NCBI GenBank assembly: GCA_964654205.1
Contig: CAZZHR010000002.1
Coordinates: 65,800-129,799, forward strand
Direction: 5' to 3'
From: an uncultured Candidatus Saccharibacteria bacterium
GTDB taxonomy: Bacteria > Patescibacteriota > Minisyncoccia > Phycocordibacterales > UBA2100
DNA: 64,000 bases
Shown here: positions 1-64,000 of the stretch, piece after piece
How the letters are laid out: every line of letters starts with the position of its first letter
Numbering within the stretch: position 1 is the stretch's first letter
The notes under the pieces: generated by a model
The model's database searches: none
The model's input: the letters and a program-made list of their open reading frames with translations, nothing else
Told to the model about the DNA's origin: nothing
Program-made: the position numbers and the translations under genes

Positions 1-111
1 AAGTGCCCGATTGCGGTGCCGCTTGAACGTGCATCCGCAATTACCTCACGAAGCGTGCGCATGTCGCCCAGTATACCGCATCGATAAAAGGTCACGTGGT
101 ACAATCCGCTC

Positions 112-1101
112 ATGCAATACGATGTCCTTGCCATCGGCGATCCCGTTATTGACTGCTTTATCAGACTGAAAGACGCGAAAGTCCACTGCAACATCGACAA
201 CGAGGACTGCGAGCTCTGCGTAAAATTCGGCCAAAAAATCCCCTTCGAATTCGCGGTCGAAGTGCCTGCGGTCGGCAATGCGTCGAATGCCGCTGTCGCG
301 TGCGCACGGCTCGGACTCGCATCCGCTTTCCGCGGTTCGGTGGGCGACGATGCCAACGGCCAGCTCATCATCGACACCTTCGCGAAAAACGGCGTCGCAA
401 CCGAACACATCGTGAAAGAGCCGGGCAAGGTGACGAATTACCACTACGTGCTCTGGTACGAGAGTGAGCGCACCATCCTCATCAAGCACGAGCACTTTAC
501 GTACTCGCTCCCGCAGCTCTCCGGTGCGCCGAAATGGATTTATCTCTCATCGCTCGGCGAAGGGACAGAAAAGTACCAGCACGAGATTGCTGCGTATGCG
601 CAAACGAGTGGTTCCAAACTCGCGTTCCAGCCCGGCACGTTCCAGATAAAACTCGGCGCCGACGAGCTCAAAGATATTTATGCGGCGGCAGAGATAAGCT
701 TCTGCAACAAAGAAGAGGCGCAGCAGATTTTGAAGACAGAGGAGAGCGACCTGAGAAAGCTGCTCGACGGAATGAGGAGCTTGGGTGTGAAGCAGATGGT
801 GATTACGGATGGCAGAAATGGCTCCTACGCGATGGATGAAAAGGGCTCCGCCTGGCACATACCCATGTATCCCGACCCGAAGCCGCCAGTGGAGCGCACC
901 GGCGCGGGCGATGCGACAGCCTCAACGACGGTCGCGTACCTGCTCAAAGGTCTTAGTCTCGAAGAAGCTCTCATGCGCGGGCTGATCAATTCGGCATACG
1001 TCGTGCAAGAAATAGGCGCGCAAAAAGGCCTGCTTACGCCGGAGCACATTGAGGAGCTCTACGCCGCCCGCCCCGCCGACTTTAAAGCAACGGCTCTCTA
1101 G
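112..1101 (+). CDS. PfkB-family carbohydrate kinase (ribokinase-like)
   Basis: 329-aa ORF. Has the N-terminal 'VLAIGDPVIDCF' and the C-terminal 'TGAGDA' anion-hole motif typical of the ribokinase/PfkB fold. No competing ORF. Confidence 0.8.
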   Translation: MQYDVLAIGDPVIDCFIRLKDAKVHCNIDNEDCELCVKFGQKIPFEFAVEVPAVGNASNAAVACARLGLASAFRGSVGDDANGQLIIDTFAKNGVATEHIVKEPGKVTNYHYVLWYESERTILIKHEHFTYSLPQLSGAPKWIYLSSLGEGTEKYQHEIAAYAQTSGSKLAFQPGTFQIKLGADELKDIYAAAEISFCNKEEAQQILKTEESDLRKLLDGMRSLGVKQMVITDGRNGSYAMDEKGSAWHIPMYPDPKPPVERTGAGDATASTTVAYLLKGLSLEEALMRGLINSAYVVQEIGAQKGLLTPEHIEELYAARPADFKATAL

Positions 1102-1170
1102 AGCCATTTTCCCAATATTGACTACCCGTCTAGTCGTGGTATAATTGCAAGAGCAGGGAGGCGTTGAACA

Positions 1171-1869
1171 GTGTGGTGGGTGTCACTCGATTTCTCGAAC
1201 CAACGAGGAACTGTGATGCGTATCAAACTGTGGACTATCGAGGCCAGGTTCTTCCGCACCTCGATTCACATGTCTCATTTCTTTGGCGCGCTCATCTTCG
1301 CGATGATCGTGGGTCCGGGAATTGAGATGCAAAGGATCGCCGAGGCGAGAGCCGAGGCGGCCCGTGAGGCGCGACTCGTGCAACTCCGCAAGGACGAGCA
1401 CGAAATCACGTGTCTCACAAACGTTGCTCACCACGAAGCTCGTGGTGAGATGGTGGGCGTGCGCGAGCTGGTCGCAAAGACTGTGCTTGCAATCGCCGGC
1501 GACAGGATGTCGAAGCTGCCGAAGACCGTGTGCGAACTCGCCAGGGTCAAAGGCATGTTCTCGAACATCCGATACGTCGAGGAGCCGCGCTTCGCTGACG
1601 CGAAATGGGCGGCGATTCACGGGGAAATGAGCGAGGTCTACTACGGACCCCGTACACTTCCCCGCGGCTGGGGGTGCGTGCGTGGGTTCCGAGTCTCCGA
1701 CGACCAATTGGAGAAACTCGGTCCCAAGGCGCTCGCACAGCTGGGCTTCACGGTGAACGCGAAGGGATTGAAGTACTTCGCGGCACACCGAGTACCCGTC
1801 GACACTCGCGGTCGCATAACGTTTTATGCACCGCGAGGCGGGTGCAGCGATCCGACTCCAACGACATAG
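1171..1869 (+). CDS. SleB/CwlJ-like cell wall hydrolase (Hydrolase_2 family); start uncertain (possibly Met at 1216)
   Basis: Motif 'CLTNVAHHEARGE' matches the conserved EARGE core of SleB-type hydrolases. A terminator hairpin lies immediately downstream. The overlapping minus-strand ORF 1183..1956 has no recognisable motifs. Confidence 0.5.
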   Translation: MWWVSLDFSNQRGTVMRIKLWTIEARFFRTSIHMSHFFGALIFAMIVGPGIEMQRIAEARAEAAREARLVQLRKDEHEITCLTNVAHHEARGEMVGVRELVAKTVLAIAGDRMSKLPKTVCELARVKGMFSNIRYVEEPRFADAKWAAIHGEMSEVYYGPRTLPRGWGCVRGFRVSDDQLEKLGPKALAQLGFTVNAKGLKYFAAHRVPVDTRGRITFYAPRGGCSDPTPTT

Positions 1870-1897
1870 TTCCTCCGGCCACGTGGCCGGAATTCCT

Positions 1898-1935
1898 GAC
1901 GGCGCCCTCGTGGCGCCGTCTTCTTTTTTTTGCAT
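1898..1935 (+). terminator. Rho-independent terminator (acggcgccctcgtggcgccgt + T8)
   Basis: GC-rich 8-bp stem (ggcgccct/gtggcgcc) followed by 'cttcttttttttg', directly after the 1869 stop. Confidence 0.55.
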
Positions 1936-1958
1936 CCATGCCACTCTGAACCACATCC

Positions 1959-1992
1959 GTACCGATTCCTATCTATAGATAGGAATCGGTAC
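1959..1992. repeat. 34-bp perfect palindrome gtaccgattcctatcta|tagataggaatcggtac
   Basis: Read directly. The two 17-bp arms are exact reverse complements. It lies in the convergent intergenic region between the hydrolase and tktC. Confidence 0.85.
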
Positions 1993-2012
1993 AGGCAGAT
2001 ACTGAAGTGAGT

Positions 2013-2046
2013 AGGGAACAGGGAGAATTAGGGAACCGGGAGAATA
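2013..2046. repeat. Two tandem 17-bp direct repeats (gggaacagggagaatta / gggaaccgggagaatat)
   Basis: Read directly; 14/17 identical, adjacent to the palindrome. Confidence 0.5.
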
Positions 2047-2091
2047 TGGAGACTCGGGGATTCGCATTTCTTAGACCAGGGCGCGGGCGCT

Positions 2092-3099
2092 CTACGTGCG
2101 CCCCCTTCGCGGGATTACATTCTTTACTGCCGCGACAATATCCTTGACGCCGAGTCCGTATGCCTCGATGAGTTCTGCGGCCGTGCCAGACTCCCCGAAC
2201 TCGTCTTGTACCGCGACGAACTCCATCGGTGTCGGGGCTTCGCGCGCGAGCACTTCCGCTATCGCGCCGCCCAGTCCCCCGTTGACCTGATGTTCTTCCA
2301 CAGAGACGACGCAGCCCGCACGCTTCGCTTCGCGCACGATGGTCTCCGCGTCGATTGGTTTTATCGTATGAATATTAGTGACCGTGACCTGCATTCCCTC
2401 TCCTTCTAGCTGCTTCGCAGCTTTGAGCGCACCATGGAGGAGCGAGCCGGTGGCAAAGAGTGCGACCTGCGGAGAATCTGACTGCCATAGAACATTTGCC
2501 TTGCCGAGTGTGAATGGTGTTTCTGGCGTCGTCATCTGCGGCATCTTTTCACGCTCGACGCGGATGTAGACCGGCGTGTTCGTCTTCGCTGCTGCGATGG
2601 TAGCCTTTTTCGCCTCCTCTGCATCACATGGCGAGAGCACTATCATATTGGGCATCGCTCTCATGAGCGCGAGGTCTTCGAGCATCTGGTGCGTCGCGCC
2701 ATCGGGTCCCGTGAGAAGCCCCGCATGGGAGCCGACTATTTTTACCGGCACGTTGTTGAGCGCGATGGTCGTGCGTATCTGCTCCCAGTTGCGCCCGGGT
2801 GAGAACGCCGCGTACGAGGTGCAAAACGGGATTTTCCCGTAGTTCGCCATGCCCGAGGCCACCGTGACGAGATTTTGCTCCGCGACGCCCACTTGGATAA
2901 ACCGTGCAGGGAATTTTTTCGCGAAGAGGTCCATCTTCGTCGACTCAGTGAGGTCTGCCGAAAGCGCGACGATATTTTCATCCGCCTCGCCGGCTACGAC
3001 GAGTCCCTCGCCAAAACCCTGGCGCGTCGGGGAGAGCGTTCCGCCAGCCGGCGGAGCCCCCCAGATGTCCTCGCGCAGCTTCATTTCAGGATTCAACAT
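2092..3099 (-). CDS. tktB: Transketolase, C-terminal (pyrimidine-binding/C-terminal domain) subunit
   Basis: Strong similarity to the transketolase Pyr/C-terminal half ('GPDGATHQ', 'EDLA'). Start trimmed to 'MLNPEMKL'; the ORF-track start at 3174 overlaps the upstream gene. Confidence 0.85.
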   Translation of the reverse strand: MLNPEMKLREDIWGAPPAGGTLSPTRQGFGEGLVVAGEADENIVALSADLTESTKMDLFAKKFPARFIQVGVAEQNLVTVASGMANYGKIPFCTSYAAFSPGRNWEQIRTTIALNNVPVKIVGSHAGLLTGPDGATHQMLEDLALMRAMPNMIVLSPCDAEEAKKATIAAAKTNTPVYIRVEREKMPQMTTPETPFTLGKANVLWQSDSPQVALFATGSLLHGALKAAKQLEGEGMQVTVTNIHTIKPIDAETIVREAKRAGCVVSVEEHQVNGGLGGAIAEVLAREAPTPMEFVAVQDEFGESGTAAELIEAYGLGVKDIVAAVKNVIPRRGRT

Positions 3100-3101
3100 A
3101 T

Positions 3102-3938
3102 TTATTGAGCTACCGCGCGCAACTCTTCGAGGAACTTCGGCGCCTCGTCCTTCGTCGGCGGTTTGCCGTGCCATTTGTAGTCGTTCTCGATACTCTTGAT
3201 GCCCTTCCCTGGCGTCACATGCGCGAGGATGAGCGTCGGCTTGTCCTGGATCGACTTCGCTTCATCGCACGCAGCGATGAACTGCGCGATGTTATGACCA
3301 TCTATCTCTACGACGTGCCAGCCGAATGCCTCGTACTTTGCCCGCATCGGCTCGAGCGACATCACGTCTTCTGTGTTCCCCTCTATCTGGATATTGTTGC
3401 GGTCCATGATGGCGACGAGGTTCGATAATCGATAGTGTCCGGCGAACATCGCGCCCTCCCACGTGTTGCCCTCTTGCTGCTCACCATCGGACATCGCGCA
3501 AAAAATACGGAACTTTTTGTTGTCCATCCGCGCGGCGTACGCATACCCCGCCGCTTGTGAGAGCCCGCTCCCGAGCGGTCCCGAGGTCGTTTCCACACCT
3601 GGCAACTTCTCTCGCTCTGGGTGCCCCTGGAGACGCGAACCGAACTTGCGGAGCGTCAGGCATTCTTCTACCGGAAAGTATCCCGCATGCGCCATCGTCG
3701 CGTAGCGAACCGGCGTGATGTGACCGTTGGAAAGAAACAGGCGGTCACGCTCCTCCCATTCGGGATTCTTCGGGTCGTTTTTGAGTACGTGGAAATAGAG
3801 TGCGGTGAAAATGTCCGTCATGCCTAAGGGGCCGGCTGTGTGCCCCGAACCTGCCGCCGCCAGCATTTCAATAATCGTCTGTCGAACCTTGTTAGCCTGC
3901 TGTTCCAGCCTCTGTATTTCGGCATCCGTAAGAGCCAT
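3102..3938 (-). CDS. tktA: Transketolase, N-terminal (TPP-binding) subunit
   Basis: 'GSGHTAGPLGMTDIF', 'GHPE', 'SDGEQQEG' TPP-binding motifs. Start trimmed to 'MALTDAEIQ'; the upstream 58 codons overlap rpe. Split transketolase as in archaea and many CPR. Confidence 0.85.
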   Translation of the reverse strand: MALTDAEIQRLEQQANKVRQTIIEMLAAAGSGHTAGPLGMTDIFTALYFHVLKNDPKNPEWEERDRLFLSNGHITPVRYATMAHAGYFPVEECLTLRKFGSRLQGHPEREKLPGVETTSGPLGSGLSQAAGYAYAARMDNKKFRIFCAMSDGEQQEGNTWEGAMFAGHYRLSNLVAIMDRNNIQIEGNTEDVMSLEPMRAKYEAFGWHVVEIDGHNIAQFIAACDEAKSIQDKPTLILAHVTPGKGIKSIENDYKWHGKPPTKDEAPKFLEELRAVAQ

Positions 3939-3945
3939 GACGCGA

Positions 3946-4668
3946 TTATACAGTCTCCGCGAGCACGGGGGGTGTGCATCCGCGCATGGCCCTCTCGTGG
4001 AGGCGAGCGAAGGCCTGGGCAGGATTGTCGCTCTTTGAGATTGCCGAGCCCACGCAGAGTCGATTTGCCCCGGCACGTACGAGGTCCTCGATGTTGGACT
4101 CCCCCACGCCACCGTCTACTGCCACCATGAGGTCGGGGTGTTTTGCATGCAGCTCTTCAACTCGTGAAAGCGCGGTGTCATTGAATGGCTGACCCTGGGG
4201 ACCAATCTTCGTTATAGACATCAGAAGCGCGTAATCAATAGCAGAAACAAATTCATCAATAGCAGCGAGTGGCGTATCAATCTTTAGCGCGAGACCAATC
4301 TCATTCGTTCCAGCACTGCGGCACAATGCGATTGTGCGCTGCACATCCTCTGCCGTGTCGAAGGATTCGACATGAAATACGATTCTCTTGAATCCAGCCT
4401 GAGCGAAGCACTCATAAACATCAAGATTCTGTTTTATCATCAAATGCAACTCCATCGAAACACTTCCTCCTAGCCTCAATTGCCGCAATTCCTCAAGCTG
4501 GGTCACATTGTTGAACGGCCATGTCTTTATATCTACGAACACGCCGTCGTCTATATCCACGTGCATCCAGTCGGTGTACGAACCGACGGATTGCACATAC
4601 GAAGCAACGTCGGACCACTCCCTCGGGACAACCGTCGGAAGTATGTGTGGGTCGCAAAGGTACCTCAT
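3946..4668 (-). CDS. rpe: Ribulose-phosphate 3-epimerase
   Basis: TIM-barrel Rpe motifs 'MHVDIDDGVFV', 'HLMI', 'DGGVG'. Probable start 'MRYLCDPHIL'. Confidence 0.85.
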   Translation of the reverse strand: MRYLCDPHILPTVVPREWSDVASYVQSVGSYTDWMHVDIDDGVFVDIKTWPFNNVTQLEELRQLRLGGSVSMELHLMIKQNLDVYECFAQAGFKRIVFHVESFDTAEDVQRTIALCRSAGTNEIGLALKIDTPLAAIDEFVSAIDYALLMSITKIGPQGQPFNDTALSRVEELHAKHPDLMVAVDGGVGESNIEDLVRAGANRLCVGSAISKSDNPAQAFARLHERAMRGCTPPVLAETV

Positions 4669-4670
4669 TT

Positions 4671-5126
4671 TTATTGTGGACCGACTCGGTAGCTGCCGGT
4701 TGGCTCCGTTGATGGAGAAGCACCTTCCGGTACATTGCACGTATCAGCGGGCGACGGTACGCTCGCTTCCATAACCGCACCAATGCAATACGAGACTACA
4801 GCAGAACCAATCGTGTACGGGGTGTAGTTGTAGTTGCTGCCCGTCGACGGGTCGGTAGGTACCTCTGAAATGTAGCTTGGCGCGAGACCCGCAAGAGCGC
4901 CTGGGTACGCGGGCAGTGACTGAGAAGAATAGTAGAGCTCGAGCGCGACTTGGAGCTGCTTGAGGTCCGAGATGCGACGCGTATCGCGCCCCTTCTCTCT
5001 CGCACTATTGAGTGATGCGAGCACAACAGAAGATAGGAGTCCGATGATAGCCACCACGACGAGAAGCTCTATGAGCGTGAACCCTCGCTGGGTGCTACGT
5101 CGCGATATGCGCAAATCTGTTGACAT
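4671..5126 (-). CDS. Type IV pilin / pseudopilin (prepilin N-terminal methylation domain)
   Basis: N-terminus 'QRGFTLIELLVVVAIIGLL' is a class III signal peptide plus conserved Glu5. 151 aa. Confidence 0.8.
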   Translation of the reverse strand: MSTDLRISRRSTQRGFTLIELLVVVAIIGLLSSVVLASLNSAREKGRDTRRISDLKQLQVALELYYSSQSLPAYPGALAGLAPSYISEVPTDPSTGSNYNYTPYTIGSAVVSYCIGAVMEASVPSPADTCNVPEGASPSTEPTGSYRVGPQ

Positions 5127-5129
5127 GAT

Positions 5130-5348
5130 TTATTGCGGAAGGAGAGGGGGCGCGTCAGAACCACCGGTATTGAATAAGAGAAACGCTCCGACGAGCGCCA
5201 GAACACCAATGCCGATGAGTGTATAGATGGCTGTCTGCCTGTCTCCCACGAGTCCCCACGATACGAGCTTGTCCGCAAAGTCGCCGCGTTCCGCAGCGGG
5301 CGGTCTCCCGAATTCGTCGTTGTTGCTGTCAAAACGCATGTCGCTCAT
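5130..5348 (-). CDS. Small hypothetical membrane protein (single TM)
   Basis: 72-aa ORF packed between rpiB and the pilin gene, with a hydrophobic stretch 'IYTLIGIGVLALVGAFLLF'. No recognised family. Confidence 0.35.
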   Translation of the reverse strand: MSDMRFDSNNDEFGRPPAAERGDFADKLVSWGLVGDRQTAIYTLIGIGVLALVGAFLLFNTGGSDAPPLLPQ

Positions 5349-5392
5349 ACCATGAAGTATACCCTGCGACAGGACAAATCAACACGGGTTGC

Positions 5393-5884
5393 TCACAGTT
5401 GCGTGTCGATGCTCGCGATTCGGCGCGCATGGCGTTCATCACCGGAAAAAGGGGCATCGAGCCAATCTTTGACGGCTTTCTTTGCATCGTCTATAGAGAG
5501 GAATCGGGCACCGAGGGAAAGTGCGTTCGCGTTGTTGTGCTCGCGCGTCGAGACTATCATGTTGAATGTCTTCCCTGCCGCATCGGTCTGTGTCGTGACG
5601 CCGCCGTAGTACACAACAGCGCGAACCCCCTTGAATCGGTTTGCGACGATGGCTTCACCTTGTCCCGAACCCCCCAAGATTACTGCTCTGCTGTCGAATC
5701 CACCCGCAACGTCGGCTGAAAGCTTCCGCGCAGCTCCGGCAACGATGCCGGGATAGTCGTCGGCCGCATCGTACGTGGATGCTCCGCAATCTTCTACCTC
5801 GTAGCCAAGCTCGTCTCGTACAAATGCCACGAGCGTATTTTTCAATTCGAACCCCGCGTGGTCTGCGGCGAAATAGACCTTCAT
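5393..5884 (-). CDS. rpiB: Ribose-5-phosphate isomerase B
   Basis: 'MKVYFAADHAGFELK...' is a canonical RpiB/LacAB N-terminus. Start trimmed to MKVYF. Confidence 0.85.
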   Translation of the reverse strand: MKVYFAADHAGFELKNTLVAFVRDELGYEVEDCGASTYDAADDYPGIVAGAARKLSADVAGGFDSRAVILGGSGQGEAIVANRFKGVRAVVYYGGVTTQTDAAGKTFNMIVSTREHNNANALSLGARFLSIDDAKKAVKDWLDAPFSGDERHARRIASIDTQL

Positions 5885-5885
5885 A

Positions 5886-6905
5886 CTACAGTCGCTTCGC
5901 GACTTCACTCACATGCTCGACGAGCGTGTGCACATATCCCATCTCGTTGTCGTACCACGCGAGCACCTTCACGAGCGTGCCATCTACAACACGAGTCATC
6001 GAGAGGTCGGCGATAGAGCCAAATGGCAGTCCAAGGATGTCGCTCGAGACAAGCGGTTCTTCGCTCACAGCGAAGACTCGCTTCCACCTGTCGCTCTGTG
6101 CCGCTGCCTTCAGGGTGGCGTTCACTTCTTCGGCGCTCGTCGCGCGCTTGGCAACAAAAGTGACATCGACGAGAGAGCCCGCGGGTACGGGCACGCGCAC
6201 CGATACGCCGTCGAACTTTCCCGCAAGCTGCGGATATGCAAGCGCAGTCGCCTTCGCAGCACCGGTCGAGGTCGGCACCATATTGAGCGCAGCAGCACGG
6301 CTTTCGCGGAGATCTTTAGACTTGCCGCCATCTACGAGTGCCTGTGATGCGGTGTATGCGTGCGTCGTATTGAGAATCGCTCGCTCGATGCCTATCGCTT
6401 CATCCAAGATGCCCACGAGGGGTGATGCGGCGTTGGTTGTGCAGGAGGCATTCGATGAAATGTCACACGTGCCCTGGCCGGGCAGGCCGAATTTCGATTC
6501 GTTCGCCCCGATGAGTATGGTCTCAAGCCCATCGCCTTTCCCAGGTGCAGAGATGACGACTTTCTTTGCACCCGCGGTGATGTGTCCGCGCGCTTTTTCA
6601 GCATCGGTGAAGAAACCTGTCGATTCGACGACAATGTCGATGCCGAGGTCTTTCCATGGGAGTTTTTCAGGCTCTTTCTCTGCAGTTATACGCACGTTCC
6701 TCCCCCCTATCACGAGCCCGCCATCGCCCACTGCGACTTCGAATTTCGCCTTTCCATAGACAGAATCGTAGGTGAGGAGATACGCGAGGCTCTCCGCGGG
6801 GGTGAGGTCGTTGACCGCGACGAGTTCGAGGCCAGGCCTATCGTGTATCGCCCGCGCGAACCCCCTGCCAATCCTGCCAAATCCATTGATTGCAATTTTT
6901 GCCAT
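5886..6905 (-). CDS. gap: Glyceraldehyde-3-phosphate dehydrogenase
   Basis: 'MAKIAINGFGRIGR' NAD-binding N-terminus, catalytic 'ASCTTN', 'WYDNE'. The ORF-track N-terminal extension (85 aa) was removed. Confidence 0.9.
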   Translation of the reverse strand: MAKIAINGFGRIGRGFARAIHDRPGLELVAVNDLTPAESLAYLLTYDSVYGKAKFEVAVGDGGLVIGGRNVRITAEKEPEKLPWKDLGIDIVVESTGFFTDAEKARGHITAGAKKVVISAPGKGDGLETILIGANESKFGLPGQGTCDISSNASCTTNAASPLVGILDEAIGIERAILNTTHAYTASQALVDGGKSKDLRESRAAALNMVPTSTGAAKATALAYPQLAGKFDGVSVRVPVPAGSLVDVTFVAKRATSAEEVNATLKAAAQSDRWKRVFAVSEEPLVSSDILGLPFGSIADLSMTRVVDGTLVKVLAWYDNEMGYVHTLVEHVSEVAKRL

Positions 6906-7116
6906 GTGGCGAGTATACCACCCGCGCACAGGTGCTCTTGGGGAGATTTCTGGTGTTATTCCGTAGCGGGTGTGGATGTCGCCCCAGACGGTTCTGATGC
7001 TTCGTTGCTCTCTTCCGATTCCGTCCCCTCGTTGGTATCGGAGTCCTCGGATTCGGTACTCGTTGCCGCAGATGGCTCTTCCGGCACCTCTACTTCCCCG
7101 GCGTTGGGGTCGAACA

Positions 7117-7632
7117 CTATGACAGTACGTTCCGCGAACGTCGAAAAAGAACGTACGCACCGAAAAGGAGTAGGGGTGTGAGGATCACACCGCCCACCAA
7201 ATACGGCGCAGGAAAAACACGTTCACCTTCGACGACAGTGATGGAGAACTCGTTCGCGGCAAGCTCCTCGCCGTCTGCCGTTCTGTAACTCACACTCAGC
7301 GCAAACGTACCCTGCTCTGGGAACGTGTAAAGGAGCGTGGTCGGGCCGAAAGTTTGGAAACGGACTCCGGTCGCAAGAAGTGTTTTTCGCTCTCTCATTA
7401 CCCTCACCCACACATGGTCGAAATGCTCGAACGCGAGGTCTTCTTCTGCTCGCAGTTCAAACTCAAACCGTGACGCGCGCCCGGCTTCGAACGTAGGCTC
7501 ATCGTAGCCAATATCAATGAAAAAAGGTGACGATGTGGCTTCGAGGGAGTATCCGAGCGAATGCGCATTGACTATCGAGTAGGGAGCTACCGCGAGGAAA
7601 AGCAGGAGGATGCAGAACAGCACACGCCGCAT
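7117..7632 (-). CDS. Hypothetical secreted/membrane-anchored protein
   Basis: Signal-peptide-like 'MRRVLFCILLLFLAVAPYSIVNA' and a C-terminal TM helix. No family recognised. Confidence 0.4.
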   Translation of the reverse strand: MRRVLFCILLLFLAVAPYSIVNAHSLGYSLEATSSPFFIDIGYDEPTFEAGRASRFEFELRAEEDLAFEHFDHVWVRVMRERKTLLATGVRFQTFGPTTLLYTFPEQGTFALSVSYRTADGEELAANEFSITVVEGERVFPAPYLVGGVILTPLLLFGAYVLFRRSRNVLS

Positions 7633-7649
7633 GTCTGTCAGTCTATCAT

Positions 7650-7874
7650 TCAACGGTTCGCGTGCATCAGGCATTCCGCTCGGACGTACGGCGGAGTCGC
7701 GTCACAGAAATTCCTCAACCTCACAGTCTTTTGCGCATGCTGATGCAAGTCGACTTTTGCATGACCGAGTGCTGTGTCCATTATCCTGCGCGCCCACTCA
7801 AGCATGCGCGCAGCGAGTATCTCGCCGCTCTCGCGGATGAAGTGGGCAACAGCGCTGATAAAGGACTCGTTCAT
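7650..7874 (-). CDS. Possible small ORF (74 aa), unknown
   Basis: Only an ORF in an otherwise unassigned 200-bp gap. No motifs. Confidence 0.2.
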   Translation of the reverse strand: MNESFISAVAHFIRESGEILAARMLEWARRIMDTALGHAKVDLHQHAQKTVRLRNFCDATPPYVRAECLMHANR

Positions 7875-7875
7875 A

Positions 7876-9141
7876 TCAATTTTCAGGTGTGGTGGTCGCT
7901 TGCTGCACTTGTTCGCTCTCTGTAGCCACTGGCTCGGTAGTTGTCGCTGGGATTTCTATCTCCGTACTTCCTGCTTCGGTATTCGTGCTTCCCATTCCAC
8001 TCTCCGTACTCCCCCCTTCGTTCCCTCCGCTCTCATTCGACGCTTCTTCATTCATACCTCCTATTTCGTCTCCTTGTTCTTCTTGGACTTCTTCTTGGGC
8101 AGGCGTGCTCGTTGCCGAAATCGTGTCGCTCGACGCTTCTTCATTCGTACTTCCTCCTTCTCCTGCTGGACTTTCAACGTTCACATTTTCACTTTCAACC
8201 TGCGGCGGAGCCGCCGGCCTCACATTCCCCGCCTCGCTCACTTCGCCACCCGGATTCGCAGCATCACCCACGAGCACGATGCGGCGCACTGTTATCACTG
8301 CACCGCCTGGGTCTGTCGCGCTGTATTCAATCGAGTGCGCAGTCGTCGTCGAGGTATCGATGCCAGTCCATGTCGCTTTCTCGACGCCGTTGATGCGCAT
8401 ATACACGCCCGCGTTGGTCTGGTATGGATCGACGAGTACCGCGCCGAGGTCTGCGTAGCTCGCACCGAGCGGAATACGCGCCGGATTGTTGCCGAGGAGC
8501 TGCAGACCTATCTTGAGCCCGCTCGCGCTCGTACTTCCTGCTTCGTTACTCGTACTTCCGTTTCCGCTTCCATCTGCGGGACCAAAGACCGCGGCCGCTG
8601 CGGCCACCTGCGGCTGGACGACAGGGGTGTAGCCGGGGAGCGTCTCGGTGCTGTCATCGAGGAATTTGCCGATAAGGCCGCCGTACGACGTCGCTACGGT
8701 GAGCTGCGTCACTGCGCTCCGCGCGTTCTCTTGTGTCTTGCTCAGCCGCGAAGCCTCGCGTTCTATCACTTGCCTGAGCTGCTGCGTCACGTACAGGCCG
8801 AGGTCGCGATACTCGCCGAGGTCTGTCTTCGAGACCTGCATCGTTACTTTTTTGATTACGTCCTTCCAGACGTACTCGTCGACATCTATCGTGTGGAATT
8901 CGTACTCTACGAAATAGTCGTTCTCGTCTTCGGTGACCGCGGTGATGACAGCACGCGGGCTGTAGCTCGAGAGGTCCTTGCCGACGAGGTAGGTGTTGTC
9001 CACGGTGAGCACTTCATGCTGCTGCGAGTAGATGGCCTCCGGATTCGTCGCCGCAAAGACCCCCGTGCCGCCTAGAATCAGGATGCCGAGTGCCACCGGC
9101 ACGGCATTGTGATACTGAAAGAAGTGAAGAAGTGGGGTCAT
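7876..9141 (-). CDS. Hypothetical membrane-anchored secreted protein with acidic/low-complexity C-terminal tail
   Basis: N-terminal TM 'VPVALGILILGGTGVFAA', a possible Ig-like segment ('HSIEYSATDPGGAVITV'), and an E/S/T/G-rich tail. The antisense ORFs 7774..9075 and 7889..8458 are low-complexity artefacts. Confidence 0.45.
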   Translation of the reverse strand: MTPLLHFFQYHNAVPVALGILILGGTGVFAATNPEAIYSQQHEVLTVDNTYLVGKDLSSYSPRAVITAVTEDENDYFVEYEFHTIDVDEYVWKDVIKKVTMQVSKTDLGEYRDLGLYVTQQLRQVIEREASRLSKTQENARSAVTQLTVATSYGGLIGKFLDDSTETLPGYTPVVQPQVAAAAAVFGPADGSGNGSTSNEAGSTSASGLKIGLQLLGNNPARIPLGASYADLGAVLVDPYQTNAGVYMRINGVEKATWTGIDTSTTTAHSIEYSATDPGGAVITVRRIVLVGDAANPGGEVSEAGNVRPAAPPQVESENVNVESPAGEGGSTNEEASSDTISATSTPAQEEVQEEQGDEIGGMNEEASNESGGNEGGSTESGMGSTNTEAGSTEIEIPATTTEPVATESEQVQQATTTPEN

Positions 9142-9171
9142 AGGTGAGAGGTTAGAGTTGATAGTTTTTAG
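9141..9171. repeat. Direct repeat copy 1 (taggtgagaggttagagtt..tagtttttag)
   Basis: Matches 9532..9562 (taggtgcgaggttagagttttt-agtttttag). An inverted partial copy 'aaaacctctaacct' lies at 9600..9613. Confidence 0.7.
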
Positions 9172-9598
9172 TTGATAAGGGTGTACGCAACTTCCCGATA
9201 ATCGCCGTAAGCATTCGCTGTACTTCGTCGAGCAATTCGATGGATTTGGAGAAATCTATACTGGGAAAGAGCCGTTGCGCCGCGAGAAGCTGTGTTTCCA
9301 GCTCCGCGGCTGAACCAGCCGAGACGCATAAGAATTGCGCGTAATCCTTCCTTGTCCCCCTCTTTGTACCCTCGGCTATGTTTGAGGGGATTGATATTGC
9401 GGCGCGCCGCATCTGGCTCATCAGACCAAACTGCTCCGACTGTGGGAGTTTCGCGGTATCGCGGTACATCGTTTCGACAAGACTCATAGCCCTCTGCCAC
9501 ACGACCAAATCCTTGAAAGACCGCACAGGGGTAGGTGCGAGGTTAGAGTTTTTAGTTTTTAGGTTTGAGCTGTGTGTCGTTTTCATATTTCTTTTCAC
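9152..9598 (-). CDS. Four-helix-bundle protein (TIGR02436; 23S rRNA intervening-sequence protein family)
   Basis: Characteristic 'DLVVWQRA...QFGLMSQMRRAAISIPSNIAEGTKRGTRKDYAQFLCVSAGSAAELETQLLAA'. The true start may be a GTG near 9523, just inside the upstream direct repeat. Confidence 0.8.
   Translation of the reverse strand: MKRNMKTTHSSNLKTKNSNLAPTPVRSFKDLVVWQRAMSLVETMYRDTAKLPQSEQFGLMSQMRRAAISIPSNIAEGTKRGTRKDYAQFLCVSAGSAAELETQLLAAQRLFPSIDFSKSIELLDEVQRMLTAIIGKLRTPLSTKNYQL
9532..9562. repeat. Direct repeat copy 2 flanking the four-helix-bundle gene
   Basis: See copy 1. It also pairs with 9600..9613 to form a hairpin spanning the annotated start codon. Confidence 0.7.
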
Positions 9599-9611
9599 TA
9601 AAACCTCTAAC

Positions 9612-10112
9612 CTATAAACTCATCACTACCTTCCCAATAATGTCGACTTGTTGAACTGCTCCGAAGACGCGCCCATCGCTGCTCTTGCTGCGATTGTCAC
9701 CGAGCACAAGGTAATCTTCTGGCCCGAGTTGCATACGAAATGCTCCATTGTTCGTCCCGCCTATCATGCTTCCCGTCTCGTACCTCGTACTCTTTCCTTC
9801 GCTATCAGTGACCGTCACTCCATCTTCGCCAAGCTCTACAAGCTCACCGGGCAAGCCAATCACCCGTTTCACTTCAATCACCTCTTTCTGGTGCGGATTG
9901 CGATGCACGAGTATGTCGCCACGGCTAATGTGGAATCGGTGAGTCACCTTTTCGACGATAACAACGTCGTTCGCAGAAAACGTCGGCTCCATCGAGCCGC
10001 CAGAGACCACGTACGGACGGAAAATGAAAACCGAAGACAGCAGCGCGAGCGCAATGACAGTCGCAATCGTCTCTTTGTGCGTTCGTATCGTTGTGTGCAA
10101 TTGGTACGTCAT
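9612..10112 (-). CDS. lepB: Signal peptidase I
   Basis: 'VVSGGSMEPTF' (catalytic Ser), 'KRVIGLPGE', 'GDNRSKSSDGR' boxes. Confidence 0.85.
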   Translation of the reverse strand: MTYQLHTTIRTHKETIATVIALALLSSVFIFRPYVVSGGSMEPTFSANDVVIVEKVTHRFHISRGDILVHRNPHQKEVIEVKRVIGLPGELVELGEDGVTVTDSEGKSTRYETGSMIGGTNNGAFRMQLGPEDYLVLGDNRSKSSDGRVFGAVQQVDIIGKVVMSL

Positions 10113-10114
10113 AT

Positions 10115-13100
10115 CTAAATTTCCATCCCGAGCATGAGCGCGAGGGCTTGGACGAAGCTGTTTGATGTGGCGGCAGGGGCGGCAGAATATTTGAACGGCT
10201 GCTCCGCGAACGCGGCGTAGACCATTGTGTCGCCGCTCGTGTTGAGGAAGGTGGTTCTTAACTTGAAACCATTGGCTAGAGAATCAATGACGTCTGCGGG
10301 TGCCGACTCTTGAGACGAACCATCGGCGCCCAAAACGCCACTTATTGGATTGTAGGTGTTCCTTGTTGTATCCAACATCCACCAACTACCCGTCGTTCCA
10401 ACCGCGGGCTTAAGCATGACAAACCGCGGCTTGAAGCCGGTGTAGACGAACGGACCGTCGGTCGAGCCATTGCCGGTGTAGGAGCCAAATGCCGACATGC
10501 CGGTCGTGGAGGCAAAGAGGTACGCCGCGTACTCGCTCCCGCCACCTACGCCGCCCGGTGTGCTCGAGGAATCGGTGAGTGCGCCGTTCTCCGTAAATGC
10601 TCCGCCTCGCCCCCTGTTGATGTGCCAATTGTCGCTCGTTCCAGAGAAGTACACATCGGGGACGAGTGTGGAACCGACCCCGATGACGGGCACGGGTTCG
10701 CCATTCGCGTCGATGAAGAAGCGCCTATTGGCTTCGACCGAGAGGTCCAGGCTCGTCCCGAACTTTATCCAAAGGTCTTTGATGTCTCCCGTGAGCTTGA
10801 AGCCCGCGTCCGGTTCCGCCCCCACCGCGAAGTTGCCTCTCGTCCAGTCGATCGTGTCGTTGGTAAGCGTGGAGCCGCCCGAATTGAAGTCGCTCACATC
10901 GTTGCGGTAGACCCAGGCGGAGCCGGTGTTTAGGTCGACCGAGAAGAGGTAGTGCACCCAGCCACTCGAGGCGAGCGTCTGCGTCGAGGAGTTCAGGATC
11001 ATGTCGAAGTTGTTGGACGCGTCGAGCCCCACGACCTGGATCACCTGCGTACCCGCCGTGCGTACGATGTAGAAGCCCGTGCCGAGGTCTCCCGTCGCTG
11101 CGATCGTCTGGTTGGTGCTATCTGCGCCCGTAATGTTGACCCAAAAAGAGACAGTTAACCGTTTGCCGTCCACGACGTCTGTGAGGTTTGCACCGCGCGT
11201 GAGGTAATCGTTGGTACCGTCGAAATGCGCGGCGCCGCCTTTGTTCACATCGGCATTCGTCCCCACGGTGAAGGCGCTTGCGGTAGGCGCGGTGTCGTTC
11301 CAGTAGGTCGCGTCGTCGGCAGTCGCAGCTGTGCTGTTGAGCAATAGATAGTCAGTCGCCGGTGCAGATGTATTGGACGAGTGATAGACCGCCCAATCGC
11401 CGGAGCCCGAAGCTTGTGTGTACGAGCGGAGCATCGCGCTCCCCTGATCGGCGATCGCCACGCTTGTGGCAGAGAGCGCCGCAACCGCGGGGTTCGGAGT
11501 CGTGCCGTCGACGATACCGCTCCCGTCGGCCACCTCTCTCCAATCGGTACCGTCGAAGGCGTACACACGGAGCTCGTTGGTCGTTGAGTCCACGAATGCC
11601 ACTCTGTTGCGGCCCAGCGCCGCCATGCCCGTCGAGCCTCCACTCGATTCGATTGTGAGAGAATTGCCCACCTGAGACCAATTCGTGCCGTCGAAATCAT
11701 ACGCGCGCAGCTGCTTTGTCCCCGAGTAGTCGTAGAGGGCTACGCGCGAAGCCGAGAGCGCCGCGAGGGAAGGGAGTGTGATGCCGCTGATGTTGAGCTC
11801 GTTCCCAGTCAGAGTCCAGTTGGTGCCGTCGAAATCATACGCGCGCAAGTCGTCGTTGGTGCCGTCGATAAAGGCTATGCGGTCGGACAGGAGCCCCGCA
11901 AGCGCGGGAGATCCCACGCCCGAGATGTTGAGCTCGTTGCCGGTCAGCGACCATGTAGAGCCGTTGAAATCGTATGCGCGCAAGTCGTCATTCCCGCTGT
12001 CAATAAATGCGACACGGCTCGAAAGCATAGTTGCGAGCGAGGGCGACCCTATACCCGAGATGCTGAGTCCGCTTCCTGTGAGAGACCAATTCGACGAGCT
12101 CAGGTCGTATGCGCGCAAAGACGCATTCCCGAAATCAACATATGCCACCCTCGTCGCGGAGAGCGCGGCAAGCGCGGGAGTATTGATACCGCTTATCGTG
12201 AGGCTGTTGCTCGTCTGTGCCCAGTCTCCGCGCACCTCTTTCACGAGCATGAAGTCCGGCGCTTTACCGAGCGAATGGCTCACCGTCCTGCTCTTACCCG
12301 TCCCCTTGTACGAGACGATGTCGAACCCGGCCTCCGCCGTCTCTTTCCAGAGCCATGAGATGTAGTTCTTGCCGCTCGTGTTGACGTTGGCCGAGCTCGC
12401 GCCGGAGCCGAGGCTGAAGCCGTTGTCGTCGTACGACGTGAGCGATTCCGTGTCGTCGACATCTTCACCGGCGGTCAGATTGGAGCTGAGCCACGCCTGC
12501 ACCCCGCGCAGAGCATCGAAGAGCGCATGGTTGGTCGAAGCGTCGGTACGGTTCTTTATCCACACGAGGTCGGGGCTAAAGCCGGTAACCGTTGTGCTTG
12601 TACCCGTCTGGTAGACAGACTTTGCCGCACCCGTGCCTGCGTACGCGATCGCATCAAAATAATTCTTCGGCACCACCACATCCGGCTCGGGCAAGTTGGC
12701 GGTCGAGAGTGCTTTGAAGCCAGAGGGCGGTTCGTATCTGAAATATCCCCCCGCCGCCGAGTAGTGCGTCGTCGTAGTTGTCCCTGGCTGACCAAAGTTT
12801 ATTGAAGCGCTTGCACCCGTGTAGACGGCGAGTGATGGAAATACAGGGTCAGCTCCGCTGAGTGTGGCGGCAGCTCCTGTGCCTCCTACTGGGTCACCAC
12901 TGTTCTGCCATGTCCCGTTTTTTGAGAAGTAAATCTTCTTGTTATCCAAATCAAGCGCTACACCGACGACATCGTTCGTTGTAAACGTATTGCCGTACGC
13001 GGCATTGGTCCCTCCGTTGTACGTCGTACCATCATGCCCGTAGTAGCTGATGCCCCCATTAGCAGACGAGCCGCCGGGAAATGCGCCGAGTGTCATCGGA

Positions 13101-14242
13101 GTGAACGCTGTGGAAGTTGCAACCCCGACGAGATAAAAATTACTGCCACTACTCTGTGCACCAGCTGTCACTTCCCAATACCATTTACCACTCGTGACAC
13201 CAATAATTGAGAGTGCCGTAAGAAAATTCCCAGCACTATGAGTCATACTCAAGTTGCCTTGAGAAAGAGTCAGCGAAGAGTTTTTGTAAATCGAGTTAAG
13301 TGTCGCAAACGCGTTCGTCGGGGTGTCGATGACTTGGTCGGTTGCGTCGAGGTTGTTGGCGGTCCAGTTGTTGCCGTTGCCGGATGTGTCGGTGCCAAGC
13401 GCCGCACTGTTGCCAAAGGCGAGCTTGAAGCCATTTGTCCCATACGTGCCCGTGTACGACTTCGGCCGCCAGTATCCATTGGCGTCGTACTCGCCGAAAG
13501 AGGTGGGCGTGAGCGCCTGCCCGTCGACAAAATGTAGGTCGGAGAGGTAGACATCAATCGAGCAACATGCACCCCCTTGTTGCTGACCGATACGATTGTT
13601 CGCATTGGCGAGCGCGAATTGGTACTCAGCGTTTTGTGCGGGATAATTCGCAGCGTCAAACGCCGTAATCTGCATCCCATCGATGTACATCTTCACTCTA
13701 TTCGCTGCAGTCGCATCTGTCGTGTCCCACACAACTACGACATGCATCCATTTTGATGGATCGCGAAAAAGTGCCGAGCTGCGAAGTTCGGCGGAAGTAG
13801 CCCCGCCGAAGGCGAAACTCAGGTTGTCCGCTGCAGCGCCGCCCGCCCCGAATTCAAGCCACGAAGAATTGCTCGACGAACCATCGTAGCCGGCAACTAT
13901 CGTTTGTCTCGTCCCCAAATTCCCCCTTTTTATCCACGTAGATATCGTTCCCTTCTTACGGTCAGCGGGTGCACCGGAGAATGTCTTGCTTAGGTTTGCA
14001 CTGTCATCGTCGTTGAAGCGAGCGCTGTTCGCGATCGTGTACGCCGCCTCCGCCTGCGGGAGTGTGAGAAGCGCAAACTGCGCGCCAAACCACGCCAGCG
14101 CGACAATCGCCGCCACAACCACCCGCCACCTCCACAGCCCGTTCAAAGCGTTCAAGGAGGCGTGCAAGGGGCGCCCTTGCACATGTGCAAGGGCGCCCCT
14201 TGCGCCGGAGATTTTGAGAAACTTGGTGAAGAGATTACTCAT
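10115..14242 (-). CDS. Giant (about 1375 aa) secreted multi-domain protein: LamG-like – SPRY/B30.2 – six ~45-aa tandem repeats – LamG-like
   Basis: N-terminal hydrophobic signal/anchor. SPRY signature 'SGKWYWEVT...NDVVGVALDLDNKKIYFSKNG'. Two concanavalin-A-like (LamG) segments. Six tandem repeats 'LRAYDFDGTNW.LTGNELNISG'. The first ~15 codons overlap the REP-like palindrome, so the true start may be an alternative codon downstream. Confidence 0.75.
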   Translation of the reverse strand: MSNLFTKFLKISGARGALAHVQGRPLHASLNALNGLWRWRVVVAAIVALAWFGAQFALLTLPQAEAAYTIANSARFNDDDSANLSKTFSGAPADRKKGTISTWIKRGNLGTRQTIVAGYDGSSSNSSWLEFGAGGAAADNLSFAFGGATSAELRSSALFRDPSKWMHVVVVWDTTDATAANRVKMYIDGMQITAFDAANYPAQNAEYQFALANANNRIGQQQGGACCSIDVYLSDLHFVDGQALTPTSFGEYDANGYWRPKSYTGTYGTNGFKLAFGNSAALGTDTSGNGNNWTANNLDATDQVIDTPTNAFATLNSIYKNSSLTLSQGNLSMTHSAGNFLTALSIIGVTSGKWYWEVTAGAQSSGSNFYLVGVATSTAFTPMTLGAFPGGSSANGGISYYGHDGTTYNGGTNAAYGNTFTTNDVVGVALDLDNKKIYFSKNGTWQNSGDPVGGTGAAATLSGADPVFPSLAVYTGASASINFGQPGTTTTTHYSAAGGYFRYEPPSGFKALSTANLPEPDVVVPKNYFDAIAYAGTGAAKSVYQTGTSTTVTGFSPDLVWIKNRTDASTNHALFDALRGVQAWLSSNLTAGEDVDDTESLTSYDDNGFSLGSGASSANVNTSGKNYISWLWKETAEAGFDIVSYKGTGKSRTVSHSLGKAPDFMLVKEVRGDWAQTSNSLTISGINTPALAALSATRVAYVDFGNASLRAYDLSSSNWSLTGSGLSISGIGSPSLATMLSSRVAFIDSGNDDLRAYDFNGSTWSLTGNELNISGVGSPALAGLLSDRIAFIDGTNDDLRAYDFDGTNWTLTGNELNISGITLPSLAALSASRVALYDYSGTKQLRAYDFDGTNWSQVGNSLTIESSGGSTGMAALGRNRVAFVDSTTNELRVYAFDGTDWREVADGSGIVDGTTPNPAVAALSATSVAIADQGSAMLRSYTQASGSGDWAVYHSSNTSAPATDYLLLNSTAATADDATYWNDTAPTASAFTVGTNADVNKGGAAHFDGTNDYLTRGANLTDVVDGKRLTVSFWVNITGADSTNQTIAATGDLGTGFYIVRTAGTQVIQVVGLDASNNFDMILNSSTQTLASSGWVHYLFSVDLNTGSAWVYRNDVSDFNSGGSTLTNDTIDWTRGNFAVGAEPDAGFKLTGDIKDLWIKFGTSLDLSVEANRRFFIDANGEPVPVIGVGSTLVPDVYFSGTSDNWHINRGRGGAFTENGALTDSSSTPGGVGGGSEYAAYLFASTTGMSAFGSYTGNGSTDGPFVYTGFKPRFVMLKPAVGTTGSWWMLDTTRNTYNPISGVLGADGSSQESAPADVIDSLANGFKLRTTFLNTSGDTMVYAAFAEQPFKYSAAPAATSNSFVQALALMLGMEI
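11540..12250. repeat. Intragenic tandem DNA repeats, period ~135-138 bp (5-6 units)
   Basis: Recurring strings 'gtgccgtcgaaatcatacgcgcgca(g/a)' at about 11685, 11823, 11960 and 12095, encoding the 45-aa protein repeats. Confidence 0.65.
14164..14203. repeat. 40-bp perfect REP-like palindrome gcaaggggcgcccttgcaca|tgtgcaagggcgccccttgc
   Basis: Arms verified base by base. It sits 3' of the transposase gene and overlaps the annotated 5' end of the giant LamG/SPRY ORF. Confidence 0.8.
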
Positions 14243-14901
14243 ACTTCGTCGAGCATTAATTCTCGGACTGTCGATTTCCGTGCGACGATGTCGTCGAAAG
14301 CGTCTTCAACGAAACGCTGGTACTCGCGCGCACTCTTGAAGTGCTCAAGGATTGTTGCCGTATCACACAATCCCCCGGTATCTGGCGAGAGGTACTCGGC
14401 ATAGCTACTATGCGGCCACTTTCGAGCGTCTCGCACAAGCTTCGCCACTTGGGGATTCACATGAATATAGGCCGAGAGGTGTTTGAGTTGCGTATCGTCT
14501 ACCACATGCACGGCCTTGATGCGATCCTGAAATACATGTCCCACATGATCGTACTTGCGATTGAAGTACATCGAGTAGCTCGTCAGTAGTTTCAGAAAAA
14601 GTTTACTAATCGATACATCTTTGTTCTGTCGTATGAGAAAATGGAAATGATTAGGCATAAGACAGTACACAGCAATCGAGAATGCATCTCTTTCGAATGG
14701 CTCGATGCGAATCTGGACGCGCTTCCCGCCGGTGTGCAAGGGCGCCCCTTGCACATCGCGACCGAGAGAGCGCATAAGTCGGTCTAGGAAAACTCGTGCA
14801 TCCTCATCATCTCGAAGGATGTCCATCTTGCCATTGCCGCGGCTGAAGAGGTGGTACCACTCTCCTGTCGAGAACTCTTTGTAGTCGCGTGAATTTGTCA
14901 T
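14239..14901 (-). CDS. tnpA: IS200/IS605-family Y1 HUH transposase (RAYT-like, Y1_Tnp)
   Basis: 'YHLFSRGNGK', HUH motif 'MPNHFHFLI', and C-terminal 'FQDRIKAVHVVDDTQLKHLSAYIHVNP...WPHSSY', the Y1 transposase signature. It carries a ~21-aa in-frame insertion encoded by the REP half-site. Confidence 0.65.
   Translation of the reverse strand: MTNSRDYKEFSTGEWYHLFSRGNGKMDILRDDEDARVFLDRLMRSLGRDVQGAPLHTGGKRVQIRIEPFERDAFSIAVYCLMPNHFHFLIRQNKDVSISKLFLKLLTSYSMYFNRKYDHVGHVFQDRIKAVHVVDDTQLKHLSAYIHVNPQVAKLVRDARKWPHSSYAEYLSPDTGGLCDTATILEHFKSAREYQRFVEDAFDDIVARKSTVRELMLDEV
14731..14756. repeat. Half-copy of the REP-like element (ggtgtgcaagggcgccccttgcacat) inside the transposase CDS
   Basis: Identical to one arm plus the centre of the 14164..14203 palindrome. 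It encodes 'RDVQGAPLHTGG' in frame. Confidence 0.75.
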
Positions 14902-14911
14902 ACTCGATTAG

Positions 14912-17900
14912 TCATCTAAAGCCCGTGGCAGCCGCGCCGAATACGACGAGCGAGCTGGTCGCATTGGTCGCGACAAATGAGACGAGGTCACATTGGTTGG
15001 CCGTCGTGGTGAGTGTCGGTGCGCTTCCACCCTGCCAGCGCACGACCGCTGGCCAGGTCAGTGTGCGGCTTCCCGTGCCGTCTTGGCACACCACGAGACG
15101 GAGGATTTGCCCCGCGATGAAATTGGAGAATGTAATCGTGCGGTTGCCGCCGAGTGTCACCTTCTGCTGGTTGCCTTCAAGCCAGTTGATAGCCACGGTC
15201 GCGCCGTCGGAGAGACTCCTTTCCACCGTGGTGATAGCGCCACCCGCACCCACCGCAAATTTCGCAAACGGCGTCGATGTACCCACACCCACGTTGCCGT
15301 TGGCGTTGATGACAAAGAGGGACTGCGCTGTGGTGGAAGCGACCTGTATGAAGTTGGTCGAGCTATCCTGCGTCTCTATCGTGAGCTTGGCCGCAGGGGT
15401 CGTGGTGCCGATTCCTGCCGCTGTCTCTACATAGAGCTTGCCCGCTCCAGTCGGCGACGTGGGGCAGCCGGATGCGCAGACAAGGAGGTTGTCGTCGGAG
15501 AGCAGAATGTTTTTGTTGGACGTGTGTATCGTAAGGTCGCCAGTCGAGTCCACTTGGAGCGAGGCGACCGTGGAATCATTGTACGAAATCGCTACCTGAG
15601 GATTCGCCGCTGCAGCCGTCACCGAGAACTTGCGGTACGGCGATGTGGTGCCGACACCGAAGAATCCGGCACTCGTGGCGCGCATCACCTCGGTGAGCGC
15701 GCCACTTTGCAGTGTCGAGAACACGAGGTCGCCCTTCCCGAGCCCGCCGAAGTTCTGTTGCAAGATGCTCGTGATTGCAGAAGTCGTCGTACCCGTGCCG
15801 GTGACATCGAGCGCGCGGAATGAGAGCCGCGATGCGGTCGATGTCGCGCTCGCCGCATTGGTGAGGTAGAGCTGGTCGGCGGTCGCGCCGGAAGATGTGT
15901 TGTAGACATCGAGCTTCGTGCCCGGCGTCGTCGTACCGATGCCGACATTGCCCGTGCTGGTGATGCGCATTCGCTCTTGGCTCGACTCATATCCACCAGT
16001 CCTAAACTGAATACTGTCGGAGCCGCCTGATGCAACATTCCCGTTGGTAAAGAGCACCAGACTAGTATTCGAACCGAAACTCGTGTTTCCGCCGAGACCG
16101 TATCCGACACCAGACCCGTACGCACGGAAGTAGCCTGTCGCAGTATCGCTATGTACAGTGTATGTGCTCTGACCATTGCTATTTGCATTCGTCACCGTGA
16201 CCCCGTCGACGCTCGCTACATTGCTGTACACAGTGAGTTTTGTAGACGGAGTCGTCGTCCCTACCCCCACGTTGCCGGTGTTTGTCACCGCAAAGAGCGA
16301 GCTCGTCGCGCTCGCGGTCGAGCTCGCTATCTCGAAGAGCATCGTATTGGTCTCGCCCGACAGTGCGTGCACTGAGAGCTTAGCCCACGGCGACGACGTG
16401 CCGATACCGAAGCGCGCATTGACCGTATCCCACGTGAGCGTACTCGACGCCGCCATCACGCCGCCGTAGTTGAATTGTATGTTGCCGTTGCCGCCTGCCG
16501 GAGCCGAGCCGCCGGATGCGAGGAGGGAGCCGGAGAAGTATGTGTAGACTGCCGAACCATCGACAGCTGTACCCGTTGAAAGCACCGCTGCTTCGAGATA
16601 GTCGGATGTTCCATTCATGTCGACAATGGTGGTTACTTGCGCCGCATCTGCACCACCCGATCGATAGGGACCGTTTGCTATCGCGACACCGTTCTTACGG
16701 ACAGCTGCCTGACAGTTGTTTGTGGTATTTGTACATCCAACAGACGCGACAACGATATACTTGCCGGCTACCGTAGGTGTGAAGCGGTTGGTCGTTAGGT
16801 CAAAATTGTTGTTGGTATCGTAAGTTTCAGTCGTCCAATCGACCACAAGTACCGTATCGCTCACAGTGGTTGTCGCCGACCCATTGCGATGCACATGGAA
16901 CGCTACCGTAGAAGAAGCGGTTCCAACCGTGCGGTTCGTGTAGACCTTGACCGCGAATCCGCCTGCGCCGCCTGCGCCGCCTGCGCCTCCAGTGCCCGCA
17001 TTTCCAGCGCTACCCCCGGAGCCAACGGTGAAATAGAAAGTCCCCGTCGGACTGCCTACAAGCTCGTACGCGTATCCTCCGCCTCCACCTCCGCCTCCAC
17101 TCCATACGTTGTTGAGATCATTGATTCCGCCGCCAGCCCCTCCTCCTCCGAACGCGTTGCCTGCGCCGCCTGCTGCCGTAGTACCCGCTCCGCCACCCCC
17201 ACCGCGGGCACCATTGCCCCCCGCTCCTCCCACTGCGTACAGATCTTGCGTCTCCCCACCATCCGCATCAATACCAAGCGTGAGTCCGCCTGCACCACCA
17301 ACGAGATTTACTTCGCCACCGGAGCCAGAACCGCCAGATGCCGCAGGCCCATTGGAGCCAGACCCACCGCCTCCGCCCGTCGCACTTAAGTGCGGAGAGG
17401 AGCATGCGACAGAATTGCTTCCGAAGCATGTCGTACCTCCTACGCCACCATTGCCGCCGTTGCCTCCACCGCCACCCCCTCCACCGCCGCCCCAAACCTC
17501 CACTTCTATATATGACGTATCGCTCGGGAGCGTGAGCGTGCCACCGGAGAAGCTCGGTGCGCTGCCGGGGTCTCCGGTGAAGACCACCGACGAGGTTCCC
17601 ACAGTGGAAGTCGCGTATGTTCCTATGAGCGTGTTGCCACCACCTCCGCCTCCACTCGAGCCGCTCCCCGTCCCCGCACACTGTCCGCTCGGGAGCAGGA
17701 AGCAGCCGCTCGTGAGTTGGACGCCACCCGCAAAGGTGGATGTTGCCGAGCCGGTGATATTGAGGAGTGTTGATTGAATGCCGCCAGAGAATGTTGTGGT
17801 GGAAGGCGACCCAAACGTCGCTGCGCCGGTGGATGCCGAGAACGAGAGCGCGGCTACCGTAGAAGTCGACGAGTGCGTCGAGGTGGCGAGGTAGAAGGTG

Positions 17901-20900
17901 CTGCCGATGTTGCGGAGTGTCCAGAGATTGCTGCCGAGCCCGTCCGAGAGCGCGAGCTGCGGACCTGTCGAGCTCGCGACCGTAAGAATATGGTACGGTG
18001 TCGTCGTACCGATGCCGAACGTACCGTTGAAATAGCCGAGACCGTTGTCGAGAATGCGGAAGCGCGTCGTCGAGGCGGAGTCGAAGAATTCCGTGAGTAT
18101 GCCCGTGCCCGTCCCAGATCCCTGCACTGAGAGCTTAGCCCACGGTGACGTGGTGCCGATTCCGACGTTGCCCGTCGAACCCTGAATGAGCATTCTCGTC
18201 GCGTAACTCCCGGCCGTTGCGTTGGCCTTGAAATGGAGGTCGCCATTGTTGCCCGTCTGCCCTATCTCCGCCCAGCCCGTGCCAGTACCCGCGCCGCCGG
18301 TCGTGAATATCATGCTGCCGACGTTGCCTGTACCGGCTCTGTTGAGGAAGAGTCGGAAGTCGCCCGACGTGTCAAAGGCCGCACTCGTACCGAAGACGTC
18401 GAGCTTACTCCCCGGCGTCGTCGTACCGATTCCCACGCTGCCGGTGCTCTTTACCGCCAAAAGGTCACCGCCGGATCCGCTCGATGAGTTGAGCTGCAAG
18501 AGGTCCGCGCTGGAACCGGTATGAAGACTTCCAACGATGACGGGCTTCGCGATGTCGTGCTCGTTGTAGATGTTGAAGATACCTGTAAAGGTCGGGGAGG
18601 TTTTGCCAAAACCGATCTCCCCCGTGGGACTGACGATGAAGGCGTTGACGCCGTCGGTCCTGTTCTGGAAGAAGAGCGCCCCAGCAGGAGTATTGCCGCT
18701 ATCCCCCGCGAGGAAGCCCCATTTCTTACCGCCGGAGTCCGTATTCTGGAGATTGAACCACGGATCGCTGCCGCTCACATGGAACTTCGCGTCGCTTGAA
18801 GCTGCGCCCACGCCGAGCAGACCCTGCACGAGTAGGTTACCTGTCGTCGTCGCGCCGCCTGAGATCGTGAGGCCGCCCGCCTGTGTGCCGTCGCCGATGG
18901 TGGAACTTGCTGTGACACCGAGGCCGCCAGTTACAGCGAGTGTGGTCCACGGACTTACGTTGCCGATACCGACACTTCCACCACCGCTTTGAAGGACGAG
19001 ATTATTCCATGCACCGGCACCGCTGCTCTGTGCGCTGAGTCCAAAATAAGTATTGCCCGTGCTCGCGCCCGACGCTACAAAGAGCACCGAACCGGCTGAA
19101 CCAGAGACCCAATCGCTCGTCGTTATCGCAAGTTGTGAAGGCGCATTACCGCCAGTAATTTGCAACTTACCGTTGGTCGGACTCGCCGTGCCGATACCGA
19201 AGTTGCCGCTGATGCGGTCGACGAAGACGAGCGGCGAGGAGGTACCGACGGTAAAGAGCGAGGTCGATGGCGGCGTCGATGTGCCGACGGCGAGACCGCC
19301 GGAGGCGATTGTGCTCGTCGCCGTCGTCGAAGTGGCGACGAAATATGAAGCGTCGACGAATGACGTAAAGCGAGCATTGCCACTAACGTGAAGCTTATAG
19401 GTGGGAGAGGTATTACCTATACCTACAGAGCCAGCTGTATTGAGGAACAATAAGTCTGTCGCCGCGGCGCCCGTGCTGATGGAAAATCCAGAGCTATCGT
19501 TACCACTGATTCCGACTTTCCATTCTGGAGTCGTACCGCTTCTGACAAAGCTGACATTCGGTGCCACATTTCCGTTTATCAAAATTCCTTGATACGTCGT
19601 TCCTGCAGTCACATGGAGTGGCTGCTGCGGATTTGTTGTTCCAATTCCAACCCGACCGCTTGGGTTCCAAATGCCGGAGCCCGGGAAGAATGCGGTGCCA
19701 GAGACAGAGAGCGCGGTTGAGGACGCATACGGGAACGTGGACGCTGCTGTGGTAGAAGTCGCAGTGAAGATTGGCGCGGTGATGGTGTTGTATGCGGTGA
19801 GTGCGCCGCGCAGGAGTGAGCTGCCCGCGACTGAGAGGTTTCCGCTTGAGTCGATGGTCGTCGTCGCGCTGCCGCCGAAGTACGCAGTGCCAAAGTTGGA
19901 GAAGTTAGTACTCGACGCATTCCCCGAGAATATCTGGAGCGCCGTCCAGTTGTTGGAGACACTTGTGTCCACGGAGCCCCCACCGCCCGTGATACAAGCA
20001 CCGTCTACGGCAAAGCATCCGTCGGCGAGGTTTATTCCATTGGCAAATGTGGTAGTAGCCGAGCCGGTAAAGGTAATATCGCTCAGCGTAGTCCCAGAAA
20101 GGGTACCGCCCGTAATCGTCGAGTCGGAGATATCGACGCTGCTGAGCTGATCGATTTTGTTTGTGTGCGCGACCGTCTGATACACATTGGTAATACTTGC
20201 CGACTGCGCTGTAGAGACACCGGCGACGAGGCTTGTGAGTCGCTGTTCCACGGCTGCGATCCGCGTATCGAGGTCGGCATCCGTGATGCCGCCGACAGAT
20301 GCAACTATGCGCTCGGTCTCGACGATACGTTCAACGACTCGTTCGTTTGTCACCACAGTCGATGTGCTCACAACAACAGGCGTTTGCTGCGATTGCGCTA
20401 CGATAACCTGTGCGCGTTCATACGGATCCATCGTGTCGATGAATCCCGCATCGAGCGGTGTAAGTGCGAGCGAGTTCGTCGCGTCACTCGGGAACACGAT
20501 GTTGTAGACGAACGTGTCGACGCTCGTGTTGACTGCCTTCGCGATGGTGCGCAGCGCATCAGGGAAGAAAGAAAGTGTCGCGCTCGATACTTGTGCGAGC
20601 GCGACCTCGGGATTCTCAACCGCATAGTACGTCGCATCACTCGCCGCGCGCACCGCGCGCGTCGCCACTTCATCAACTCGTACGAGCGACTGCGCGACGC
20701 TCGCCGCCATCTCGCGCGTAGTCTCCGCTGCAAACCGCGCATAGGCTGGGTCGACAAACGCATACGTGCCAAATGTCATGGTGAACGCAACGAGCATCGC
20801 GACAAACTTCTGCAGAAACTCCGTCGCGGGAGAAATCGTGTACACCGGCACGTGCACATGTGCGTGACTCAAAGTACGAGCAACCGCCTCGTGCACGCCC

Positions 20901-21349
20901 GACGGCGCCGCTGCGATAGACGGCATCGCGTGAGCGACCTTCGCGCTCTGCGCCACCGCCGCAGCCTTCAATTTTTCCTGCACATGCTTCGCGTGCGCCG
21001 CCAACGTCTTCGTCACAGGTATTTGTCCGCTCACAGAAAGGGCGCTCTCGACACTCTTTACACTTTCAGATTTCAACTTTATATCTTGTGGCTTATTCTC
21101 CACCCCGTGATATTCACGCACCCGTTCATCCGACAGCTGCTCCCTGCGGATGGTTTTCGCATGCTCTTGCTCCACGAGGTATTTTTGGAGCGAGCCCTCA
21201 TCGACGTACCAGTTCTTGCCGATTCTTCTACCGCGAAGCCTTCCATCACGGCAAAGACGAGCGATGTAGTCGCGAGAGAGCCCTGCACTGGATGAAGCAT
21301 CCCCGGCCGAGAGGTGCTTCTGCCCGTCGAAATATATTTCGTTGCTCAT
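14912..21349 (-). CDS. Giant (about 2146 aa) membrane-anchored surface fibre protein: N-terminal HTH_17-like domain – TM helix – Gly/Ser/Thr-rich tail-fibre-like repeats
   Basis: Start trimmed to 'MSNEIYFDGQKHLSAGDASSSAGLSRDYIARLCRDGRLRGRRIGKNWYVDEGSL' (excisionase/HTH_17-like). TM helix 'FVAMLVAFTMTFGTYAFV'. At least 14 repeats of 'VGIGTT.P..KL.V'. Poly-Gly block 'YIEVEVWGGGGGGGGGG'. Antisense Arg-rich ORFs are artefacts. Confidence 0.75.
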   Translation of the reverse strand: MSNEIYFDGQKHLSAGDASSSAGLSRDYIARLCRDGRLRGRRIGKNWYVDEGSLQKYLVEQEHAKTIRREQLSDERVREYHGVENKPQDIKLKSESVKSVESALSVSGQIPVTKTLAAHAKHVQEKLKAAAVAQSAKVAHAMPSIAAAPSGVHEAVARTLSHAHVHVPVYTISPATEFLQKFVAMLVAFTMTFGTYAFVDPAYARFAAETTREMAASVAQSLVRVDEVATRAVRAASDATYYAVENPEVALAQVSSATLSFFPDALRTIAKAVNTSVDTFVYNIVFPSDATNSLALTPLDAGFIDTMDPYERAQVIVAQSQQTPVVVSTSTVVTNERVVERIVETERIVASVGGITDADLDTRIAAVEQRLTSLVAGVSTAQSASITNVYQTVAHTNKIDQLSSVDISDSTITGGTLSGTTLSDITFTGSATTTFANGINLADGCFAVDGACITGGGGSVDTSVSNNWTALQIFSGNASSTNFSNFGTAYFGGSATTTIDSSGNLSVAGSSLLRGALTAYNTITAPIFTATSTTAASTFPYASSTALSVSGTAFFPGSGIWNPSGRVGIGTTNPQQPLHVTAGTTYQGILINGNVAPNVSFVRSGTTPEWKVGISGNDSSGFSISTGAAATDLLFLNTAGSVGIGNTSPTYKLHVSGNARFTSFVDASYFVATSTTATSTIASGGLAVGTSTPPSTSLFTVGTSSPLVFVDRISGNFGIGTASPTNGKLQITGGNAPSQLAITTSDWVSGSAGSVLFVASGASTGNTYFGLSAQSSGAGAWNNLVLQSGGGSVGIGNVSPWTTLAVTGGLGVTASSTIGDGTQAGGLTISGGATTTGNLLVQGLLGVGAASSDAKFHVSGSDPWFNLQNTDSGGKKWGFLAGDSGNTPAGALFFQNRTDGVNAFIVSPTGEIGFGKTSPTFTGIFNIYNEHDIAKPVIVGSLHTGSSADLLQLNSSSGSGGDLLAVKSTGSVGIGTTTPGSKLDVFGTSAAFDTSGDFRLFLNRAGTGNVGSMIFTTGGAGTGTGWAEIGQTGNNGDLHFKANATAGSYATRMLIQGSTGNVGIGTTSPWAKLSVQGSGTGTGILTEFFDSASTTRFRILDNGLGYFNGTFGIGTTTPYHILTVASSTGPQLALSDGLGSNLWTLRNIGSTFYLATSTHSSTSTVAALSFSASTGAATFGSPSTTTFSGGIQSTLLNITGSATSTFAGGVQLTSGCFLLPSGQCAGTGSGSSGGGGGGNTLIGTYATSTVGTSSVVFTGDPGSAPSFSGGTLTLPSDTSYIEVEVWGGGGGGGGGGNGGNGGVGGTTCFGSNSVACSSPHLSATGGGGGSGSNGPAASGGSGSGGEVNLVGGAGGLTLGIDADGGETQDLYAVGGAGGNGARGGGGGAGTTAAGGAGNAFGGGGAGGGINDLNNVWSGGGGGGGGYAYELVGSPTGTFYFTVGSGGSAGNAGTGGAGGAGGAGGFAVKVYTNRTVGTASSTVAFHVHRNGSATTTVSDTVLVVDWTTETYDTNNNFDLTTNRFTPTVAGKYIVVASVGCTNTTNNCQAAVRKNGVAIANGPYRSGGADAAQVTTIVDMNGTSDYLEAAVLSTGTAVDGSAVYTYFSGSLLASGGSAPAGGNGNIQFNYGGVMAASSTLTWDTVNARFGIGTSSPWAKLSVHALSGETNTMLFEIASSTASATSSLFAVTNTGNVGVGTTTPSTKLTVYSNVASVDGVTVTNANSNGQSTYTVHSDTATGYFRAYGSGVGYGLGGNTSFGSNTSLVLFTNGNVASGGSDSIQFRTGGYESSQERMRITSTGNVGIGTTTPGTKLDVYNTSSGATADQLYLTNAASATSTASRLSFRALDVTGTGTTTSAITSILQQNFGGLGKGDLVFSTLQSGALTEVMRATSAGFFGVGTTSPYRKFSVTAAAANPQVAISYNDSTVASLQVDSTGDLTIHTSNKNILLSDDNLLVCASGCPTSPTGAGKLYVETAAGIGTTTPAAKLTIETQDSSTNFIQVASTTAQSLFVINANGNVGVGTSTPFAKFAVGAGGAITTVERSLSDGATVAINWLEGNQQKVTLGGNRTITFSNFIAGQILRLVVCQDGTGSRTLTWPAVVRWQGGSAPTLTTTANQCDLVSFVATNATSSLVVFGAAATGFR

Positions 21350-21649
21350 GAGCGATGATGCCTGTGGCCGGACGCACGATTTATCTAATATTCTACTACT
21401 CTTTTCGCCAATTGGACGTGTATCGGACACTATTACGTGTGGACAAGCCTAAGCAGAATTTGTACCGGACATTTTTTACATTTTTTCCCACAAGTTCGTA
21501 TCAACGCACAAAAAATTCTCCGTTTTTTTGAAAAAAAGCCTCTTCACTACAACCTCTCACCTCTTACCTACCCCCCTCCTCCCGGCCGACTCGGGCATCC
21601 GAGGAGCGACGTAGAGCGGTATTCCGCGCGTGTGTGGCGCAGAAAATGA

Positions 21650-21672
21650 ACGGCGCCCAATTGGGCGCCGCC
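21650..21672 (-). terminator. Hairpin (ggcgcccaattgggcgcc) downstream of 21696 gene
   Basis: Perfect 7-bp GC stem with a 4-nt loop. The flanking U-tract is weak ('ttcattttc' on the minus strand). Confidence 0.35.
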
Positions 21673-21695
21673 TTAAGGCCTAGTCACTACACGAA

Positions 21696-22697
21696 TCAGC
21701 GCGAATAGCGTACTTCTTTGCTCACGATGGCTTCCAGAAGGTCGATGAGTACTTCGAGGCCACTCGCTGCATTTGCGGTCATGGTCTCAACCGCGCCAAC
21801 ATCTGCCGCCTCGAACATTGCGTAAAGTGATTCACTCTTGATCGACGCAAAGCCATACGACATCACGATGACCACGGTGAGAGCCACGCCCGCTTTTATC
21901 GCCAAAGACTTAGACATTCCGGGCATCCGTCCACGTCGCATGGGTGCCGTCTTGGCCACTGCATGCGGCACAGCACCTGCACGAGCCCGCGTCTCAACAA
22001 TGCGAATCAGTACAGCATTCGGAAGCGGCTCCAACGCCGCGCTTCGCACTTCATCATTCGCCACCGTTTTCACGTCGGCTGTCGCATTTTGAGTGTCGCC
22101 CTTCAGCTGAGGTTTGTTCACCATTGGCATAAGATGCTTCTCGTCCCGGATGTAGGTGTAGTACGAGGTAGGCCTCTCATCTGATCTCAGCCCTTGAGGC
22201 ACATTACTCGGTGCCGGTCGTACCAGGCCTACTGCATCCGCCTGGACTGCAGCGAGAAGCGAATCTTTCTGGGATTTATGCGTCAAAAGGCCGTTTCTCT
22301 CGACATACCAGCGATTCCCTATTTGCCGAGAGAGTATTTTGCCGGCCCGAGCGAGCTGACCAATGTAGTCAGGATTGTAGCCTGTCATTTTCGCGGCCTT
22401 TGCCGCCGAGACATAGTCCTTGCCATCGAAGGTAATGAGTGTGTCGGCTGCGTCCACAGGCCGTATAGGGGCTTCTGGTGGCCTTGGGACGAATGAATCA
22501 GCATTGCGCTTGTACGCTTCGAGTGAGGCAGGATTCACGTACCAGAGCCCGCCTACGCGCTGCGCGTCGATGACTCCACCGCGCGCAAGCTGGCCGACGT
22601 AGTCCTGCGCGTAGCCGTATTCCTTTGCCGCGCGCTTCGAAGATATATATGTCGTTCCGCCGAGATATAGCTGATCTGCCATGATGCAAGTATACAA
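21696..22697 (-). CDS. Membrane-anchored protein with two tandem HTH_17-like domains and a C-terminal TM helix (paralogue of the giant protein's N-terminus)
   Basis: 'ISSKRAAKEYGYAQDYVGQLARGGVIDAQRVGGLWYV' and 'VSAAKAAKMTGYNPDYIGQLARAGKILSRQIGNRWYV' (excisionase-type HTH). TM 'LAIKAGVALTVVIVMSYGF' near the C-terminus. Confidence 0.55.
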   Translation of the reverse strand: MYTCIMADQLYLGGTTYISSKRAAKEYGYAQDYVGQLARGGVIDAQRVGGLWYVNPASLEAYKRNADSFVPRPPEAPIRPVDAADTLITFDGKDYVSAAKAAKMTGYNPDYIGQLARAGKILSRQIGNRWYVERNGLLTHKSQKDSLLAAVQADAVGLVRPAPSNVPQGLRSDERPTSYYTYIRDEKHLMPMVNKPQLKGDTQNATADVKTVANDEVRSAALEPLPNAVLIRIVETRARAGAVPHAVAKTAPMRRGRMPGMSKSLAIKAGVALTVVIVMSYGFASIKSESLYAMFEAADVGAVETMTANAASGLEVLIDLLEAIVSKEVRYSR

Positions 22698-22756
22698 TGA
22701 GCCGCATCTCGGCTTCCCGACTTTCCGAGATTATGTGGACAGCGCAGTTCCTTCGC

Positions 22757-24196
22757 TTACCTCATTACCCCTTTTATGAGAAGCTCTCTCAATACCTCGG
22801 GGTCAGCTGAACCTCTGAGCTGTCGCATACACTGTCCTAACAAAAACTCAAGAGCAGCAGCCTTTCCTGCCCTGTAACCAGCCGCTACATTTGGGTTCGC
22901 GTCGATGACGCTCTTTACGACACCCTCCATAAGCACCGTATCAGTCTTCTGCAACAAGTCGTGCTTCTCCGCGATTGCAATTGGATTACCGCCCCCTTGT
23001 ACCATGAGCGCGAGAATATCTTTTGCAGCTCGAGAGGTTACCTTCCTTTCAGCGACAAGGCCGATAAGCTCCGCAAAGCCATGTGCATCAACAGGGATTT
23101 CGGCGCTTAAAATCGAATCTCGCACTTCGATGTCTCGGACAATTTTTACCAAATCATTCGCAATATAGTTACTCGCAATTGCGAGCTGTCCTGCGGCAAG
23201 CTTTGCCGCAACGGCGTCAAAAAATCTTCCGAATCGCTCATCCTTTACGAACGAATCCGCATCCTCAGGCTTCACGCCAGCCGCCTTGTACCGCGCGCGC
23301 CTTTGCGCAGGCAACTCCGGCAACTTTAAATCTTTAAACATTTCTACCTCTGAAAGCCTCAGGCTCGGTAAATCAGGATCCGGGAAGTATCGATAATCTG
23401 CGCTACCTTCTTTGGTACGCTGCGGGAAAGTCGCCTGCTTCGTCTCATCCCAACCGAGTGTCTGCTTGGTAACCTCGCCTCCAGTCTCAAGAAGCTTCGT
23501 CTGGCGCTCTATCTCGTAGCGCACGGCGCGCTCCATCGCATTAAAAGAATTTAGGTTCTTGATCTCTACGTATCCCATGGAGCGCTCCCCCCTTTTCGCC
23601 ACAGAAACGTTTGCTTCTACGCGCATCTCCCCTTTTTCCATGTTTGCCTCGCTCACGCCAAGCGCCCTGAGCAGTAGCTGCAGCTCGCGCGCAAACTCAC
23701 CCGCCTGCTCCGCGCTATGAATCACCGGCTCCGTAACAAGCTCCATAAGCGGGACACCAGCTCTGTTGTAATCGATAGTGGTCTCACCTGACACCTCGTC
23801 GCCTGCCTGCGCAGGTAGGTGCATCGAACTTGCTGTATCTTCCTCCAAGTGTACGCGCGTAATCGCTACACCGGCAAGCTCCCCTCCTGAAACTAGCGGA
23901 TGCTCGTATTGCGAGATTTGATAGCCCTTTGGCAAATCCGGATAGAAATAGTTTTTACGGTCAAACTCTGCGTAGTCTGCGAGCTTCGAGCCAAGCGCAG
24001 TTCCCACACGCAGTACATGCATGACTGCCTGCTTATTTATTACCGGGAGCGTCCCCGGGTGCGCCATGCACACAGGGCAGATGTTTACGTTGGGTCTTGA
24101 TTCATCAGGGTCATTTTTTGAAGCACAAAACATCTTCGTCTCGGTTCGAAGTTCGGCGTGTATTTCGAGGCCTATGGTGGGCACATACTCAGCCAT
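22757..24196 (-). CDS. gatB: Asp-tRNA(Asn)/Glu-tRNA(Gln) amidotransferase subunit B
   Basis: 479 aa, 'PTIGLEIHAEL', 'ICPVCMAHPGTLPV', with the GatB/YqeY C-terminal domain. Confidence 0.9.
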   Translation of the reverse strand: MAEYVPTIGLEIHAELRTETKMFCASKNDPDESRPNVNICPVCMAHPGTLPVINKQAVMHVLRVGTALGSKLADYAEFDRKNYFYPDLPKGYQISQYEHPLVSGGELAGVAITRVHLEEDTASSMHLPAQAGDEVSGETTIDYNRAGVPLMELVTEPVIHSAEQAGEFARELQLLLRALGVSEANMEKGEMRVEANVSVAKRGERSMGYVEIKNLNSFNAMERAVRYEIERQTKLLETGGEVTKQTLGWDETKQATFPQRTKEGSADYRYFPDPDLPSLRLSEVEMFKDLKLPELPAQRRARYKAAGVKPEDADSFVKDERFGRFFDAVAAKLAAGQLAIASNYIANDLVKIVRDIEVRDSILSAEIPVDAHGFAELIGLVAERKVTSRAAKDILALMVQGGGNPIAIAEKHDLLQKTDTVLMEGVVKSVIDANPNVAAGYRAGKAAALEFLLGQCMRQLRGSADPEVLRELLIKGVMR

Positions 24197-24625
24197 ATGG
24201 CGGCATCATACGACCTCTAAGCCATACGCGGAACACCCATAGAGCCAAAGCCCGCCAATCTGTCAGCACCCCACTCGCCCTGCCATTGCCACCCTATTGC
24301 TGCTCACAGATACCGAAGACTCCGCAGCGGCACCCGTTCGTGCTCTGTACTTCGCTCATCGCTCTTCTCCTGATTGCGAACCCTCGGCCTTACGAGTCTA
24401 CCGAGATGCGTCGCTATACAAAGCCATCTCGGATGCCGAGATAATGTACACGGCAGATGCGAATGTTGTGGGTAGTGTGCTGAATCTTGGCCGACGACGA
24501 GCTGCAGTCCGCGTCGCGTTCAGCATGCAAGTGGAGCTACTCAGTACCTCTTGCCTACCATTGCGGCAAGAACGCGTGAAAATATACGCAACATTAATCC
24601 GCTCATGTAAAGAGCGCTTTTCGTG

Positions 24626-27151
24626 CTACACGACAATGCGCCACCCGTCTGCGAGTAGGGGCTCGGCCTTCTTAAATTTCATTTCCTTGGTCTCAGTGCC
24701 ATTCGTAATAATGACTTTGTCGTTGCGACGGTATTCTTTCTTGCCCGCAATGGGCGCTTGTGCGGTGATACTCCGCGCCGCTCGCGATACCGCTTGTTCC
24801 CCCGCCGTCGCCGTGTGCACTCGCGGCGCCGCTCCGATATGTGGAATTAGTGTTCGTACGTGCGCAGCATACGTCTCCTCTAGCTGCTGGAAAAGCCTGC
24901 GACCTTCTTTTTTGTACTCGACGAGCGGATCGCGCTGTCCGTATGCGCGGAGATTCACGCTCGAGCGCAGGTACTCCATAGCTTCGAGATGCTCCACCCA
25001 GAGAAAGTCGATGCCCTGTAAGAGTATGCGGCGCACCGTCGGGACAAACGCATCCGTAAGCTCCTCTTTCTTTTTCTGTATAGCTTGAGCAAGAGCCTCA
25101 TCAGAGAGCGCGAGCCGCTCGAGCTCAGCCAGTACCGCCCCCTCTCCACCCGTCAGGAGGTCACGGCGACGTGTGTAGATGCTCTTGCGCTGGATGTTGA
25201 GCACATCGTCGTATGCGAGCACATGCTTGCGTGAGTCGAAGTGTATCTCCTCTATTCGCGTCTGCGCCTTCTCGAGCGAGCGCGTGATCATTTTGTTGAA
25301 TATCGGCTCGTCCTCGGGAATATTGAAGCTCCCCATCACCCGCTTGATGACGTCGCTCGCAAAAACGCGCATGAGACTGTCCTCAAGCGAAACGTAGAAC
25401 TGTGTCGCACCCGGGTCCCCTTGTCGGCCTGAGCGGCCACGCAGCTGGTTGTCGATGCGGCGCGCTTCGTGGCGCTCGGTGCCGAGCACAAAGAGGCCGC
25501 CGAGACTTTTTACTTCCTCGTAACTCTCCGGTGTCCCTGGATTGCCGCCGAGCTTAATGTCGACGCCTCGGCCGGCCATGTTGGTCGCGATGGTTACCGC
25601 GCCCTTCTTCCCGGCTTGCGCGACGATCTCACCCTCGCGCTCGTGATTCTTTGCGTTGAGCACTTCGTGCGGGATGCCCTCTTGCTTGAAGTACACCGAG
25701 AGCAGCTCGTTCTTTTCCACCGATACGGTACCGATGAGGACGGGCTGCCCCTTCTCGTGCAGCTCGCGCACGCGCTTCGCTATGGCTTTCATCTTGCCGT
25801 TCTCGGTCTGCAGGATGAGGTCGTCGAGGTCTGTTCGCTGAACGGGCTTGTTGGTCGGCACACTCGCTACGTTCAGGCCATATACCTTGTAGAATTCTTC
25901 GGACGAAGTGGCTGCGGTACCCGTCATGCCCGCGAGCTTGTCGTAGAGGCGGAAATAATTCTGGAAAGTTATCGATGCGAAAGTACGGCTCTCCTGTTGG
26001 ACTGAGACACCCTCCTTTGCCTCTATGGCCTGGTGGAGGCCATCAGACCACCTGCGCCCTGGCTGCATGCGACCCGTGAACTCGTCGACAATGATGACAG
26101 TCCCATCTCGCACTACGTAGTCCTTGTCTCGCTCAAAGAGAGCTTTTGCTCTCACGGCGGTCTCGAGGTGATGCACCATCTTGATGCCAGCATCCGTATA
26201 TATATTGTCTATCCCGAGCGCTGCCTGCGCCTTCTCGATACCTGCATCGGTCATCGCTATCTGTTTGTGCTTTTCGTCTACGGTGAAGTCCTCCTCGCGA
26301 ACCATGCCGCGCGCAATCTGCGCGAATCGCCCGTAGAGCGATTCTGCCTGCGAGACGGGTGCCGAGATAATCAGTGGCGTGCGTGCCTCGTCGATGAGGA
26401 TGGAATCTATCTCGTCGACTATTGCGAACCGGTACCCGCCATCCTGCGGGACGCGCTGACGCAAACCTGCTGCCTCGTATTCAAGGTTGTCGCGGAGGTA
26501 GTCGAAGCCGAATTCATTGTTGGTACCGTAGGTGATGTCGGCGGCATATGCTTCCCCGCGCGTACACGGACGAAGGAAATCTCGCGCCACCTTGAAGCTA
26601 CCTTCTGTATCCTGCTGCGCCTCTTCCTCCGCCTTGAGTTCCGGCGGAACATGCGATGGATCGTATATAAATGACGACTCGTGGTTGAGCACTCCCACGG
26701 TGAGGCCGAGTGCATAGTATATTTGCCCCATCCATGCGCCATCGCGGCGCGAGAGGTAGTCGTTGACAGTGATGACATGTACGCCTTTGCCCTCGAGGGC
26801 GTTGAGGTACGCTGGGAGCGTCGCGACGAGTGTCTTGCCCTCGCCCGTGCGCATCTCTGCGATGCCACCCTGGTGGAGTATCATCCCACCGATGAGCTGC
26901 ACGTCGAAGTGACGTTGACCGAGCGTCCTGCGCGACGCCTCCCTCACCGCGGCAAATGCCTCAGGCGCGAGGCTATCAAGGGATTCCCCGCCCGAAATGC
27001 GGACCTTGAATTCCGCGCTCTTTCCCTTGAGCGCCTCGTCGGTGAGCGCCGTAAACGTGTCTTCAAGTGCATTGACAGCAGCCACAATAGGCTGCGCCTT
27101 GCGGAGCGCCGCGACATTGGTATCTCCGAAGAGTCCTTTCCAAAATGACAT
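24626..27151 (-). CDS. secA: Preprotein translocase ATPase SecA
   Basis: DEAD-motor motifs ('MRTGEGKTLVATL', 'VDEIDSILIDEARTPLIIS') and C-terminal domains. Start trimmed to 'MSFWKGLFG'. Confidence 0.9.
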   Translation of the reverse strand: MSFWKGLFGDTNVAALRKAQPIVAAVNALEDTFTALTDEALKGKSAEFKVRISGGESLDSLAPEAFAAVREASRRTLGQRHFDVQLIGGMILHQGGIAEMRTGEGKTLVATLPAYLNALEGKGVHVITVNDYLSRRDGAWMGQIYYALGLTVGVLNHESSFIYDPSHVPPELKAEEEAQQDTEGSFKVARDFLRPCTRGEAYAADITYGTNNEFGFDYLRDNLEYEAAGLRQRVPQDGGYRFAIVDEIDSILIDEARTPLIISAPVSQAESLYGRFAQIARGMVREEDFTVDEKHKQIAMTDAGIEKAQAALGIDNIYTDAGIKMVHHLETAVRAKALFERDKDYVVRDGTVIIVDEFTGRMQPGRRWSDGLHQAIEAKEGVSVQQESRTFASITFQNYFRLYDKLAGMTGTAATSSEEFYKVYGLNVASVPTNKPVQRTDLDDLILQTENGKMKAIAKRVRELHEKGQPVLIGTVSVEKNELLSVYFKQEGIPHEVLNAKNHEREGEIVAQAGKKGAVTIATNMAGRGVDIKLGGNPGTPESYEEVKSLGGLFVLGTERHEARRIDNQLRGRSGRQGDPGATQFYVSLEDSLMRVFASDVIKRVMGSFNIPEDEPIFNKMITRSLEKAQTRIEEIHFDSRKHVLAYDDVLNIQRKSIYTRRRDLLTGGEGAVLAELERLALSDEALAQAIQKKKEELTDAFVPTVRRILLQGIDFLWVEHLEAMEYLRSSVNLRAYGQRDPLVEYKKEGRRLFQQLEETYAAHVRTLIPHIGAAPRVHTATAGEQAVSRAARSITAQAPIAGKKEYRRNDKVIITNGTETKEMKFKKAEPLLADGWRIVV

Positions 27152-27194
27152 GGATACCCATCCTACCACTGTGCGACTTTTCAATCCATGAAAA

Positions 27195-27222
27195 GAAGAA
27201 GCCTCCTTTCGGAGGCTTCTTC
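27195..27222 (-). terminator. Strong intrinsic terminator (gaagaagcctcc-gaaa-ggaggcttcttc + UUUUC)
   Basis: 12-bp perfect stem and 4-nt loop. The minus-strand transcript continues with 'ttttcatgg'. It lies between the polylysine micro-ORF and secA. Confidence 0.65.
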
Positions 27223-27227
27223 GGGAC

Positions 27228-27298
27228 TACGCGCGCTTCTTGCGCTTCGTGGCCTTCTTTTTCTTGGCTGTCTTTTTCGCCTTCTTTTTCTTTGCCAT
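27228..27298 (-). CDS. Polylysine micro-ORF (23 aa: MAKKKKAKKTAKKKKATKRKKRA)
   Basis: ATG at 27298, TAG at 27228..27230, immediately followed by the terminator. About 74% Lys/Arg. No obvious SD sequence. Confidence 0.3.
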
Positions 27299-27758
27299 GG
27301 TCGTAAATATTTTGAGAGTATTAAACTCGACCTTCGCTTCGCGCGCGAAACGCTACAGCGTTTACATAATTATTGCACTCATGCATGTAAAGAAATGTTT
27401 TTTGAAAAAATTGTGTGGATAACTCTTTTATTTTTTAAAATGTATCTCTGATGTAGAAATCAGTTATATGAAATTACTTTCACAGGAAGATATTCAGTAC
27501 GTACTTGAGAAGACATTTCCTTCCGTACACTCCGCGTCGCTCGCCCATACGCAGAAACACCCTTCTGAGGGGTGTTTCTGAAAGACGCACAGCGGAGGAC
27601 GGGTGCGAGCTCCAAAAAAAGTGAAAGTCTTATGTGAGTGCCGCCGCCCTCCGCAATACGCCCTTTTAGTCCTACGACAAAGAGTAACACCCTGTCCTTG
27701 AGTGACAACCTCTATTCGTTGCACACTACTCAGATACGAGACTTGCGTATAATCAGCC

Positions 27759-27776
27759 ATGGCGGATTATAAACAA
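27759..27776. repeat. 18-bp direct repeat atggcggattataaacaa (copy 1, 3' of the PaaX/Cas2-like gene)
   Basis: Exact match to 28457..28474. Read on the minus strand it contains 'TTGTTTATAAT', a sigma70-like -10 element. Confidence 0.75.
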
Positions 27777-27786
27777 GCGCGTGAGC

Positions 27787-28437
27787 CTATCGTTCTCCCA
27801 AACCGAAGTGCACTCGCAAGGGTTTATCGTACTCGATTGCGTCCGCAATAATGTATCTCACCTCCGTTCGCAGCGATGCGTCTAGCTTCAGAAGCGTTAT
27901 GATTTCTTCACAATCATACGGGTGCACCCATACGCTGTTTTGCAATCGGTGAAAACCAAGTCTCTTTAATATTTCGCGTACACGATCTCGCGTAGAGCGC
28001 CGCGCATGCGGAATGTCGAATATCACGACTCGCCAACGTCCGTCCCATCGACGCGGCCTAGGTATTTCTACGGCCGAAAGCCGGATGCGTTCCGCATGTG
28101 ACTTTCCCCTCTCCGTCAGTATGGGGTAACGTTTGCCCGAGTGCCGCATAAACTCGACCATCCCTTTTTTCTTCAATCTCGAGAGTGTCTCCCGCAGCCT
28201 CTGCGTGGGCTGCGGGGGCAGGATTACATCAAGGTGTTCTCTTTTGATGAGCGCAGCGACTTTCGGCGCCATCACCGCTACCGTGAGAATTCCTCCGAGA
28301 GCGAGCGTACCTATCACAGCTCTTTCTATCGATCCGCGTCTCAACCGCAGACGAACTCCACTCTCCTGGGATACGCGCGATTCTTGCTCACGCCTCTTCT
28401 GGGTATTCTGTTTTTGCCGCATGAGTGCATTGTACAA
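27787..28437 (-). CDS. PaaX-like winged-helix regulator with C-terminal Cas2/VapD-like domain
   Basis: N-terminal 'RLRETLSRLKKKGMVEFMRHSGKRYPILTERGK' (PaaX-type wHTH, 'YxLTxxG'). C-terminal 'WRVVIFDIPHARRSTRDRVREILKRLGFHRLQNSVWVHPYDCEEI' matches the Cas2 core pattern (vvvYDI..rRR..v.k.L..yG.RvQnSVF). No cas1 or CRISPR nearby. Confidence 0.5.
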   Translation of the reverse strand: MYNALMRQKQNTQKRREQESRVSQESGVRLRLRRGSIERAVIGTLALGGILTVAVMAPKVAALIKREHLDVILPPQPTQRLRETLSRLKKKGMVEFMRHSGKRYPILTERGKSHAERIRLSAVEIPRPRRWDGRWRVVIFDIPHARRSTRDRVREILKRLGFHRLQNSVWVHPYDCEEIITLLKLDASLRTEVRYIIADAIEYDKPLRVHFGLGER

Positions 28438-28456
28438 ACTTGTTTATAACTCGCTA

Positions 28457-28474
28457 TGGCGGATTATAAACAAT
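28457..28474. promoter_or_regulatory. 18-bp direct repeat copy 2, 20 bp upstream of the 28437 start; putative promoter/operator
   Basis: Exact repeat. The minus strand reads 'ttgtttataatccgccat'. The adjacent 'tgtttataa' forms an inverted repeat with it. Confidence 0.5.
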
Positions 28475-28526
28475 TCAGGAATGTTCCCTTTAGTCCTGTT
28501 GTGCAGTGTGCATAAACTGAATACCG

Positions 28527-28546
28527 CCCTTTCGGGCGGTACTTCA
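28527..28546 (-). terminator. Hairpin ccgccc-tttc-gggcgg downstream of the O-antigen-ligase-like gene
   Basis: 6-bp GC stem. The minus strand is followed by 'tattcagtttatg'. Confidence 0.35.
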
Positions 28547-28622
28547 GCGACTTTCAATCTGCGAGCCACACTTTGTGGCACTCACGTATTCATTATATGT
28601 ACCGCGCAGCGACGCGCAAGTA

Positions 28623-30854
28623 CTAGAGTACTTCGGCCGTACCGGTACGTATCTGCTCAATGACAGGATCCGCCTGCTCTCCAATACCCGGGATAGCGCG
28701 CTTCGCTTCTTCGAGCGCCGCGATCGCCGCCGCGCGATTGCCGGAGAGGTAGTGTATCGCGGCAAGCGTGAAATAGAGCTGCGCATCCTGTGGATTTGCG
28801 CGGATGGCAGCTTCCCAAATCGGCACCGCGCGCACGAGCTGGTTGGTCGAGCGATACGCGGCGAGCACGCGCGAATCGGCCGCCTGGCCTTTCTCGACGT
28901 ATGGTGCGAGCACCTCTTCTCCCTCAGCCATCTGGCCGTTCAAAATGAGCCCAGAGCCGTAAAGCACGGCCGCAGTCGCGAATGACGCGTCGAGTTCGTG
29001 CGCCTGTTTGTAATACGAGAGCGCCGAGGCGGTATCGCCGCGCGCTATCGCGTTCTCCGCAAGCTGGAACATTATTGCCTGCTTTTTCGGAGAGTCTTCG
29101 AGCGCCCGTTCGTACGCTGCCTTCGCATCGTCGTGCAATCCATAGGCTCCATAGAGCACGCCGAGAAAGAGTGGAAAACGCGCATCCAGCGGCGACATGT
29201 CCTCCTGTTTCCGCATTTCCGATTCCGCGAGCGCAAAGAACTGCTGCTTCGTGGCCTCGGGTATGTCGAGCTGGCTCGCCTGTGCTGCCATTTGCGCGAG
29301 CTGCTCCCGGGCTTCCTGCATGCCAAATGTGCCGAGCTCAATCGACTGCCTCATGTACTCCAGATTCGTTGCAATCTGACCCTGCGGTGCGATCGCCTGG
29401 AGCAGAAGCCTGTTCGCAGCGAGCGGCTTTTGGTTGACACCCCATGCGAGGAAAAGCAGCGCGAGTGCACATGCGAGCGCGATGTACGGGATGTACGCAC
29501 GGTTGACTACTGCGCTCCAGAGCACTTTTGCTTCTTGCGCCTTACTGGCTCGATATGCGATAAACGCGAGCACCGTCCCAAAGAGGATGTAGCTTGTCAC
29601 GTTGTCGAAGACGAAGAAGTTGTGCACGAAGTAGCCCGCGAGGAGTCCCGTGAGTATCGAGCGCTCCGCTATCGAGAATCCATCCGGCCGTCCCGTCAAG
29701 ACACTTCGCCAGAGCGCGAATAGCGCAGCGAAGAATATCGAGAGATACGCGAGCAGGCCGAGCGTTCCCCCTGCGACCCACCAGTCGAAAATGATGTTGT
29801 GCACGCGGTCAAACCACGGCTCCTGGCTGTGCATGCGCGGGTCGTAGTACTTGTCGAAAACGAGCGCGTAATTCTCCTGACCCCAGCCCAAAATGGGCTT
29901 CTCCTGTACACCCTGCCATGCCATCTGCCAGTTGATGAATCGCGCCTTCGTCGTCGCGTCGTCGAGTGAGATGGTCGCAAGACGCTGGAGGAAGCCGATG
30001 CGCTGCACCCACGTCTGCTCTTTCACTAAGAAGAACCCGCCGATAATGACGAGGAGCCCTACCACCATCGCCGCCGACGCTCTCCATGCGTTGCGCGAAT
30101 TTTGAGCCTGCATGAGCACGAGCAGCGCGGAAAGGAGCGCGCCGCCGACGAGACCGAGAATCGCACCGCGCGTACCGGTGAGGAGAAGTGCGATGGTGTC
30201 GAGCACAATGATAGAGCCGTACATAAGCGAGATGCCGACGCGCTTTCCCTCGCCCCTTTCCACCCACTGCTGCGCCCAGAGCATCGCCGCGAGGAATATG
30301 TGGAACAGCATGTATGCAGCGAAGTAGATGGGGTTGCCGAATGTCGCGTCGATGCGGCCGCTCAGTCCCGCTGCTCCACCCTGACCGAGTGCAATCTGGC
30401 CGGTAACTTGGAAGAGGCCGTATATCGAGAGGTACGCCGAGACGCCGAGCGTCGTCCACCACAGCCACCGCCAGAGTTTCTCCGTCTGGAGCATCGAGGC
30501 TGCAACCACGGTGTAGACGAGGAGATGGGCAAGCGTCACCCACCCGTCCATGCGCTCGTAGTTGCTCCAGATGCTCTTAAAGGGGTATTCGCCGAAGATG
30601 TCGGCAAGCCCGATGATGGCAACAAATACAGCGAGTGCCGCGAGCACCCATGAGCGCCGGGGTCTATACGCGGGATTGACGAGTGCGAGCGCGAGCCACG
30701 CTGCCGCGCTTATCTCGACAACGATGCGAAAGGCGAAGTTTTTACCCGTGATGTAGGGGAAAAAGAGCGACGAAGTGACGAGGAGGCACACGAAGGGGAG
30801 CGCAAATACGCCAGCAAGGGCAATGAATCGGAGCGTCTTCTCAAGGACAGTCAT
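28623..30854 (-). CDS. O-antigen ligase/polymerase-like (Wzy_C) polytopic membrane protein with C-terminal TPR repeats
   Basis: About 12 TM helices plus a 'RFINWQMAWQGVQEKPILGWGQENYALVF' periplasmic loop typical of the WaaL/Wzy_C family. C-terminal ~250 aa of TPR-like repeats. Start trimmed to 'MTVLEKTL'. Confidence 0.7.
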   Translation of the reverse strand: MTVLEKTLRFIALAGVFALPFVCLLVTSSLFFPYITGKNFAFRIVVEISAAAWLALALVNPAYRPRRSWVLAALAVFVAIIGLADIFGEYPFKSIWSNYERMDGWVTLAHLLVYTVVAASMLQTEKLWRWLWWTTLGVSAYLSIYGLFQVTGQIALGQGGAAGLSGRIDATFGNPIYFAAYMLFHIFLAAMLWAQQWVERGEGKRVGISLMYGSIIVLDTIALLLTGTRGAILGLVGGALLSALLVLMQAQNSRNAWRASAAMVVGLLVIIGGFFLVKEQTWVQRIGFLQRLATISLDDATTKARFINWQMAWQGVQEKPILGWGQENYALVFDKYYDPRMHSQEPWFDRVHNIIFDWWVAGGTLGLLAYLSIFFAALFALWRSVLTGRPDGFSIAERSILTGLLAGYFVHNFFVFDNVTSYILFGTVLAFIAYRASKAQEAKVLWSAVVNRAYIPYIALACALALLFLAWGVNQKPLAANRLLLQAIAPQGQIATNLEYMRQSIELGTFGMQEAREQLAQMAAQASQLDIPEATKQQFFALAESEMRKQEDMSPLDARFPLFLGVLYGAYGLHDDAKAAYERALEDSPKKQAIMFQLAENAIARGDTASALSYYKQAHELDASFATAAVLYGSGLILNGQMAEGEEVLAPYVEKGQAADSRVLAAYRSTNQLVRAVPIWEAAIRANPQDAQLYFTLAAIHYLSGNRAAAIAALEEAKRAIPGIGEQADPVIEQIRTGTAEVL

Positions 30855-30867
30855 AGCCGGGATTCTA

Positions 30868-31686
30868 TCACGAACGCTTCTTGCGCGTCGGCCGGCCATG
30901 GTCGTCTTCGATGCGGACAATGTCCTCCTCATCGAAATCGCCGTATGCGACCTCCACGACGATGCCGCCTTTCTTCGACTCGAGCCTGTGTACCTGTTTC
31001 TTGCCCACACAGTACGTCTCGCCCCTTTTGAGCCTCACCTGCTCCGCTTTGCCCTTTGCATCGTGGAGGGTCGCTAAGGCATCGCCCTCTACAAGGAGCC
31101 AGCACTCGCTGCGACGATGATGGTATTGCAGACTCAACCGACTCTTGGGCTTTATGTAAATGGTCTTGAGATTCCAGTCCTTGCCACTGTCCCAGCCGTA
31201 GTATTCGCCCCACGGCCGTACTGTTTTCTTCACCGGTTTTGCCGCTTTCGCGATCATCCAGGACGAAGACTGTACTTTCCCTCCGTGACCAACTCGGTAC
31301 TTCCGCGCGATGCCGAGCTCGATGCACACAGAGTCCTCTGGCGTATTCGACTGTACCCTGTCGCCGCCATTGGCGAAGACGTGCGGGCGCAGCTTCCGGA
31401 GCGTGCGCGAGACACTCATATCGGGGTCGTTCTCCGCGTGGTCGGTGAGCACCACCTTGTCGACGAACGGGAGCGACCGTATCATCTCTGCGCGCTCTTT
31501 CTCCGGCATAAAAGCGAAACCTTTCTTAGACTTGAGCCAATTGTCATTGTTGATGATGACAACAAGCTTGTCGCCGAGCTTCTTTGCCTCCTTAAACATA
31601 CGCACATGTCCGATATGGAGTGGGTCGAACCCCCCCGACACAGCGACCCATCGAACCTTTTTGCTACCGTATCGTGCCTTGGCCAT
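30868..31686 (-). CDS. Cytidylyltransferase-like (HxGH) nucleotidyltransferase fused to a C-terminal cupin domain
   Basis: 'VAVSGGFDPLHIGHVRMFKEAKKLGD' (HIGH motif). C-terminal 'WGEYYG...LQYHHRRSECWLLVEGDA' is a cupin_2-like domain, as in the type II mannose-6-phosphate isomerase C-terminus. Confidence 0.65.
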   Translation of the reverse strand: MAKARYGSKKVRWVAVSGGFDPLHIGHVRMFKEAKKLGDKLVVIINNDNWLKSKKGFAFMPEKERAEMIRSLPFVDKVVLTDHAENDPDMSVSRTLRKLRPHVFANGGDRVQSNTPEDSVCIELGIARKYRVGHGGKVQSSSWMIAKAAKPVKKTVRPWGEYYGWDSGKDWNLKTIYIKPKSRLSLQYHHRRSECWLLVEGDALATLHDAKGKAEQVRLKRGETYCVGKKQVHRLESKKGGIVVEVAYGDFDEEDIVRIEDDHGRPTRKKRS

Positions 31687-31718
31687 AGTGGCGTCATCCT
31701 AGCAGAGAGGGCGCACGC

Positions 31719-32459
31719 ATGCGAACTCCTCTATATAATAGGGCTGTGGCGCATATATCACTTATCTTACCCGCGATAGACGAGACGAATTCGCTAGAAG
31801 AGACTGTCCGACTTTCACGTAAGGCACTTTCGTCGCACGACCTCGAGTTTCTCATCGTGACATCTCCCGCCTTTACGACAGGTCCTTGTCTTCGCACAAT
31901 CGAGAATCTGACGACCAACAACCCCGACATTCGACACATCGTGCAAACACTGCCGGGTGTCGGCGGCGCCATACGTAATGCGTTCGATGTTGCGAAGGGC
32001 GAATACACGGTACTCATGGCGAGCGACCTTGAGACTGACCCCGTCGCACTTCCGGCACTCATACAAAAATTGGAGGATGGATTCGACATCGCCGCTACGA
32101 CCCGGTGGCGCGGTGGCGCACATTTCGTAGGCTACCATCCTGTGAAACTTGTATTCAACTACGCATTTCAAAAACTATTTCGCATACTCTACTGGACAGA
32201 CCTCACAGACATGACATACGCATACCGCGCGTACCGCACACCAATAGTAAAACGCATCAGGTGGGAAGAAACGCGGCATCCTTTCCTTTTCGAGAGTATC
32301 GTGAAGCCACTGCGGCTGGGGTACAGAGTGACCGAAGTCGACACCTCATGGAAAGCTCGTTCGGAAGGCGTCTCGCACGGACGACTCACGGACACTCTGA
32401 ACTACGCAAAAGTAGGTCTCAGAGTCCGCTTTATGCCCGCGTCGGAGTTGGTATACTAG
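31719..32459 (+). CDS. Family 2 glycosyltransferase (polyprenyl-phosphate sugar transferase-like, ArnC/DPM1-like)
   Basis: GT-A fold, 'ISLILPAIDE' and 'DLETDP' (DxD region), 246 aa. Confidence 0.7.
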   Translation: MRTPLYNRAVAHISLILPAIDETNSLEETVRLSRKALSSHDLEFLIVTSPAFTTGPCLRTIENLTTNNPDIRHIVQTLPGVGGAIRNAFDVAKGEYTVLMASDLETDPVALPALIQKLEDGFDIAATTRWRGGAHFVGYHPVKLVFNYAFQKLFRILYWTDLTDMTYAYRAYRTPIVKRIRWEETRHPFLFESIVKPLRLGYRVTEVDTSWKARSEGVSHGRLTDTLNYAKVGLRVRFMPASELVY

Positions 32460-32559
32460 CCGCAACTCATATGCGTCCAGCTCTCATCACCCCGATACCA
32501 CAATGCTACGCATTGGCTACGGGGCAGGCCGGCGGCATACCTGGTGAGATTTCCTGACT

Positions 32560-33627
32560 ATGAAAAACAAACCGACACTGATTACTGGAGGTTGCGGCTT
32601 CGTTGGACGCCACCTCACGAAAAGCCTCATCGAACGAGGCTATCGAGAAATATGGATTATTGACAACATCGCTCTTGAGAGTGCACACCGTCCACACAGC
32701 TGGCTCTCGGCACGATGGCAAGAGTCCAGTGAGGGCGACGCGCTCATGTATAAGAAAGATGATGTATCGATACGATTCCTCGAGCGCGACGCGCTCGAAG
32801 TGTTCGCTACCCAGCCCGCCGGCGAATTTCCTCAGTTCGGCGATGTCTTCCACCTTGCTTCTATTGTAGGCGGGCGAACGCTTATCGATGGTGACCCCCT
32901 CCTCGTCGCACGTGACCTCGGTATCGATGCCGCGCTATTTCTTTGGCTCTCCCGTGATTCTATGCGCGCCGAACGCGTACTGTACGCTTCATCATCCGCT
33001 GCCTATCCCACGAGACTCCAGGGAGAGAGTGGTGCTGTCGCGCTCAAAGAGTCATTCATAGAATTCTCGGGCGGAACGCTTGGCCAGCCGGACATGACAT
33101 ACGGCTGGGCGAAACTCACCGGCGAGTACCTCGCAAAGCTCGCGCACGAAAAGTACGGCATGCACGTCGCCTGCGTCCGACCATTTTCCGGATATGGGGA
33201 GGATCAAGACCTCACATATCCCACCCCATCTATCGCTCTGCGTGTCGCACGCGGTGACGACCCCATAGAGGTTTGGGGTACCGGTACGCAAGGGCGCGAT
33301 TTCGTGCACATTGACGACTGCGTCGACGCATTCTTCGCTGTACTCGAGAAAGTGTCCGACGGCTCCGCCATCAATATCGGCACTGGGACGCCCACGACAT
33401 TCATTGAATTGATAGAACGCATGCTTACACTCGAAGGTCGTGCAGCAGGAATCAAGCCTCTTTCTGACAAACCGGTCGGAGTGACGACGCGATATGCGGA
33501 CACTACTATGATGGACGAGCGAGTACAGTGGCAGCCGAAAATATCGCTCGACGAGGGACTGCGCCGTGTACTCGACGGTGCGAGACAACGCCTCGCGGGA
33601 AACCCGCTTCCATTCTGCATCGTATGA
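32560..33627 (+). CDS. NAD-dependent epimerase/dehydratase (extended SDR)
   Basis: 'LITGGCGFVGRHL' Rossmann motif plus a YxxxK region. Confidence 0.75.
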   Translation: MKNKPTLITGGCGFVGRHLTKSLIERGYREIWIIDNIALESAHRPHSWLSARWQESSEGDALMYKKDDVSIRFLERDALEVFATQPAGEFPQFGDVFHLASIVGGRTLIDGDPLLVARDLGIDAALFLWLSRDSMRAERVLYASSSAAYPTRLQGESGAVALKESFIEFSGGTLGQPDMTYGWAKLTGEYLAKLAHEKYGMHVACVRPFSGYGEDQDLTYPTPSIALRVARGDDPIEVWGTGTQGRDFVHIDDCVDAFFAVLEKVSDGSAINIGTGTPTTFIELIERMLTLEGRAAGIKPLSDKPVGVTTRYADTTMMDERVQWQPKISLDEGLRRVLDGARQRLAGNPLPFCIV

Positions 33628-34724
33628 AGACGGCAATCGTCACCACAACGATATACGTGCCGAGACTCTTGGCTTCCTATGCCGACGACGCAAAGAAGCA
33701 CGGACACAACCCTATCTTTATCGTAGTCGCGGACAAGAAAACACCGCCGGAGGCCGAGGCGTTCTGCGCAGAACTCGCGAAAACATCGGGGTTTCGCGTC
33801 GAGTACTTTACGGTCGAGCGTCAGGACGAATACCTCTCTCGCTTCCCTGCACTGAAGGCTCACTTACCGTGGAATTGCATCCAGAGGCGCAATGTCGGGC
33901 TCCTCTATGCGTTTGAAGAAGGTTGCGAGACGATTATTACGATTGACGACGACAACTTCCGCGTAACTGAAGACTACATAGGAGCGCATGTTGTCAGCGG
34001 CGAGCGCGAGTGCGACGTAATCTCGACGACAACAGGCTGGCTCAACGTGTGTACTACTCTGAAAGAAAAGCACGGCCGGACTTTCTATCACCGCGGCTTC
34101 CCCCTCGAGAAGCGTCATCTTGAAGAAAACTGGAAGACACAAACACAGACCGTGCGGCCAGTCGTCAACGCCGGTCTCTGGCTCGGCGACCCGGACGTCG
34201 ACGCCATGGAGCGGCTCTACTGGTCCAATGAGCCGACAGAAGCGACCGAATACACAAGCACGCAAAACTACGCTCCGTCAAAGGGCATATGGACGCCTTT
34301 CAATTCACAGAACACCGCCATTGCGCGCCGAGCTATCCCCGCGTATTTTCTCAGTCCCATGGTCGGCCGGTACGATGACATTTGGGCCGCCTACATCATC
34401 AAAAGAATCGCGGACCACCTTGGCGAGTCCATCGTTTTCGGCGAACCTATCGTTCGACAAGAGCGGAACCCGCACAACTATTGGAAAGATCTCGACAATG
34501 AACGCTACGGGCATGCGCTCACTCTTCGTTTTACGCAGGTGCTCGATTCGATTGACCTAGAGGGAAAGGATTACGGCGAGTGCTACGCGGAACTCGTCGA
34601 CTCGCTGCCGACTACATTTACGTCGCTTGGCAAACTCTCCGACGTGGAGGACGCGTTCGTCGCCGGGTATTTTGAGGGTATGAGAGTATGGCGCGAGACA
34701 TTCCCTACCCAGCCCGGACAGTAA
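33624..34724 (+). CDS. Putative glycosyltransferase (RGP/GT75-like; DxD 'ITIDDDNF')
   Basis: Start trimmed to 'MKTAIVTTTIYVP' (ATGA overlap with the upstream stop). Weak resemblance to reversibly-glycosylated-polypeptide-type transferases. Confidence 0.4.
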   Translation: MKTAIVTTTIYVPRLLASYADDAKKHGHNPIFIVVADKKTPPEAEAFCAELAKTSGFRVEYFTVERQDEYLSRFPALKAHLPWNCIQRRNVGLLYAFEEGCETIITIDDDNFRVTEDYIGAHVVSGERECDVISTTTGWLNVCTTLKEKHGRTFYHRGFPLEKRHLEENWKTQTQTVRPVVNAGLWLGDPDVDAMERLYWSNEPTEATEYTSTQNYAPSKGIWTPFNSQNTAIARRAIPAYFLSPMVGRYDDIWAAYIIKRIADHLGESIVFGEPIVRQERNPHNYWKDLDNERYGHALTLRFTQVLDSIDLEGKDYGECYAELVDSLPTTFTSLGKLSDVEDAFVAGYFEGMRVWRETFPTQPGQ

Positions 34725-35055
34725 CGACGACACCAAGCAGTATCATCGCCAGGCCTATGGCCTGGAAAAGGGTGATGCGCTCGCCGAGGAGAATCGCTGC
34801 ACCTGTAGTGAGCACAAACGTCATACCTATCATAATGGGGTAGCCTACGGCGAGCGGCACAGAGCGCAGCGCGAGGAGGTAGAAACCGAGATTGAGTGCA
34901 AAGAGGACAGCAGCGCTCGCAGCGTACAGATGAGCAGCCGTGAACTCAAACCTAAACAATGCAGAAAAGGAAAACTGATTCGCAGCAGCAAACTTGAGCA
35001 GCACGTTCGCTGCAGCGTTGAGCGTGAAAGCGAGTGCGAGAAACATTAGGTTCAT
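34705..35055 (-). CDS. Small 4-TM SMR/EamA-like transporter (ArnE/ArnF-like flippase subunit candidate)
   Basis: 116 aa, four hydrophobic helices. Size and topology are typical of SMR/ArnE-F proteins. Confidence 0.5.
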   Translation of the reverse strand: MNLMFLALAFTLNAAANVLLKFAAANQFSFSALFRFEFTAAHLYAASAAVLFALNLGFYLLALRSVPLAVGYPIMIGMTFVLTTGAAILLGERITLFQAIGLAMILLGVVVTVRAG

Positions 35056-35069
35056 AGCGTAAGTCTATA

Positions 35070-36614
35070 CTATTCGTCCGACGGTAGCGTGCGCCAAATA
35101 CCGATACCTTTCTCGCCGCCTACCCTATGAATCTCCGAAAGATTCGCCCATGGGCTCTCGACACCCAAGAACTGCCTGTAACGATACTGGATATAGAGAT
35201 CAAAATCTGCAAGATAACCAATATGCTCCTCATCGAGATACGCCCAGAGTCTGCGCTCTCGGAGAGCAGAGGCCGCTTCATTGTTCACAAGCCCGTCGAG
35301 ATTAACGATTCTATGCTCGGAGAAATAGGCTTGCACGCCCGCGTTGAATACACCTATCGTAGAATTCTCGGGCAGGTTCTCGTTCATCCAATGCGCAGCC
35401 TCGTACATGACAAGTTGCTGCGACTGCGCATACCGAAGATCTTTTTCCCAAGCGAAAACAAAAAGGGCTCCGACAGCAAGCGCACAAACTGCTGACGGGA
35501 GTGGTCGCAGCCACCCCCCTTCCCGCCACCTTCCGAGCATCCAGGCTACGAATAGGACGAAGAAGATATTGAACGCCACAAAGTACCATTCTCGAAACGT
35601 CCATCGAATGCTCGCGCTGGTTATGAAATGAAGCAATGTCCCCGCAAAAAGAAAAGCTTCTACTGGCATTTTCAGATTCACAAACCGCTCTCGTGCAGAG
35701 ATTGCCCACGCAATAACTGCACCAATAAACATGAGCGCCAAGAGAGGCGCGCCAGTTTGGTCGATAACCTGGCGTACTGCGCGCTCTGTCATGTATACGA
35801 CTGCTTTCATCTGCACGAAAAGACCCTCTCCGTTGTCTACTTTCACCAATTCATGATTTACGATAGTTGAGGAAACAGACGAAGATGTGAACAGCATGCC
35901 GAAATTCACGAAATTCCACGCAAGCCACGGTGCAACAAAGACTGTCGCTACTAGGCCAGCAGCAATTGAGTGTCGAATACCGACTACGAAGCCGTGTCGA
36001 TACATTAGAAACACGAAAAAGAGCAAGAGGTAGAATACATTGTCGAGTCGGGCAAGCATGAGGAGACCCGCCGCGGCTCCGACGAACAGAAGTCGAAGCA
36101 TTGTCGGCGACTCACTGTAACGGACAGCGGCGAGCACGGTAGTAGATAGAAGCGCCAATGACAGCGGCGTTTCAAGTCCTGACGACATTCCGTAGAGGAC
36201 AAATGGATTGAAGAGCCAGAGTGCTAGTGCACTGGCTTGTACCCAGACACTATTCGTGTACCGGCGCAGAATGAATAAAAGGGTCACTGCGGTCAATGCG
36301 CTCAGAAGCACCGAGAGTGCAAGCGCCGCCCGGACGGGTTCGATATCCATTTCACTGCCCGTGGAAAATATTGAGAAGATTCCCGTGAGCATGACGAGCC
36401 AAAGCGGATGAAATCCATTCGTCGGATTCTCGCCGTCAAAGGTCACGCCGTTCCCCTCAATGATATTGCGCGCGATTTGGAAATAGTAGAATGAATCATC
36501 AGGGATAAGATCCGAGAGCCAGAAAGAGAGCGGCTGAAAGACCATCCACAGCTGGAGTATTAAGCCGACTGCAACAGTCAGGTACGGCAGCGGTCGCGCA
36601 GTCATACGAGTCAA
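35070..36614 (-). CDS. Polytopic membrane glycosyltransferase-like protein (GT-C fold, ArnT/PMT-like)
   Basis: At least 12 TM helices. N-terminal 'DDSFYYFQIARNI' resembles the DE/DD loop motif of GT-C (GT39/GT83) enzymes. Confidence 0.5.
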   Translation of the reverse strand: MTRMTARPLPYLTVAVGLILQLWMVFQPLSFWLSDLIPDDSFYYFQIARNIIEGNGVTFDGENPTNGFHPLWLVMLTGIFSIFSTGSEMDIEPVRAALALSVLLSALTAVTLLFILRRYTNSVWVQASALALWLFNPFVLYGMSSGLETPLSLALLSTTVLAAVRYSESPTMLRLLFVGAAAGLLMLARLDNVFYLLLFFVFLMYRHGFVVGIRHSIAAGLVATVFVAPWLAWNFVNFGMLFTSSSVSSTIVNHELVKVDNGEGLFVQMKAVVYMTERAVRQVIDQTGAPLLALMFIGAVIAWAISARERFVNLKMPVEAFLFAGTLLHFITSASIRWTFREWYFVAFNIFFVLFVAWMLGRWREGGWLRPLPSAVCALAVGALFVFAWEKDLRYAQSQQLVMYEAAHWMNENLPENSTIGVFNAGVQAYFSEHRIVNLDGLVNNEAASALRERRLWAYLDEEHIGYLADFDLYIQYRYRQFLGVESPWANLSEIHRVGGEKGIGIWRTLPSDE

Positions 36615-36650
36615 TGGATTCTAGCGAGTACAGTATGGCATACTACCCGC

Positions 36651-37913
36651 ATGAAACAACGCCTGCTGGGACTGATAGATCAGGCGAGCGGGTTGCTCCG
36701 CACGGATCTCCGCTATTCGATGTCGGGCGGCTTTTTTCTTACGGCCATGCAAATCACGAGCGCTATCATCAGCTTTGGCCTCACAGTAGCGTTCGCCAAC
36801 CTGCTCCCGGTTGATACATATGGTACGTACCGGTACATGCTCGCAGCATACGCCATCCTTTCCATCTTCGCGCTCCCAGGCATAGAGACCGCCCTCATGC
36901 GAGCAGTATCCGTCGGCAAGGAAGGTGCGTTCGCAGAAAGTCTGCGGACCAAATTCCGGTGGGGATTACTAGGCTCGCTCGCCGCCGTCTTCTACGCTGG
37001 TTATCTTTTCTCTCAGGACAGCATGGTAATGGCCGGCCTTTTCATTGTCGTTGCACTCATGCTCCCGGCGATGGAATCCCTAGCCCTGTACAGCACCTTC
37101 TTCAACGGCAAGAAGCTTTTTCGACAGTGGGCTGCGTTCGATATTGCCGCGCAGCTGCTGTCAGTAACGGCGCTCGTTGGGGCGATGATCGCTACGAAAA
37201 ACATCGTAGCGCTCCTGCTCGCCTACTTCCTGCCATACATCATCGTCCGCGTAATCGGAAGCTGGTACGTGAAGGAGTATCACGTGACAAGCGACACACC
37301 AGACAGCGAGCTCATGCCGTACGCTAAATCTGTTACATTCTTTCAAATCATTTCGAAGATTTCTTCCTCGCTCGACCAAATAGTCCTCTACCACGTGCTA
37401 GGTCCCGCGCAGGTCGCCATCTATTCGCTCGCGATGGCTATCCCGAATCGGGCTCAGGGATTATTCAAAATCAGCGGTATTCTCGCGTTCCCCAAATTCG
37501 CCGCCCGAACGAGCGGAGAAGTCGTGTATACGCTACCGAGAAAGATGCTTCTTTTCGGTGCCGGCATCATGCTTGTGTGTGTGGTGTACGTGCTTATAGC
37601 GCCGTACCTATTTGCACTTCTCTTCCCACAATATATGGCATCTCTCACCTACTCGCAGGTCGCGATATTCTTTACACTTTCTGCCGTGACCTACCCGTTT
37701 AGTTCGTTCCTATTTTCGCATAAAAGACTCGCGGAGAATTACGCAATCTCGCTCGGGAGCTTCTTCAGTAAAATTATTGCGCTCGCCGTATTCGTTCCTT
37801 TTTACGGTATCTGGGGCGCGATTATTAGCGTCCTAGTCGCGTCCGCTACCACAACCACGATATCGGTCATCGTACTGTGGCGCGAGCGACGCAGCTCTCC
37901 TGTCGCTTCCTAG
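36651..37913 (+). CDS. Polysaccharide biosynthesis protein / Wzx-type flippase (MOP superfamily)
   Basis: 420 aa with about 12-14 TM helices, a Polysacc_synt-like profile. Confidence 0.65.
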   Translation: MKQRLLGLIDQASGLLRTDLRYSMSGGFFLTAMQITSAIISFGLTVAFANLLPVDTYGTYRYMLAAYAILSIFALPGIETALMRAVSVGKEGAFAESLRTKFRWGLLGSLAAVFYAGYLFSQDSMVMAGLFIVVALMLPAMESLALYSTFFNGKKLFRQWAAFDIAAQLLSVTALVGAMIATKNIVALLLAYFLPYIIVRVIGSWYVKEYHVTSDTPDSELMPYAKSVTFFQIISKISSSLDQIVLYHVLGPAQVAIYSLAMAIPNRAQGLFKISGILAFPKFAARTSGEVVYTLPRKMLLFGAGIMLVCVVYVLIAPYLFALLFPQYMASLTYSQVAIFFTLSAVTYPFSSFLFSHKRLAENYAISLGSFFSKIIALAVFVPFYGIWGAIISVLVASATTTTISVIVLWRERRSSPVAS

Positions 37914-38865
37914 CAATGCAGTACAAGGATATGTAGCGCTTTCTTGTCGGGAGCATGACGAGGTAGATGATGATAGCTGGTATCCCAAATAGAACCGCGT
38001 CCTTCATCGACGCAAGTGTCGCAGTAACAGATATGACTCGCTCCTTCGGACTTCCTATATGAATGTGGCCATCATTCCGGAGTGCGCGCTTGGTTTTGTC
38101 GACAAGACCGAAGGAGAATGCTGTGCCATAGAGGAACCGCAACTTCACAATAAGGTAACGCAGCCCACCGAAGTATCGAGTCATGTAGACAATTTCGAAC
38201 CCATGTCGCTCAAGATACATTTGAAGAGAGTGTCTGTCCCAGCACGTGAGGTGTCGGGGTGGAAGGTCGCCGCGCATGAGCCAGTCGGCATGGTGCCTAT
38301 AAGGCATCGACATGGCGACGTATCCCCCATCTCGAAGTGATTGTTTGACCGCTTCGATAAAGTCGGCGTGATTATCGATATGTTCAAACACGTCAAAAAA
38401 TGTTACGAGGTCGAACTTTCTCTCTGGATGCTTGCGCGCATACTCAATGATGTCCCCGAGCTCGACATTGGGCAGTTGAAAAAGTGTGTTCGCGACCCGT
38501 ACCGCATCTCGATCAAAATCCAGCCCATAGGGATCCCATTTTTGAGAACGTGCGTAGTACAGAAAATTGCCCGTCCCACAGCCGACGTCGAGCACGCGGC
38601 CATACATCGGTGCGAGTTTCGAGATAACTTTGAGATGGTTCCAATTCGGCTTCATAAGCGGATCTCTGTTGCGACCGGCGTATCGTGTATCTTTTTCGTA
38701 CCATTCAGCGCCTGGATTTTTCAAAGGGGACCAAAACCACGCATCGCATGTGCCGCAGTCAAAGAGCATATAGGTTATGCCACTATCTTCGTGTGTGCGA
38801 CCGCGCGGTCTCGCATCGGTTGCTCCGCATAAAGGACATATCGATGCAGGTACCGTCTGTGCCAT
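37867..38865 (-). CDS. Class I SAM-dependent methyltransferase with N-terminal Cys4 zinc ribbon and C-terminal TM helix
   Basis: 'CPLCG...CGTC' ribbon and a 'VLDVGCGTGNF' SAM motif I. Start trimmed to 'MAQTVPAS'; the upstream part of the ORF overlaps the divergent gene. Confidence 0.7.
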   Translation of the reverse strand: MAQTVPASICPLCGATDARPRGRTHEDSGITYMLFDCGTCDAWFWSPLKNPGAEWYEKDTRYAGRNRDPLMKPNWNHLKVISKLAPMYGRVLDVGCGTGNFLYYARSQKWDPYGLDFDRDAVRVANTLFQLPNVELGDIIEYARKHPERKFDLVTFFDVFEHIDNHADFIEAVKQSLRDGGYVAMSMPYRHHADWLMRGDLPPRHLTCWDRHSLQMYLERHGFEIVYMTRYFGGLRYLIVKLRFLYGTAFSFGLVDKTKRALRNDGHIHIGSPKERVISVTATLASMKDAVLFGIPAIIIYLVMLPTRKRYISLYCIARKRQESCVARATVR

Positions 38866-38976
38866 ACAAGAAGTGAATGCGTGACACTTTAGCATGAATT
38901 GAACCGAGTGGCTTAGTCTGATAAGGTTGCTCTGGATGGGCTCTTTGACAGAGGGCCGCAACGAAGGGGTGAAACG

Positions 38977-40740
38977 ATGAAGAAAAAGTTCATCCTCGCG
39001 GCTCGCTATTACAGCATCGAGCCGCTGGGGATCCTGTACTTGGCCGGTCTCGTGAAAGCGATGCCGGACTGGGACTGCAAGGTGGTGCTCGTTCGCGAGT
39101 ACAATTTTGAGGAGCTCTACGATGCCGTGCGAAGCTGGCAGCCTGACCTGGTCGGCTTCCAGATCTGGACGGGATACCACATTCCCGCCTTCGCCGCCTG
39201 CGACCGCATACGGGGTATGGGCGTGCCCGTCGTGATAGGCGGCCCGCACGCTACGTACTTCTCGGATGAATGCAAGAAGCATGCAGAGTGGGTAGTCCAA
39301 GGAAGCGGCTTCGGCCTCCTCCAGAAGATACTCACGGGTCTTGGTGGCGGCGTTCACTTCGACAAGTCGGGCCGAGAAGAGGTTTTCCCCCTTCCTGACC
39401 GCGACGTCGTCTACAATGCGTATCCCGAGTTGGGTAACAGCCCGATTAAGAGCATCTTCGGCTCAGTCGGGTGCCCAATGACGTGCACGTACTGTTATGC
39501 GCCCTCGTTCAACGAGATGCATGGTGGCTTCAAACTAACCGTGCGTCCCGTCGACGACATCGTGCGCGAGGCGAAGGCGATCATGGAGCAGTGGCCACTT
39601 CGAATGGTCTACTTCCAGGACGACATTTTCGGGTACAACATCCGTTGGCTCGAGGAGTTCTCCAAGAAGTGGAAATCCGAGGTTGGAGTCCCGTACCACT
39701 GCCAGATCCGATTGGAGCTGACCCGACACGACAAAGGCGATCAGCGCCTAGACCTCTTCGCTGAAGGCGGCTGCAGCGGCATTACGCTCGCGATAGAAAG
39801 TGGCAACGCTTTTCTTCGCGACCGCGTGCTCTTCCGCCACATGCCCGACGAACTCATCGTCGAGGGATGCCGGAAGATCATGGATCGAGGGATGACGCTC
39901 CGGACGGAGCAGATTCTCGCGGTGCCCTTTAGCGACACGGTCACAGACCTCGCGACGCTCGACCTCAATAACCGTATCAGACCTACGATGGCGTGGACAT
40001 CGATCCTCGCCCCCTATGCCGGGACGGACATGGGCACGATCGCGAAGAATTTCGGATTCTATGACGGCAACAACGATGACCTGTCGGAATCTTTCTTCGA
40101 CAGGAGCGTACTCCGACATGTCGAAGGAGGCCCGCGGGACATCGAGGCAATCGTTGAAAAATCCGGAACTCCCGCGAACGTGCACGCGGCGAAGCAACCG
40201 CTTTTGAGCCTTCGGGCGCACAGGCGCAACAGCTACGACGCAGATGTGGTCGACAAGACTGGATTGAAGCACGGCACTATTCGGTATCTGGACCAGGTCG
40301 ACAACGAGAGGTACTGCAGGGACACCGTTCGTCTTCAGCGCCTGTTCAACTGGCTGGCAATGGTGCCGCAGGCAGCGAAGCTCGGACGCATGCTTGTGGA
40401 CATTCCGGAGGAGGAGTGGACATGGGCACGCATCGGCCGCGAGAGCGAGAAGCACCTGCACGATACGGGCGTCGGCGACGTGGAGTCATGGAAGCGCGAG
40501 CTTGCACGCGAAATGTCCGTCGAGGTATTGCCCGAGCCGATCGCTCAAAACATTCCGTTCTTCGCGCACTTCCCTGCGGGAGGCGTGCTCGCGCGGAGCG
40601 TGGTGGAAAAAGATGTCCTGCGTTCCACGAGAACGACGGGCGAGGCACTCGATGAACTCGGGACACTCGCGCGCCGGCACCTCTTCCACTTCGGCCTCTA
40701 CAAGATCGAAGAAGGATTGGCGCCGATCGCAAGTCGCTGA
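38977..40740 (+). CDS. B12-binding radical SAM enzyme (class B)
   Basis: N-terminal cobalamin-binding Rossmann region, then 'CPMTCTYC' (CxxxCxxC) radical-SAM cluster motif. 587 aa. Confidence 0.8.
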   Translation: MKKKFILAARYYSIEPLGILYLAGLVKAMPDWDCKVVLVREYNFEELYDAVRSWQPDLVGFQIWTGYHIPAFAACDRIRGMGVPVVIGGPHATYFSDECKKHAEWVVQGSGFGLLQKILTGLGGGVHFDKSGREEVFPLPDRDVVYNAYPELGNSPIKSIFGSVGCPMTCTYCYAPSFNEMHGGFKLTVRPVDDIVREAKAIMEQWPLRMVYFQDDIFGYNIRWLEEFSKKWKSEVGVPYHCQIRLELTRHDKGDQRLDLFAEGGCSGITLAIESGNAFLRDRVLFRHMPDELIVEGCRKIMDRGMTLRTEQILAVPFSDTVTDLATLDLNNRIRPTMAWTSILAPYAGTDMGTIAKNFGFYDGNNDDLSESFFDRSVLRHVEGGPRDIEAIVEKSGTPANVHAAKQPLLSLRAHRRNSYDADVVDKTGLKHGTIRYLDQVDNERYCRDTVRLQRLFNWLAMVPQAAKLGRMLVDIPEEEWTWARIGRESEKHLHDTGVGDVESWKRELAREMSVEVLPEPIAQNIPFFAHFPAGGVLARSVVEKDVLRSTRTTGEALDELGTLARRHLFHFGLYKIEEGLAPIASR

Positions 40741-40764
40741 ATTCGTTGCTTCACAGTTCTTCCG

Positions 40765-40800
40765 CCCCGGGCTTGTCCCGGGGCCTTTTCTTTTACTACG
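40765..40800 (+). terminator. Intrinsic terminator (gccccgggc-ttgt-cccggggcc + UUUUCUUUU)
   Basis: GC stem followed by 'ttttctttt', after the rSAM stop. Confidence 0.6.
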
Positions 40801-40821
40801 ATTCCTGGCTATACTCGCCGC

Positions 40822-41259
40822 ATGACAAAGAAACACCCTATCACCGTGGTTGTATCCGGAGGTTTCGACCCTGTACATATCGGCCACGTCCGAATGTTTC
40901 GCGAAGCCAAAAAGCTCGGAGACACGCTTATTGTGGTCTTGAATAATGACAATTGGGTGAAGGACAAAAAGGGGTACGTATTCATGCCCGCCAAGGAGCG
41001 GAAAGAAGTTATTGAAAGCATTAAATATGTTGATAAGGTCGCACTCTCATCTCACATACCAGGCGACGCGGACAAGACCATCGCGCGTGAACTGAGGCGT
41101 ATTAGACCCGATATTTTTGCCAATGGTGGTGGTGCGAAGCATATGCCTGGTAATGAACTCGACACCTGTCGTGAACTCGGCATTCAACTCGCTTACGACG
41201 TGGGGGGCAGAAAGAAAGTTCAGTCGAGCTCGCGGCTCGTACAAAATTCAAGGCACTGA
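40822..41259 (+). CDS. Cytidylyltransferase-like (HxGH) nucleotidyltransferase, paralogue of 30868..31686 N-terminal domain
   Basis: 'VVVSGGFDPVHIGHVRMFREAKKLGD', about 60% identical to the other copy over 120 aa. Confidence 0.65.
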   Translation: MTKKHPITVVVSGGFDPVHIGHVRMFREAKKLGDTLIVVLNNDNWVKDKKGYVFMPAKERKEVIESIKYVDKVALSSHIPGDADKTIARELRRIRPDIFANGGGAKHMPGNELDTCRELGIQLAYDVGGRKKVQSSSRLVQNSRH

Positions 41260-41329
41260 TTGACAATAGTGATGTAAATCTGCATAGTTGCACCGGACCA
41301 TCCCGAAACGATTGGTGTGGGAGACAATA

Positions 41330-42205
41330 ATGCTGACATTAGATGCGGCCACGCTGCTCTCGCGAGCTGCGTACGGCCAAGACATGTTCGTCACGGAAGC
41401 CCAGGTGGCAGAGCGCGGCGAGCGACTCGCGATCAATGTTCCGGAAGGGGCGCGCGTCGCCACCAGTCGCGCGGAGCGGTGGGAGCTCTCGGCTACGAAC
41501 AATCCGAAGTGGCGCTGGTCGCAAGGCGGTGCGCTTCCACTCATGCGTCTGCGCGACGCGATCGTCGCTCCGCTTCAGCTCTCGGATTCGACGTTGCCCT
41601 TGTACGCCAATCACCTTACGGCGGCGACAGGGCTCGCGAGCTCACCCGAGGAATGGGTCAATCCCAGACGCCTTATGCGTGAAGCGTTCGAAGAGATCGC
41701 GATCGCGACGCCGACCGGTATAGCGATTCCCATCTTCAACGACCCCGAACTCGACACGCTTTCCTTCGGCACATTACCTGGGGTTCTGTCGCTCATCGAG
41801 ATGCAGAGTGACTTGCCAGACCTCTTCCACCTCGGTGTGTTCAACCGCGTGCGGGCGCAACACCTGCCACTTCGCGGCGAACGCTCGATTAGCGTGAGTA
41901 TTTTCGGAAGGATCGTCTCGCACATGCGAGCGGTCGCGGTCTTGGACGAGACGACGCGCGGAGTCGATATTATGCATGCGTATCAAATCGATCTGCGTGC
42001 GTGGAGGCTCGACGAGATCTCGCTCTTTTGCGCCGAGTCACGCGACGGTGTGCCGACCAATAGTGAGATCGCTTGTCTCGAGTTCAATGACGACTTCGAG
42101 CCTCTGCGAATCATCCGGTCGTTCAAGACAGGCAAGGCGATTGAGGGCACGGGCTCGATGGAGCGGATCTCGCCGGTTCTGAGGGCGACGCTCGCATCGC
42201 TCTGA
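41330..42205 (+). CDS. Hypothetical protein
   Basis: ORF 41288..42205 with probable start 'MLTLDAATLL'. No family recognised. Followed by a terminator. Confidence 0.4.
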   Translation: MLTLDAATLLSRAAYGQDMFVTEAQVAERGERLAINVPEGARVATSRAERWELSATNNPKWRWSQGGALPLMRLRDAIVAPLQLSDSTLPLYANHLTAATGLASSPEEWVNPRRLMREAFEEIAIATPTGIAIPIFNDPELDTLSFGTLPGVLSLIEMQSDLPDLFHLGVFNRVRAQHLPLRGERSISVSIFGRIVSHMRAVAVLDETTRGVDIMHAYQIDLRAWRLDEISLFCAESRDGVPTNSEIACLEFNDDFEPLRIIRSFKTGKAIEGTGSMERISPVLRATLASL

Positions 42206-42215
42206 AGCACACGCA

Positions 42216-42246
42216 ATCTTGCGAGCCCCGGCGACGCCGGGGCTTG
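42216..42246 (+). terminator. Intrinsic terminator (agccccggcg-acg-ccggggct + UGUUCUUUU)
   Basis: Read directly. Confidence 0.55.
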
Positions 42247-42285
42247 TTCTTTTATATGAGCGCGCAATCGGCTACTATGCATGTA

Positions 42286-43419
42286 ATGAACAGAATCAGG
42301 GTCGCCATAATGACCGACGATTTTGATCCGCGACCAGAGCGGACTTTGTACTATCGCCGCCTCATTGAGCGCCTCATTGCATCCCCAGAGCTGGAAGTTA
42401 CCCTCGTCCATGCGAAAGCGGTGCCAGATGAACCGCTCTATGCGCAGACGCGCGAGGTCATCATGCCGCGTGTACAGCTGCCATTCGGTTCGCGATTCGT
42501 GGCATTTTTGCGCTACTGTTTGACCACCGAGGACCGATACGACATCGTGCACTGGCTGAAACCTCGTATTTTTCCTTTCTTCTGGCTTTTCCCAGCGAGG
42601 CGGATCATCGTTATGGCGCATGGCGGTGGTGACGTGTTTGTTCCAGGCATATGGACCCTCTCACGTCGCATATTTAACTGGACAATGATCTATTTTGGCA
42701 ACCGTATCCATACACTTATTGCAGTATCTGAGTACGCGAATAAAGAAATTGTGTACGCTTACAGAGCGCATCCGGAAAAAGTTGTGACCATCTATAACCC
42801 TGTCGATCCTCTGTACACACAGCCCTTTTCAGAAACTGTCGAGGCAGAGATCCGCCGCGAACACGGGCTAAGGGAGCCCTACTTCTTTTCGATAAGCCGA
42901 TTCCGCCTGCATAAAAATATTGGCCGTACTGTCGAGGCATTCGTGAGATACAGGACAGAACATCCCGAGAGTCGTGAACATCTTGCGCTCGGAGGTGGCT
43001 CGCTCGACGAGTTCGAGACGGCGTACGGCCCTCTTCTCGATTCCCCGTATACTAAGGATATCCACTTCCTAGGATATATCCCTTCCGAACATCTCCCAGC
43101 TCTCTACAGAGGCGCCACTGCGCTCGTATTCATATCGCTCAATGAGGGCTTTGGACTACCTGTCGTCGAGGCTATGGCCTGCAAGACGCCTGTCATCGTT
43201 TCGAATGTGACGTCGCTTCCTGAGATTGCAGGCGACGCTGGTGTCATAGTGGATCCGCAGAGCACCAGCGACGTAGCCGCCGCTATGTCCAGGGTCGCTC
43301 TCGATGAGCCATTTAGGAGGCAGCTCGTGGAGCGTGGGTACAAACGCAGTACATTCTTTACGTGGGACAAGAACTTCGCCTCTGTTCTCGCACTCTACAA
43401 ACGCGCTCTCTCTCAATGA
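42286..43419 (+). CDS. Family 4 (GT-B) glycosyltransferase
   Basis: 'EGFGLPVVEAMACKTPVIVSNVTSLPEIAGDAGVIVDP' is the GT4 E-x7-E region. Confidence 0.75.
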   Translation: MNRIRVAIMTDDFDPRPERTLYYRRLIERLIASPELEVTLVHAKAVPDEPLYAQTREVIMPRVQLPFGSRFVAFLRYCLTTEDRYDIVHWLKPRIFPFFWLFPARRIIVMAHGGGDVFVPGIWTLSRRIFNWTMIYFGNRIHTLIAVSEYANKEIVYAYRAHPEKVVTIYNPVDPLYTQPFSETVEAEIRREHGLREPYFFSISRFRLHKNIGRTVEAFVRYRTEHPESREHLALGGGSLDEFETAYGPLLDSPYTKDIHFLGYIPSEHLPALYRGATALVFISLNEGFGLPVVEAMACKTPVIVSNVTSLPEIAGDAGVIVDPQSTSDVAAAMSRVALDEPFRRQLVERGYKRSTFFTWDKNFASVLALYKRALSQ

Positions 43420-43811
43420 CTATGGAACTCCGCACACCACTTCCCGAAGCTCTCGATCGACTCTCAATCCTCACACTCAAGCTCGAACACACACCCGAGA
43501 ATGATCCTCGACGTACGAGCGTGAAGAAGGAATATGATTTTTATCGCGCCGTGGTGGAAAGCTATCGCACGGATGGTACTCCTGTACAGAACGCGTGGCT
43601 CGATGAGCTTGTAGCGGTCAATCGCACATGCTGGGATATGGAGGACGCCATCCGTGAAGGCAAGGAGGGAGGCCTTACACTAGAGGAAGTAGGTAGGCGT
43701 GCGCTTGAACTAAGAGATCTCAATAAACAACGCATCTCCGTGAAGAATCGGATTGCGAAGGAGTGCGGCCTCGACTTTTTCGAGGTCAAAATACGGCACG
43801 CGTCTGAATAG
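43416..43811 (+). CDS. Hypothetical protein (131 aa)
   Basis: ATGA overlap with the upstream GT4. No family recognised. Confidence 0.35.
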   Translation: MTMELRTPLPEALDRLSILTLKLEHTPENDPRRTSVKKEYDFYRAVVESYRTDGTPVQNAWLDELVAVNRTCWDMEDAIREGKEGGLTLEEVGRRALELRDLNKQRISVKNRIAKECGLDFFEVKIRHASE

Positions 43812-43814
43812 CTC

Positions 43815-44942
43815 CTAGGTTCGCTCTAACGCCTCTTTGACAATCTTGATCACGTAATCCACCTCGTTTTTCTTGAGCTTCGCATACATCGGGAGTGACA
43901 CAGTGCTGCCCGCAATCTTCTCCGCTATGGGAAAATCCCGTGTCTTGAATCCGAACTTCTTCTTGTAGAGCGTAAAAAGGTGGATAGGCGGATAGTTGAT
44001 GACGGCGCCAACACCGTGAGTATTCAAGTATGCGAGTACCGCGTCGCGCTTTTTCGCCTCCACCCAAATGGGAAAGAGATGGTATCCGTGAATCGCGCCA
44101 CGAAGCGCCTCCGGCATTTGAATAGCCAGATTCTTGAAACCGGCGCGATACTTTTTTGCCACCGCTTCTCTTTTTGCGCGCGTCGAATCCGCTTTTCTCA
44201 ACTGCGGCAAGAGCATGGCACCCTGTATATTGTTCATGTTTGCTTTCCATCCAGCCACGTTAATATCGTATGTCTTAAGCCCCGTCCTCTCGCGTTGGGC
44301 GAGCTCCGACGTGATGCCATGTGAACGCAATTGACGCATGAGCGCTGCGACATCATCGCTCTGCGTTGCAAACGCCCCGCCTTCGCCGCTTGTAATTCCT
44401 TTTGTCGCATAAAAACTAAAGCAGGCGCCGAATGACTTTTCGCCCGGCCGAATGCCATCGCGCTTAGCCTCAAGAGCATGTGCAGCGTCCTCGATGACAA
44501 TGAGCTTGTTCCTTTTTGCGATGGAAAGGATTTTCTTCATATCAACCATTTGCCCGTACAGATGGACGGGCAGTATGGCTTTAGTGCGCTTCGTAATGGC
44601 TTTTTCTATGAGGTCCGCGTTGATATTGCCCGTATGCGACTCAACATCAACGAAAACCGGTTTTGCTCCGGTCATCAAAATGACATTCGAACTCGCGACA
44701 AACGACATGGGTGTCGTGATGACCTCGTCTCCTTCCCCTACGCCGGCAGCAAGCAGCGCGAGATGCAACGCGCTCGTACAGCTCATAAGCCCGATTGCAT
44801 GTTTTGTGCCAAGGTATCGAGCGAGTGCCTTCTCAAACGCGTCCACGTCCGCGCCTGTCGTGAGGAAAAGTGACTGCAGCACACCATCGACGGCGGCGCG
44901 TTCCTTTTCTCCCACATTATGTTTAAAAAAAGCCACTTTCAT
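43815..44942 (-). CDS. DegT/DnrJ/EryC1/StrS-family PLP-dependent sugar aminotransferase (ArnB-like)
   Basis: 'TSGEGG', a 'SFYATKGIT' lysine region, 375 aa. Confidence 0.85.
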   Translation of the reverse strand: MKVAFFKHNVGEKERAAVDGVLQSLFLTTGADVDAFEKALARYLGTKHAIGLMSCTSALHLALLAAGVGEGDEVITTPMSFVASSNVILMTGAKPVFVDVESHTGNINADLIEKAITKRTKAILPVHLYGQMVDMKKILSIAKRNKLIVIEDAAHALEAKRDGIRPGEKSFGACFSFYATKGITSGEGGAFATQSDDVAALMRQLRSHGITSELAQRERTGLKTYDINVAGWKANMNNIQGAMLLPQLRKADSTRAKREAVAKKYRAGFKNLAIQMPEALRGAIHGYHLFPIWVEAKKRDAVLAYLNTHGVGAVINYPPIHLFTLYKKKFGFKTRDFPIAEKIAGSTVSLPMYAKLKKNEVDYVIKIVKEALERT

Positions 44943-44943
44943 A

Positions 44944-45930
44944 CTAGACCCTTGATACTTCGGAGAATATCTGTTTGAAAACTTCTATATTGTAGTAGCG
45001 CAGATTGGCGTAGTCGAAAGAAGCATCGTAGTGTTCGTCCAAACCTTTCAGTATCGATGCCACGGAGCCAGTTGGTCTAAATTTGAGCTCTTTCTTAGCC
45101 TTTTCTATGGTCGCGGTGTAATTGCGAAGATCTGGTGAGTTGAGTATCTCGAGTGCTATCTCTACACCGTGCTTCTTTTTAAAGTGCGCTTGTATCTCTT
45201 CGGCTACCGCTCCCACTGTGACGTTGCAACTCGCAATGTTAAACGTACCAGAAACAGCTTGTGGTGCCTCGATAGCGAGGATGTACGCCTGCACGGCGTC
45301 ATCCATATCAAGAAGCGGGCGACCTATCTTGGGATTGTCTACGACTATCTTTTTTCTCAGGCGGGCATTTTTGTACATCGCATTCACAAGGAGGTCGAAG
45401 CGCATGCGCGGACTCCAACCTGATACGGTACCTTTCCGAATCGCAATGACCGAAAAATCTTTGCTCGCGAGAGGCATAAGTGCTTGATTCGCCTGCGCCT
45501 TGGACGCGCCATACGGATACGCAGACGTGAGCGGCGCGTTTTCGTCGCACACTTTCCCGTCGGCATTGCCATACACAGAACACGAATCGGCGAATATGAA
45601 TCGATTGACCCCCGCATGGAGAGCTGCAAATGCCGAATACGCTGGAACGCCAAGATTGCTGATAAAGTTGTACGCGCTCGCATACTGCGCCATCGGATCG
45701 CTCGAGAGACCGGCGAGAAATACGACCGTATCAAACCCTTTAAAAAAATCCTGCGGCACCTTGAGTACGTCGGATTTTACTAGTGTTACGGACTCATCGA
45801 GATGGTTCCCAAACCAGCACGGATCGACGACCGTGACTTTGTACCCGCGCTCAAGCAGCTCGGGAACAAGTCTGGTCCCGATGTATCCTGCCCCACCTAT
45901 TACGCACAGGCTTCGAGGGCTCTTTGTCAT
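44944..45930 (-). CDS. NAD-dependent epimerase/dehydratase (SDR)
   Basis: 'CVIGGAGYIGTRL' Rossmann motif. Confidence 0.75.
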   Translation of the reverse strand: MTKSPRSLCVIGGAGYIGTRLVPELLERGYKVTVVDPCWFGNHLDESVTLVKSDVLKVPQDFFKGFDTVVFLAGLSSDPMAQYASAYNFISNLGVPAYSAFAALHAGVNRFIFADSCSVYGNADGKVCDENAPLTSAYPYGASKAQANQALMPLASKDFSVIAIRKGTVSGWSPRMRFDLLVNAMYKNARLRKKIVVDNPKIGRPLLDMDDAVQAYILAIEAPQAVSGTFNIASCNVTVGAVAEEIQAHFKKKHGVEIALEILNSPDLRNYTATIEKAKKELKFRPTGSVASILKGLDEHYDASFDYANLRYYNIEVFKQIFSEVSRV

Positions 45931-45983
45931 GTTGGCTGTATAGTACGCACAATCGTGGTGTAAATCAAACGTACACGTCTCTC

Positions 45984-46649
45984 CTACTGTCCCGTGTCAC
46001 CCTGCTTATATATTTTTAGAATGTACGTGTGTCCATCGTGTGTAAAATGCGCAGGATATCGTTCGTTGTCGACCACTCGAAGCAAGTTGAATTGCTGGAG
46101 AATGGTTTGATGTATGTCGAGTTCGCTATCTTTGGATTTACGCTTCTTGTACCACGTACTTTCCCCCCGCTGCTCTCTCGGCTCATTGTGTGGATATGCA
46201 TCGATGAATTTAAGTGCGAGTTCAATGGTTTTTTGTCCTTGCGCTTGCTTCAGCTCTTCATTGAGTTCATGTCCTTGAAAATGAATAGTGTCCTTATAGT
46301 AGTACGGTCCCGAATCTACTTTTGCCACAGCCTCGAAGAGCGTTACAGGGATATCATTTTTACCCTCCAATATTTGCCAGGTCAGCGGTGAAAATCCTTG
46401 GCCGAGCGGGAGATCGCTCGGGTGAATCACGATGTTGTGCCTGTGTTTTTGTAGCGTGGACTCCGGCACAATCTTGTCGCAGCTAAGTATGAAGAGGATG
46501 TCGCCTTTCTCTATATCATTTTCCACCCCGAAAATTCTTACTGAGTGTCCTCGCGACTCGATGGCCAACTTAAGTTCAGCAATGTAGGGGTGTATCCAGC
46601 TATTTGGATTATCAACGAATATCGATATTGAGAGGTTTTGCTTTGCCAT
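45984..46649 (-). CDS. Sugar N-formyltransferase (Formyl_trans_N; ArnA-N/Fmt-like)
   Basis: 'HRHNIVIHPSDLPLGQGFSPLTWQILEG' matches the HxSLLPxxRG catalytic motif. Start trimmed to 'MAKQNLSISIF'. Confidence 0.7.
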   Translation of the reverse strand: MAKQNLSISIFVDNPNSWIHPYIAELKLAIESRGHSVRIFGVENDIEKGDILFILSCDKIVPESTLQKHRHNIVIHPSDLPLGQGFSPLTWQILEGKNDIPVTLFEAVAKVDSGPYYYKDTIHFQGHELNEELKQAQGQKTIELALKFIDAYPHNEPREQRGESTWYKKRKSKDSELDIHQTILQQFNLLRVVDNERYPAHFTHDGHTYILKIYKQGDTGQ

Positions 46650-46659
46650 AGCGCAATTA

Positions 46660-47793
46660 TCATCGTCGCGAGCGCTTGTGGTCAAGGAGTTGCGAAAAGA
46701 GTCTCGCCAGTGCGGCCGCGGAGTTTTCTATCGTACGGTCGCCGTAGCGCACCCTTGCTTCTCGGGCGAGGCGCGCCATAAGAGCATCATCAGAGAGTGC
46801 GCGAACAAGCGCGCGGGCAAGCCCCTCTACATCTCGAGGCTCCGCGAGAAGTCCTGTTTCTTCGTGCTTTATGACGTCCGGGATACCGCCCACGTTCGAC
46901 GCCACGATGGGTAGATCTGAAAAGAACGCTTCCGCAAGTACCATGCCTTGCCCTTCCCACACCGAAGGAAATACGAAGATGTCCGCACTTCTCATAAGGT
47001 CTGGTACATCTTTGCGGGCGCCTAGGAAGATGACTCTGTGCTCAATGCCGAGTTCTTTTGCCTCCTGTTTGAGCGAGGCTTCAAGCCCACCTATTCCCGC
47101 TATTGCAAAATATGTGTCTGGCTTATCTTTAAGAACCAGCGGCATCGCCCTTAAGAGGTACGTATGACCTTTTTGTTCTATGAGGCGCCCCACTGTGAGT
47201 ACGAAATGCGCACCCTCTGGTATTCCGATTTCGCGCCGTATCTTTACCCTATCTATCGGCGTAGTGAATTTCGAAAGGTCGACCGCGTTCATTGATATTT
47301 CGTGGATTTTCTTTTGGGGAAAACCAATCACATCACGTGCGTAGACAGATATTGCCTGTGTTTGCGAGAGACACGCATCTGTACATTTAGATAAAACCCA
47401 GTCAGTCCAGATGTATTTTTTGGGAAGTGACGGGATGAGGTTCTGTACGGCCGTCACGATAAGTCGCGTACGAGCAAGGAGGGCTGCCAACCTACCGAAG
47501 AGATCCGACATGAACAGTTGTGTGAAGACGACATCAAATTTCTCCCTACGTATGTACCGATATAGTCGAAAGAACCCGGGTACGTCCCAAAAACCCCTGA
47601 AACCGAAATCAATGTATACGACCGACGGTTTCAGCAGGTCTTTGAAGAAAGAGTACTTTTGCTCGGTGCGGAGTGTCGCGACGGTCACATCTACGTCCTT
47701 CTTTTCTAGTTCGTTCGCGAAGTTTACGACGAGCCGTTGTACACCACCGGGCGCGAGCTCATTCGTCAGCAGAAGCAGCTTGAACTTACTCAT
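46660..47793 (-). CDS. Family 4 glycosyltransferase
   Basis: 'EGQGMVLAEAFFSDLPIVASNVGGIPDVI'. Confidence 0.8.
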   Translation of the reverse strand: MSKFKLLLLTNELAPGGVQRLVVNFANELEKKDVDVTVATLRTEQKYSFFKDLLKPSVVYIDFGFRGFWDVPGFFRLYRYIRREKFDVVFTQLFMSDLFGRLAALLARTRLIVTAVQNLIPSLPKKYIWTDWVLSKCTDACLSQTQAISVYARDVIGFPQKKIHEISMNAVDLSKFTTPIDRVKIRREIGIPEGAHFVLTVGRLIEQKGHTYLLRAMPLVLKDKPDTYFAIAGIGGLEASLKQEAKELGIEHRVIFLGARKDVPDLMRSADIFVFPSVWEGQGMVLAEAFFSDLPIVASNVGGIPDVIKHEETGLLAEPRDVEGLARALVRALSDDALMARLAREARVRYGDRTIENSAAALARLFSQLLDHKRSRR

Positions 47794-48419
47794 GAAGAAG
47801 TGCTCTTTACTGCCGCGACGAGGTATCCGAGCGGATAGCGATTGGTTGAGAATGTCTGCTTTTTGTCCAGACCCACGAGCACGTCATCGAGTACAGAACT
47901 CACCAGGCCATGTGCCTGCGCAAGAAGCGGAACCTTCGAAAGAACGTTATGCGCCACGTGGGACGCCGCCGTAAAGGGACCCTTTCCGATAGGCGTTACC
48001 TGCACGTTGTGGAACTCCGCATCCGCGAATATTTTCTTCAGGGTTTCATCAGTGTAGCGAAAGTAATCGTGCGGCGAGGGGTGTACTTGCATGATGAATG
48101 GCACCGCGAGCAGTATCTTCCCGCCGGGCTTGAGTATGCGGCGACACTCTGAAAGGAATTGCTCGTGATTGTAGATGTGCTCCATGATGTTCATGCATAT
48201 GACACCGTCGTACGACGCGTCTGGGAGCGGAAACTTTTCTTCCAGATCGAAAATGTGCTCCGCGCCCGTCTCCCGCGAGAGATTCACGACCTCCACCTTT
48301 TTCTCTCCGCGCAGAAGCGCGTGATAGCCCGAGCGACTATCGCCCCCGACGTCTAACACACGGCCAGTGAGCTCGTGCTTTTCGAGCTCTCTGTACAGTC
48401 GACGTCTCCAGGGACTCAT
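47790..48419 (-). CDS. Class I SAM-dependent methyltransferase
   Basis: 'VLDVGGDSRSGY' motif I and 'LKPGGKILLAVP' post-I. 209 aa. Confidence 0.7.
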   Translation of the reverse strand: MSPWRRRLYRELEKHELTGRVLDVGGDSRSGYHALLRGEKKVEVVNLSRETGAEHIFDLEEKFPLPDASYDGVICMNIMEHIYNHEQFLSECRRILKPGGKILLAVPFIMQVHPSPHDYFRYTDETLKKIFADAEFHNVQVTPIGKGPFTAASHVAHNVLSKVPLLAQAHGLVSSVLDDVLVGLDKKQTFSTNRYPLGYLVAAVKSTSS

Positions 48420-49444
48420 ATATGCATTTCTCTTCTTAGCATCCCGACCAGTGTACCCAAACTATGATCACGCGCCACTTGCTCACGCAGTTCATTCGTG
48501 CCCGCCGAGCCAAGGAACTGCTCGATCCGATCCGACAGCTGATGAGCATCACCCGCTTTGAACCATAGCTTGTCTCCTGCGAATTGCCGATAATCCTCAC
48601 TGCATGCGATGCTTGTGCATCCACAGGCAACCGCTTCGAAGATGGTCTTGTCGAACATACCGCTCGCGCTCGCGTTGACGAATACCTCGTGCACGGAATA
48701 GATAGCTGGCGTTTCGCTGTTCTTCACGCCTGGATAGAATACTACGTTGTCGGAAAGGTTATTCTCGCGGACGAAACGCTTTTGGTCTTCGAGATACCCA
48801 GCACCTTTTGGCAGTGCGTCGCCGTACATCGAAGCCGTAAAATCAATTCCTCTGCTCTTCAAAATCTTGAACGCCTCGAGCATCACGTGGATATTTTTCG
48901 ATGGTGCAATGCGGCCGAGCGAAAGGATACTGCGCGGTTTACGCTCCATCCCAGGCACTGGCCTGAACATATCAGTGTCAATGCCGACAGGCATCAGTAC
49001 ATTCTTTCGATATTTCGCGACGTACGAGCTTTTCGACGTACAGAATGTTTTATGCGAGAGCGCTACGGCTATATCTGTGACAATCCCGGGCGCCCAGTGA
49101 TTGCGCCAGAGATACACGCGCTTGCCCATGAGCCGCCAGAAGATACCGCCGAGCACGACGTACTCCGGATTCATATGTACGAAGACCGCGTCGTACTCGC
49201 GTCGAAGCGTCCACGCGAGTCGATAAAACCGAAGTATATAAAGCAACCGGTTACCACCAGATTCTTTGCCGAGCGAGTACACCTGTACATTCGCCGGGAC
49301 ATCGTGTGCTCCGACACGCAGCCCCACCGCGTGAATGTGCGGGAACTTCGCCGCAAAAGCACGCAGCCACCCATGGAAAAACCCCAACACGGGGTCTTTC
49401 GTATCTATCGCCTGTGTAAACACGAGAAGCCTCGTCCCGTTCAT
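48416..49444 (-). CDS. Family 4 glycosyltransferase
   Basis: GT-B C-terminal 'FEAVACGCTSIACSED'. Its N-terminus is paralogous to the GT domain of the next gene. Confidence 0.7.
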   Translation of the reverse strand: MNGTRLLVFTQAIDTKDPVLGFFHGWLRAFAAKFPHIHAVGLRVGAHDVPANVQVYSLGKESGGNRLLYILRFYRLAWTLRREYDAVFVHMNPEYVVLGGIFWRLMGKRVYLWRNHWAPGIVTDIAVALSHKTFCTSKSSYVAKYRKNVLMPVGIDTDMFRPVPGMERKPRSILSLGRIAPSKNIHVMLEAFKILKSRGIDFTASMYGDALPKGAGYLEDQKRFVRENNLSDNVVFYPGVKNSETPAIYSVHEVFVNASASGMFDKTIFEAVACGCTSIACSEDYRQFAGDKLWFKAGDAHQLSDRIEQFLGSAGTNELREQVARDHSLGTLVGMLRREMHI

Positions 49445-51441
49445 GATGTGTAGTGCGAATGTTCTCCGCCCTCCCTCGTCAACATTTCGAGCATGTTGGG
49501 GACGACAGAGGAGAGCGCGTGCTCGCGGCGCACGTAGGCACGCGCAAGAGCGCGCGCATGCTCGCGCTTCTCTTCCGAGAGCGCGAGCGCGGCCTTGATA
49601 GCTACGGCTACGCTCTCAGGCGTGACTTCCTCGAGGAACAGCCTCGGCTCGATGACCCGTTGCACCTCCTTTTCTGAGGTAATCACAAGACAGCCGGCCG
49701 CCATCGCCTCATAGAGCGTCTTTTTTGAGCCGTGCGCGGAACCCGCGTGAATGAAAATCTCATGCGATGCGTAGATGCCCGGCGTCTTCTCATGGAGCAC
49801 CGTCCCGCGATACGCGACTGCTCCGCTGCGTTCTGCGTCGGTGAACTGGGAGCGGAGCTTCGCCGCGTACGCTTCATCTCCCGGTCGCGGCTCCCCGTAG
49901 ACATCGAGCGAGAAGTTGTGGACGTTCTCGCGCACCTGCGCGGCGGCCGCGATGACCGACTCGAGTCGCTTCGATTGATGGATGCGGCCCATAAAAAGCA
50001 GCGACTCTTTCGGCGCAGAGCGTAATGCGGAATACATGTCCGTATCGATGCCCATCGGGACGTACCGCGCGTGTGCAAGCCGGGCGGCATACGAATCCTT
50101 GCTCGAATAGAAGACGATGTCGGCGAGCTGCATCGCCATGCGCGCCATCCATGTCGCGCGCGCGTCGTTGTGCCAGAAACCGACGCGCTTGCCGAGCAGC
50201 TTCCAGAGCCACCCGCCGACGACGGCAAACTCGGACGAGAGATGGACGAGTACCGCGTCGTACTCGCGGCGATGCTTCCACGCCACGGAAAGCAGGCGCG
50301 CCGAGTACACGAGTCGGCGGAAGAACCGCCCCACGGCCGACATCGATTCCTTGCCGAGACTGTGTTCAGTCACGTTGGGTGGGAGCCCCCTGTCGCCGTA
50401 GCCGAGGCAGACGACGTGCAGCCTGTGTGCGTGACGTGCAAACTCCCTAAGCCAGCCGTGGAAGTAGCCGAGGAGCGGGTCGGAGCGGTCTACCGATTCA
50501 GTGCAGACGAGCACTTTCACCTCGCCGCGCAGCGAGCTCAATTTCGGGAGCTCCATCCGTTCGAACGGCTCTTTGAGCACCGACTTTCCATACACGCCCT
50601 CAAGGAGGTCGAGGTCTTTGCCCGTGCCGCGGAGGAGTTCGATATTTTTACGCTCCATGGCTTCCAAGAGCGCCGTACCTGCTTCATTGCCAATCTTTGT
50701 GCTGTATTCGCCTCGGAGAGCCGCGACATCTTTGATAAAACAGTGGCCGCCCGCGCCGCGTCCGCTTTTGTGTATCGGGCGAGCGTAGCGATTGTTGACG
50801 AGAGGGTCCGCTTCGATGGCGCGCTGAATCATGTGCCAATTGCAGCCGTGGTGCGCCGCGAGGTCGTACATGAGGTTGAAAAAGAGTATTTGCGTGTAGC
50901 CGCTCCCGTTGTGCGAGTACTTGATGATCTCGGCTTCCGTGCTCGAGCATGTCTGCGCATATGGCGCAGTCGGAAGGACAGAGTGGATGAGCGCTGCGGC
51001 AGCCTTCTGCTTCGGCGTGTCTTCTGTGAGCCCTACGATGTTCATAAAAGGATGCGCCGCGTCGTGCGCCGCGGTCGCCTCGCTGAGAAATTCCGGCGAG
51101 TAGATGACTGTCTTGTCGGGGAACTCGGTCTGTAATACTTTTGCAGTGCCAGGCACGATGGTCGATTTTATGACTGCAACTTTGTTTTTTCCCACGAGCT
51201 CAATTGCGGATCGGACGATCGAGTAGTCGAATCCCGATGGCGTGGTCGGAGTCGGCACTGCGATAAAGACGAGGTCGCACTCAAGCACCTTGTCCCTATT
51301 TCGCACATAGGGCTCTTCGAGGGCATAGCGGACGCACGCATAGCCGCGGCGCTCGAAATCGTCGGCATAATTCTTGCCGATGAATCCCTGCCCTATGAAC
51401 CCGATGAGCGGCGTGTCTTTCATGGCGACGTATACTAGCAA
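49441..51441 (-). CDS. Fusion: UDP-glucose/GDP-mannose dehydrogenase-family N-terminal + central domains joined to a GT4 glycosyltransferase
   Basis: 'IGFIGQGFIGKNY', 'FIAVPTP', 'VIKSTIVPGT', 'SPEFLSEA', catalytic 'GGHCFIKD'. About 70 aa later a GT4 domain begins ('DPLLGYFHGWLREF ... EAMAAGCLVITSE'). The canonical UDP-binding C-terminal domain appears absent. Confidence 0.6.
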   Translation of the reverse strand: MLVYVAMKDTPLIGFIGQGFIGKNYADDFERRGYACVRYALEEPYVRNRDKVLECDLVFIAVPTPTTPSGFDYSIVRSAIELVGKNKVAVIKSTIVPGTAKVLQTEFPDKTVIYSPEFLSEATAAHDAAHPFMNIVGLTEDTPKQKAAAALIHSVLPTAPYAQTCSSTEAEIIKYSHNGSGYTQILFFNLMYDLAAHHGCNWHMIQRAIEADPLVNNRYARPIHKSGRGAGGHCFIKDVAALRGEYSTKIGNEAGTALLEAMERKNIELLRGTGKDLDLLEGVYGKSVLKEPFERMELPKLSSLRGEVKVLVCTESVDRSDPLLGYFHGWLREFARHAHRLHVVCLGYGDRGLPPNVTEHSLGKESMSAVGRFFRRLVYSARLLSVAWKHRREYDAVLVHLSSEFAVVGGWLWKLLGKRVGFWHNDARATWMARMAMQLADIVFYSSKDSYAARLAHARYVPMGIDTDMYSALRSAPKESLLFMGRIHQSKRLESVIAAAAQVRENVHNFSLDVYGEPRPGDEAYAAKLRSQFTDAERSGAVAYRGTVLHEKTPGIYASHEIFIHAGSAHGSKKTLYEAMAAGCLVITSEKEVQRVIEPRLFLEEVTPESVAVAIKAALALSEEKREHARALARAYVRREHALSSVVPNMLEMLTREGGEHSHYTS

Positions 51442-52515
51442 TTATCGCACCCCCGCGGAAGCTACATCAGCGCAGTACGCGGATACATAGTCTTCGAAGC
51501 TTTTGTAAGGATAATCGGCCAAGAACGCGTCATAAGGACCCTCGGCAAACCAGCGCTTGAGCGCATCTCTGTAATCCTTTTCTTCTGTGACGATTGCTCC
51601 CGCTTCTCTGGCGATACCCACGTCGGTCGATAGGACCGGCTTCCCGGCAGCGAGCGCCTCGATGATGACGAGGCCATACCCTTCGTAGCGCGACGTGACA
51701 AGCACGAGGTCGGCGAGCGCGTAGTATGGCGCACTGTCTGTCTCGCCCTCAAAAAAGACGCGCTCGGCCACTTTGAGTTCATGAGCGAGCTTGTCGAGGT
51801 ACGGCCGTTCGCTGCCACCACCCACGATGACGAGGCACGCATCCGTCGGTGCCGCAGCCGCGAACGCCCGGAGCGCGAGGCATGGATTCTTTTCCGCCTC
51901 AAAGCGACCTACATAGAGCAGGCGTTTCGAAAACCGGGCAAACTTTTGCACAAGCTCCGTATCGGGTCTCGCATTGCGTACACGATCAATATCGACAAAG
52001 ATGGGCAGCACCGTTATCGGACATGTGAGCTCGAATGTATCCTGCAGTGAGCGCTTAATGCGCTCGGAAACGACACGAACACGTGATGAGCGTTGCAATA
52101 CGATTCCCGCCATACGGACGCGCAATCTGTTGATCCAAGAATGATTCGCATACGCCGGAGAAAGAAAGTCTGTGTGGACTTGCACATGCAGCGGCTTGCC
52201 GACAAAACGTGATATCACGAGTGCCGTGAGCCCAGCCTCGAATGGATCCTGTGCGGATACGACATCCGGCCATGGCAACCGCGTCGCGAGGAGTAGCGCA
52301 TCTATGCTATACAGCAACTTCGAGAACGACCTCGTAGGATGCACATGAAGCGCCCCATCGCGGATTTCTGTGAACCCATCGTTTTCGAGCGAGAAACCAA
52401 TGATGTCGAGTGCGCCGAATTTCTCAGCGTACGCTTTCTGCCGCGCGTATGCGGGAGAGCCGGGCACCAGGATGCCCCGCTTTGACCTGTCGGCTCCGAT
52501 CTGCAAGACATGCAT
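51442..52515 (-). CDS. Family 4 glycosyltransferase
   Basis: 'EGYGLVIIEALAAGKPVLSTDVG'. Confidence 0.75.
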   Translation of the reverse strand: MHVLQIGADRSKRGILVPGSPAYARQKAYAEKFGALDIIGFSLENDGFTEIRDGALHVHPTRSFSKLLYSIDALLLATRLPWPDVVSAQDPFEAGLTALVISRFVGKPLHVQVHTDFLSPAYANHSWINRLRVRMAGIVLQRSSRVRVVSERIKRSLQDTFELTCPITVLPIFVDIDRVRNARPDTELVQKFARFSKRLLYVGRFEAEKNPCLALRAFAAAAPTDACLVIVGGGSERPYLDKLAHELKVAERVFFEGETDSAPYYALADLVLVTSRYEGYGLVIIEALAAGKPVLSTDVGIAREAGAIVTEEKDYRDALKRWFAEGPYDAFLADYPYKSFEDYVSAYCADVASAGVR

Positions 52516-52529
52516 ACCTCTACAGAGTA

Positions 52530-53687
52530 TCAGCGTGCCGTGAGAATGTCCTCATACAATGTGATGAATGAATTCACCACGTTCGTAAGCTGGAACTGTT
52601 TAGACCTCTCATATGCAGACTTGGCCATTTTATTCCGCAGATCAAGGTTCACTAGAAGTTCCCGAATTTTCTCAGAGAATGCGTCTTCGTCACTCGGATC
52701 GACGAGGAAACCCGTAATCCCATCTTGCACCAATTCCGAGCAACCCCCCACATCGGTGGACACAATAGGAAGGCCGAAGTGCATGGCTTCGATGAAGACG
52801 TTGGGGAATCCCTCTTCGAGAGACGCAGACACGTAGAGCGCGGCGCCTTGAAACTGCGCATACACGTCTGCTGACGATAGGCGTCCTGTAAACGTGACCG
52901 GCACTCGGAGCCGCTTTGCTTCTGACTCGGATTCCTCGCGGATCCTGTCCTGGCCGTCACCGATGAGCACGAGATGTGCATGGGGGGTTTTCGCCTTGGC
53001 GAACGCACGGATTATCGTCGGTATTCTTTTGTGCGGAATGAACCGATTCGCTGACACGACGACAGGCTTGCTATCGTGAGTGAATGTCTTGTACCCGCCG
53101 CCCTCGATGTCGAGCGCATTTGGAATGATTCGGATACTCGCATCCTCGCCTGCTATCGCGCGAATGTTCTTCGCACGGAACTGTGAGGGTGCCCACACCA
53201 CAGAAAAAAGCAGAAGGCCGTGGCGTTCTATCCAAGTCAGGAACCTCGAAAAAACCGAGAAAGAGTAGGTGCCGCCGAAGTCACGGCTTTTTACGTCACT
53301 CGTTGCGTATGTTTCCCACACCCAGTCGCCTGCGAACTTTATGATACTGGGCATGCCTGCGATTTTCGCAAAAAGGCCTGCCACGAATGACAGTGCGCTC
53401 ACGCTGTGCGCATGTAGGATGTCCGGTCGCTCACGCACGATGACCCATGCCAGACATGCAGAACCGACGAGCCAGCGGATGGGCTTATCGAGCGGCGTGC
53501 GAGTGTAGCGCCAACGGTATCGGTACACCGTGTATCCGTCTGGATTCGACAACTCAAAGCGATCCCCTACAGTGACAACAACGGGTGTTACGCCCCTATC
53601 ATTGAGTACACGGCAAAGGTGCCACGACTGCGTTGCGGGCCCTCCTATCATGGGTGGGAAAATGGGCGCGTACATCAAGACTTTCAT
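52530..53687 (-). CDS. Family 4 glycosyltransferase
   Basis: 'EEGFPNVFIEAMHFGLPIVSTDVGGCSELV'. Confidence 0.75.
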   Translation of the reverse strand: MKVLMYAPIFPPMIGGPATQSWHLCRVLNDRGVTPVVVTVGDRFELSNPDGYTVYRYRWRYTRTPLDKPIRWLVGSACLAWVIVRERPDILHAHSVSALSFVAGLFAKIAGMPSIIKFAGDWVWETYATSDVKSRDFGGTYSFSVFSRFLTWIERHGLLLFSVVWAPSQFRAKNIRAIAGEDASIRIIPNALDIEGGGYKTFTHDSKPVVVSANRFIPHKRIPTIIRAFAKAKTPHAHLVLIGDGQDRIREESESEAKRLRVPVTFTGRLSSADVYAQFQGAALYVSASLEEGFPNVFIEAMHFGLPIVSTDVGGCSELVQDGITGFLVDPSDEDAFSEKIRELLVNLDLRNKMAKSAYERSKQFQLTNVVNSFITLYEDILTAR

Positions 53688-53762
53688 ATCTCGATACTAT
53701 ACATGCCTCCTCGCCCGCTCATTGTCCCATTCGTCCGACTGTCACCAGCGACCCGAGCTACG

Positions 53763-54818
53763 CTAGCCACGTTTGGTGGCAAATTTTACCTTTTTGAAGT
53801 ACGCCTGCTGAAGGTCGAGTTGCATCTTCTCAAAGGTGCCCGGCGGCAAAGCTTTAGTCGCAGCAATAATACGACGGATACCCTCCTCCAAGGAGACCTC
53901 TGGCGTGAATCCGAGTACTTTCTTTACTTTCTTCATATCTGCAAGCAGTCGGTACGCATAGATCTGAATAGGGACATTTACACGCACGGGCTTCGGAGTC
54001 TTGACTCCGAGCTGCTTAGCAATGATAGCAAGTACGTCATTGAACGTGTGCTCAATGCCGAAGCCAAGGTTCAGTTCGCAGGTCGGGATATTCTTTTCCA
54101 TCGCCATAATGAAAGCGCGGGCTACGTCGTCGACATAGATGAAATCACGCGTCTGCTTGCCGTCGCCCCATATGACCGGCTTCTGTCCGCCCATGAGCGC
54201 CCACGTAAGGAGCGACGTGATGTTGGCATACCCCAGCTTCGTATGCTCTCCGACTCCGTAGACGGAGAATGGTCGGAAGGCGATGCATTTGAAACCCCAC
54301 CTGTTGCTATAGCGCCTTGCTTCAAGTTCGCACCAATGTTTCGAGCCTGCTTTACTGTCGGGCGGATCGATGGGCATGTCCTCGCGAAATGGCACGCGCG
54401 GCGGCTTGTTCCATTCCTCATAGACGGCGGACGTGGATGCCCATACTATCTTTCTTTTCCCATGCTTGCGCATCGCCTCAAGGATTGTCTTGAACCCGCG
54501 CATCGTAAAGTCGCAGGACTCTACGTCGTTCTCTTCGTACATGATGAACGACGACGGCGCAGCGAGATGGATGATATGGTCTGCTTTTGAGACCAAGTCC
54601 GAAACGAGCTTGTAGTCACGGACGTCGCCCTCTTTCCAGGCTATGTGCGGGGAATTGAGTATTTGGTCGCGATTCGAGAACCGGAAATTATCGAGCGCCG
54701 TGACCCGGTATCCCTTTTCGATAAGTTGCCTCACGAGAGAGCGCCCGATAAAACCTGCTGCGCCTGTCACGAATACGTTTTCACGCAGACCAGACTTTTT
54801 TCGAAACTGTTTTTTCAT
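53763..54818 (-). CDS. NAD-dependent epimerase/dehydratase (SDR)
   Basis: 'VFVTGAAGFIGRSLVRQL'. Start probably 'MKKQFRK'. Confidence 0.75.
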   Translation of the reverse strand: MKKQFRKKSGLRENVFVTGAAGFIGRSLVRQLIEKGYRVTALDNFRFSNRDQILNSPHIAWKEGDVRDYKLVSDLVSKADHIIHLAAPSSFIMYEENDVESCDFTMRGFKTILEAMRKHGKRKIVWASTSAVYEEWNKPPRVPFREDMPIDPPDSKAGSKHWCELEARRYSNRWGFKCIAFRPFSVYGVGEHTKLGYANITSLLTWALMGGQKPVIWGDGKQTRDFIYVDDVARAFIMAMEKNIPTCELNLGFGIEHTFNDVLAIIAKQLGVKTPKPVRVNVPIQIYAYRLLADMKKVKKVLGFTPEVSLEEGIRRIIAATKALPPGTFEKMQLDLQQAYFKKVKFATKRG

Positions 54819-55130
54819 ATGGCGAGGATAGTACCATGGCGGCACTCAAAGTAAAACGGGGCGCGAGGGCGCCCCGTTCCAATCTTGGGCAGGCGGGAAC
54901 GCTACCGCGTTGGCGGACCCGCGAGAAGATAGGGACTCCTCAGAATGAGCTCGGTGATGATGAGAGACGACTGAATCCAGGCGATGGCAATGGTAGCCGG
55001 CGCAAGCGTCAGCATTGCGTACTCCTTCATTCCGAACTCGTTTCCTTGGAGAGGAGAGACAAATGGGAACATTACAGCTCCCTCCTTTCCTACCCAATCA
55101 AACACCCATATCGGTGTTCTCACCAGCGAG

Positions 55131-56354
55131 TTATCCCCTGTTCGTCAGTGGGTCGAAAACCTCCCTTTTCATGCGCTCTGCTATCAGACCCCAGTCGTAC
55201 CGCTCCGCCGCAAGCTCCCTGGCGTTCTTTACGATGCGTGCGGTGAGCGACGGCTCACCCATGTAGCGCCGCACAGCTTTAGCGACTGATTCCGGATTGC
55301 TGACTTCGCAGAAGATGCCTGTCGGTTCCATGTCGGGATTTCTCTCCGGGTCGAAAAGAAAATCTGGTATGCCGCCGACCGGAGTCGCCACCACGGGAAT
55401 GCCCGCAGCGAACGCTTCAACAAACGCATTGCCAAAACCCTCGATAAGCGATGGTCGCACAAAAATGTCGCACATTTTGTAGTACGCCGGCAATTCGTCG
55501 TGACCGATGTGCCCCGCAAAAATTACGCGCCCCCGCACGCCAGATTCCTGCGCTATGCGCTCGAGCTTGGCTTCGTCTTCTCCAGAGCCGGCAATGAGCA
55601 GCTTTACATTCTCGGGCAGGTGCGCGAGCGAGCGAATCGTGTCCTCGACACCGCGCGAGAGTACGAGGCGCGATGCGGTGAAGAGGAATACGTCACCCAT
55701 TTTTTTGTCGTACTTTTCCTTCAACGTGAGGAGTTCATCTTCCGGTATCACACGAGAAAACTTCGCCACGTCGACTGCGTTGGGAATCACTGCTACGTGC
55801 CCCTTGTACCCTATGTTCCGCACCTCCCGCTCCAGAAAATGCGATATAACCTTGATGCGGTCGGCTCTATGGTAGACACGTTTGTACAGCCACCACAGCA
55901 CATAGAGAATCGGTCGACGCTTCGGCATGTCGCTAAACGCTCGGCCGTCCTGTAGCTCAAGCACATACGGCGTCTTGGGGTGCAGATAATTGAAGATCAT
56001 GCCCGCGAAACCCGCCTGGTTCGCCATCATCGACCAGACCGTGTCGTACACATACTTCTGGTCGAGCATCATCGCTTTCACAAATGCCGTAAAAGGGAAC
56101 AGTAGCTTGGCGAACTTGAGAGTAAGCGGCATCATGCGATCCGACACCTTTGGATTTGCAGCAGACGGGCCGATGCGGTGAATCGTTATGTTGCCCCGCC
56201 TCTCGACTTTCGGCAGGGCTCTGTCGAAGCGGAGCGTCACCATGTGAAATTCATACTCGCTGGAATCAATGCGGTCGGTAATTTCTTTTATCGCCACCTC
56301 CGCGCCGCCAACGAAGGGATGGTAAGTGAGCGAGATAATCAGAACGCGTCTCAT
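55131..56354 (-). CDS. Family 4 glycosyltransferase
   Basis: 'IEGFGNAFVEAFAAGIPVVATPVGGIPDFL'. Confidence 0.75.
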   Translation of the reverse strand: MRRVLIISLTYHPFVGGAEVAIKEITDRIDSSEYEFHMVTLRFDRALPKVERRGNITIHRIGPSAANPKVSDRMMPLTLKFAKLLFPFTAFVKAMMLDQKYVYDTVWSMMANQAGFAGMIFNYLHPKTPYVLELQDGRAFSDMPKRRPILYVLWWLYKRVYHRADRIKVISHFLEREVRNIGYKGHVAVIPNAVDVAKFSRVIPEDELLTLKEKYDKKMGDVFLFTASRLVLSRGVEDTIRSLAHLPENVKLLIAGSGEDEAKLERIAQESGVRGRVIFAGHIGHDELPAYYKMCDIFVRPSLIEGFGNAFVEAFAAGIPVVATPVGGIPDFLFDPERNPDMEPTGIFCEVSNPESVAKAVRRYMGEPSLTARIVKNARELAAERYDWGLIAERMKREVFDPLTNRG

Positions 56355-57238
56355 GCCTTCTGTGCCTTTAGTGAATCTATATACTGTTTTACCGTCATCT
56401 GCGGCTTCCAGCCGAATTCCTTTTCCACTCGTGTCGTATCGACGATCGAGTCCATGCGGTTCCCCTTCCGCTCCGGCAGCATGACGATGTTGTCAGTAAA
56501 CATCTTCGCGATATCGAGCACCGTGTGCGATTCAGGACTTCCGAGACCGTACTCATCGCCCTGCCCTTTCTCCCCCACATCGACGAGGCCGCGCGCGATG
56601 TCGCCGGCAAAGGTAAAGTTGCGCTTCTGCGTACCAGGTGAGACCACGGTGATGGGCTCGCCTTTCCAGTACTGCGTCTTGAAACGTCCGATGACGCTCG
56701 CATACGGGCCTTCCGCGAGCTCTTGTTTTCCGTACGCATTGTAGAAATACGTGATGGCGTACGGCATGCTGAACCATGTGCCGTAGTTGCGCACGAGTTC
56801 GGTATTGCTCGCCTTCATCCACGCGTAGGGCGATTGGTCGCGCCCCATGCCGCCATCTGAGAACTTGGTCGACGAACCGGCATACACGATTTTGCACTTC
56901 TGGCCAGATAGATTGCGCTTGCGCCAATACTCGAAGACGCGGAACGTGCCGTGGACGTTGCTCTCCCACACGAGCGGCAAGTCGTCGAAGCTTTGTTCGA
57001 CGCGCGAGTACTCGCCGAGATGGAAAATGATAGCGGGGTTTTCTTTGCCGAGAAGCTGTTCGATGTCTTTCGTATGTCCCTCTACGTACTCCGCTCCCGC
57101 GAAATGATTGTCCTTGCTGCCGATGAAGTAATTGTCGAGCGATACCACCCGATACCCCTTTTCGAGGAGCATCTCGATAAGGTGTGAACCAATCAGACCG
57201 GCGCCACCTGTCACAATGACCGTTTTTTTCTCACTCAT
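56351..57238 (-). CDS. UDP-glucuronate decarboxylase-like SDR (UXS/ArnA-C-like)
   Basis: 'VIVTGGAGLIGSHLIEML...VVSLDNYFIGSKDNH' closely matches the UXS signature 'VDNFFTGRKRN'. 295 aa. Confidence 0.65.
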   Translation of the reverse strand: MSEKKTVIVTGGAGLIGSHLIEMLLEKGYRVVSLDNYFIGSKDNHFAGAEYVEGHTKDIEQLLGKENPAIIFHLGEYSRVEQSFDDLPLVWESNVHGTFRVFEYWRKRNLSGQKCKIVYAGSSTKFSDGGMGRDQSPYAWMKASNTELVRNYGTWFSMPYAITYFYNAYGKQELAEGPYASVIGRFKTQYWKGEPITVVSPGTQKRNFTFAGDIARGLVDVGEKGQGDEYGLGSPESHTVLDIAKMFTDNIVMLPERKGNRMDSIVDTTRVEKEFGWKPQMTVKQYIDSLKAQKA

Positions 57239-57275
57239 GTGTTGAAGCGTACAGTGTGTCGTTACAAAAGCAAAG

Positions 57276-57302
57276 TCGCCGTTTTCTCAAACGGCGACTT
57301 GT
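57276..57302 (-). terminator. Hairpin aagtcgccgtt-ttctcaa-aacggcgactt with UUUUG on minus strand
   Basis: 11-bp stem. Downstream of the 57371 gene and upstream of the UXS start. Confidence 0.45.
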
Positions 57303-57370
57303 AACATGTGTCGTTCACTGGCCGCGGAGCTTGCGAATCTCGTCGGAAGTAAGCCCGAGGTCGCTCGGCG

Positions 57371-57868
57371 TCACCACGCCGCTCGCGAGCACATCGTTGC
57401 GTAGGTGGTCGAGCGCATGATCGGGCTCGGCCCAGACTCGCTCGCGGTGATGCGAACGAACTCCATAGCATGCGCAATCACCGCTGCGCGAAAATACGCG
57501 TCCACGACCTGCTTGGGCATGCCGATGTCAGCGTAGCTCAGGCCTTTCCGCAGTAGATCGTCGAGTTCGCGCCGCCCATGATGCGGATATTCGCCCGGAA
57601 GGGTCTGCCACCGATAGATGCAGTAGCGTACGCTGAAGATGTTCGCGCGCTTGCGAGCGCTCTTCAGCATCGTCTGCGTCACCCTGGTGCCGTCACCGAG
57701 GGTTACGACATGACCGTCCTCGATGAGCCGCGAGAAATCTTCGATGAAGTCGGGCATCTTCAGTGTAAACCAGTTCGACCTCTCCGTTGGCCAGAACCCT
57801 TCGCCGGTCGAAAGGAGCTCTTCGAGCTCTTTCGTGTTGTGTCGTGGTCGCAGTTTGGTGACGCTCAT
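57371..57868 (-). CDS. Hypothetical protein (165 aa)
   Basis: Only ORF filling this gap on the gene-bearing strand. No motifs recognised. Confidence 0.35.
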   Translation of the reverse strand: MSVTKLRPRHNTKELEELLSTGEGFWPTERSNWFTLKMPDFIEDFSRLIEDGHVVTLGDGTRVTQTMLKSARKRANIFSVRYCIYRWQTLPGEYPHHGRRELDDLLRKGLSYADIGMPKQVVDAYFRAAVIAHAMEFVRITASESGPSPIMRSTTYATMCSRAAW

Positions 57869-57927
57869 CTGCGCCTCCCGGTTGCCAATACTCCTACCAT
57901 TATACCACGAATGCCAGACTCAAGCAA

Positions 57928-59136
57928 CTACACCGTATCCTCAACGATGCCCCACTCGCCCTGCCGCTTCCGGCGCACCGCCATCACAGCGCCACCAGTG
58001 AGGAGCGCGAGTGCGACGGGAGCAAACCACCACATGCTCATGCCGAACGATGCGCTTGCGGCAGCGACGGTAGGACGCACCACATCCGTGGCCGATTCTG
58101 GTACCACCTCCACCGCTTCAGTTTCCTCGTCGGGGGCAGCGGGAGAGAGTTGCACGGACGCGCGAGATGCGGGCTTAGGCGCTACACTCGACTGCACCGC
58201 TTGGAATTCGCTCGGCGAGGGCGCTGACGCTGGCGCACTCTGTGTGGGCGCATCACCCGCTTTCATCGCGAGTACGCCGTTGGGGTACGCGAGCTCCGCC
58301 TCCGCTCCTGCAAAAAAGCCGAGTGTTTTCGGAGATACCCGCATCGACGAGCCGGCAAGAATGAAGGAGTTGTCGGGCAGAAGAAATTCGCGCATGAATG
58401 CGCGAATAATCCATGAGGATAGGTCGAGATCTCGATCTGCATGGTTCTCGATTATCACGCTTCCGTCGGACTCAGCGCGAAACGCCAGCCGCGCTGGTTC
58501 TGCTGTGACGACGATACGGTCGCTTGCGGACTCAATGTCCTTAGCAACGGAGAGCACGACGACGTATTTCCCAGGGTACTCATAGTGGTGCGTCACGGTC
58601 GCACCTTCTGCCGTACCCCCATCGCCGAAGTTCCAGTTGAACCGCACATTGTCGAGGGGCTCCTTCTTCTTATTGTAGGCGCGTGCGCGATACGTCGTGT
58701 GCGCACCGACGATGACGACTCTGTCCTCGCCCGCGTCGACGAAGACTGAGGGGTCTGGCGGCGCTACGTATGACGAGACGGGTGCAATCTGCTGTGTCGT
58801 CGCTGTGGTCTGGGTATTCGTCGACTGAGTAGTGGTCGTGCTGGTGTCGGTTCCCGATGTTGTCTGTGCTTGTGATGATCCTCCTGGAGCTTCGCCGACG
58901 GTGATGAGATGTTTAAAATTGTCGAAAGTCGACGGTCCGATGCCATTGACATTGATGATGTCCTCAATTGTCGCGAAGGGGCCGTTCGTCGTCCTGTAAT
59001 CGATTATTCTCTGGGCCAAGGTAGGCCCAATGCCCGGGAGAGTATCGAGCGTTGCGAGGTCCGCCGTGTTGATATTGATGAGCGCATGCGCCGGGAGCGG
59101 CGCAAGAAGCAATATGAGTGCGACAAGCCATCGCAT
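57928..59136 (-). CDS. ComEA-like helix-hairpin-helix DNA-binding protein with PKD domain and C-terminal TM anchor
   Basis: Signal peptide 'MRWLVALILLLAPLPAHA', then 'ININTADLATLDTLPGIGPTLAQRIIDYR...FATIEDIINVNGIGPSTF' (ComEA HhH). PKD-like 'RFNWNFGDGGTAEGATVTHHYEYPGKYVVVLSV'. C-terminal TM 'WWFAPVALALLTGGAVMAV'. Confidence 0.65.
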   Translation of the reverse strand: MRWLVALILLLAPLPAHALININTADLATLDTLPGIGPTLAQRIIDYRTTNGPFATIEDIINVNGIGPSTFDNFKHLITVGEAPGGSSQAQTTSGTDTSTTTTQSTNTQTTATTQQIAPVSSYVAPPDPSVFVDAGEDRVVIVGAHTTYRARAYNKKKEPLDNVRFNWNFGDGGTAEGATVTHHYEYPGKYVVVLSVAKDIESASDRIVVTAEPARLAFRAESDGSVIIENHADRDLDLSSWIIRAFMREFLLPDNSFILAGSSMRVSPKTLGFFAGAEAELAYPNGVLAMKAGDAPTQSAPASAPSPSEFQAVQSSVAPKPASRASVQLSPAAPDEETEAVEVVPESATDVVRPTVAAASASFGMSMWWFAPVALALLTGGAVMAVRRKRQGEWGIVEDTV

Positions 59137-59198
59137 GCACGGTATTATGCGACACGAATCAATGAGAGAGTGTTTGACTATTGAATCGCTGTGGATTC

Positions 59199-61079
59199 TC
59201 AGTTAACACCCTTGTCCTTTGTATCGCCGCCGTTGACGACGCGCTGGAGCACTTGGTTGGATACTTCAGGATTCGCTTGTGACCGCTCCCCGGCGTGATT
59301 CTGTTGCATCTCTGTAGGCTTTTGATGCGGCGTCGCATGGCGAGGACCGCCCTGAGACTTATCAAAGCGTTGCTCACCCCGGCCATGATTGTGGTGCGGC
59401 TGGTGGTCGCGCGACTGCTGTTTATGCGCCTGCTTATCGCGCAATAGCTCGAGCGGCGAGCGAGCGGGTGCTTGAGCTGATGAAATACCCTCGGCACGTG
59501 CCTTTTCTATCGCGTCGCGAAGAGAGTTCCGTCCCGCCTCGGCGCGAGGTTGGGTTGTCACCTGCTCGCGCCGCGGCTCCACCCTGGCAATGGTCGGCTG
59601 CAGTACGGGCGCAGGCGCAGGTGACGGGCGCGACTCGCGCAATCTCTCTGCCGGAGAGATGCTCGGGGGAGGTGTAAAGCCACCATTCGGCCGATAGTCG
59701 CGCCGTTCTTTTTTTTCTTTTGGCGGCGGGATGAACTCTTCTTGCTTAGATTTTATGAGCTCCTCTATCTTCGCCCTTGGTACGCCGAAGGCGTGTCGCG
59801 ACGACATGATGACATCGTCGCGGTATGTGATGTTGGGCGGCTCAATAGGCGGTATGGTCTCTGCCGAAAAGGGCGGCGAACCCACACCATCTATCATGAG
59901 CGTGAGGTAAATCTGCCCGAGGCCGAGATTCACGAGGTCCTCCGGTTCGAACGTGGGCTGGAAGACAGTCTCGAGAACTTCCGCGTCGAATGGACCCACC
60001 CGGAAGACAATGAGCGTGCCGACGTTGCCGAAGACCGCGTCGCGGACTTCCTCTTCCATCTGCTCGATGTACTGGTTGGCCAGCGTGAGCGCGAGCTTGT
60101 ACTTGCGGGATTCTGAGAGAATATCGGCGAATGCCTCGTTCATCATCGACTGGAATTCGTCGACATAAAAGTAGAAGCGAGGCAGTTTCGCAAGACGCAT
60201 CGGCGGTTCGTCTGCACGCGACATCGCAGCAAGGTAAATCTTGACGGTGAGCGCCGAGCCGAGGAGAGAGGCGTTCGTCTCGCCCATGCGTCCTTTTGAG
60301 AGATTGACGATGAAGATTTTCTTCTCATCCATCACTTTGCGCAAATCGAAGGAAGATTTTGCCTGGCCTACAATGTTGCGAATGAGAGGGTTTGAGACGA
60401 ATTGGCCGATTTTGTTCTGGATTGCCGGCAGAGCTTCGCGTGTGTATGTGTCGGTAAAATTCGCAAATTCCTCCACCCAGAACGCTTTGACGATAGGGTC
60501 TGAAACCTTTTCAAGCACCGCATTGCGATACGTTTTGTTGATGAGCATGCGGTTCACGTCGAGCAGCGTCGAGCCTGGATACTCGAGGAGTGCGAGCAGA
60601 GTGTTTTGCAAGATATACTCCATGCGGGCGCTCCACGCGTCCACCCAGATGCGTTTGAGTGCCCCCATGAGACCGGAGACGACGAGGTGCCGCTTGTCAT
60701 ACCCCACGTCCTCCATCACGTTGAATCCAAGGGGGTATTCGGTATCAAACGGCGCGAAGTAGATGACATCACTGATACGCTCCTGCGGGATGAAATCGAG
60801 GAGCTTTTCGGCGGTCGAGCCGTGGGGGTCGATAAAGGCGATGCCTTCCCCATTTTGAATATCCTGAATCGCCATGTTCTCGAGCATGGTCGATTTGCCC
60901 ATGCCGGTCTTGCCGATAACATAGATATGCTTTCCGCGGTCTATCGCGCGGATACCGAACATTTCCCTCTTTCCCCGCGTGTGCGTCGATGCGAAGTAGG
61001 TGATTCGCCTATCGTCGTCGAACTGGTCAGGGTGGGGCTTGTGCTCGCCTGAAGCGTGACTGTCGTGGTGCTCAGACAT
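59199..61079 (-). CDS. VirD4/TraD/TraG-family (type IV coupling protein-like) P-loop ATPase with long disordered C-terminal tail
   Basis: Walker A 'IGKTGMGKST', Walker B 'FYVDEF', and 'LTLANQYIEQM...GNVGTLIVFRVGPFDAEVL' resembling the TraG-D_C Q-motif region. C-terminal about 200 aa is P/Q/R/H-rich. Confidence 0.55.
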   Translation of the reverse strand: MSEHHDSHASGEHKPHPDQFDDDRRITYFASTHTRGKREMFGIRAIDRGKHIYVIGKTGMGKSTMLENMAIQDIQNGEGIAFIDPHGSTAEKLLDFIPQERISDVIYFAPFDTEYPLGFNVMEDVGYDKRHLVVSGLMGALKRIWVDAWSARMEYILQNTLLALLEYPGSTLLDVNRMLINKTYRNAVLEKVSDPIVKAFWVEEFANFTDTYTREALPAIQNKIGQFVSNPLIRNIVGQAKSSFDLRKVMDEKKIFIVNLSKGRMGETNASLLGSALTVKIYLAAMSRADEPPMRLAKLPRFYFYVDEFQSMMNEAFADILSESRKYKLALTLANQYIEQMEEEVRDAVFGNVGTLIVFRVGPFDAEVLETVFQPTFEPEDLVNLGLGQIYLTLMIDGVGSPPFSAETIPPIEPPNITYRDDVIMSSRHAFGVPRAKIEELIKSKQEEFIPPPKEKKERRDYRPNGGFTPPPSISPAERLRESRPSPAPAPVLQPTIARVEPRREQVTTQPRAEAGRNSLRDAIEKARAEGISSAQAPARSPLELLRDKQAHKQQSRDHQPHHNHGRGEQRFDKSQGGPRHATPHQKPTEMQQNHAGERSQANPEVSNQVLQRVVNGGDTKDKGVN

Positions 61080-61087
61080 ACGGGAAG

Positions 61088-61194
61088 TATACCCCGTGAG
61101 ATAGGCGCTCCTCCGGTCTTTAATGCAAATTGGAGCAAAGCAGGATCGACCATGTTTCTAGGCTCACCCCGCACGCATATCTCACGGGGTATAC
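61088..61194. repeat. 17-bp perfect inverted repeats (gtataccccgtgagata ... tatctcacggggtatac) separated by 73 bp, plus adjacent hairpin 61196..61222
   Basis: Verified by reverse complement. Lies in the 5' leader/promoter region of the ATPase gene. Confidence 0.7.
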
Positions 61195-61220
61195 CAAGAA
61201 GCGTCCCTCAGGGACGCTTC

Positions 61221-62489
61221 TTATTGCGCCGAGAGCGCCTGTTTCAAGCTGCTGTATCGATTCGCGGGATCCCAGAAGTACCACGAGGTGAGCCCTGCGT
61301 CGTACGTTGCGCGTGTCTGGTCGAGGATGTCTTGCGCGGTATACGTCTTGCCGTAATTAAAATCCTGCAGCCACGGGCGCAGCATCTTGGGGTCATACAC
61401 CGGTTTCTCGTACACTGCCGGCGTCGACGTGCCGATACGCGTAAAGGCGAGCGACGGGACGGTCGTCGTGGGCGCTTTGAGTCGCCGCACCGCTTCGGCC
61501 ATGGATTGGTACACGACTTTGTACGGGTCACTGTTCGGGTCACTCAGTCCTGCAAAGCCCTTGTTGTAGTGCGATGGGTACACCATGGGCGCGATGTAGT
61601 CGAAATATGGAAGCGCGCGCTCGAGCTGTTGGCCGATACCGAGGTCGTCGGTGAGCACGGTCGTGTAGCCAAAGAGGTCTGCGCTCATGACCGGCACGTG
61701 GCCGCCGTGGTGCGCCGTATCAAATCCCTTTACTTGCTTGTGGAGATACGAGAAGAATTTCTCCAGCTCGCCTGCCCGGTCTGTCGAGGGATAGACGATG
61801 TCGCTCATGACGCCGTCGGATGGCCAACGGACGTAATCGTAATTCAGTTCGTCGAAGCCGAGCTCGTAGCTCTCTCGGCTAAGCTCCACAATGTAGTCCC
61901 AGTGCGGCTCCGAATTGACCGCGATAAATGAGAGGCCCTTGTGGTCTTTCCATGGCTCACCGGGCCGCGCCTTCGACTGCACCGCTCGCTCAGGATGCAC
62001 CTTCGACATGAAGGGGTCTTGGAACACCGTGATGCGTCCTATCACGTAGATTCCTTTTTCATGGAGCGTCGCGATGAACTCGCGCATATCGCCCGCTCCG
62101 CACTTGGCGGCATCCCACGCTGGTTTCAATTCCTCACTCTCGGGCTTGAACGCGATGGTACCTGAGTAATCTTTTATATCGATAACGACCGCGTTGAGCT
62201 TCGTCGAGTCCAAGAGTTCTACAAGGGTGTTGCGGAGCGAGGGCGTCCCCACGGCGCACTGCGTCATGTATATCGCGTACATGGGCTCCGGCGCGGCCAC
62301 GTGACTTACGCGCGCCTTCGGAGCCTCGGGAATCACCACCTTCGGCGTACTGGTCGCACCAGCGCGGATAAATTCTGCCGACGGATTAGAGAGAGAAATG
62401 AACACGCCCGCCGCAACGACGGCGGGTGCCGCGATGCCGAGGAAAACGACGCCTATCCTCGACGCGCTCGTTCGTTTAGAGCTGGACAT
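61221..62489 (-). CDS. Putative TIM-barrel glycoside hydrolase (GH114/DUF4015-like) with N-terminal TM anchor
   Basis: TM 'IGVVFLGIAAPAVVAAGVFI', then 'LNAVVIDIKDYSGTIAF...GIYVIGRITVFQD...DELNYDYVRWPSD'. Start chosen at 'MSSSKRT' (the ORF-track start at 62543 overlaps the next gene). Confidence 0.45.
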   Translation of the reverse strand: MSSSKRTSASRIGVVFLGIAAPAVVAAGVFISLSNPSAEFIRAGATSTPKVVIPEAPKARVSHVAAPEPMYAIYMTQCAVGTPSLRNTLVELLDSTKLNAVVIDIKDYSGTIAFKPESEELKPAWDAAKCGAGDMREFIATLHEKGIYVIGRITVFQDPFMSKVHPERAVQSKARPGEPWKDHKGLSFIAVNSEPHWDYIVELSRESYELGFDELNYDYVRWPSDGVMSDIVYPSTDRAGELEKFFSYLHKQVKGFDTAHHGGHVPVMSADLFGYTTVLTDDLGIGQQLERALPYFDYIAPMVYPSHYNKGFAGLSDPNSDPYKVVYQSMAEAVRRLKAPTTTVPSLAFTRIGTSTPAVYEKPVYDPKMLRPWLQDFNYGKTYTAQDILDQTRATYDAGLTSWYFWDPANRYSSLKQALSAQ

Positions 62490-62724
62490 GCTCGTGACGC
62501 GGTTGCGAGACGTTCTCGGTTTCTGGTCGGCGCGGATTCTCAATGTGGCCGTACCTCCTGCGCACTACGATGCCGAGCGCGATGACGAAAACGCCAACAG
62601 CAAAGAAAATCCACGTGTCCCAGGTGTTGGGAAAGCCCAAAAAAGGAAGTGCTGCGACGAGGACGCCGGAGAGCATGATGAGCGCATCGAGTGTCATGTG
62701 GCCTAGTATATAGCCACGCGGCAT
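62476..62724 (-). CDS. Small hypothetical membrane protein (2 TM)
   Basis: 82 aa, 'LIMLSGVLVAALPFLGF' and 'IFFAVGVFVIALGIVV'. Confidence 0.35.
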   Translation of the reverse strand: MPRGYILGHMTLDALIMLSGVLVAALPFLGFPNTWDTWIFFAVGVFVIALGIVVRRRYGHIENPRRPETENVSQPRHEHVQL

Positions 62725-62771
62725 ACGCTCCTAGTGCACAAACATCTTTATAGTCCTGTGTACCCCTCCCT

Positions 62772-62816
62772 CCCATGAGTGACCTCGTAGGTCACTCATG
62801 GGAGGTCACTCATGGG
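62772..62816. repeat. Triple 13-bp element: cccatgagtgacc / ggtcactcatggg (inverted) / ggtcactcatggg (direct)
   Basis: Read directly. An inverted repeat with a 5-nt spacer is followed 1 nt later by a second direct copy. Confidence 0.7.
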
Positions 62817-62823
62817 TGCGCTT

Positions 62824-63549
62824 TTATGCCGAGGACTGCGGCTCGATGATGACGACAAATTCTCCCCGCTCGGCCTTGCGCTTCTTCAGGTCTGCGGCGA
62901 GTTCTTTCGGCGTACCAGAGAGCATTTCTTCATGGAGTTTCGTGAGCTCGCGACCGATGTGCACTTTGCGAACTTTTACCACCTCAAGCTCCGAGAGGAG
63001 CTTCTGAATGCGGTGAGGCGACTCGAAAAGTACGACCGGGATGCCGCCCTGTGGTGAGCCTGGTCGAACCATCGCGGCGACTCTTTTTACAAATGTCTGA
63101 CGTCCTTTTTTGTGCGGCGCGAATCCAAGGAATGCGAACTCCGGCGACGCAAGCCCTGCAATCGAGAGCGCCGCGGTGAGCGAGCTTGGCCCTGGGATTG
63201 CGTCGACGAGTCCGCCGCCCTCGCGCACAAGTGCGACGAGGCGCGCGCCGGGGTCGGATATGCCCGGCGTCCCCGCGTCCGACACGTAGACCACATGCTC
63301 ACCGCTGAGCACGCGCTCGAGCACTTCTTTCGACTTCTTGCCCTCCATCGCCGCATCGAGTCGCTGGAGCGATTTTCTGATGCCATAGTGTGCGAGCAAC
63401 TTCGACACGACACGCGTGTCTTCTGCGTAGATAACACTGCACTCTTTCAAGTTCCACAGCGCCCGGAATGTGATATCGCCCATGTTGCCGATGGGCGTGG
63501 CGACGATAGAGAGTTTCCCCTGCTCGGTCTCCCTTGAGACTTCGTTCAT
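62824..63549 (-). CDS. rsmI: 16S rRNA (cytidine1402-2'-O)-methyltransferase
   Basis: Tetrapyrrole-methylase fold, 'LSIVATPIGNMGDITFRAL', 'YAEDTR', 'SDAGTPGISDPG'. Confidence 0.85.
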   Translation of the reverse strand: MNEVSRETEQGKLSIVATPIGNMGDITFRALWNLKECSVIYAEDTRVVSKLLAHYGIRKSLQRLDAAMEGKKSKEVLERVLSGEHVVYVSDAGTPGISDPGARLVALVREGGGLVDAIPGPSSLTAALSIAGLASPEFAFLGFAPHKKGRQTFVKRVAAMVRPGSPQGGIPVVLFESPHRIQKLLSELEVVKVRKVHIGRELTKLHEEMLSGTPKELAADLKKRKAERGEFVVIIEPQSSA

Positions 63550-63571
63550 ACGCAGACCCTACCACTGATAC

Positions 63572-63612
63572 AAAAAAGAGAGAAGCCGCGGCGCTTTCGC
63601 GCCGCGGCTTCG
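63572..63612 (-). terminator. Strong intrinsic terminator (gaagccgcggcgc-gaaa-gcgccgcggcttc + UCUCUUUUUUG)
   Basis: 13-bp perfect GC-rich stem with a 4-nt loop. The minus-strand U-tract corresponds to plus 63572..63582. Confidence 0.7.
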
Positions 63613-63629
63613 AGACGATGCCGTGATTG

Positions 63630-63869
63630 TTACTTTTTGCCCGGCGTTCCGAGCAGAAGCTCACCGTACTCGACGAGCTTGCGCCGATTTCGCGGCGTCA
63701 GGCCGTCATAGATGACCTGGACTCTCGACGGGGCGTGGTTCTCATGGCACTGCTTGAGCTGCCGCTTCGCGAGCCCAAGTGCGCTTTCAAGCGCGTAGAC
63801 CGCTTTTGAGGCGGAGCGGTCGAGCCCACGGAACCGGTGGGTCACCCTGCGGGTGATTTTTTTCCTTGG
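63630..63869 (-). CDS. Small basic hypothetical protein (about 80 aa, 'MPRKKITRRVTHRF...')
   Basis: The ORF is followed by a strong terminator, so it is probably real. No family recognised; possibly nucleic-acid binding. Confidence 0.35.
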   Translation of the reverse strand, partial: PRKKITRRVTHRFRGLDRSASKAVYALESALGLAKRQLKQCHENHAPSRVQVIYDGLTPRNRRKLVEYGELLLGTPGKK

Positions 63870-64000
63870 CATTTCAACGTTCTCCTCGCTTCCAGCCCCT
63901 ATGGCCGGTATGTTTGTATTATAGCACACCTTGCGGATAATGCAAGTTCGCCCTATTCCTTGCCTTCGTTCTTAGAAATATGCGCAACGAGCGGTGGAAT

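Follow-up and report, generated by a model that had tools for sequence, protein, structure and literature searches.

A probable oligolysine micro-gene, conserved upstream of secA in Patescibacteria, with a candidate DnaA-box promoter and its own predicted terminator

On its minus strand, the 64-kb stretch of patescibacterial DNA analysed here (the window) carries, just 5' of secA, a 23-codon open reading frame (micro-ORF) for a lysine-rich peptide, followed by a predicted intrinsic terminator. Comparison with related loci showed that an upstream DnaA box, the micro-ORF and the terminator form a module that is conserved as a unit in a Paceibacteria-type clade of Patescibacteria. Judging from the sequence, we hold with moderate confidence that this module is an independently transcribed micro-gene for an oligolysine polycation resembling a histone H1 tail, and not a leader of secA. 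It thus appears to be a real and testable oddity, namely a conserved, apparently unannotated oligolysine micro-gene with a putative DnaA-box promoter, which does not demonstrably belong to any known family.

The micro-ORF occupies positions 27298..27227 of the minus strand, starts with ATG, ends with TAG and encodes MAKKKKAKKTAKKKKATKRKKRA; its codons, read off that strand, are ATG GCA AAG AAA AAG AAG GCG AAA AAG ACA GCC AAG AAA AAG AAG GCC ACG AAG CGC AAG AAG CGC GCG TAG. The peptide has a computed mass of 2.7 kDa, more exactly 2685.4 Da, or 2554.2 Da once Met is removed, a pI of 12 and a net charge of about +14.5, and it consists of M, A, K, T and R only, with no hydrophobic stretch either here or in any of the 15 homologues described below. 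The initial annotation of this DNA had described a lysine-rich ORF and a terminator upstream of secA, and all of these are present, on the minus strand. The 44 nt that it gave between the end of the stem and the secA start were also confirmed (secA ATG at 27151). Two of its figures needed correction: Lys and Arg make up 15 of the 23 residues, that is 65% (13 K, 2 R) instead of about 74%, and the gap between the stop codon and the stem is 4 nt instead of 5 nt. Its description of the codons as A-rich is right in part, but AAG accounts for 10 of the 13 Lys codons, and no A run exceeds 5.

The predicted terminator (27222..27191, minus strand) reads GAAGAAGCCTCC-GAAA-GGAGGCTTCTTC at 27222..27195 and continues into TTTT at 27194..27191. 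Folding gave a hairpin of 12 perfect pairs, seven of them GC pairs, with a GAAA loop, a free energy of -22 kcal/mol and UUUU after the stem. The unit would therefore end, as expected of an intrinsic terminator, in a G+C-rich hairpin directly before a U-tract, which is short (4 U). Distinct perfect hairpins of at least 10 bp number 12 in the window, this one included, compared with a mean of 0.35 in first-order Markov simulations. No other small ORF in the window is Lys-rich; the remaining basic ones are Arg-rich off-frame artefacts. Given this uniqueness, the excess of hairpins over simulation and the recurrence of ORF and hairpin in 15 loci, the observation goes beyond chance.

Among 160 secA loci screened for small basic ORFs, 13 relatives of the window (L002-L006, L008, L009 and L081-L086; secA identity 55-73%) have a Lys/Ala-rich ORF a short way 5' of secA and on the same strand. 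The micro-ORFs of these 13 loci are 13, 14, 16, 18, 19, 22, 25, 31, 34, 37, 37-46, 65 and 76 aa long. A length of 13-14 aa, as in L083 and L081, is very small for an effector that acts on its own, which counts against a micro-gene of this kind. In total, the module was found in 15 Patescibacteria loci, with secA downstream in 12, hpf in two and the module unlinked from secA in L011; these loci are not phylogenetically independent. In six other loci with similar secA identity (L001, L007, L010, L087, L090 and L092), the micro-ORF is absent beside secA. Pooled, the homologous peptides contain 49% K, 21% A, 10% R, 8% T, 6% V and 3% P, with AKKA and PAKK motifs. Each of the 14 folded homologues carries its own hairpin and T-tract (dG -14 to -28 kcal/mol), and the terminator of L011 was read by eye. 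The terminator sequences are unrelated between relatives, and the distance from stop codon to stem varies from 3 to 30 nt and is not conserved. Whether the micro-ORF is conserved upstream of secA in relatives was a check proposed in the initial annotation: it is, with terminators of its own whose sequences are unrelated, and promoter-like elements lie upstream of it, so that the feature itself survives.

The position of the module relative to its neighbours differs among these relatives. In L086 and L009, the micro-ORF terminator and secA are separated by hpf (PF02482). The L011 module, complete with three DnaA-like boxes, GGTCGA, ORF and terminator, is found 2.4 kb from secA on the opposite strand, and a purD-like gene and hpf separate the two. 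The neighbouring gene of the micro-ORF is hpf in three relatives, and the module stays intact both when the downstream gene shifts from secA to hpf and when it is relocated and inverted. The module is nonetheless situated just upstream of secA or of hpf-secA in 14 of the 15 loci, an observation that counts against its independence.

The openness of the reading frame is weak evidence for translation, because such T-poor sequence is open in all three frames. The locus could accordingly be read as not protein-coding at all, that is, as a small non-coding RNA or purine-rich transcript, or as a DnaA-box locus whose open frame is incidental. A recognisable Shine-Dalgarno sequence is absent from most homologues, and the promoter-like elements, leader and terminator would fit an sRNA equally well. 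Several features of the homologues argue against this reading. All 15 loci have a start codon in the Lys frame (ATG, or GTG in L082), usually followed so as to give MAK, MAAK or MPAK, and the stop codon comes after the end of the basic tract. Arg is mostly encoded by CGN codons, which interrupt the purine run, so that basic residues are kept and not purine content. Furthermore, the nucleotide sequences of the micro-ORFs diverge freely while the K/A/R composition is retained, and Rfam holds no family that matches the locus.

Codon usage points in the same direction. The micro-ORFs use AAG for 143 Lys codons and AAA for 63, whereas secA genes from these genomes use the two 263 and 414 times, respectively (Fisher p = 1.4e-14; stratified z = 9.95). 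Within the window alone, AAA/AAG counts of 3/10 in the micro-ORF and 11/29 in secA are not distinguishable. The longest A run in any micro-ORF is at most 7, and the runs are shorter than those simulated with Lys codons redrawn from each genome's usage (combined p = 2e-8). Iterated AAA codons cause the bacterial ribosome to slide and lower the output, an effect that AAG does not have (PMC4363877). The preference for AAG and the short A runs thus indicate an ORF that is translated to its end and not built to stall, while the AAG bias could instead be a general codon bias of highly expressed genes. A sliding or stalling mechanism on poly(A) tracks was rejected, given a longest A run of 5 in the window and of no more than 7 anywhere. 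Taken together, the fixed frame, the CGN codons, the in-frame bias and the retained composition make a non-coding locus highly improbable in our view.

We next turn to the signals upstream of the micro-ORF. A perfect match to the consensus DnaA box, TTATCCACA, is located at 27422..27414 (minus strand), with an A/T-rich tract before it, and is a candidate operator or activator site. The box is invariant in an alignment of nine loci (A1); of 14 modules, nine (the window and eight relatives) carry it without a mismatch and three others with a single one. A search of 345 kb of Patescibacteria sequence gave 13 perfect DnaA boxes against 2.6 expected, and 10 of the 13 are at micro-ORF modules. Nine of these module boxes lie 102-206 nt upstream of the micro-ORF in the same orientation; the tenth is inverted and lies about 200 nt upstream in L011, where a cluster of three DnaA-like boxes, one of them perfect, precedes the micro-ORF. 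An extended -10-like element, TGCAATAAT (27377..27369, minus strand), follows 39 nt downstream of the box and serves as candidate promoter P1 of the micro-gene. L081 has the identical element, and (G/C)ATAAT occurs 40-42 nt after the box in L003, L005, L008, L082, L083, L084 and L085. The distance from box to -10 is therefore 39-42 nt across loci, with the centre of the box near -57. On sequence, this arrangement is the one expected of a DnaA-regulated promoter, with a consensus box at a fixed position relative to the -10 element and conserved in relatives, DnaA binding being predicted. We infer the promoters and start sites of the module from these motifs.

A further motif, GGTCGA (27327..27332, minus strand), stands 34 nt 5' of the micro-ORF ATG, in what would be the 5' leader; GGTCGR recurs at 33-99 nt upstream of the ATG in 11 of 14 loci and also in L011 (12 of 15 modules). 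A role for GGTCGR as a -35 element or as part of a conserved RNA structure was discarded, as no consistent pairing or spacing was seen. Box-like motifs about 40 nt before a -10 element also occur at two other promoters or genes in the window; the DnaA box may thus mark a small regulon or a general promoter feature instead of a specific link to DnaA. The region was also considered as a replication origin, which was rejected on account of the single box in the window, the lack of a GC-skew turn and the co-oriented flanking genes.

The downstream neighbour secA (24626..27151, minus strand; 841 aa from the ATG at 27151, starting MSFWKGLF...) lies outside the micro-gene unit. The SecA protein of the window, whose genome has a G+C content of about 56%, is 61-66% identical to those of Paceibacteria/Kaiserbacteria-type MAGs and 73% identical to that of L081, a Hainich groundwater contig, which assigns the window to the Patescibacteria (CPR). 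The closest relatives, L081 and L085, both come from Hainich (wells H41/H43). An extended -10-like element, TGGTAGGAT (27168..27160, minus strand), ends 8 nt before the secA ATG and is a candidate secA promoter. A hexamer of the TAnnAT type ending 6-11 nt before the secA ATG is present in 14 of 21 Patescibacteria loci and is TGn-extended in nine. This -10 hexamer is also found in L001, L007, L010, L011, L087, L088 and L092, none of which has a micro-ORF adjoining secA, and a -10 or extended -10 element likewise stands directly before hpf in L009. The position of the motif suggests that the secA mRNA is leaderless or has a very short leader and is made from secA's own promoter. An AGGA is located 9 nt 5' of the secA ATG in the window; together with a terminator that ends in only four U's, it leaves room for some unregulated read-through expression of secA.

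The neighbouring genes are all on the minus strand and comprise, in order, a Wzy_C/TPR gene (31010..28623), a PaaX_M/Cas2-like gene (28437..27787), a 490-nt spacer, the micro-ORF, secA and gatB (24196..22757). An 88-aa ORF at 27494..27760 (minus strand) is probably not a gene, having no family match and overlapping a conserved hairpin element. The order Wzy/TPR, micro-ORF, secA, gatB is kept in relatives, so that the adjacency of the micro-ORF to secA can be explained by descent. Overall, the module's own terminators, the conserved box and -10 element, secA's own -10 element, the hpf gene lying between, the relocation in L011 and this wider gene order argue for an independent unit. Such a transcription unit would be about 170-180 nt long and would be served, in order, by the DnaA box (27422..27414) and the extended -10 element (27377..27369), followed by a leader of about 65 nt, the ORF (27298..27227) and the terminator (27222..27191), while secA would be expressed separately from its own -10 element (27168..27160). 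On this model, the short RNA would begin near 27362, or at 27298 if a proximal promoter is used, and finish at 27191-27194, and the secA transcript would begin at about 27151-27158. Transcription of the micro-gene may be tied to DnaA status through the box near -57.

The initial annotation had instead taken the Lys-rich ORF and terminator for a translation-coupled attenuator of secA. According to this reading, a ribosome at the stop codon or stalled on the Lys codons would set termination and thereby tune read-through into secA or hpf-secA. The outward layout is indeed that of the trpL, hisL, pheL and thrL attenuators, in which a short ORF enriched in one amino acid and a close terminator stand upstream of a gene. 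Moreover, a ribosome terminating at the window stop codon, 4 nt short of the stem, would sit over the 5' arm, and the short U-tract, the position upstream of secA or hpf-secA in all loci except L011 and a weak resemblance to the Rfam family Phe_leader, below threshold with 21 bits where the gathering score is 55, would also suit an attenuator. However, both the MFE and the centroid folds of 27330..27140 show the terminator alone, and an antiterminator cannot engage the 5' arm because purines predominate in that arm as well as in the ORF. The interval between terminator and gene, which should be free of promoters, contains TGGTAGGAT 8 nt before the secA ATG, with equivalents by motif in 14 of 21 loci, and relatives without the micro-ORF share the same secA promoter layout. 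Linkage to one operon is not constant either, the downstream gene being secA in 12 loci and hpf in two, with the L011 module inverted, separate and unlinked from secA, and none of these genes concerns lysine or its metabolism. In addition, the spacing between stop codon and stem in relatives is mostly outside the reach of a ribosome, the terminator sequences are unrelated, and the AAG preference with short A runs favours smooth translation over stalling. Failing three of the four defining features tested, an attenuator is unlikely on comparative grounds; as an account of how this ORF acts on secA we give it a probability not far above that of a non-coding locus.

Control of secA after the manner of SecM, which had also been suggested, found no more support. 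Arrest peptides that monitor Sec or YidC are encoded by a small ORF upstream of a sec or yidC gene and have an N-terminal signal or transmembrane segment and a conserved C-terminal arrest motif (PMC10987492). The micro-ORF does lie directly upstream of a sec gene, and it shares with the SecM, MifM, VemP and RAPP-type uORFs the position of a small same-strand ORF immediately 5' of secA. Yet neither the window peptide nor any of the 15 homologues has an N-terminal secretion signal or transmembrane segment, and no Pro-containing C-terminal arrest motif (RAGP, RAPP, RGPP and similar) is shared among them, the C-termini being KRA, KRR, KKR, RRR, KKK, RRS and similar. Furthermore, what comes after the micro-ORF is a predicted terminator and then another candidate promoter, and not a stem-loop that sequesters the Shine-Dalgarno sequence on a shared transcript.

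To place the predicted product, we compared it with known families. The window 23-mer had no family match in Pfam (E <= 1) or NCBIfam (E <= 10); seven homologues searched against both at E <= 10 gave nothing significant, no ribosomal family and no PF08213/DUF1713; and a PDB sequence search at E <= 10 returned no match, ribosomal chains included. The 76-aa homologue of L006 yielded 8000 word-sharing candidates in a large protein database, none of them at E <= 0.01, composition-corrected scoring being blind to such sequences. All of 14 delimited peptide sequences, including alternative starts, were absent from a collection of 15 billion proteins by exact look-up. A look-up of gene context had no record of the window's secA and had its gatB on a 1.8-kb contig only. 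Rfam searches of the whole window (gathering thresholds), of 27000-28000 and of L081 2300-3000 (E <= 10) gave sub-threshold noise only, and a tRNA/tmRNA search found none. A search of the literature on lysine-rich small proteins, H1-like proteins, DnaA boxes or DnaA-dependent transcription, and leaderless mRNAs in CPR/Patescibacteria turned up nothing relevant.

The sole profile similarities were to Hc2 (PF07382/NF038052) and to the H1-like proteins of the Burkholderia type (NF038053), at 10-12 bits and E 0.2-0.7 against cut-offs of 40, 80 and 135. These scores come from the 34- and 76-aa homologues only, with none for the window 23-mer; they stay below the profile cut-offs for H1-like family membership and give no evidence of homology. 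In composition, the peptides are nevertheless H1-like, being Lys/Ala-rich, repetitive and length-polymorphic (13-76 aa). From this composition we infer the function of the peptide. The product would be a +15 oligolysine/alanine peptide, 13-76 aa long across relatives, with the composition of an H1 C-terminal tail, and it may act on nucleic acids as a non-specific polycation, in most likelihood associated with the nucleoid, where it would neutralise or compact the DNA of these ultra-small cells; binding to rRNA or the ribosome is possible instead. Taken one step further, the module might be a 'genetic polyamine', that is, a DnaA-box-controlled micro-gene supplying an oligolysine of 13-76 residues as a major counter-ion of DNA or rRNA, the bacterial equivalent of a protamine or H1 tail, with its expression coupled through DnaA to replication initiation. 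We offer this larger proposal only tentatively.

A tiny polybasic protein of the bS22 or ribosome-associated kind had been the second suggestion of the initial annotation. The evidence favours a tiny polybasic protein, whereas membership of the bS22 or bL37 families finds no backing in the searches. Known tiny polybasic ribosomal proteins include bL37 (24 aa) and bS22 (33 aa), and the M. tuberculosis bL37 gene is unannotated (10.1101/2023.03.31.535098). On the ribosomal reading, the product would be a micro-protein like bL37, bS22, eL41 or Thx, stoichiometric or accessory and bound to rRNA, and not a DNA polycation. The size, the pI of about 12 and the stand-alone tiny gene match bL37 and bS22, the ribosome hibernation factor gene hpf is the neighbour in three relatives, and strong expression signals and a MAK N-terminus are typical of abundant proteins. 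On the other side, neither PF08213/DUF1713, any other ribosomal family nor any PDB ribosomal chain was matched; the low-complexity K/A repeats and six-fold length range (13-76 aa) are unlike proteins that fit a defined rRNA pocket; and the composition is that of an H1 tail, with Lys, Ala, Pro and Thr, not Arg-rich with specific anchor residues. We therefore rate a ribosomal protein as an unlikely identity for this product, if a less remote one than an attenuator leader.

These findings, centred on the favoured reading of an independent oligolysine micro-gene, have several implications. Patescibacteria are very small cells with a reduced biosynthetic repertoire. Provided that the peptide is made, it would rank among the smallest conserved bacterial gene products and a candidate major polycation in such organisms. 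ORFs of about 30 codons or fewer lie under the usual length limits of gene calling. Genes of this kind escape detection in further ways as well: the delimited peptides are absent from the protein collection, their low complexity defeats profile and homology searches, and trypsin is predicted to cut the window peptide into fragments of at most 3 aa, so that shotgun proteomics would miss it. With a place in the promoter that is fixed and conserved, the DnaA box offers a testable handle on DnaA-dependent transcription in Patescibacteria. The case also calls for caution, since an amino-acid-rich micro-ORF plus a terminator is not always an attenuator; here, the readings were separated by comparative context, above all by a putative promoter belonging to the downstream gene itself, by variable spacing and by a relocated module.

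Among known systems, bL37, bS22 (DUF1713), eL41 and Thx share with the micro-protein its size, a pI of about 12 and stand-alone tiny genes that are easily missed by annotation. These proteins bind rRNA via Lys/Arg salt bridges, and their sequences are position-specific with a fixed length, whereas the micro-protein is of low complexity and varies six-fold in length. Protamines and the adenovirus mu peptide are also very short and almost purely basic, and they neutralise the charge of DNA and condense it; they are Arg-rich, eukaryotic or viral, and made by processing or in specialised cells, so that their likeness to the micro-protein would be one of functional analogy alone, with no evolutionary relationship. 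The bacterial H1-like proteins are of about 100-250 aa, several with a folded domain, compared with 23 aa for the micro-protein (13-76 aa in relatives), for which DNA binding is predicted only. It is with this last group, comprising Chlamydia Hc1 and Hc2, the Burkholderia/Bordetella H1-like proteins, Pseudomonas AlgP, the mycobacterial HupB tail and Rv3852, that the micro-protein has in common a composition of about 50% Lys and about 20% Ala with Pro, Thr and Val, the AKKA and PAKK motifs, a strong length polymorphism and a sequence free of acidic and aromatic residues.

In this clade, a -10 hexamer, often in the TGn-extended form, ends 6-11 nt upstream of the secA start codon. Such an element was found in the window (27160..27168, minus strand) and in the related Patescibacteria secA loci L001, L002, L005, L007, L008, L010, L011, L081-L083, L087, L088 and L092. 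Because the -10 element is so close to the ATG, and because a Shine-Dalgarno sequence is usually absent before secA in these loci, the sequences imply that the secA mRNAs of the clade would be leaderless or near-leaderless. A literature search for leaderless mRNAs in Patescibacteria returned nothing relevant.

The putative promoter of the lysine-rich micro-gene upstream of secA, in which a DnaA box precedes the -10 element, has counterparts elsewhere in the window. Two DnaA-box-like motifs with one mismatch each, TTGTCCACA (21438..21446, minus strand) and TTATGCACA (28507..28515, minus strand), lie 42 nt before the -10 hexamer TAGAAT and 38 nt before the -10 hexamer TATAAT, respectively, both of which are good hexamers. 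The former motif is upstream of a giant ORF (14912..21430, minus strand; at most 2172 aa), itself located downstream of the secA-gatB block, while the latter is upstream of a gene for a 216-aa protein (27787..28437, minus strand) that matches the PaaX central Cas2-like domain (PF20803, E = 1.6e-21) and, weakly, Cas2. The occurrence of the same architecture at these two further promoters points either to a regulon or to an element common to promoters in general. Between the micro-gene promoter and the micro-ORF, there is also a conserved GGTCGR motif (27327..27332, minus strand), which has equivalent sites in 11 related loci and takes the form GGTCGAnnTTAnnACTC in the window and L081. Across the window and these loci, it showed neither consistent RNA pairing nor a consistent distance to a -10 element.

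The spacer upstream of the micro-gene contains a conserved, long imperfect hairpin of ~85-90 nt (27581..27672, minus strand; core GGTGCGAGCTCCAAA...GTGAAAGTCTTATGTGAGTGCCGCC), present in a single copy in the window. L081 carries a near-identical copy (2462-2545), but inverted relative to secA, and L087, which lacks the micro-ORF, carries a related one (~2900-2960). The PaaX/Cas2-like gene of the window has no counterpart at its position in L081, where a Wzy/TPR gene lies directly 5' of the spacer. Directly after the element in the window is a perfect 11-bp hairpin (27552..27580; CAGAAACACCC-7 nt-GGGTGTTTCTG), in which no clear T-tract was found and which probably marks the end of this upstream unit; the stretch containing both (27540-27700) gave a fold z-score of -5.7. 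An Rfam search with the long element yielded no match, and we consider it a candidate small RNA or palindromic element, in which a G-U pair points to the minus strand as the RNA strand in the window. An 88-aa ATG ORF spanning the spacer (27494..27760, minus strand) is probably spurious, as it matches no family and overlaps this conserved hairpin.

Throughout the 64 kb, 12 distinct hairpins with perfectly paired 10-18-bp stems were found, far above chance, including those at 1959-1992, 14164-14203, 57273-57300, 61196-61222, 62769-62805 and 63582-63611. Strong hairpin terminators appear to be in wide use across the genome. The hairpin at 61196-61222 (AAGAAGCGTCCC...GGGACGCTTCTT) is similar in style to the micro-gene terminator.

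In three relatives (L086, 2642-2983; L009, 2495-2854; L011, 2229-2654), secA is directly preceded by a short hpf/raiA gene (PF02482), which encodes a ribosome hibernation factor. This gene is absent from that position in the window, so the ancestral gene order was probably micro-ORF, hpf, secA. In Firmicutes, hpf/raiA is likewise located immediately upstream of secA.

What the first reader, a model, noticed from the sequence alone, without database searches (positions are those of the whole stretch)
27759..28474. Orphan PaaX-like wHTH + Cas2/VapD-like protein flanked by exact 18-bp direct repeats carrying TATAAT boxes
The 216-aa protein combines a PaaX-type winged helix with a C-terminal segment matching the Cas2 core ('VVIFDIP..RR..R.RV...L...GF.RLQNSVW'). 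There is no cas1, no CRISPR array and no other cas gene within 64 kb. The gene is bracketed by identical 18-mers 'atggcggattataaacaa', one 20 bp upstream of its start and one just past its stop. Each reads on the coding strand as 'TTGTTTATAAT', a -10-like element. The island (27230-28620) is visibly AT-richer than its surroundings. It could be an autoregulated Cas2-like nuclease/regulator module, a toxin-like element, or a small mobile cassette.
Basis: partly seen in the sequence, partly recalled or inferred. Interest (0 to 1): 0.65.

Follow-up and report, generated by a model that had tools for sequence, protein, structure and literature searches.

The report
PaaX-like regulator bracketed by its palindromes
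The gene encodes a short PaaX-type DNA-binding protein, often mislabelled "Cas2", from a large family in ultra-small Patescibacteria; in about 90% of the loci checked the gene sits between two copies of its own roughly 40-bp palindrome, and the whole unit is gained, lost or swapped between close relatives.

Summary
An exact 18-mer occurs at 27759-27776 and 28456-28473. Each copy is half of a 34-bp imperfect palindrome (27743-27776, 28440-28473). The two palindromes bracket a 211-aa gene (27787-28422, minus strand).

The protein is a PaaX-type winged helix plus PF20803 PaaX_M, the Cas2-like central domain of PaaX (E=1.6e-21). It lacks PaaX_C. The window holds no cas1, no other cas gene and no CRISPR array.

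It is not an orphan. At least 584 species-level Patescibacteria genomes encode relatives, many named "Cas2". In 78 of 86 loci the gene is flanked by the same lineage-specific 30-42-bp palindrome. The upstream copy ends about 17 nt before the start codon, the downstream copy begins about 20 nt after the stop, and both are enriched in TATAAT-like hexamers.

In one related lineage the same palindrome also lies upstream of purA and an IMPDH-type gene. In the Wzy-SecA slot, three close relatives lack the gene (SecA 91, 84 and 79% identical). A fourth (89%) carries a 41%-identical allele with different palindromes.

Best reading: a self-contained, autoregulated PaaX-like repressor cassette that binds its flanking operators. 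The role of the downstream copy is unknown. A nuclease or mobile-element role is not excluded.

The parts
27787..28422 (-). Gene for a 211-aa protein (216 aa if the TTG at 28437 is used). It has an Arg/Lys-rich N-terminal tail, a PaaX-type winged helix (recognition helix about aa 72-85, wing 89-102), and a Cas2-like ferredoxin-fold PaaX_M domain (aa ~125-206). There is no PaaX_C domain.
   Evidence: ORF. P0001 is identical over 211 aa. PF20803 1.6e-21 and PF09827 2.8e-6. TIGR02277 scores 51 bits against a cut-off of 264, and TIGR01573 scores 31.7 against 24.5. AF2 model, pLDDT above 90 for aa 72-210. Foldseek hits: PaaX 8a39 9.6e-5, Rv0674 3kfw, then Cas2 structures.
28440..28473 (.). Upstream 34-bp palindrome. 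On the coding strand it reads TTGTTTATAATCCGCCATAGCGAGTTATAAACAA. It is the proposed operator overlapping the gene's promoter, and it ends 17 nt before the ATG.
   Evidence: Conserved in place in L001 and L004 with symmetric inner changes. A family-wide trait.
28463..28468 (-). TATAAT, a -10-like hexamer inside the left arm of the upstream palindrome.
   Evidence: Read from the sequence. -10-like hexamers are enriched in these palindromes family-wide. The simple sigma-70 scan found no full -35/-10 promoter.
27743..27776 (.). Downstream 34-bp palindrome. On the coding strand it reads TTGTTTATAATCCGCCATGGCTGATTATACGCAA. It starts 10 nt after the stop codon and is the proposed second operator. 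Centre-to-centre distance to the upstream copy is 697 bp.
   Evidence: Conserved in place in L001 and L004. A family-wide trait.
27766..27771 (-). TATAAT, a -10-like hexamer inside the left arm of the downstream palindrome.
   Evidence: Read from the sequence. Enrichment statistics.
28456..28473 (+). Exact 18-mer ATGGCGGATTATAAACAA, the copy upstream of the gene. It is the right half of the upstream palindrome as written on the + strand.
27759..27776 (+). Exact 18-mer ATGGCGGATTATAAACAA, the copy just past the stop codon.

Best explanation
The gene encodes a truncated PaaX-family DNA-binding protein: a basic tail, a PaaX-type winged helix-turn-helix, and the Cas2-like PaaX_M domain. In PaaX this domain is the dimerisation module.

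Inferred mechanism:
- A homodimer binds the two 34-bp palindromes that bracket the gene.
- The upstream palindrome carries the -10 box of the gene's own promoter and ends 17 nt before the start codon. Binding there would shut off transcription, giving negative autoregulation as PaaX does at Px.
- The downstream palindrome, 10 nt past the stop, is a second operator for the same protein. It may cooperate with the upstream site by looping the ~700-bp gene. It may instead act as a roadblock or insulator against read-through, or gate the promoter-like -10 it carries.

Shown here: the unit palindrome-gene-palindrome is self-contained, is found throughout a large Patescibacteria family with lineage-private palindromes, and behaves as an accessory module that is lost or exchanged as a whole.

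In at least one related lineage the same palindrome also sits in front of purA and an IMPDH/GMP-reductase gene. So the protein can act as a transcription factor with targets beyond itself. Targets in this genome outside the window are unknown.

Shown: domain identity, the repeat architecture and its family-wide conservation, the extra sites, and the presence/absence pattern. Inferred: binding, repression, and the role of the downstream copy.
For: Domain and fold:
- PF20803 PaaX_M 1.6e-21. The partial PaaX equivalog alignment spans the helix, the wing and the Cas2-like domain.
- Best structural matches are PaaX 8a39 and Rv0674 3kfw.
- The family profile hits PaaX, AspA, MarR and TubR winged helices.

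PaaX precedent: it binds TGATTC-N27-GAATCA (39 bp) and represses its own promoter Px (PMC9493321). The palindromes here are 34 bp, and the family median is 40 bp.

Family-wide bracket:
- In 78 of 86 loci the two flanks share a repeat above the 95% null. It is nearly always a 30-42-bp palindrome.
- It ends a median 17 nt before the start and begins a median 20 nt after the stop.
- Paralogs within one genome carry different palindromes.

Promoter signal: hexamers matching TATAAT at 5 or 6 of 6 positions occur in 65% of upstream and 62% of downstream copies, against 17% of background windows.

DNA level rather than RNA level:
- Arm mismatches show no sense-strand wobble bias: 25 G.T against 24 A.C, with 69 others.
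- Up and down copies keep the same sequence, not merely pairing potential.
- Close relatives L001 and L004 keep both sites in place, with symmetric inner changes (CGCCATGGCG to CACCATGGTG).

Extra targets: the palindrome of the L021/L176 lineage lies about 40 bp upstream of purA (L120, L149) and about 65 bp upstream of an IMPDH-type gene (L090, L146, L204), with no family gene nearby.
Against: - No binding, transcription-start or expression data exist.
- The simple sigma-70 scan finds no complete promoter here.
- No classical model predicts the downstream copy. It is present whether the next gene is co-directional (41 loci) or convergent (29 loci), so its function is unexplained.
- purA upstream regions in four other Kaiserbacteria-type genomes carry no such palindrome. 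No second target is seen in the 64-kb window or within 3 kb in most loci. The regulon is therefore lineage-specific or very small.
- Near-perfect 38-bp palindromes at three loci are more uniform than typical operators and look more like copied elements.
- The cassette is absent from three close relatives: L213 (the closest, SecA 91% identical), L215 and L217. It is replaced by a 41%-identical allele in L214. That pattern is unusual for a regulator of core metabolism.
- The Cas2 catalytic Asp position (D136 in the numbering of the 216-aa ORF used; D131 in the 211-aa protein) aligns with the Cas2 Asp. The Asp of this FDI motif is invariant in 42 of 42 members, so catalysis cannot be excluded.
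- The N-terminal 70 residues are modelled only at pLDDT about 60.
Confidence: 0.6

Rival explanations
1. A selfish or self-mobilising cassette. The wHTH targets a Cas2-fold nuclease to the palindromic ends. The protein nicks, cleaves or recombines them, by analogy with RAYT transposases flanked by their REP palindromes or with homing elements, so the unit spreads or replaces rivals. Solo palindromes elsewhere would be relics or target sites rather than operators.
For: - Presence/absence and in-situ replacement by a distant allele with private palindromes, among relatives whose SecA is 79-91% identical. L071 shows the same pattern.
- Two or three paralogs per genome, each with its own palindrome.
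- Very long, near-perfect palindromes that are identical at both ends and at solo sites.
- The central CGACCG/CGGTCG is flipped between the two copies in several loci.
- The Asp at the Cas2 catalytic position is invariant.
Against: - No target-site duplication is visible, and no solo palindrome sits at the empty slots.
- Only two copies occur in 64 kb.
- Only one relative was found in 2.9 million viral contigs.
- No transposase, integrase or HUH motif was detected.
- The type-A cassette is syntenic in the window, L001, L004 and L008, consistent with vertical descent plus loss.
- The two solo sites found are both promoter-proximal and both serve purine-interconversion genes.
- The closest characterised homolog is a repressor.
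Confidence: 0.15
2. The palindromes act as RNA hairpins on the gene's own transcript, as a 5' leader structure and a 3' terminator or stabiliser. The Cas2/VapD-like domain would bind or cleave them, giving post-transcriptional autoregulation or a toxin-like RNase.
For: - Both palindromes fold as stable hairpins: -12.6 kcal/mol (z = -7.9) and -9.6 kcal/mol (z = -2.7).
- The downstream copy sits where a terminator would be, 10-20 nt after the stop.
- Some Cas2 and VapD proteins are RNases (my own knowledge). Weak fold matches to Cas2 and VapD were found.
Against: - Arm mismatches show no excess of G.U-compatible pairs on the sense strand.
- No U-tract follows the hairpin.
- The two copies conserve sequence, not only pairing.
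- With the -10 inside the left arm, the 5' copy would not be transcribed whole.
- The same palindrome occurs upstream of other genes.
- The protein carries a DNA-type winged helix.
Confidence: 0.07
3. A genuine CRISPR-associated Cas2, as many database records name the relatives, serving a CRISPR-Cas system encoded elsewhere.
For: TIGR01573 scores 31.7 bits against a cut-off of 24.5. PADLOC Cas2 models reach 4e-8. Public records use the name 'CRISPR-associated endonuclease Cas2'.
Against: - The matches cover only positions 2-41 of Cas2 models that are about 90 positions long.
- PF20803 PaaX_M fits far better, 76.6 bits against 27.8.
- The domain is fused to a winged helix.
- The window has no cas1, no other cas gene and no array. 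Neighbourhoods of relatives have none either.
Confidence: 0.01
4. An ortholog of PaaX itself, the phenylacetyl-CoA-responsive repressor of phenylacetate catabolism.
For: Shared wHTH plus PaaX_M architecture, and a long spaced palindromic site.
Against: - TIGR02277 scores 51 bits against a cut-off of 264.55.
- The PaaX_C effector domain is absent: the protein ends at aa 211.
- No paa genes were seen in the window survey (first 25 families) or next to relatives.
Confidence: 0.01

Closest known systems
PaaX, the phenylacetyl-CoA-responsive repressor of E. coli and Pseudomonas (PDB 8a39; Pfam PaaX, PaaX_M, PaaX_C)
   Same: N-terminal winged helix followed by the Cas2-like PaaX_M domain. PaaX binds a long spaced palindrome (TGATTC-N27-GAATCA, 39 bp) and represses its own promoter (PMC9493321). 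The sites here are 34-40 bp and overlap the presumed promoter.
   Different: The C-terminal effector domain is missing. The equivalog score is far below threshold. There are no phenylacetate genes. The protein retains Cas2-like motifs (FDI, LQNSVW) that PaaX has lost. The gene is bracketed by two copies of its site. The family is restricted to Patescibacteria.
Short PaaX-family proteins of unknown function, such as M. tuberculosis Rv0674 (PDB 3kfw)
   Same: Best sequence match among solved structures (E=0.018) and second-best fold match. Same helix-wing-RWDGxW-ferredoxin layout.
   Different: Rv0674 is 247 aa and keeps extra C-terminal sequence. It lacks the Asp of the FDI motif. Its sites and function are not known to me.
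Cas2, the CRISPR adaptation protein
   Same: Ferredoxin-like fold. Conserved beta1-Asp and a Q.S.[FW] strand.
   Different: Only the first ~40 profile positions align. The domain is fused to a DNA-binding domain. There is no cas1 and no array. This is homology of a domain, not membership of the system.
Lrp/AsnC 'feast/famine' regulators (architectural analogy, from my own knowledge)
   Same: A winged helix plus a beta-alpha-beta-beta-alpha-beta domain that mediates oligomerisation. They are typically autoregulated, use several sites and wrap or loop DNA. Weak fold hits to 2dbb and ACT-like domains were found.
   Different: No detectable sequence relationship. The ligand pocket is not established here.
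Lambda CI with OL and OR flanking the immunity region (analogy, from my own knowledge)
   Same: A repressor gene lies between two sets of its own operators, which cooperate by looping for tight autoregulation.
   Different: Unrelated protein family. Lambda has tripartite 17-bp operators 2.3 kb apart. Here single ~34-40-bp palindromes lie within 20 nt of the ORF ends.
RAYT transposase genes flanked by REP palindromes (analogy, from my own knowledge)
   Same: A single gene bracketed by two copies of its cognate palindrome. Each gene lineage has its own palindrome class.
   Different: No HUH/Y1 domain. No genome-wide swarm of copies is seen in 64 kb.

Membership tests
PaaX family (Pfam PaaX_M PF20803) | Central Cas2-like PaaX_M domain | tested here: met
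   PF20803 E=1.6e-21, 76.6 bits against a cut-off of 24, covering profile positions 2-78 of 83. All listed relatives carry it.
PaaX family | N-terminal PaaX-type winged helix-turn-helix | tested here: inconclusive
   The recognition helix and wing align to PaaX and are modelled with pLDDT above 90. The first two helices (aa ~35-62) are only a low-confidence long hydrophobic helix. No Pfam PaaX N-terminal hit was returned.
PaaX proper (NCBIfam TIGR02277 equivalog) | Full-length match above the curated cut-off, including the C-terminal effector (PaaX_C) domain | tested here: not met
   51 bits against a cut-off of 264.55. Only model positions 35-139 of 279 align. There is no PaaX_C hit.
PaaX proper | Control of phenylacetate catabolic genes in response to phenylacetyl-CoA | not testable with these tools
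   No paa genes were seen next to the gene or its relatives. Ligand response needs experiments.
PaaX-like repressors (mode of action) | Dimer binds a long spaced palindrome overlapping its own promoter | not testable with these tools
   Geometry and position are consistent. Binding itself was not measured.
Cas2 (CRISPR adaptation) | Cas2 ferredoxin fold with the conserved beta1 Asp | tested here: met
   PF09827 2.8e-6. TIGR01573 above its cut-off. The Asp of the VIFDI motif (D136 in 216-aa ORF numbering) aligns with the Asp of VVYDV in 3exc. Foldseek hits to Cas2 have TM about 0.5-0.6 over about 70 residues. The match is partial, covering profile positions 2-41.
Cas2 (CRISPR adaptation) | Encoded with cas1 next to a CRISPR array | tested here: not met
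   No array-like repeats in 64 kb. No Cas family other than the self-hit among 49 ORFs. No cas neighbours in relatives.
VapD / type II toxin-antitoxin | Two-gene operon with a partner antitoxin | tested here: not met
   The palindromes lie 17 and 10 nt from the ORF ends, leaving no room for a second gene. The VapD fold match is weak (6zi1, E=0.36).
RAYT/REP or IS200/IS605-type elements | HUH/Y1 transposase domain | tested here: not met
   No Y1_Tnp hit for this protein. A separate Y1_Tnp gene elsewhere in the window is detected by the same search type.
RAYT/REP or IS200/IS605-type elements | Gene flanked by cognate palindromes that are also dispersed in many copies | tested here: inconclusive
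   Flanking is met. Dispersal: none in the 64-kb window, but solo copies exist in a related lineage. Whole genomes could not be scanned.
Classical transposon or insertion sequence | Terminal inverted repeats plus target-site duplication, with a clean empty site in relatives | tested here: not met
   No duplication is visible outside the palindromes. The empty slots in L213, L215 and L217 show neither a solo palindrome nor clean junctions.

The most novel reading that the evidence does not exclude
The palindrome-gene-palindrome unit is an autonomous genetic element. A Cas2-fold nuclease fused to a winged helix recognises and acts on ~40-bp palindromic repeats that delimit its own gene. That makes a repeat-insert-repeat unit built around a Cas2 homolog. 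It could represent a previously unseen kind of selfish module in Patescibacteria, and possibly a relative of the ancestor from which CRISPR adaptation recruited Cas2 and repeat recognition.
Probability: 0.05. Interest if true: 0.85.

Novelty: new variant of a known kind. Interest (0 to 1): 0.5.

Why it matters
Almost nothing is known about gene regulation in Patescibacteria (the candidate phyla radiation).

This work defines a large, phylum-restricted family of short PaaX-like proteins: 781 clusters at 50% identity with E of 1e-30 or better, present in at least 584 species-level genomes. Each member comes with a directly readable candidate binding site, because the gene is bracketed by it. That gives testable protein-DNA pairs for hundreds of uncultured organisms.

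It also offers a first hint of a regulon, purA and an IMPDH-type gene, in organisms that depend on nucleotide salvage.

It exposes a systematic misannotation. These proteins are named 'CRISPR-associated endonuclease Cas2' because they pass the TIGR01573 cut-off, which inflates apparent CRISPR content in these genomes.

Finally, the bracket of two identical operators, together with the loss and replacement of the whole unit between near relatives, is an unusual behaviour for a transcription factor and raises the question of what maintains it.

Tried and rejected
- Known RNA families: Rfam at gathering threshold on the whole window and at E of 1 or less on 27100-28700 gave nothing meaningful. 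No tRNA or tmRNA was found.
- Phage origin: one distant relative in IMG/VR and only weak PHROG hits.
- Defence-system membership: PADLOC gave only partial Cas2 hits.
- Foreign composition of the gene: GC 0.535 and GC3 0.561 lie within the window's range.
- 'The downstream palindrome is just the next gene's operator': rejected, because 29 of 70 loci have a convergent neighbour.
- RNA-hairpin selection: no wobble bias.
- A fixed polarity of the two copies: the central GACC/GGTC is sometimes the same and sometimes flipped, so there is no consistent rule.
- A general purA regulon: four other purA loci lack any such palindrome. purA and IMPDH genes are absent from the window and from all family loci.
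- Third copies near the gene: found in only about 3 of 86 loci.
- Clean empty site, target duplication or solo palindrome in relatives lacking the gene: not found.
- N-terminal hydrophobic stretch (aa ~37-60) as a transmembrane helix: considered, but it aligns in position with the hydrophobic helices 1-2 of the PaaX winged helix. This is unresolved because the model is low-confidence there.
- The metagenome scan with the arm pattern returned mostly chance AT-rich hits. Only about a dozen of 120 were true-type sites.
Full report
**What is in the sequence**

The 18-mer ATGGCGGATTATAAACAA is exact at 27759-27776 and 28456-28473. Shuffled sequence gives 0.02 matches even with three mismatches allowed. 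The same search shows an inverted partner overlapping each copy. The real units are therefore two 34-bp imperfect palindromes, 27743-27776 and 28440-28473.

On the coding (minus) strand they read TTGTTTATAATCCGCCATAGCGAGTTATAAACAA (upstream) and TTGTTTATAATCCGCCATGGCTGATTATACGCAA (downstream). Each contains TATAAT in its left arm. No other site with these arms exists in the 64 kb.

The gene between them is 27787-28437 (216 aa) from a TTG start. The public gene call, identical in sequence, starts at ATG 28422 and gives 211 aa (P0001). With that start the upstream palindrome ends 17 nt before the ATG and the downstream one begins 10 nt after the stop.

The low-GC 'island' is real for 27230-28620: 0.487 against 0.559, the 0.3rd percentile. 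It is caused by the noncoding DNA at 27250-27550. The gene body is 0.535 and unremarkable.

**What the protein is**

Pfam assigns aa 129-205 to PF20803, 'PaaX protein central Cas2-like domain' (E=1.6e-21). The Cas2 model itself hits weakly (2.8e-6).

NCBIfam aligns aa 79-185 to the PaaX equivalog, at 51 bits against a cut-off of 264. The cas2 model scores 31.7 against its cut-off of 24.5. That explains why many public records call the relatives 'CRISPR-associated endonuclease Cas2'. PADLOC Cas2 models match only their first ~40 positions.

An AlphaFold model built on 42 family members is confident for aa 72-210. It shows a recognition helix, a beta-hairpin wing, a linker helix and a beta-alpha-beta-beta-alpha-beta fold. 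Its best structural matches are E. coli PaaX (8a39, 9.6e-5) and Rv0674 (3kfw), then a series of Cas2 structures over about 70 residues. The family profile also touches the AspA, MarR and TubR winged helices.

The protein ends where PaaX_M ends, so the C-terminal effector domain of PaaX is absent.

Unlike PaaX, the family keeps Cas2-like motifs. These include an invariant Asp at the Cas2 catalytic position (D136 in the numbering of the 216-aa ORF; D131 in the 211-aa protein) and the motif LQNSVW.

**No CRISPR context**

The window has no array-like repeat family. Among 49 ORFs of at least 100 aa, the only Cas hits in PADLOC come from this protein itself. Neighbourhoods of relatives show no cas genes either.

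**The family, and the key result**

Relatives are numerous and confined to Patescibacteria (Kaiserbacteria, Nomurabacteria, Adlerbacteria, Taylorbacteria, Paceibacterota and others):
- 203 close hits.
- At least 584 loci in species-representative genomes.
- 781 clusters at 50% identity with E of 1e-30 or better, nearly all 180-215 aa.
- Some genomes hold two or three paralogs.

I compared the 250 bp before the start with the 250 bp after the stop in 86 loci. In 78 of them the two flanks share a repeat scoring above the 95th percentile of a null built from mismatched locus pairs. The shared element is almost always a palindrome of 30-42 bp, median 40. It ends a median 17 nt before the start codon and begins a median 20 nt after the stop.

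The arms differ completely between lineages, and between paralogs of one genome. Examples are TTGTTTATAA, TTACTTTCTTA, ATACGTTATAAT and GGAACAATTTGTTG. The centre is usually CGRYCG, CTATAG or CCATGG.

In the window's nearest cassette relatives, L001 and L004 (65-67% protein identity), both palindromes are in the same places. Their outer arms are unchanged and their inner changes are symmetric (CGCCATGGCG to CACCATGGTG). The bracket is therefore a defining trait of the family, not a peculiarity of this window.

**DNA sites or RNA hairpins?**

The palindromes fold well as RNA, but three observations point to duplex DNA read by a protein:
- The two copies conserve sequence, not just pairing.
- Mismatches in the arms show no preference for G.U-compatible pairs on the sense strand: 25 against 24 A.C, with 69 others.
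- There is no U-tract.

Both copies are enriched in -10-like hexamers. Matches to TATAAT at 5 or 6 of 6 positions occur in 65% and 62% of copies against 17% of background windows. Perfect TATAAT occurs in 16/68 and 12/68 copies against 3/249 windows.

The size fits the one characterised relative. PaaX binds TGATTC-N27-GAATCA, 39 bp in all, and represses its own promoter (PMC9493321).

**Targets beyond itself**

A metagenome scan for the arm pattern gave mostly chance AT-rich hits. It also recovered the exact palindrome of the L021/L176 lineage, cacTTGTTTATAAGTCCCG(AC/AT/GT)CGGGACTTATAAACAAgtg, at three kinds of place:
- In front of a family gene (L176).
- About 40 bp upstream of adenylosuccinate synthetase (L120, L149; PF00709, 5e-81).
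- About 65 bp upstream of an IMP dehydrogenase/GMP reductase gene (L090, L146, L204; PF00478, 7.6e-124).

The last two have no family gene within several kb. Two promoter-proximal solo sites at the two branches from IMP argue for a small regulon in that lineage.

The finding does not generalise. Four other Kaiserbacteria-type purA loci have no such site. The window contains neither gene nor any further site. Extra copies within 3 kb of the family gene are rare.

**The downstream copy**

It is not simply the operator of the next gene. Among loci with the bracket, the downstream neighbour is co-directional in 41 and convergent in 29. Its role remains inferred: a looping partner, a roadblock or insulator, or a gated promoter.

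In the window it lies about 80 nt upstream of a conserved structured-RNA candidate on the same strand, so there it could also act as that RNA's promoter-operator.

**Cassette behaviour**

By SecA identity the database holds much closer relatives of this organism (91, 89, 84 and 79%) than the best family homolog of the protein (66-67%) would suggest.

| Locus | SecA identity | Wzy-SecA slot |
|---|---|---|
| L213 | 91% | No family gene, no operator-type palindrome |
| L214 | 89% | 191-aa member, 41% identical to the window protein, with different palindromes (TCCCAT...ATGGGA arms) |
| L215 | 84% | No family gene, no operator-type palindrome |
| L217 | 79% | No family gene called between Wzy and SecA (palindromes not checked) |
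| L071 | 71% | A third, still different cassette |

The flanking noncoding blocks stay conserved throughout.

The window's type-A cassette is shared with L001, L004 and L008 in the same slot. The simplest history is vertical descent with repeated loss and occasional replacement of the whole palindrome-gene-palindrome unit. I found no target duplication, and no solo palindrome or clean junction at the empty sites. The means of exchange is open: homologous recombination through the conserved flanks is enough, and self-mobilisation is not shown.

**Verdict**

Most likely (0.6) this is a self-contained, autoregulated PaaX-like repressor. Its dimer binds the two palindromes that bracket its gene. 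It is a new variant of a known kind and belongs to a large Patescibacteria family that is systematically mislabelled Cas2.

The main rival (0.15) is that the Cas2-fold domain is catalytically active on the palindromes and the unit is a selfish element. The invariant Asp, the near-perfect long repeats and the gain/loss pattern keep that alternative alive.

An RNA-level role (0.07), a true Cas2 (0.01) and a true PaaX (0.01) are unlikely.

I found no paper describing this family or its bracket in the searchable library.

Noticed in passing
window 27583-27668 (-): A conserved ~85-nt hairpin lies between the downstream palindrome and the tiny Lys-rich ORF. Its energy is -39 kcal/mol (z = -4.4). RNAalifold on 4 sequences gives 30 pairs, 7 with compensatory changes. 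There is no Rfam match. It is present wherever the SecA synteny holds (L001-L005, L071, L188, L214). It is inverted in L213 and multi-copy in L004 and L215. It is a candidate new small RNA or a cis-element of the secA region.
   Followed up: partly
window 28505-28595 (-): A conserved block sits just after the Wzy/TPR gene. It contains GTGAGTGCC, a hairpin, TTGAAAGTC and a terminator-like hairpin. The two boxes are exact complements of GGCACUCAC and GACUUUCA in the apical part of the hairpin RNA candidate, so the two elements could pair. The box ATGAGTGC also recurs at ~28420 and ~27385.
   Followed up: partly
window 27227-27298 (-): A tiny Lys/Arg-rich ORF (MAKKKKKAKKTAKKKKATKRKKRA) is followed by a strong terminator hairpin at 27195-27222. 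It is conserved upstream of secA in L001, L004, L213, L214 and L215, and is longer in L071. Its function is unknown.
   Followed up: no
window 27414-27422 (-): A perfect DnaA-box-like nonamer TTATCCACA lies in the AT-rich spacer. It is conserved in L001, L004, L213, L214 and L215. It is a single box, and the GC skew shows no turn here.
   Followed up: no
window 14164-14203 and 14239-14901 (-): A 40-bp perfect palindrome (GCAAGGGGCGCCCTTGCACATGTGCAAGGGCGCCCCTTGC) abuts a 220-aa Y1_Tnp (IS200-like or RAYT-like) gene (PF01797, 4.1e-9). This is a separate transposase-plus-palindrome pairing. A Y1_Tnp gene also sits next to secA in L217.
   Followed up: partly
window 1959-1992: A 34-bp perfect palindrome (GTACCGATTCCTATCTATAGATAGGAATCGGTAC) has the same size and CTATAG centre as operators of other family members. 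It lies between a PfkB-kinase region and the transketolase genes. It could be the site of a paralog encoded outside the window, or a bidirectional terminator.
   Followed up: no
L120 7526-7559, L149 1869-1902, L090 3425-3458, L146 3427-3460, L204 593-626: Solo copies of one lineage's 38-bp palindrome lie upstream of purA and of an IMPDH/GMP-reductase gene. They hint that family members regulate purine nucleotide interconversion in some Patescibacteria.
   Followed up: partly
family-wide (P0008, P0011, P0012, P0019, P0032 and others): Public annotation names these wHTH-PaaX_M proteins 'CRISPR-associated endonuclease Cas2' because they exceed the TIGR01573 cut-off through a partial match. This is probably a systematic misannotation in Patescibacteria genomes.
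   Followed up: yes
window, ORFs not located: One window protein each matches the PADLOC models mad8 (1.4e-16), mad2 (1e-8) and HerA (1.6e-7). This may be a defence-related gene set elsewhere in the window.
   Followed up: no

Follow-up and report, generated by a model that had tools for sequence, protein, structure and literature searches.

A 26-gene surface-glycan assembly locus with conserved ends and a variable middle in a putative Kaiserbacteria-like bacterium

The window, i.e., the whole 64-kb stretch of DNA analysed, harbors a glycan-assembly locus of 28.6 kb (28623-57238) composed of 26 consecutive genes, close to the "twenty-five or so" estimated in an earlier sequence-only reading, and delimited by the stop end of the ORF for a Wzy_C-TPR protein (position 28623) and the start of the last SDR gene (57238). 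Gene families were assigned by Pfam-A scans against curated cut-offs, NCBIfam equivalog models and PDB matches. Above the Pfam cut-off were Wzy_C, TPR, GT2, PMT_2, Polysacc_synt, two SAM methyltransferases, B12-binding plus Radical_SAM, Formyl_trans_N and DegT, along with four SDR Epimerase proteins and two CTP_transf_like proteins. These searches agree with the surface-glycan locus proposed by that reading, with its Wzx, Wzy_C/TPR, GT4, GT2, GT-C, methylation and formylation enzymes, and the GT, Wzx and Wzy assignments, whose failure in profile searches it had named as its refutation, stand up; its seven GT4 genes plus a fusion were corrected to six stand-alone GT4 genes and one UGDH-GT4 fusion, which amount to seven GT4 domains. 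No NCBIfam equivalog model reached its cut-off for any gene of the locus; thus, substrates are left without assignment and we infer every sugar identity. Twenty-six glycan-pathway genes in a row greatly exceed what chance would give, and this is a genuine cell-surface sugar-chain assembly locus of an ordinary kind. Judged from its named homologues, the host is a tiny-genome Paceibacteria/Kaiserbacteria-like (CPR) bacterium, in line with the reduced genome previously supposed.

The coding strand switches at seven gene junctions, giving eight same-strand runs, therefore the locus is not a single operon; the only 12-gene co-directional block spans 43815-57238. The 4-bp start/stop overlaps described before as numerous are present at 5-6 of ~25 junctions (SDR1/GT75, GT4b/MT11, MT11/GT4c, GT4c/fusion, GT4f/SDR4 and possibly GT4a/DUF), and GC3 forms a mosaic of 0.51-0.75 across the locus. 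Conserved chromosomal regions flank the locus, with SecA-GatB at one end and ComEA/VirD4-like genes at the other, where a 165-aa ORF with no assigned function (57371-57868) lies between SDR4 and the ComEA-PKD/VirD4-like core genes.

The first gene (28623-30851, minus strand) encodes a membrane protein of the O-antigen-ligase family (Pfam Wzy_C, 78.7 bits; several TPR families) with 742 aa counted from MTVLEKT, including a C-terminal TPR domain of ~250 aa; 53 further N-terminal codons of the ORF are probably not translated. Its membrane part displays the WaaL fold, which is the sole membrane-protein fold match listed, the NCBIfam RfaL match is weak (9.8e-5), and the Pfam scan found no PglL_A (PF15864) in it. 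Helix number and positive-inside charge distribution predict an extracellular TPR domain. Species genomes of Paceibacteria that encode the protein in full length number at least 572 (33-87% identity across the 80 listed loci), and the protein clusters containing it exceed 2,900 (54-87% across the 120 listed); SecA lies within 10 kb of the gene in 51 of those 80 loci. The pilin transferase TfpW is a precedent for TPR in such transferases. Further, the same domain pairing, Wzy_C plus a C-terminal TPR motif, is found in PglL and in the S-layer O-oligosaccharyltransferase WsfB, both acting on proteins (PMC2943079), which makes the S-layer or pilin glycan suggested earlier a plausible product. We consider this protein a candidate en-bloc glycan ligase or O-oligosaccharyltransferase.

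A gap of 16 bp separates the ligase gene from the end of an upstream gene (30868-31686, minus strand) whose product fuses, according to Pfam, a CTP_transf_like nucleotidyltransferase of the HldE-domain-II/TagD class to a mannose-6-P-isomerase-type cupin (NCBIfam rfaE_dom_II 1.6e-18 and GMP_PMI C-terminus 5e-18, both under cut-off; PDB 3GLV 1.4e-12). Counterparts with 47-73% identity are present in 14 of the 80 loci, directly upstream of the ligase in seven of these. Three plus-strand genes follow: a GT2 of the polyprenyl-phosphate-sugar synthase type (31719-32459; DPM1/AglJ/PgfS/ArnC-like; Pfam Glycos_transf_2, 51.1 bits), whose four top NCBIfam matches are all polyprenyl-P glycosyltransferases and in which no TM segment was found; the nucleotide-sugar epimerase/dehydratase SDR1 (32560-33627; Pfam Epimerase, 119 bits), matching GDP-mannose 3,5-epimerase (PDB 2C59, 1.6e-19) as well as UDP-Glc and UDP-GlcA 4-epimerases; and a GT75 NDP-pyranose mutase of the RGP/MtdL family (33624-34724; Pfam RGP, 37.5 bits). 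The latter aligns with MtdL (PDB 7XPR/7YUA) across residues 2-329 (E 2e-47) and keeps six of the seven key residues of that enzyme (PMC9937993), namely the DDD motif, Arg159, Asp195, Ser228, Arg257 and Asp260, with Gln at the position of the Mn-ligand His287; its product would be an NDP-furanose donor. On the minus strand, and 14 bp apart, are the genes for a small SMR-family protein with four hydrophobic segments predicted as TM (34705-35055; weak Pfam Multi_Drug_Res and TMEM234; NCBIfam ArnF 1.2e-5 and ArnE 4e-5, both under cut-off), a candidate ArnE/ArnF-like polyprenyl-P-sugar flippase, and for a multi-TM membrane glycosyltransferase of GT-C fold (35070-36614; PMT_2/ArnT-like), borderline in Pfam (26.4 bits; cut-off 26.1). 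A Wzx-type flippase of the MOP superfamily (36651-37913, plus strand; Polysacc_synt, 62.2 bits), with only ~30% identity to the Wzx genes of other loci, is followed by a SAM methyltransferase, MT23 (37867-38871, minus strand; Methyltransf_23, 88 bits), carrying a Cys-rich motif at its N-terminus and a TM segment at its C-terminus; its ORF of 496 aa is over-extended, the gene call on identical DNA being 300 aa. Most of this cassette recurs in the related locus L017, where orthologs of MT23 (51%), GT-C (40-47%, as in L090), GT2 (62%), SDR1 (62%), GT75, the nucleotidyltransferase-cupin and the ligase constitute one co-directional operon with overlaps or gaps of at most 15 bp.

Next come five plus-strand genes: a B12-binding-domain radical SAM enzyme (38977-40740; Pfam), AprD4/HpnJ-like by NCBIfam (HpnJ 1.7e-16, AprD4 4.5e-16, both under cut-off) and PDB (AprD4 6FD2, 3.4e-16); a stand-alone CTP_transf_like nucleotidyltransferase (40822-41259; Pfam, NCBIfam), a paralogue with 56% identity to the N-terminus of the cupin fusion; a 291-aa ORFan of a rare family (41330-42205) with no Pfam or NCBIfam match, only five homologues among 5.8 billion clusters and a poor AF2 model (pLDDT 55); GT4a (42244-43419; Glycos_transf_1, 98 bits); and a small protein of ~130 aa (43362-43811, in fact starting near 43416-43422) that weakly resembles DUF4254/DUF6165. 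In L091 the radical SAM ortholog (69%) adjoins the same ORFan, which there also adjoins a CTP_transf_like gene. The remaining genes, all on the minus strand, open with a DegT-family nucleotide-sugar aminotransferase (43815-44942; ArnB/PseC/QdtB-like; 380 bits; NCBIfam PseC 6e-101 and ArnB 2.5e-80, both under cut-off; PDB ArnB-like 4LC3, 6e-67), the epimerase/dehydratase SDR2 (44944-45930; 98 bits) and an N-formyltransferase (45984-46649; Formyl_trans_N, 33.7 bits; NCBIfam ArnA 8.5e-13; PDB 1ZGH 2e-9 and ArnA 3e-7), whose GC3 of 0.51 is the locus minimum, followed by GT4b (46660-47793; 153.6 bits) and a second SAM methyltransferase, MT11 (47790-48419; Methyltransf_11, 46.1 bits).

At the far end lies an arm kept in relatives, comprising SDR4, GT4f, GT4d, the UGDH-GT4 fusion and GT4c; it adjoins VirD4 in three relatives, L089 and L090 among them. 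The innermost gene, GT4c (48416-49444; 54.7 bits), has orthologs of 44-51% identity in L086, L089 and L090. Its sequence and the GT4 portion of the neighbouring fusion are closely paralogous, aligning end to end with 34% identity (E 3e-61); the tandem GT4 paralogy claimed previously holds for this pair only, and the other pairs align partially with 22-36% identity. The fusion itself (49441-51423) joins GT4 to a truncated nucleotide-sugar 6-dehydrogenase with the N-terminal and central domains and the catalytic Cys motif GGHCFIKD (Pfam; TIGR03026 1.5e-33, model positions 73-293 of 413; PDB UGDH 3PHL 2.8e-17, with the Cys motif in the alignment). The C-terminal UDP-binding domain is absent from the Pfam and PDB alignments, and this mini-UGDH may not be a uronic-acid synthase. 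The fusion has 235 matches in all; of the 120 listed, 46 show the GT4 fusion in full length, with 50-77% identity, and elsewhere the dehydrogenase module is joined to another GT4, to SDR or to Epimerase_2, or stands alone. GT4d (51442-52515; 92 bits) has orthologs of 51-83% at the same position, and outward of it are two variable slots: GT4e (52530-53687; 132 bits), with no ortholog at that position in L086, L089 or L090, and the epimerase/dehydratase SDR3 (53763-54845; 157 bits), only ~30% identical to the SDR occupying that place in L089 and L090. The arm ends with GT4f (55131-56354; 125 bits; orthologs 61-89%) and the epimerase/dehydratase SDR4 (56351-57238; 123 bits; positional orthologs of 74-93% in L086, L089 and L090).

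Between close relatives the middle of the island varies, and the ligase-like enzyme and the glycosyltransferase block stay at opposite ends. In the closest relative (SecA 91% identical), identity along the arm falls going into the island, from SDR4 (93%) through GT4f (89%), GT4d (83%) and the fusion (71%) to GT4c (44%), and the centre is entirely different. In three relatives SecA-GatB-HTH flank the ligase likewise and the glycan genes across from these differ, as they do in one relative whose ligase is 87% identical. For most genomes the comparison spanned 10 kb on each side. Among 36 genomes, 0-5% of the ORFs on the glycan side had a counterpart with at least 40% identity in another genome, versus 17-50% on the SecA side at the same ligase divergence. 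The assignment to O-antigen-ligase-like proteins with a TPR tail is upheld as to family; by its distribution and fold, the Wzy_C protein has the behaviour of a conserved ligase and not that of a polymerase specific to a serotype. The sequence-only reading did not contain this arrangement of conserved ends and differing middle genes.

The reading that we favor, with a probability of about 50%, is that an oligosaccharide dependent on Wzx receives its decoration on the outer side of the membrane, by a GT2/flippase/GT-C route, and is then transferred en bloc by the TPR-bearing ligase, probably to surface proteins. The main ORFs of the 64-kb window, when scanned, matched no priming phosphoglycosyltransferase family, which leaves the lipid-linked route incomplete as observed; a priming enzyme encoded beyond the window would start the glycan on polyprenyl phosphate, and the GT4 enzymes would extend it in the cytoplasm. 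To judge from the families encoded, the conserved arm would supply a lineage-conserved part, probably with uronic acid, and the variable centre strain-specific sugars: DegT, SDR2 and the formyltransferase could yield a formamido sugar, the two methyltransferases would add methyl groups, and the rSAM/ORFan/nucleotidyltransferase cassette some further modification. The lipid-linked oligosaccharide would then be flipped by Wzx. In parallel, SDR1 and the GT75 mutase may provide an NDP-furanose, and the DPM1/ArnC-type GT2, linked with them in one cassette, would load a sugar onto polyprenyl phosphate for the SMR-type protein to flip and the GT-C enzyme to add on the outer face, a logic common to Arn, Gtr and arabinan systems. 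Finally, the WaaL-fold enzyme, with its TPR domain predicted to face outward, would pass the finished glycan to its acceptor. LPS production is not known from CPR bacteria, and WsfB and PglL glycosylate proteins; for these reasons, the acceptor would most likely be one or more surface proteins, for instance a pilin, an S-layer protein or exported proteins whose linkers are rich in Ser/Thr/Ala/Pro. The genes adjoining the locus include neither a pilin nor an S-layer gene, and the tie once drawn to the pilin gene at 4671-5126 comes down to its presence 23.5 kb away.

The Wzy_C-TPR protein could instead polymerise a lineage-conserved repeat unit built by the GT4 arm, the product being a teichuronic-acid-like secondary cell-wall polymer or capsule that the variable genes only decorate and that an enzyme encoded elsewhere attaches. 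Pfam Wzy_C spans polymerases and ligases alike, Wzx is present, the GT4 proteins match TuaC of teichuronic acid synthesis (all under cut-off), and in Kaiserbacteria the arm with its uronic-acid-type dehydrogenase is conserved alongside the Wzy_C-TPR gene; since the arm is conserved too and the two activities are indistinguishable by sequence, repeat unit and polymerase may both have been conserved. We nevertheless find this alternative doubtful. The Wzy_C-TPR protein is far more widespread than the fusion gene, and in other genomes it adjoins ABC-transporter genes instead of Wzx, a poor fit to a Wzy polymerase; WaaL is its sole listed membrane-fold match. In the variable upstream flank, 8 of the 138 sampled ORFs carry Wzx and 7 carry ABC-transporter ATPase domains. 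Moreover, the scanned ORFs of the window gave no match to the Wzz/PCP family and contained no further membrane protein resembling a polymerase, nor did the window show an attachment enzyme of LCP type; of a Wzx/Wzy-type pathway, as proposed earlier, Wzx and the Wzy_C protein are present, with no match to the priming and Wzz families.

It is unlikely that the genes are neighbours by coincidence, with an insertion hot-spot beside SecA gathering unrelated glycan cassettes of several independent pathways and a housekeeping Wzy_C-TPR protein (e.g., in envelope or pilus biogenesis) making no use of their products. Such a view accommodates the GC3 mosaic, the strand switches (at least seven), the separate occurrence of the furanose/GT-C cassette (L017) and the rSAM cassette (L091), and a ligase kept whatever its flank holds. 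However, a WaaL-fold enzyme requires a lipid-linked glycan as donor, glycan-biosynthesis families dominate the Pfam matches of the upstream flank in the 36 genomes sampled, and the tight co-directional spacing of cassette and ligase genes in L017, as well as the 16 bp separating the nucleotidyltransferase-cupin gene from the ligase here, argue against it.

A classical LPS O-antigen cluster, whose WaaL would join O-antigen to lipid A-core, is highly improbable despite the WaaL fold, the Wzy_C domain and the weak RfaL match, because the scanned ORFs of the 64-kb window matched no family for lipid A, core or OM export and, to our knowledge, WaaL proteins normally lack a 250-aa TPR tail. The lineage belongs to Parcubacteria, and a curated Parcubacteria genome was reported without lipid A/LPS genes, lpxC and kdsA among them (PMC5220378).

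The profile searches also brought out genes that do not figure in the sequence-only reading, namely the GT75 NDP-pyranose mutase, the SMR-type flippase candidate, the four SDRs, the DegT aminotransferase and the two nucleotidyltransferases.

The plausible genes of the window were translated and scanned against Pfam-A and NCBIfam. The glycan locus at 28623-57238 contains 26 genes, close to the twenty-five or so counted in an earlier sequence-only reading, and the limits proposed there proved exact, running from the stop end of a 795-codon minus-strand ORF to the start of a 295-aa SDR gene. All the families named in that reading (Wzy_C, GT2, GT-C, Wzx, two methyltransferases, a radical-SAM protein, a formyltransferase, GT4 and a UGDH-GT4 fusion) scored above the Pfam curated cut-offs, and its GT, Wzx and Wzy assignments thus held in the Pfam-A scan: the Wzx flippase of the MOP superfamily (36651-37913) matched Polysacc_synt with 62.2 bits (cut-off 28.2), and the GT-C gene (35070-36614) was borderline, with 26.4 bits for PMT_2 (cut-off 26.1) and a precomputed match on the identical protein flagged as "weak". 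Several further components, not listed in that reading, came to light: an NDP-pyranose mutase of family GT75 (33624-34724), an SMR-type protein with four TM segments (34705-35055) adjoining the GT-C gene, four SDR epimerase/dehydratases, one DegT aminotransferase, a pair of nucleotidyltransferases of the HldE-II/TagD class, of which one carries a fused cupin of the mannose-6-P-isomerase type, and a 291-aa ORFan (41330-42205). None of the locus proteins matched an NCBIfam model at the curated cut-off, and therefore substrates cannot be named from profiles.

The remaining early claims were borne out in part. Seven GT4 domains are present, one fewer than counted, since stand-alone GT4 genes number six besides the fusion, and the proposed tandem paralogy applies only to GT4c and the GT4 domain of the fusion (34% identity, E 3e-61), other pairs giving partial alignments of 22-36%. 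Similarly, the 4-bp overlaps between consecutive genes were seen at five or six junctions, but the genes lie on both strands with a strand switch at seven junctions, and the sole long co-directional stretch is that of 12 genes at 43815-57238. As for a Wzx/Wzy-type pathway, Wzx and a Wzy_C candidate are encoded, but neither a priming phosphoglycosyltransferase (Bac_transf PF02397, MraY/WecA PF00953) was matched in Pfam among the main ORFs scanned in the 64-kb window, nor a Wzz/GNVR/PCP chain-length regulator among the window ORFs scanned; the priming enzyme may be encoded elsewhere in the genome. Likewise, no LCP family and no LPS family was matched among the ORFs scanned across the 64 kb. Two gene models were corrected: the 496-codon minus-strand ORF at 37867-39357 is over-extended as a Methyltransf_23 gene, overlapping the divergent start of the radical-SAM gene by ~380 bp, and its true start is probably 38871 or 38769; and a 121-aa call for 40822-41259, made on identical DNA, was discarded in favor of the 145-aa start, since it would cut off the HxGH nucleotidyltransferase motif.

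A conserved element of the locus is the Wzy_C-TPR gene at its end (28623-30851, minus strand). The product, 742 aa from MTVLEKT, had been described as an O-antigen-ligase-like protein with a TPR tail, and accordingly displays a Wzy_C domain (78.7 bits against a Pfam gathering score of 31.7) followed by several TPR families in a domain of ~250 aa. More than 2,900 homologous clusters were found, the best 120 being nearly all full-length (~740 aa) and 54-87% identical, and a scan of one genome per species gave at least 572 confirmed relatives. Among 80 listed loci, identities ranged from 33 to 87%, in Kaiser-, Campbell-, Lloyd-, Taylor-, Yonath-, Nomura- and Zambryskiibacteria. In an alignment of 16 sequences, with a mean column identity of 66%, the invariant residues include R228, R304 and H351, whose spacing (76/47 residues, against 73/50 in Escherichia coli WaaL) and position match the conserved R215/R288/H338 of WaaL and R224/R298/H349 of PglL (PMC3643930).

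The membrane part is predicted by the AF2 model to adopt the 12-TM fold of WaaL with its large extracytoplasmic loop, with 13% sequence identity to WaaL of Cupriavidus metallidurans (7TPJ) and one extra TM helix. In the fold search, WaaL was found among the 60 matches listed, the other 59 being TPR matches, a list from which Wzy structures cannot be ranked; a profile search of the alignment against PDB sequences was filled by TPR proteins and returned no membrane-domain match. Topology was derived from the helix boundaries of the model together with positive-inside counting, assuming the orientation of WaaL (N-terminus inside, catalytic loop outside), crude hydropathy having been abandoned as it missed helices and did not settle orientation. 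Under this assumption, 12 Lys/Arg residues fall in short loops predicted to be cytoplasmic against 4 in external ones, and the TPR domain would be placed outside the cell, carried there by the thirteenth helix. PglL_A (PF15864), a motif defined on Gram-negative PglL proteins, was absent from the Pfam matches of the protein at E <= 0.01.

The two sides of this candidate ligase gene differ in their conservation. In the loci of three relatives (L003, L004 and L005) the gene is followed, as in the window, by those of SecA, GatB and an HTH_17 protein and by a giant ORF, and the other side is different in each: L003 carries a methyltransferase, GT2, a 548-aa membrane protein, PMT_2, GtrA, an NTP_transferase, a further GT2, GFO/DAO, HAD and a GHMP kinase; L004 a methyltransferase, PMT_2, GFO, HAD, NeuB-cupin, CTP_transf_3, LamG, MTase_21 and Glyphos_transf; and L005 an ABC exporter, WavE, DUF218, two NTP_transferases, EamA, CTP_transf_3 and Epimerase_2. 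When the window proteins were searched by tblastn against the 80 loci with 10 kb of flank per side, SecA was matched in 51 and GatB in 30, GT2 in two, GT75 and GT-C in one each, and the radical-SAM protein, the ORFan, the formyltransferase, the SMR-type protein and a small DUF protein in none. The exception among the glycan genes was the nucleotidyltransferase-cupin gene (30868-31686, minus strand), matched in 14 of the 80 loci at 47-73% identity and directly upstream of the ligase gene in seven of these, as it is here. Among 36 genomes with 10 kb on both sides, and at equal ligase divergence, 0-5% of the ORFs on the glycan side matched an ORF of another genome with 40% identity or more, against 17-50% on the SecA side.

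A Pfam census of 138 ORFs sampled upstream of the ligase gene in these 36 genomes recovered SDR (Epimerase) proteins (12), methyltransferases (11), Wzx (8), ABC transporter ATPases (7), CTP_transf_3 (6), NeuB (5), DegT (4) and GT4 (3), and therefore the flank is a glycan region of changing content that includes both Wzx-type and ABC-type export genes. NeuB and CTP_transf_3, which belong to nonulosonic-acid biosynthesis (sialic/legionaminic/pseudaminic-type), occur in the flanks of some genomes (L004, L005 and others) and are absent from the window. The tRNA and Rfam scans of the window found nothing, and hence no tRNA-linked integration signature.

A homolog of the UGDH-GT4 fusion was located on a single 126-kb contig together with the closest relative of the ligase, and the ends of the island on this contig match those of the window. 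In gene order from the RsmI end, the identities to the window proteins are 100% for RsmI, 98% for DUF4015, 93% for the VirD4-like protein, 80% for ComEA-PKD (57928-59136), 93% for SDR4 (56351-57238) and 89% for GT4f (55131-56354); after two unrelated ORFs with no window counterpart follow GT4d (51442-52515, 83%), the fusion (49441-51423, 71%) and GT4c (48416-49444, 44%), all on the minus strand in the window, then a different gene set with no window counterpart, and finally the ligase (87%) and SecA (91%). The different set comprises a polysaccharide deacetylase, ATP-grasp/LMWPc, Wzx (29%), an asparagine synthase, DegT (34%), a methyltransferase, GT4 and PIG-L, followed by the L003 genes, and the island there measures ~34 kb against 28.6 kb in the window. 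On two more Kaiserbacteria contigs the same arm lies beside the VirD4-like gene and that of an LTD protein, and here too the genes that come after it are not those of the window: one contig has FdtA/DegT, and its counterpart a GT-C ortholog, UbiA and a carbamoyltransferase. Therefore, the locus is arranged in three parts: a conserved ligase end, a variable center (~30868-48419, plus a small variable slot at SDR3/GT4e) and a conserved arm from SDR4 to GT4c, whose identity to the closest relative drops toward the center. In L089 and L090 an LTD-domain protein stands at the position held by ComEA-PKD in the window. Third-position GC is ~0.70-0.75 in the ligase gene, the fusion gene and several flanking core genes, and 0.51-0.60 in the DegT-SDR2-formyltransferase-GT4b block (43815-47793) of the center, a value that fits acquisition of this block from another lineage.

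Within the arm, the dehydrogenase module of the fusion retains the NAD-binding (PF03721, 52.9 bits) and central (PF00984, 48 bits) domains, and its catalytic Cys motif GGHCFIKD aligns with GGYCLPKD of the Ugd structure 3PHL. No match to the C-terminal UDP-binding domain (PF03720) was obtained in the fusion: the dehydrogenase matches stop at about residue 266-271 and GT4 begins at about 310. Full-length homologs of the fusion are 50-77% identical, and the module of ~280 aa recurs in other Patescibacteria at 50-67% identity, fused to a different GT4, to SDR (in proteins of ~604 aa) or to a domain of the UDP-GlcNAc-2-epimerase type (655 aa), or as a stand-alone protein (363-378 aa). Fusion partners of these families catalyze nucleotide-sugar steps that immediately precede or follow that of a 6-dehydrogenase, and their roles fit a working nucleotide-sugar dehydrogenase that would provide a uronic acid to the conserved part of the glycan.

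The variable center contains recurrent cassettes. In the first, GT2 (31719-32459), SDR1 and GT75, together with GT-C and Methyltransf_23, recur in L017 with 40-66% identity, arranged in one co-directional operon whose last genes are the nucleotidyltransferase-cupin gene and the ligase gene; the cassette is missing from the closest relative. GT75 aligns over its whole catalytic region with the solved NDP-pyranose mutase MtdL (E 2e-47) and keeps the DDD motif, Arg159, Asp195, Ser228, Arg257 and Asp260, the only key residue replaced being His287, where a Gln is found; in MtdL, Arg159 is the nucleophile and His287 an Mn2+ ligand (PMC9937993). The best four NCBIfam matches of GT2 (dolichyl-P-hexose transferase, PgfS, AglJ and ArnC) all represent polyprenyl-phosphate glycosyltransferases, and GT2, the SMR-type protein and GT-C correspond by analogy to a well-known system of three components, in which glycans are decorated at the external side of the membrane. 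The linkage of GT75 with GT2 and GT-C in L017 suggests that the sugar delivered is a furanose.

The DegT aminotransferase, whose best PDB relative is an ArnB-like enzyme (6e-67), predicts a formamido sugar in combination with SDR2 and the formyltransferase. We do not regard these genes as a complete Arn (Ara4N) pathway: no match to ArnD (Polysacc_deac_1) was found in the window; the Arn-like scores were all far under the cut-offs (ArnB 2.5e-80, ArnA formyltransferase 8.5e-13, ArnC 1.2e-7, ArnE/F ~1e-5); and in L017 GT2 and GT-C travel with GT75, not with an aminotransferase. A further cassette (38977-42205) comprises the B12-binding radical-SAM gene (38977-40740), the CTP_transf_like gene and the ORFan, which recur together in L091, an unrelated glycan locus of Patescibacteria (GCA_964362445.1; L091 8131-11398), with identities of 69% for the radical-SAM protein and 47% for the ORFan. 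The radical-SAM protein is AprD4/HpnJ-like, its best PDB relative being AprD4 (3.4e-16). The ORFan has no family match and only five homologs in the whole protein collection, and its AF2 model is poor, with a pLDDT of 55. In L091 the cassette lies close to GT9 and SIS-domain genes, a setting that may hint at a modified heptose or another unusual sugar.

In the pathway that we propose, a lipid-linked oligosaccharide primed by an enzyme encoded elsewhere would be extended in the cytoplasm by the GT4 set and moved across the membrane by Wzx, the GT2/SMR/GT-C route would add a decoration at the outer face, and the WaaL-fold enzyme would carry out en bloc transfer, likely as the last step. The acceptor is probably a protein, as judged by analogy: a curated Parcubacteria genome is reported to lack lipid A/LPS genes, the CPR cell envelope being called unclear in the same paper (PMC5220378); a C-terminal TPR motif accompanies Wzy_C both in PglL and in WsfB, the O-oligosaccharyltransferase of a Gram-positive S-layer, and for WsaB a TPR protein is encoded next door (PMC2943079). 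The pilin transferase TfpW, in turn, has a periplasmic C-terminal TPR domain. No acceptor gene adjoins the ligase gene, its neighbors being SecA and a PaaX-like gene. Candidates elsewhere in the window are the exported ComEA-PKD protein, one ORF past the SDR4 end, which carries HHH_3 and PKD domains and a signal peptide and is a possible O-glycosylation acceptor on account of a 30-residue linker stretch that includes 19 Ser/Thr and of a C-terminal region rich in Ala, Ser and Pro; a 2,172-aa protein with 25% Ser+Thr; and the pilin (4671-5126), located 23.5 kb from the ligase gene. In a more far-reaching reading, to which we assign a probability of about 0.3, Paceibacteria (Kaiser-, Campbell-, Lloyd-, Taylor-, Yonath- and Nomurabacteria, among others) would share a general protein O-glycosylation system, with a WaaL-fold enzyme bearing an outward TPR domain for acceptor recognition and a strain-variable island whose products would include a furanose (GT75/GT2/GT-C), a uronic acid (domain-reduced dehydrogenase fusion) and a sugar modified by the radical-SAM/ORFan cassette.

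The Wzy_C-TPR protein is also the sole candidate in the window for a dedicated Wzy polymerase, and it might polymerize a repeat unit made by the conserved arm into a teichuronic-acid-like wall polymer, which we regard as rather unlikely. The ligase route is favored over the polymerase because the enzyme is conserved across genomes with different glycan sets and with both Wzx- and ABC-type export, has the fold of WaaL, lacks an accompanying Wzz among the window ORFs scanned and is spread more widely than the GT4 arm. That the cassettes are independent pathways parked at a recombination hot-spot appears improbable, as co-directional and tightly spaced operons tie them to the ligase gene in both L017 and the window. 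A classical LPS O-antigen cluster is very hard to reconcile with the lineage and with the absence of LPS genes among the window ORFs scanned.

The proposed glycosylation system shares traits with several known ones. The S-layer glycosylation (slg) loci of Paenibacillus alvei and Geobacillus stearothermophilus (WsfB, WsaB) also combine nucleotide-sugar genes, glycosyltransferases, an exporter and a Wzy_C-domain transferase in one cluster, in organisms devoid of LPS, and contain TagD-like cytidylyltransferase genes, as found here, and asparagine-synthase-like genes, as found in L086 and L091. However, our locus has neither an adjacent S-layer gene nor a WsaP/WsfP-type priming enzyme, and its TPR domain (~250 aa) is much longer than that of WsfB, the likeness being one of domain description. 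O-antigen clusters and WaaL share with it the Arg/Arg/His spacing, a ligase kept while the glycan genes vary, export by Wzx and ABC systems, and presumably a priming enzyme outside the cluster, which in E. coli is encoded by wecA; apart from its low identity and extra helix, the enzyme differs from WaaL in its large TPR domain, and no lipid A-core acceptor is expected. PglL/PilO/TfpO resemble the proposed enzyme in the en bloc transfer of Und-PP-linked glycans by a Wzy_C-family protein with relaxed glycan specificity, but here PglL_A is absent and the transferase gene is not beside the pilin gene. TfpW provides a precedent for a periplasmic C-terminal TPR domain going with pilin glycosylation, although its catalytic family is GT-C.

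The combination of GT2, a small flippase-type protein and GT-C, encoded here within 5 kb, is likewise that of ArnC/ArnEF/ArnT, GtrA/GtrB/GtrC, CsbB/GtcA/YfhO and decaprenyl-P-arabinofuranose with Emb/Aft, and L003 follows the same three-component logic with a GtrA-type flippase. With the Arn system the locus also shares ArnB-like aminotransferase, ArnA-like formyltransferase and UGDH-like genes; conversely, there is no ArnD-type deformylase, the matches are below the equivalog cut-offs, the target is not lipid A, and the cassette linkage favors a furanose over Ara4N. Apart from the Gln in place of the Mn ligand His287, GT75 differs from MtdL, Hyg20 and plant UAM in that its gene lies in a cell-surface glycan locus, not in an antibiotic cluster. 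Finally, the hypervariable glycotype islands of streamlined free-living bacteria such as SAR11 (HVR2), Prochlorococcus, Alteromonas and Salinibacter also have a fixed position, conserved flanks and a glycan content that varies between close relatives; here, one flanking gene is that of the conserved transferase itself, part of the glycosyltransferase set is conserved, and the variation is between relatives.

The composition of the CPR/Patescibacteria envelope is largely unexplored, and these cells rely on surface contact with their hosts. A Kaiserbacteria-like genome commits 28.6 kb to surface glycans here, in a layout that recalls O-antigen and S-layer-glycan loci, with a transferase conserved across 572 or more species genomes, a backbone module that is likewise conserved and a center that differs between relatives. 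The locus is of a known type: its ends are conserved and its center varies, as in clusters for O-antigens or S-layer glycans. What may be new are the cassettes of GT75/GT2/GT-C and radical-SAM/ORFan and the fusions of the domain-reduced dehydrogenase. The abundance of glycosyltransferases in Parcubacteria was already noted (PMC5220378), and apart from general remarks of this kind we found no description of Patescibacteria glycan islands or of the Wzy_C-TPR enzyme in CPR in the literature searched. The analysis offers as targets the Wzy_C-TPR enzyme, the candidate acceptors and three cassettes whose products can be predicted. Should the locus indeed serve protein glycosylation, the system would be the main mechanism of surface variation in a large uncultivated lineage; otherwise, it is an ordinary glycan cluster, now correctly annotated.

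Regarding the organism, the homologs of the locus proteins carry the names Candidatus Kaiserbacteria, Parcubacteria, Paceibacterota or Patescibacteria. This lineage is in keeping with the remaining genes of the window, among them those for a split transketolase, a type IV pilin and a 23S-rRNA-intervening-sequence protein, and with its ORFs of 1,375 and 2,172 aa. Logan contigs from SRR15237804 and SRR15237806 encode identical proteins. Many MAG records with close homologs (L006, L008 and L012, among others) bear the title "uncultured Candidatus Saccharibacteria"; the nearest relatives with a name are Kaiserbacteria/Paceibacterota, and these titles are probably generic or wrong taxonomic labels.

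The PaaX-like gene between SecA and the ligase gene (27787-28437) encodes a product whose central domain is Cas2-like (PaaX_M, 76.6 bits), with a counterpart in only 6 of the 80 related loci and none in the closest relative. The region 10115-21430 holds two giant ORFs with an IS200-like Y1 transposase gene (14239-14901) between them, one coding for the 1,375-aa protein with DUF7483 and SPRY domains and the other for the Ser/Thr-rich protein of 2,172 aa, whose sole match is an N-terminal HTH_17. An HTH protein and a giant ORF after GatB are kept in relatives, where the giant ORFs measure 2,395 and 8,310 aa. At the start of the window (112-1101), a pfkB-family sugar kinase is encoded, of a family that includes HldE domain I, and might act as supplier for the HldE-domain-II-like nucleotidyltransferases of the locus.
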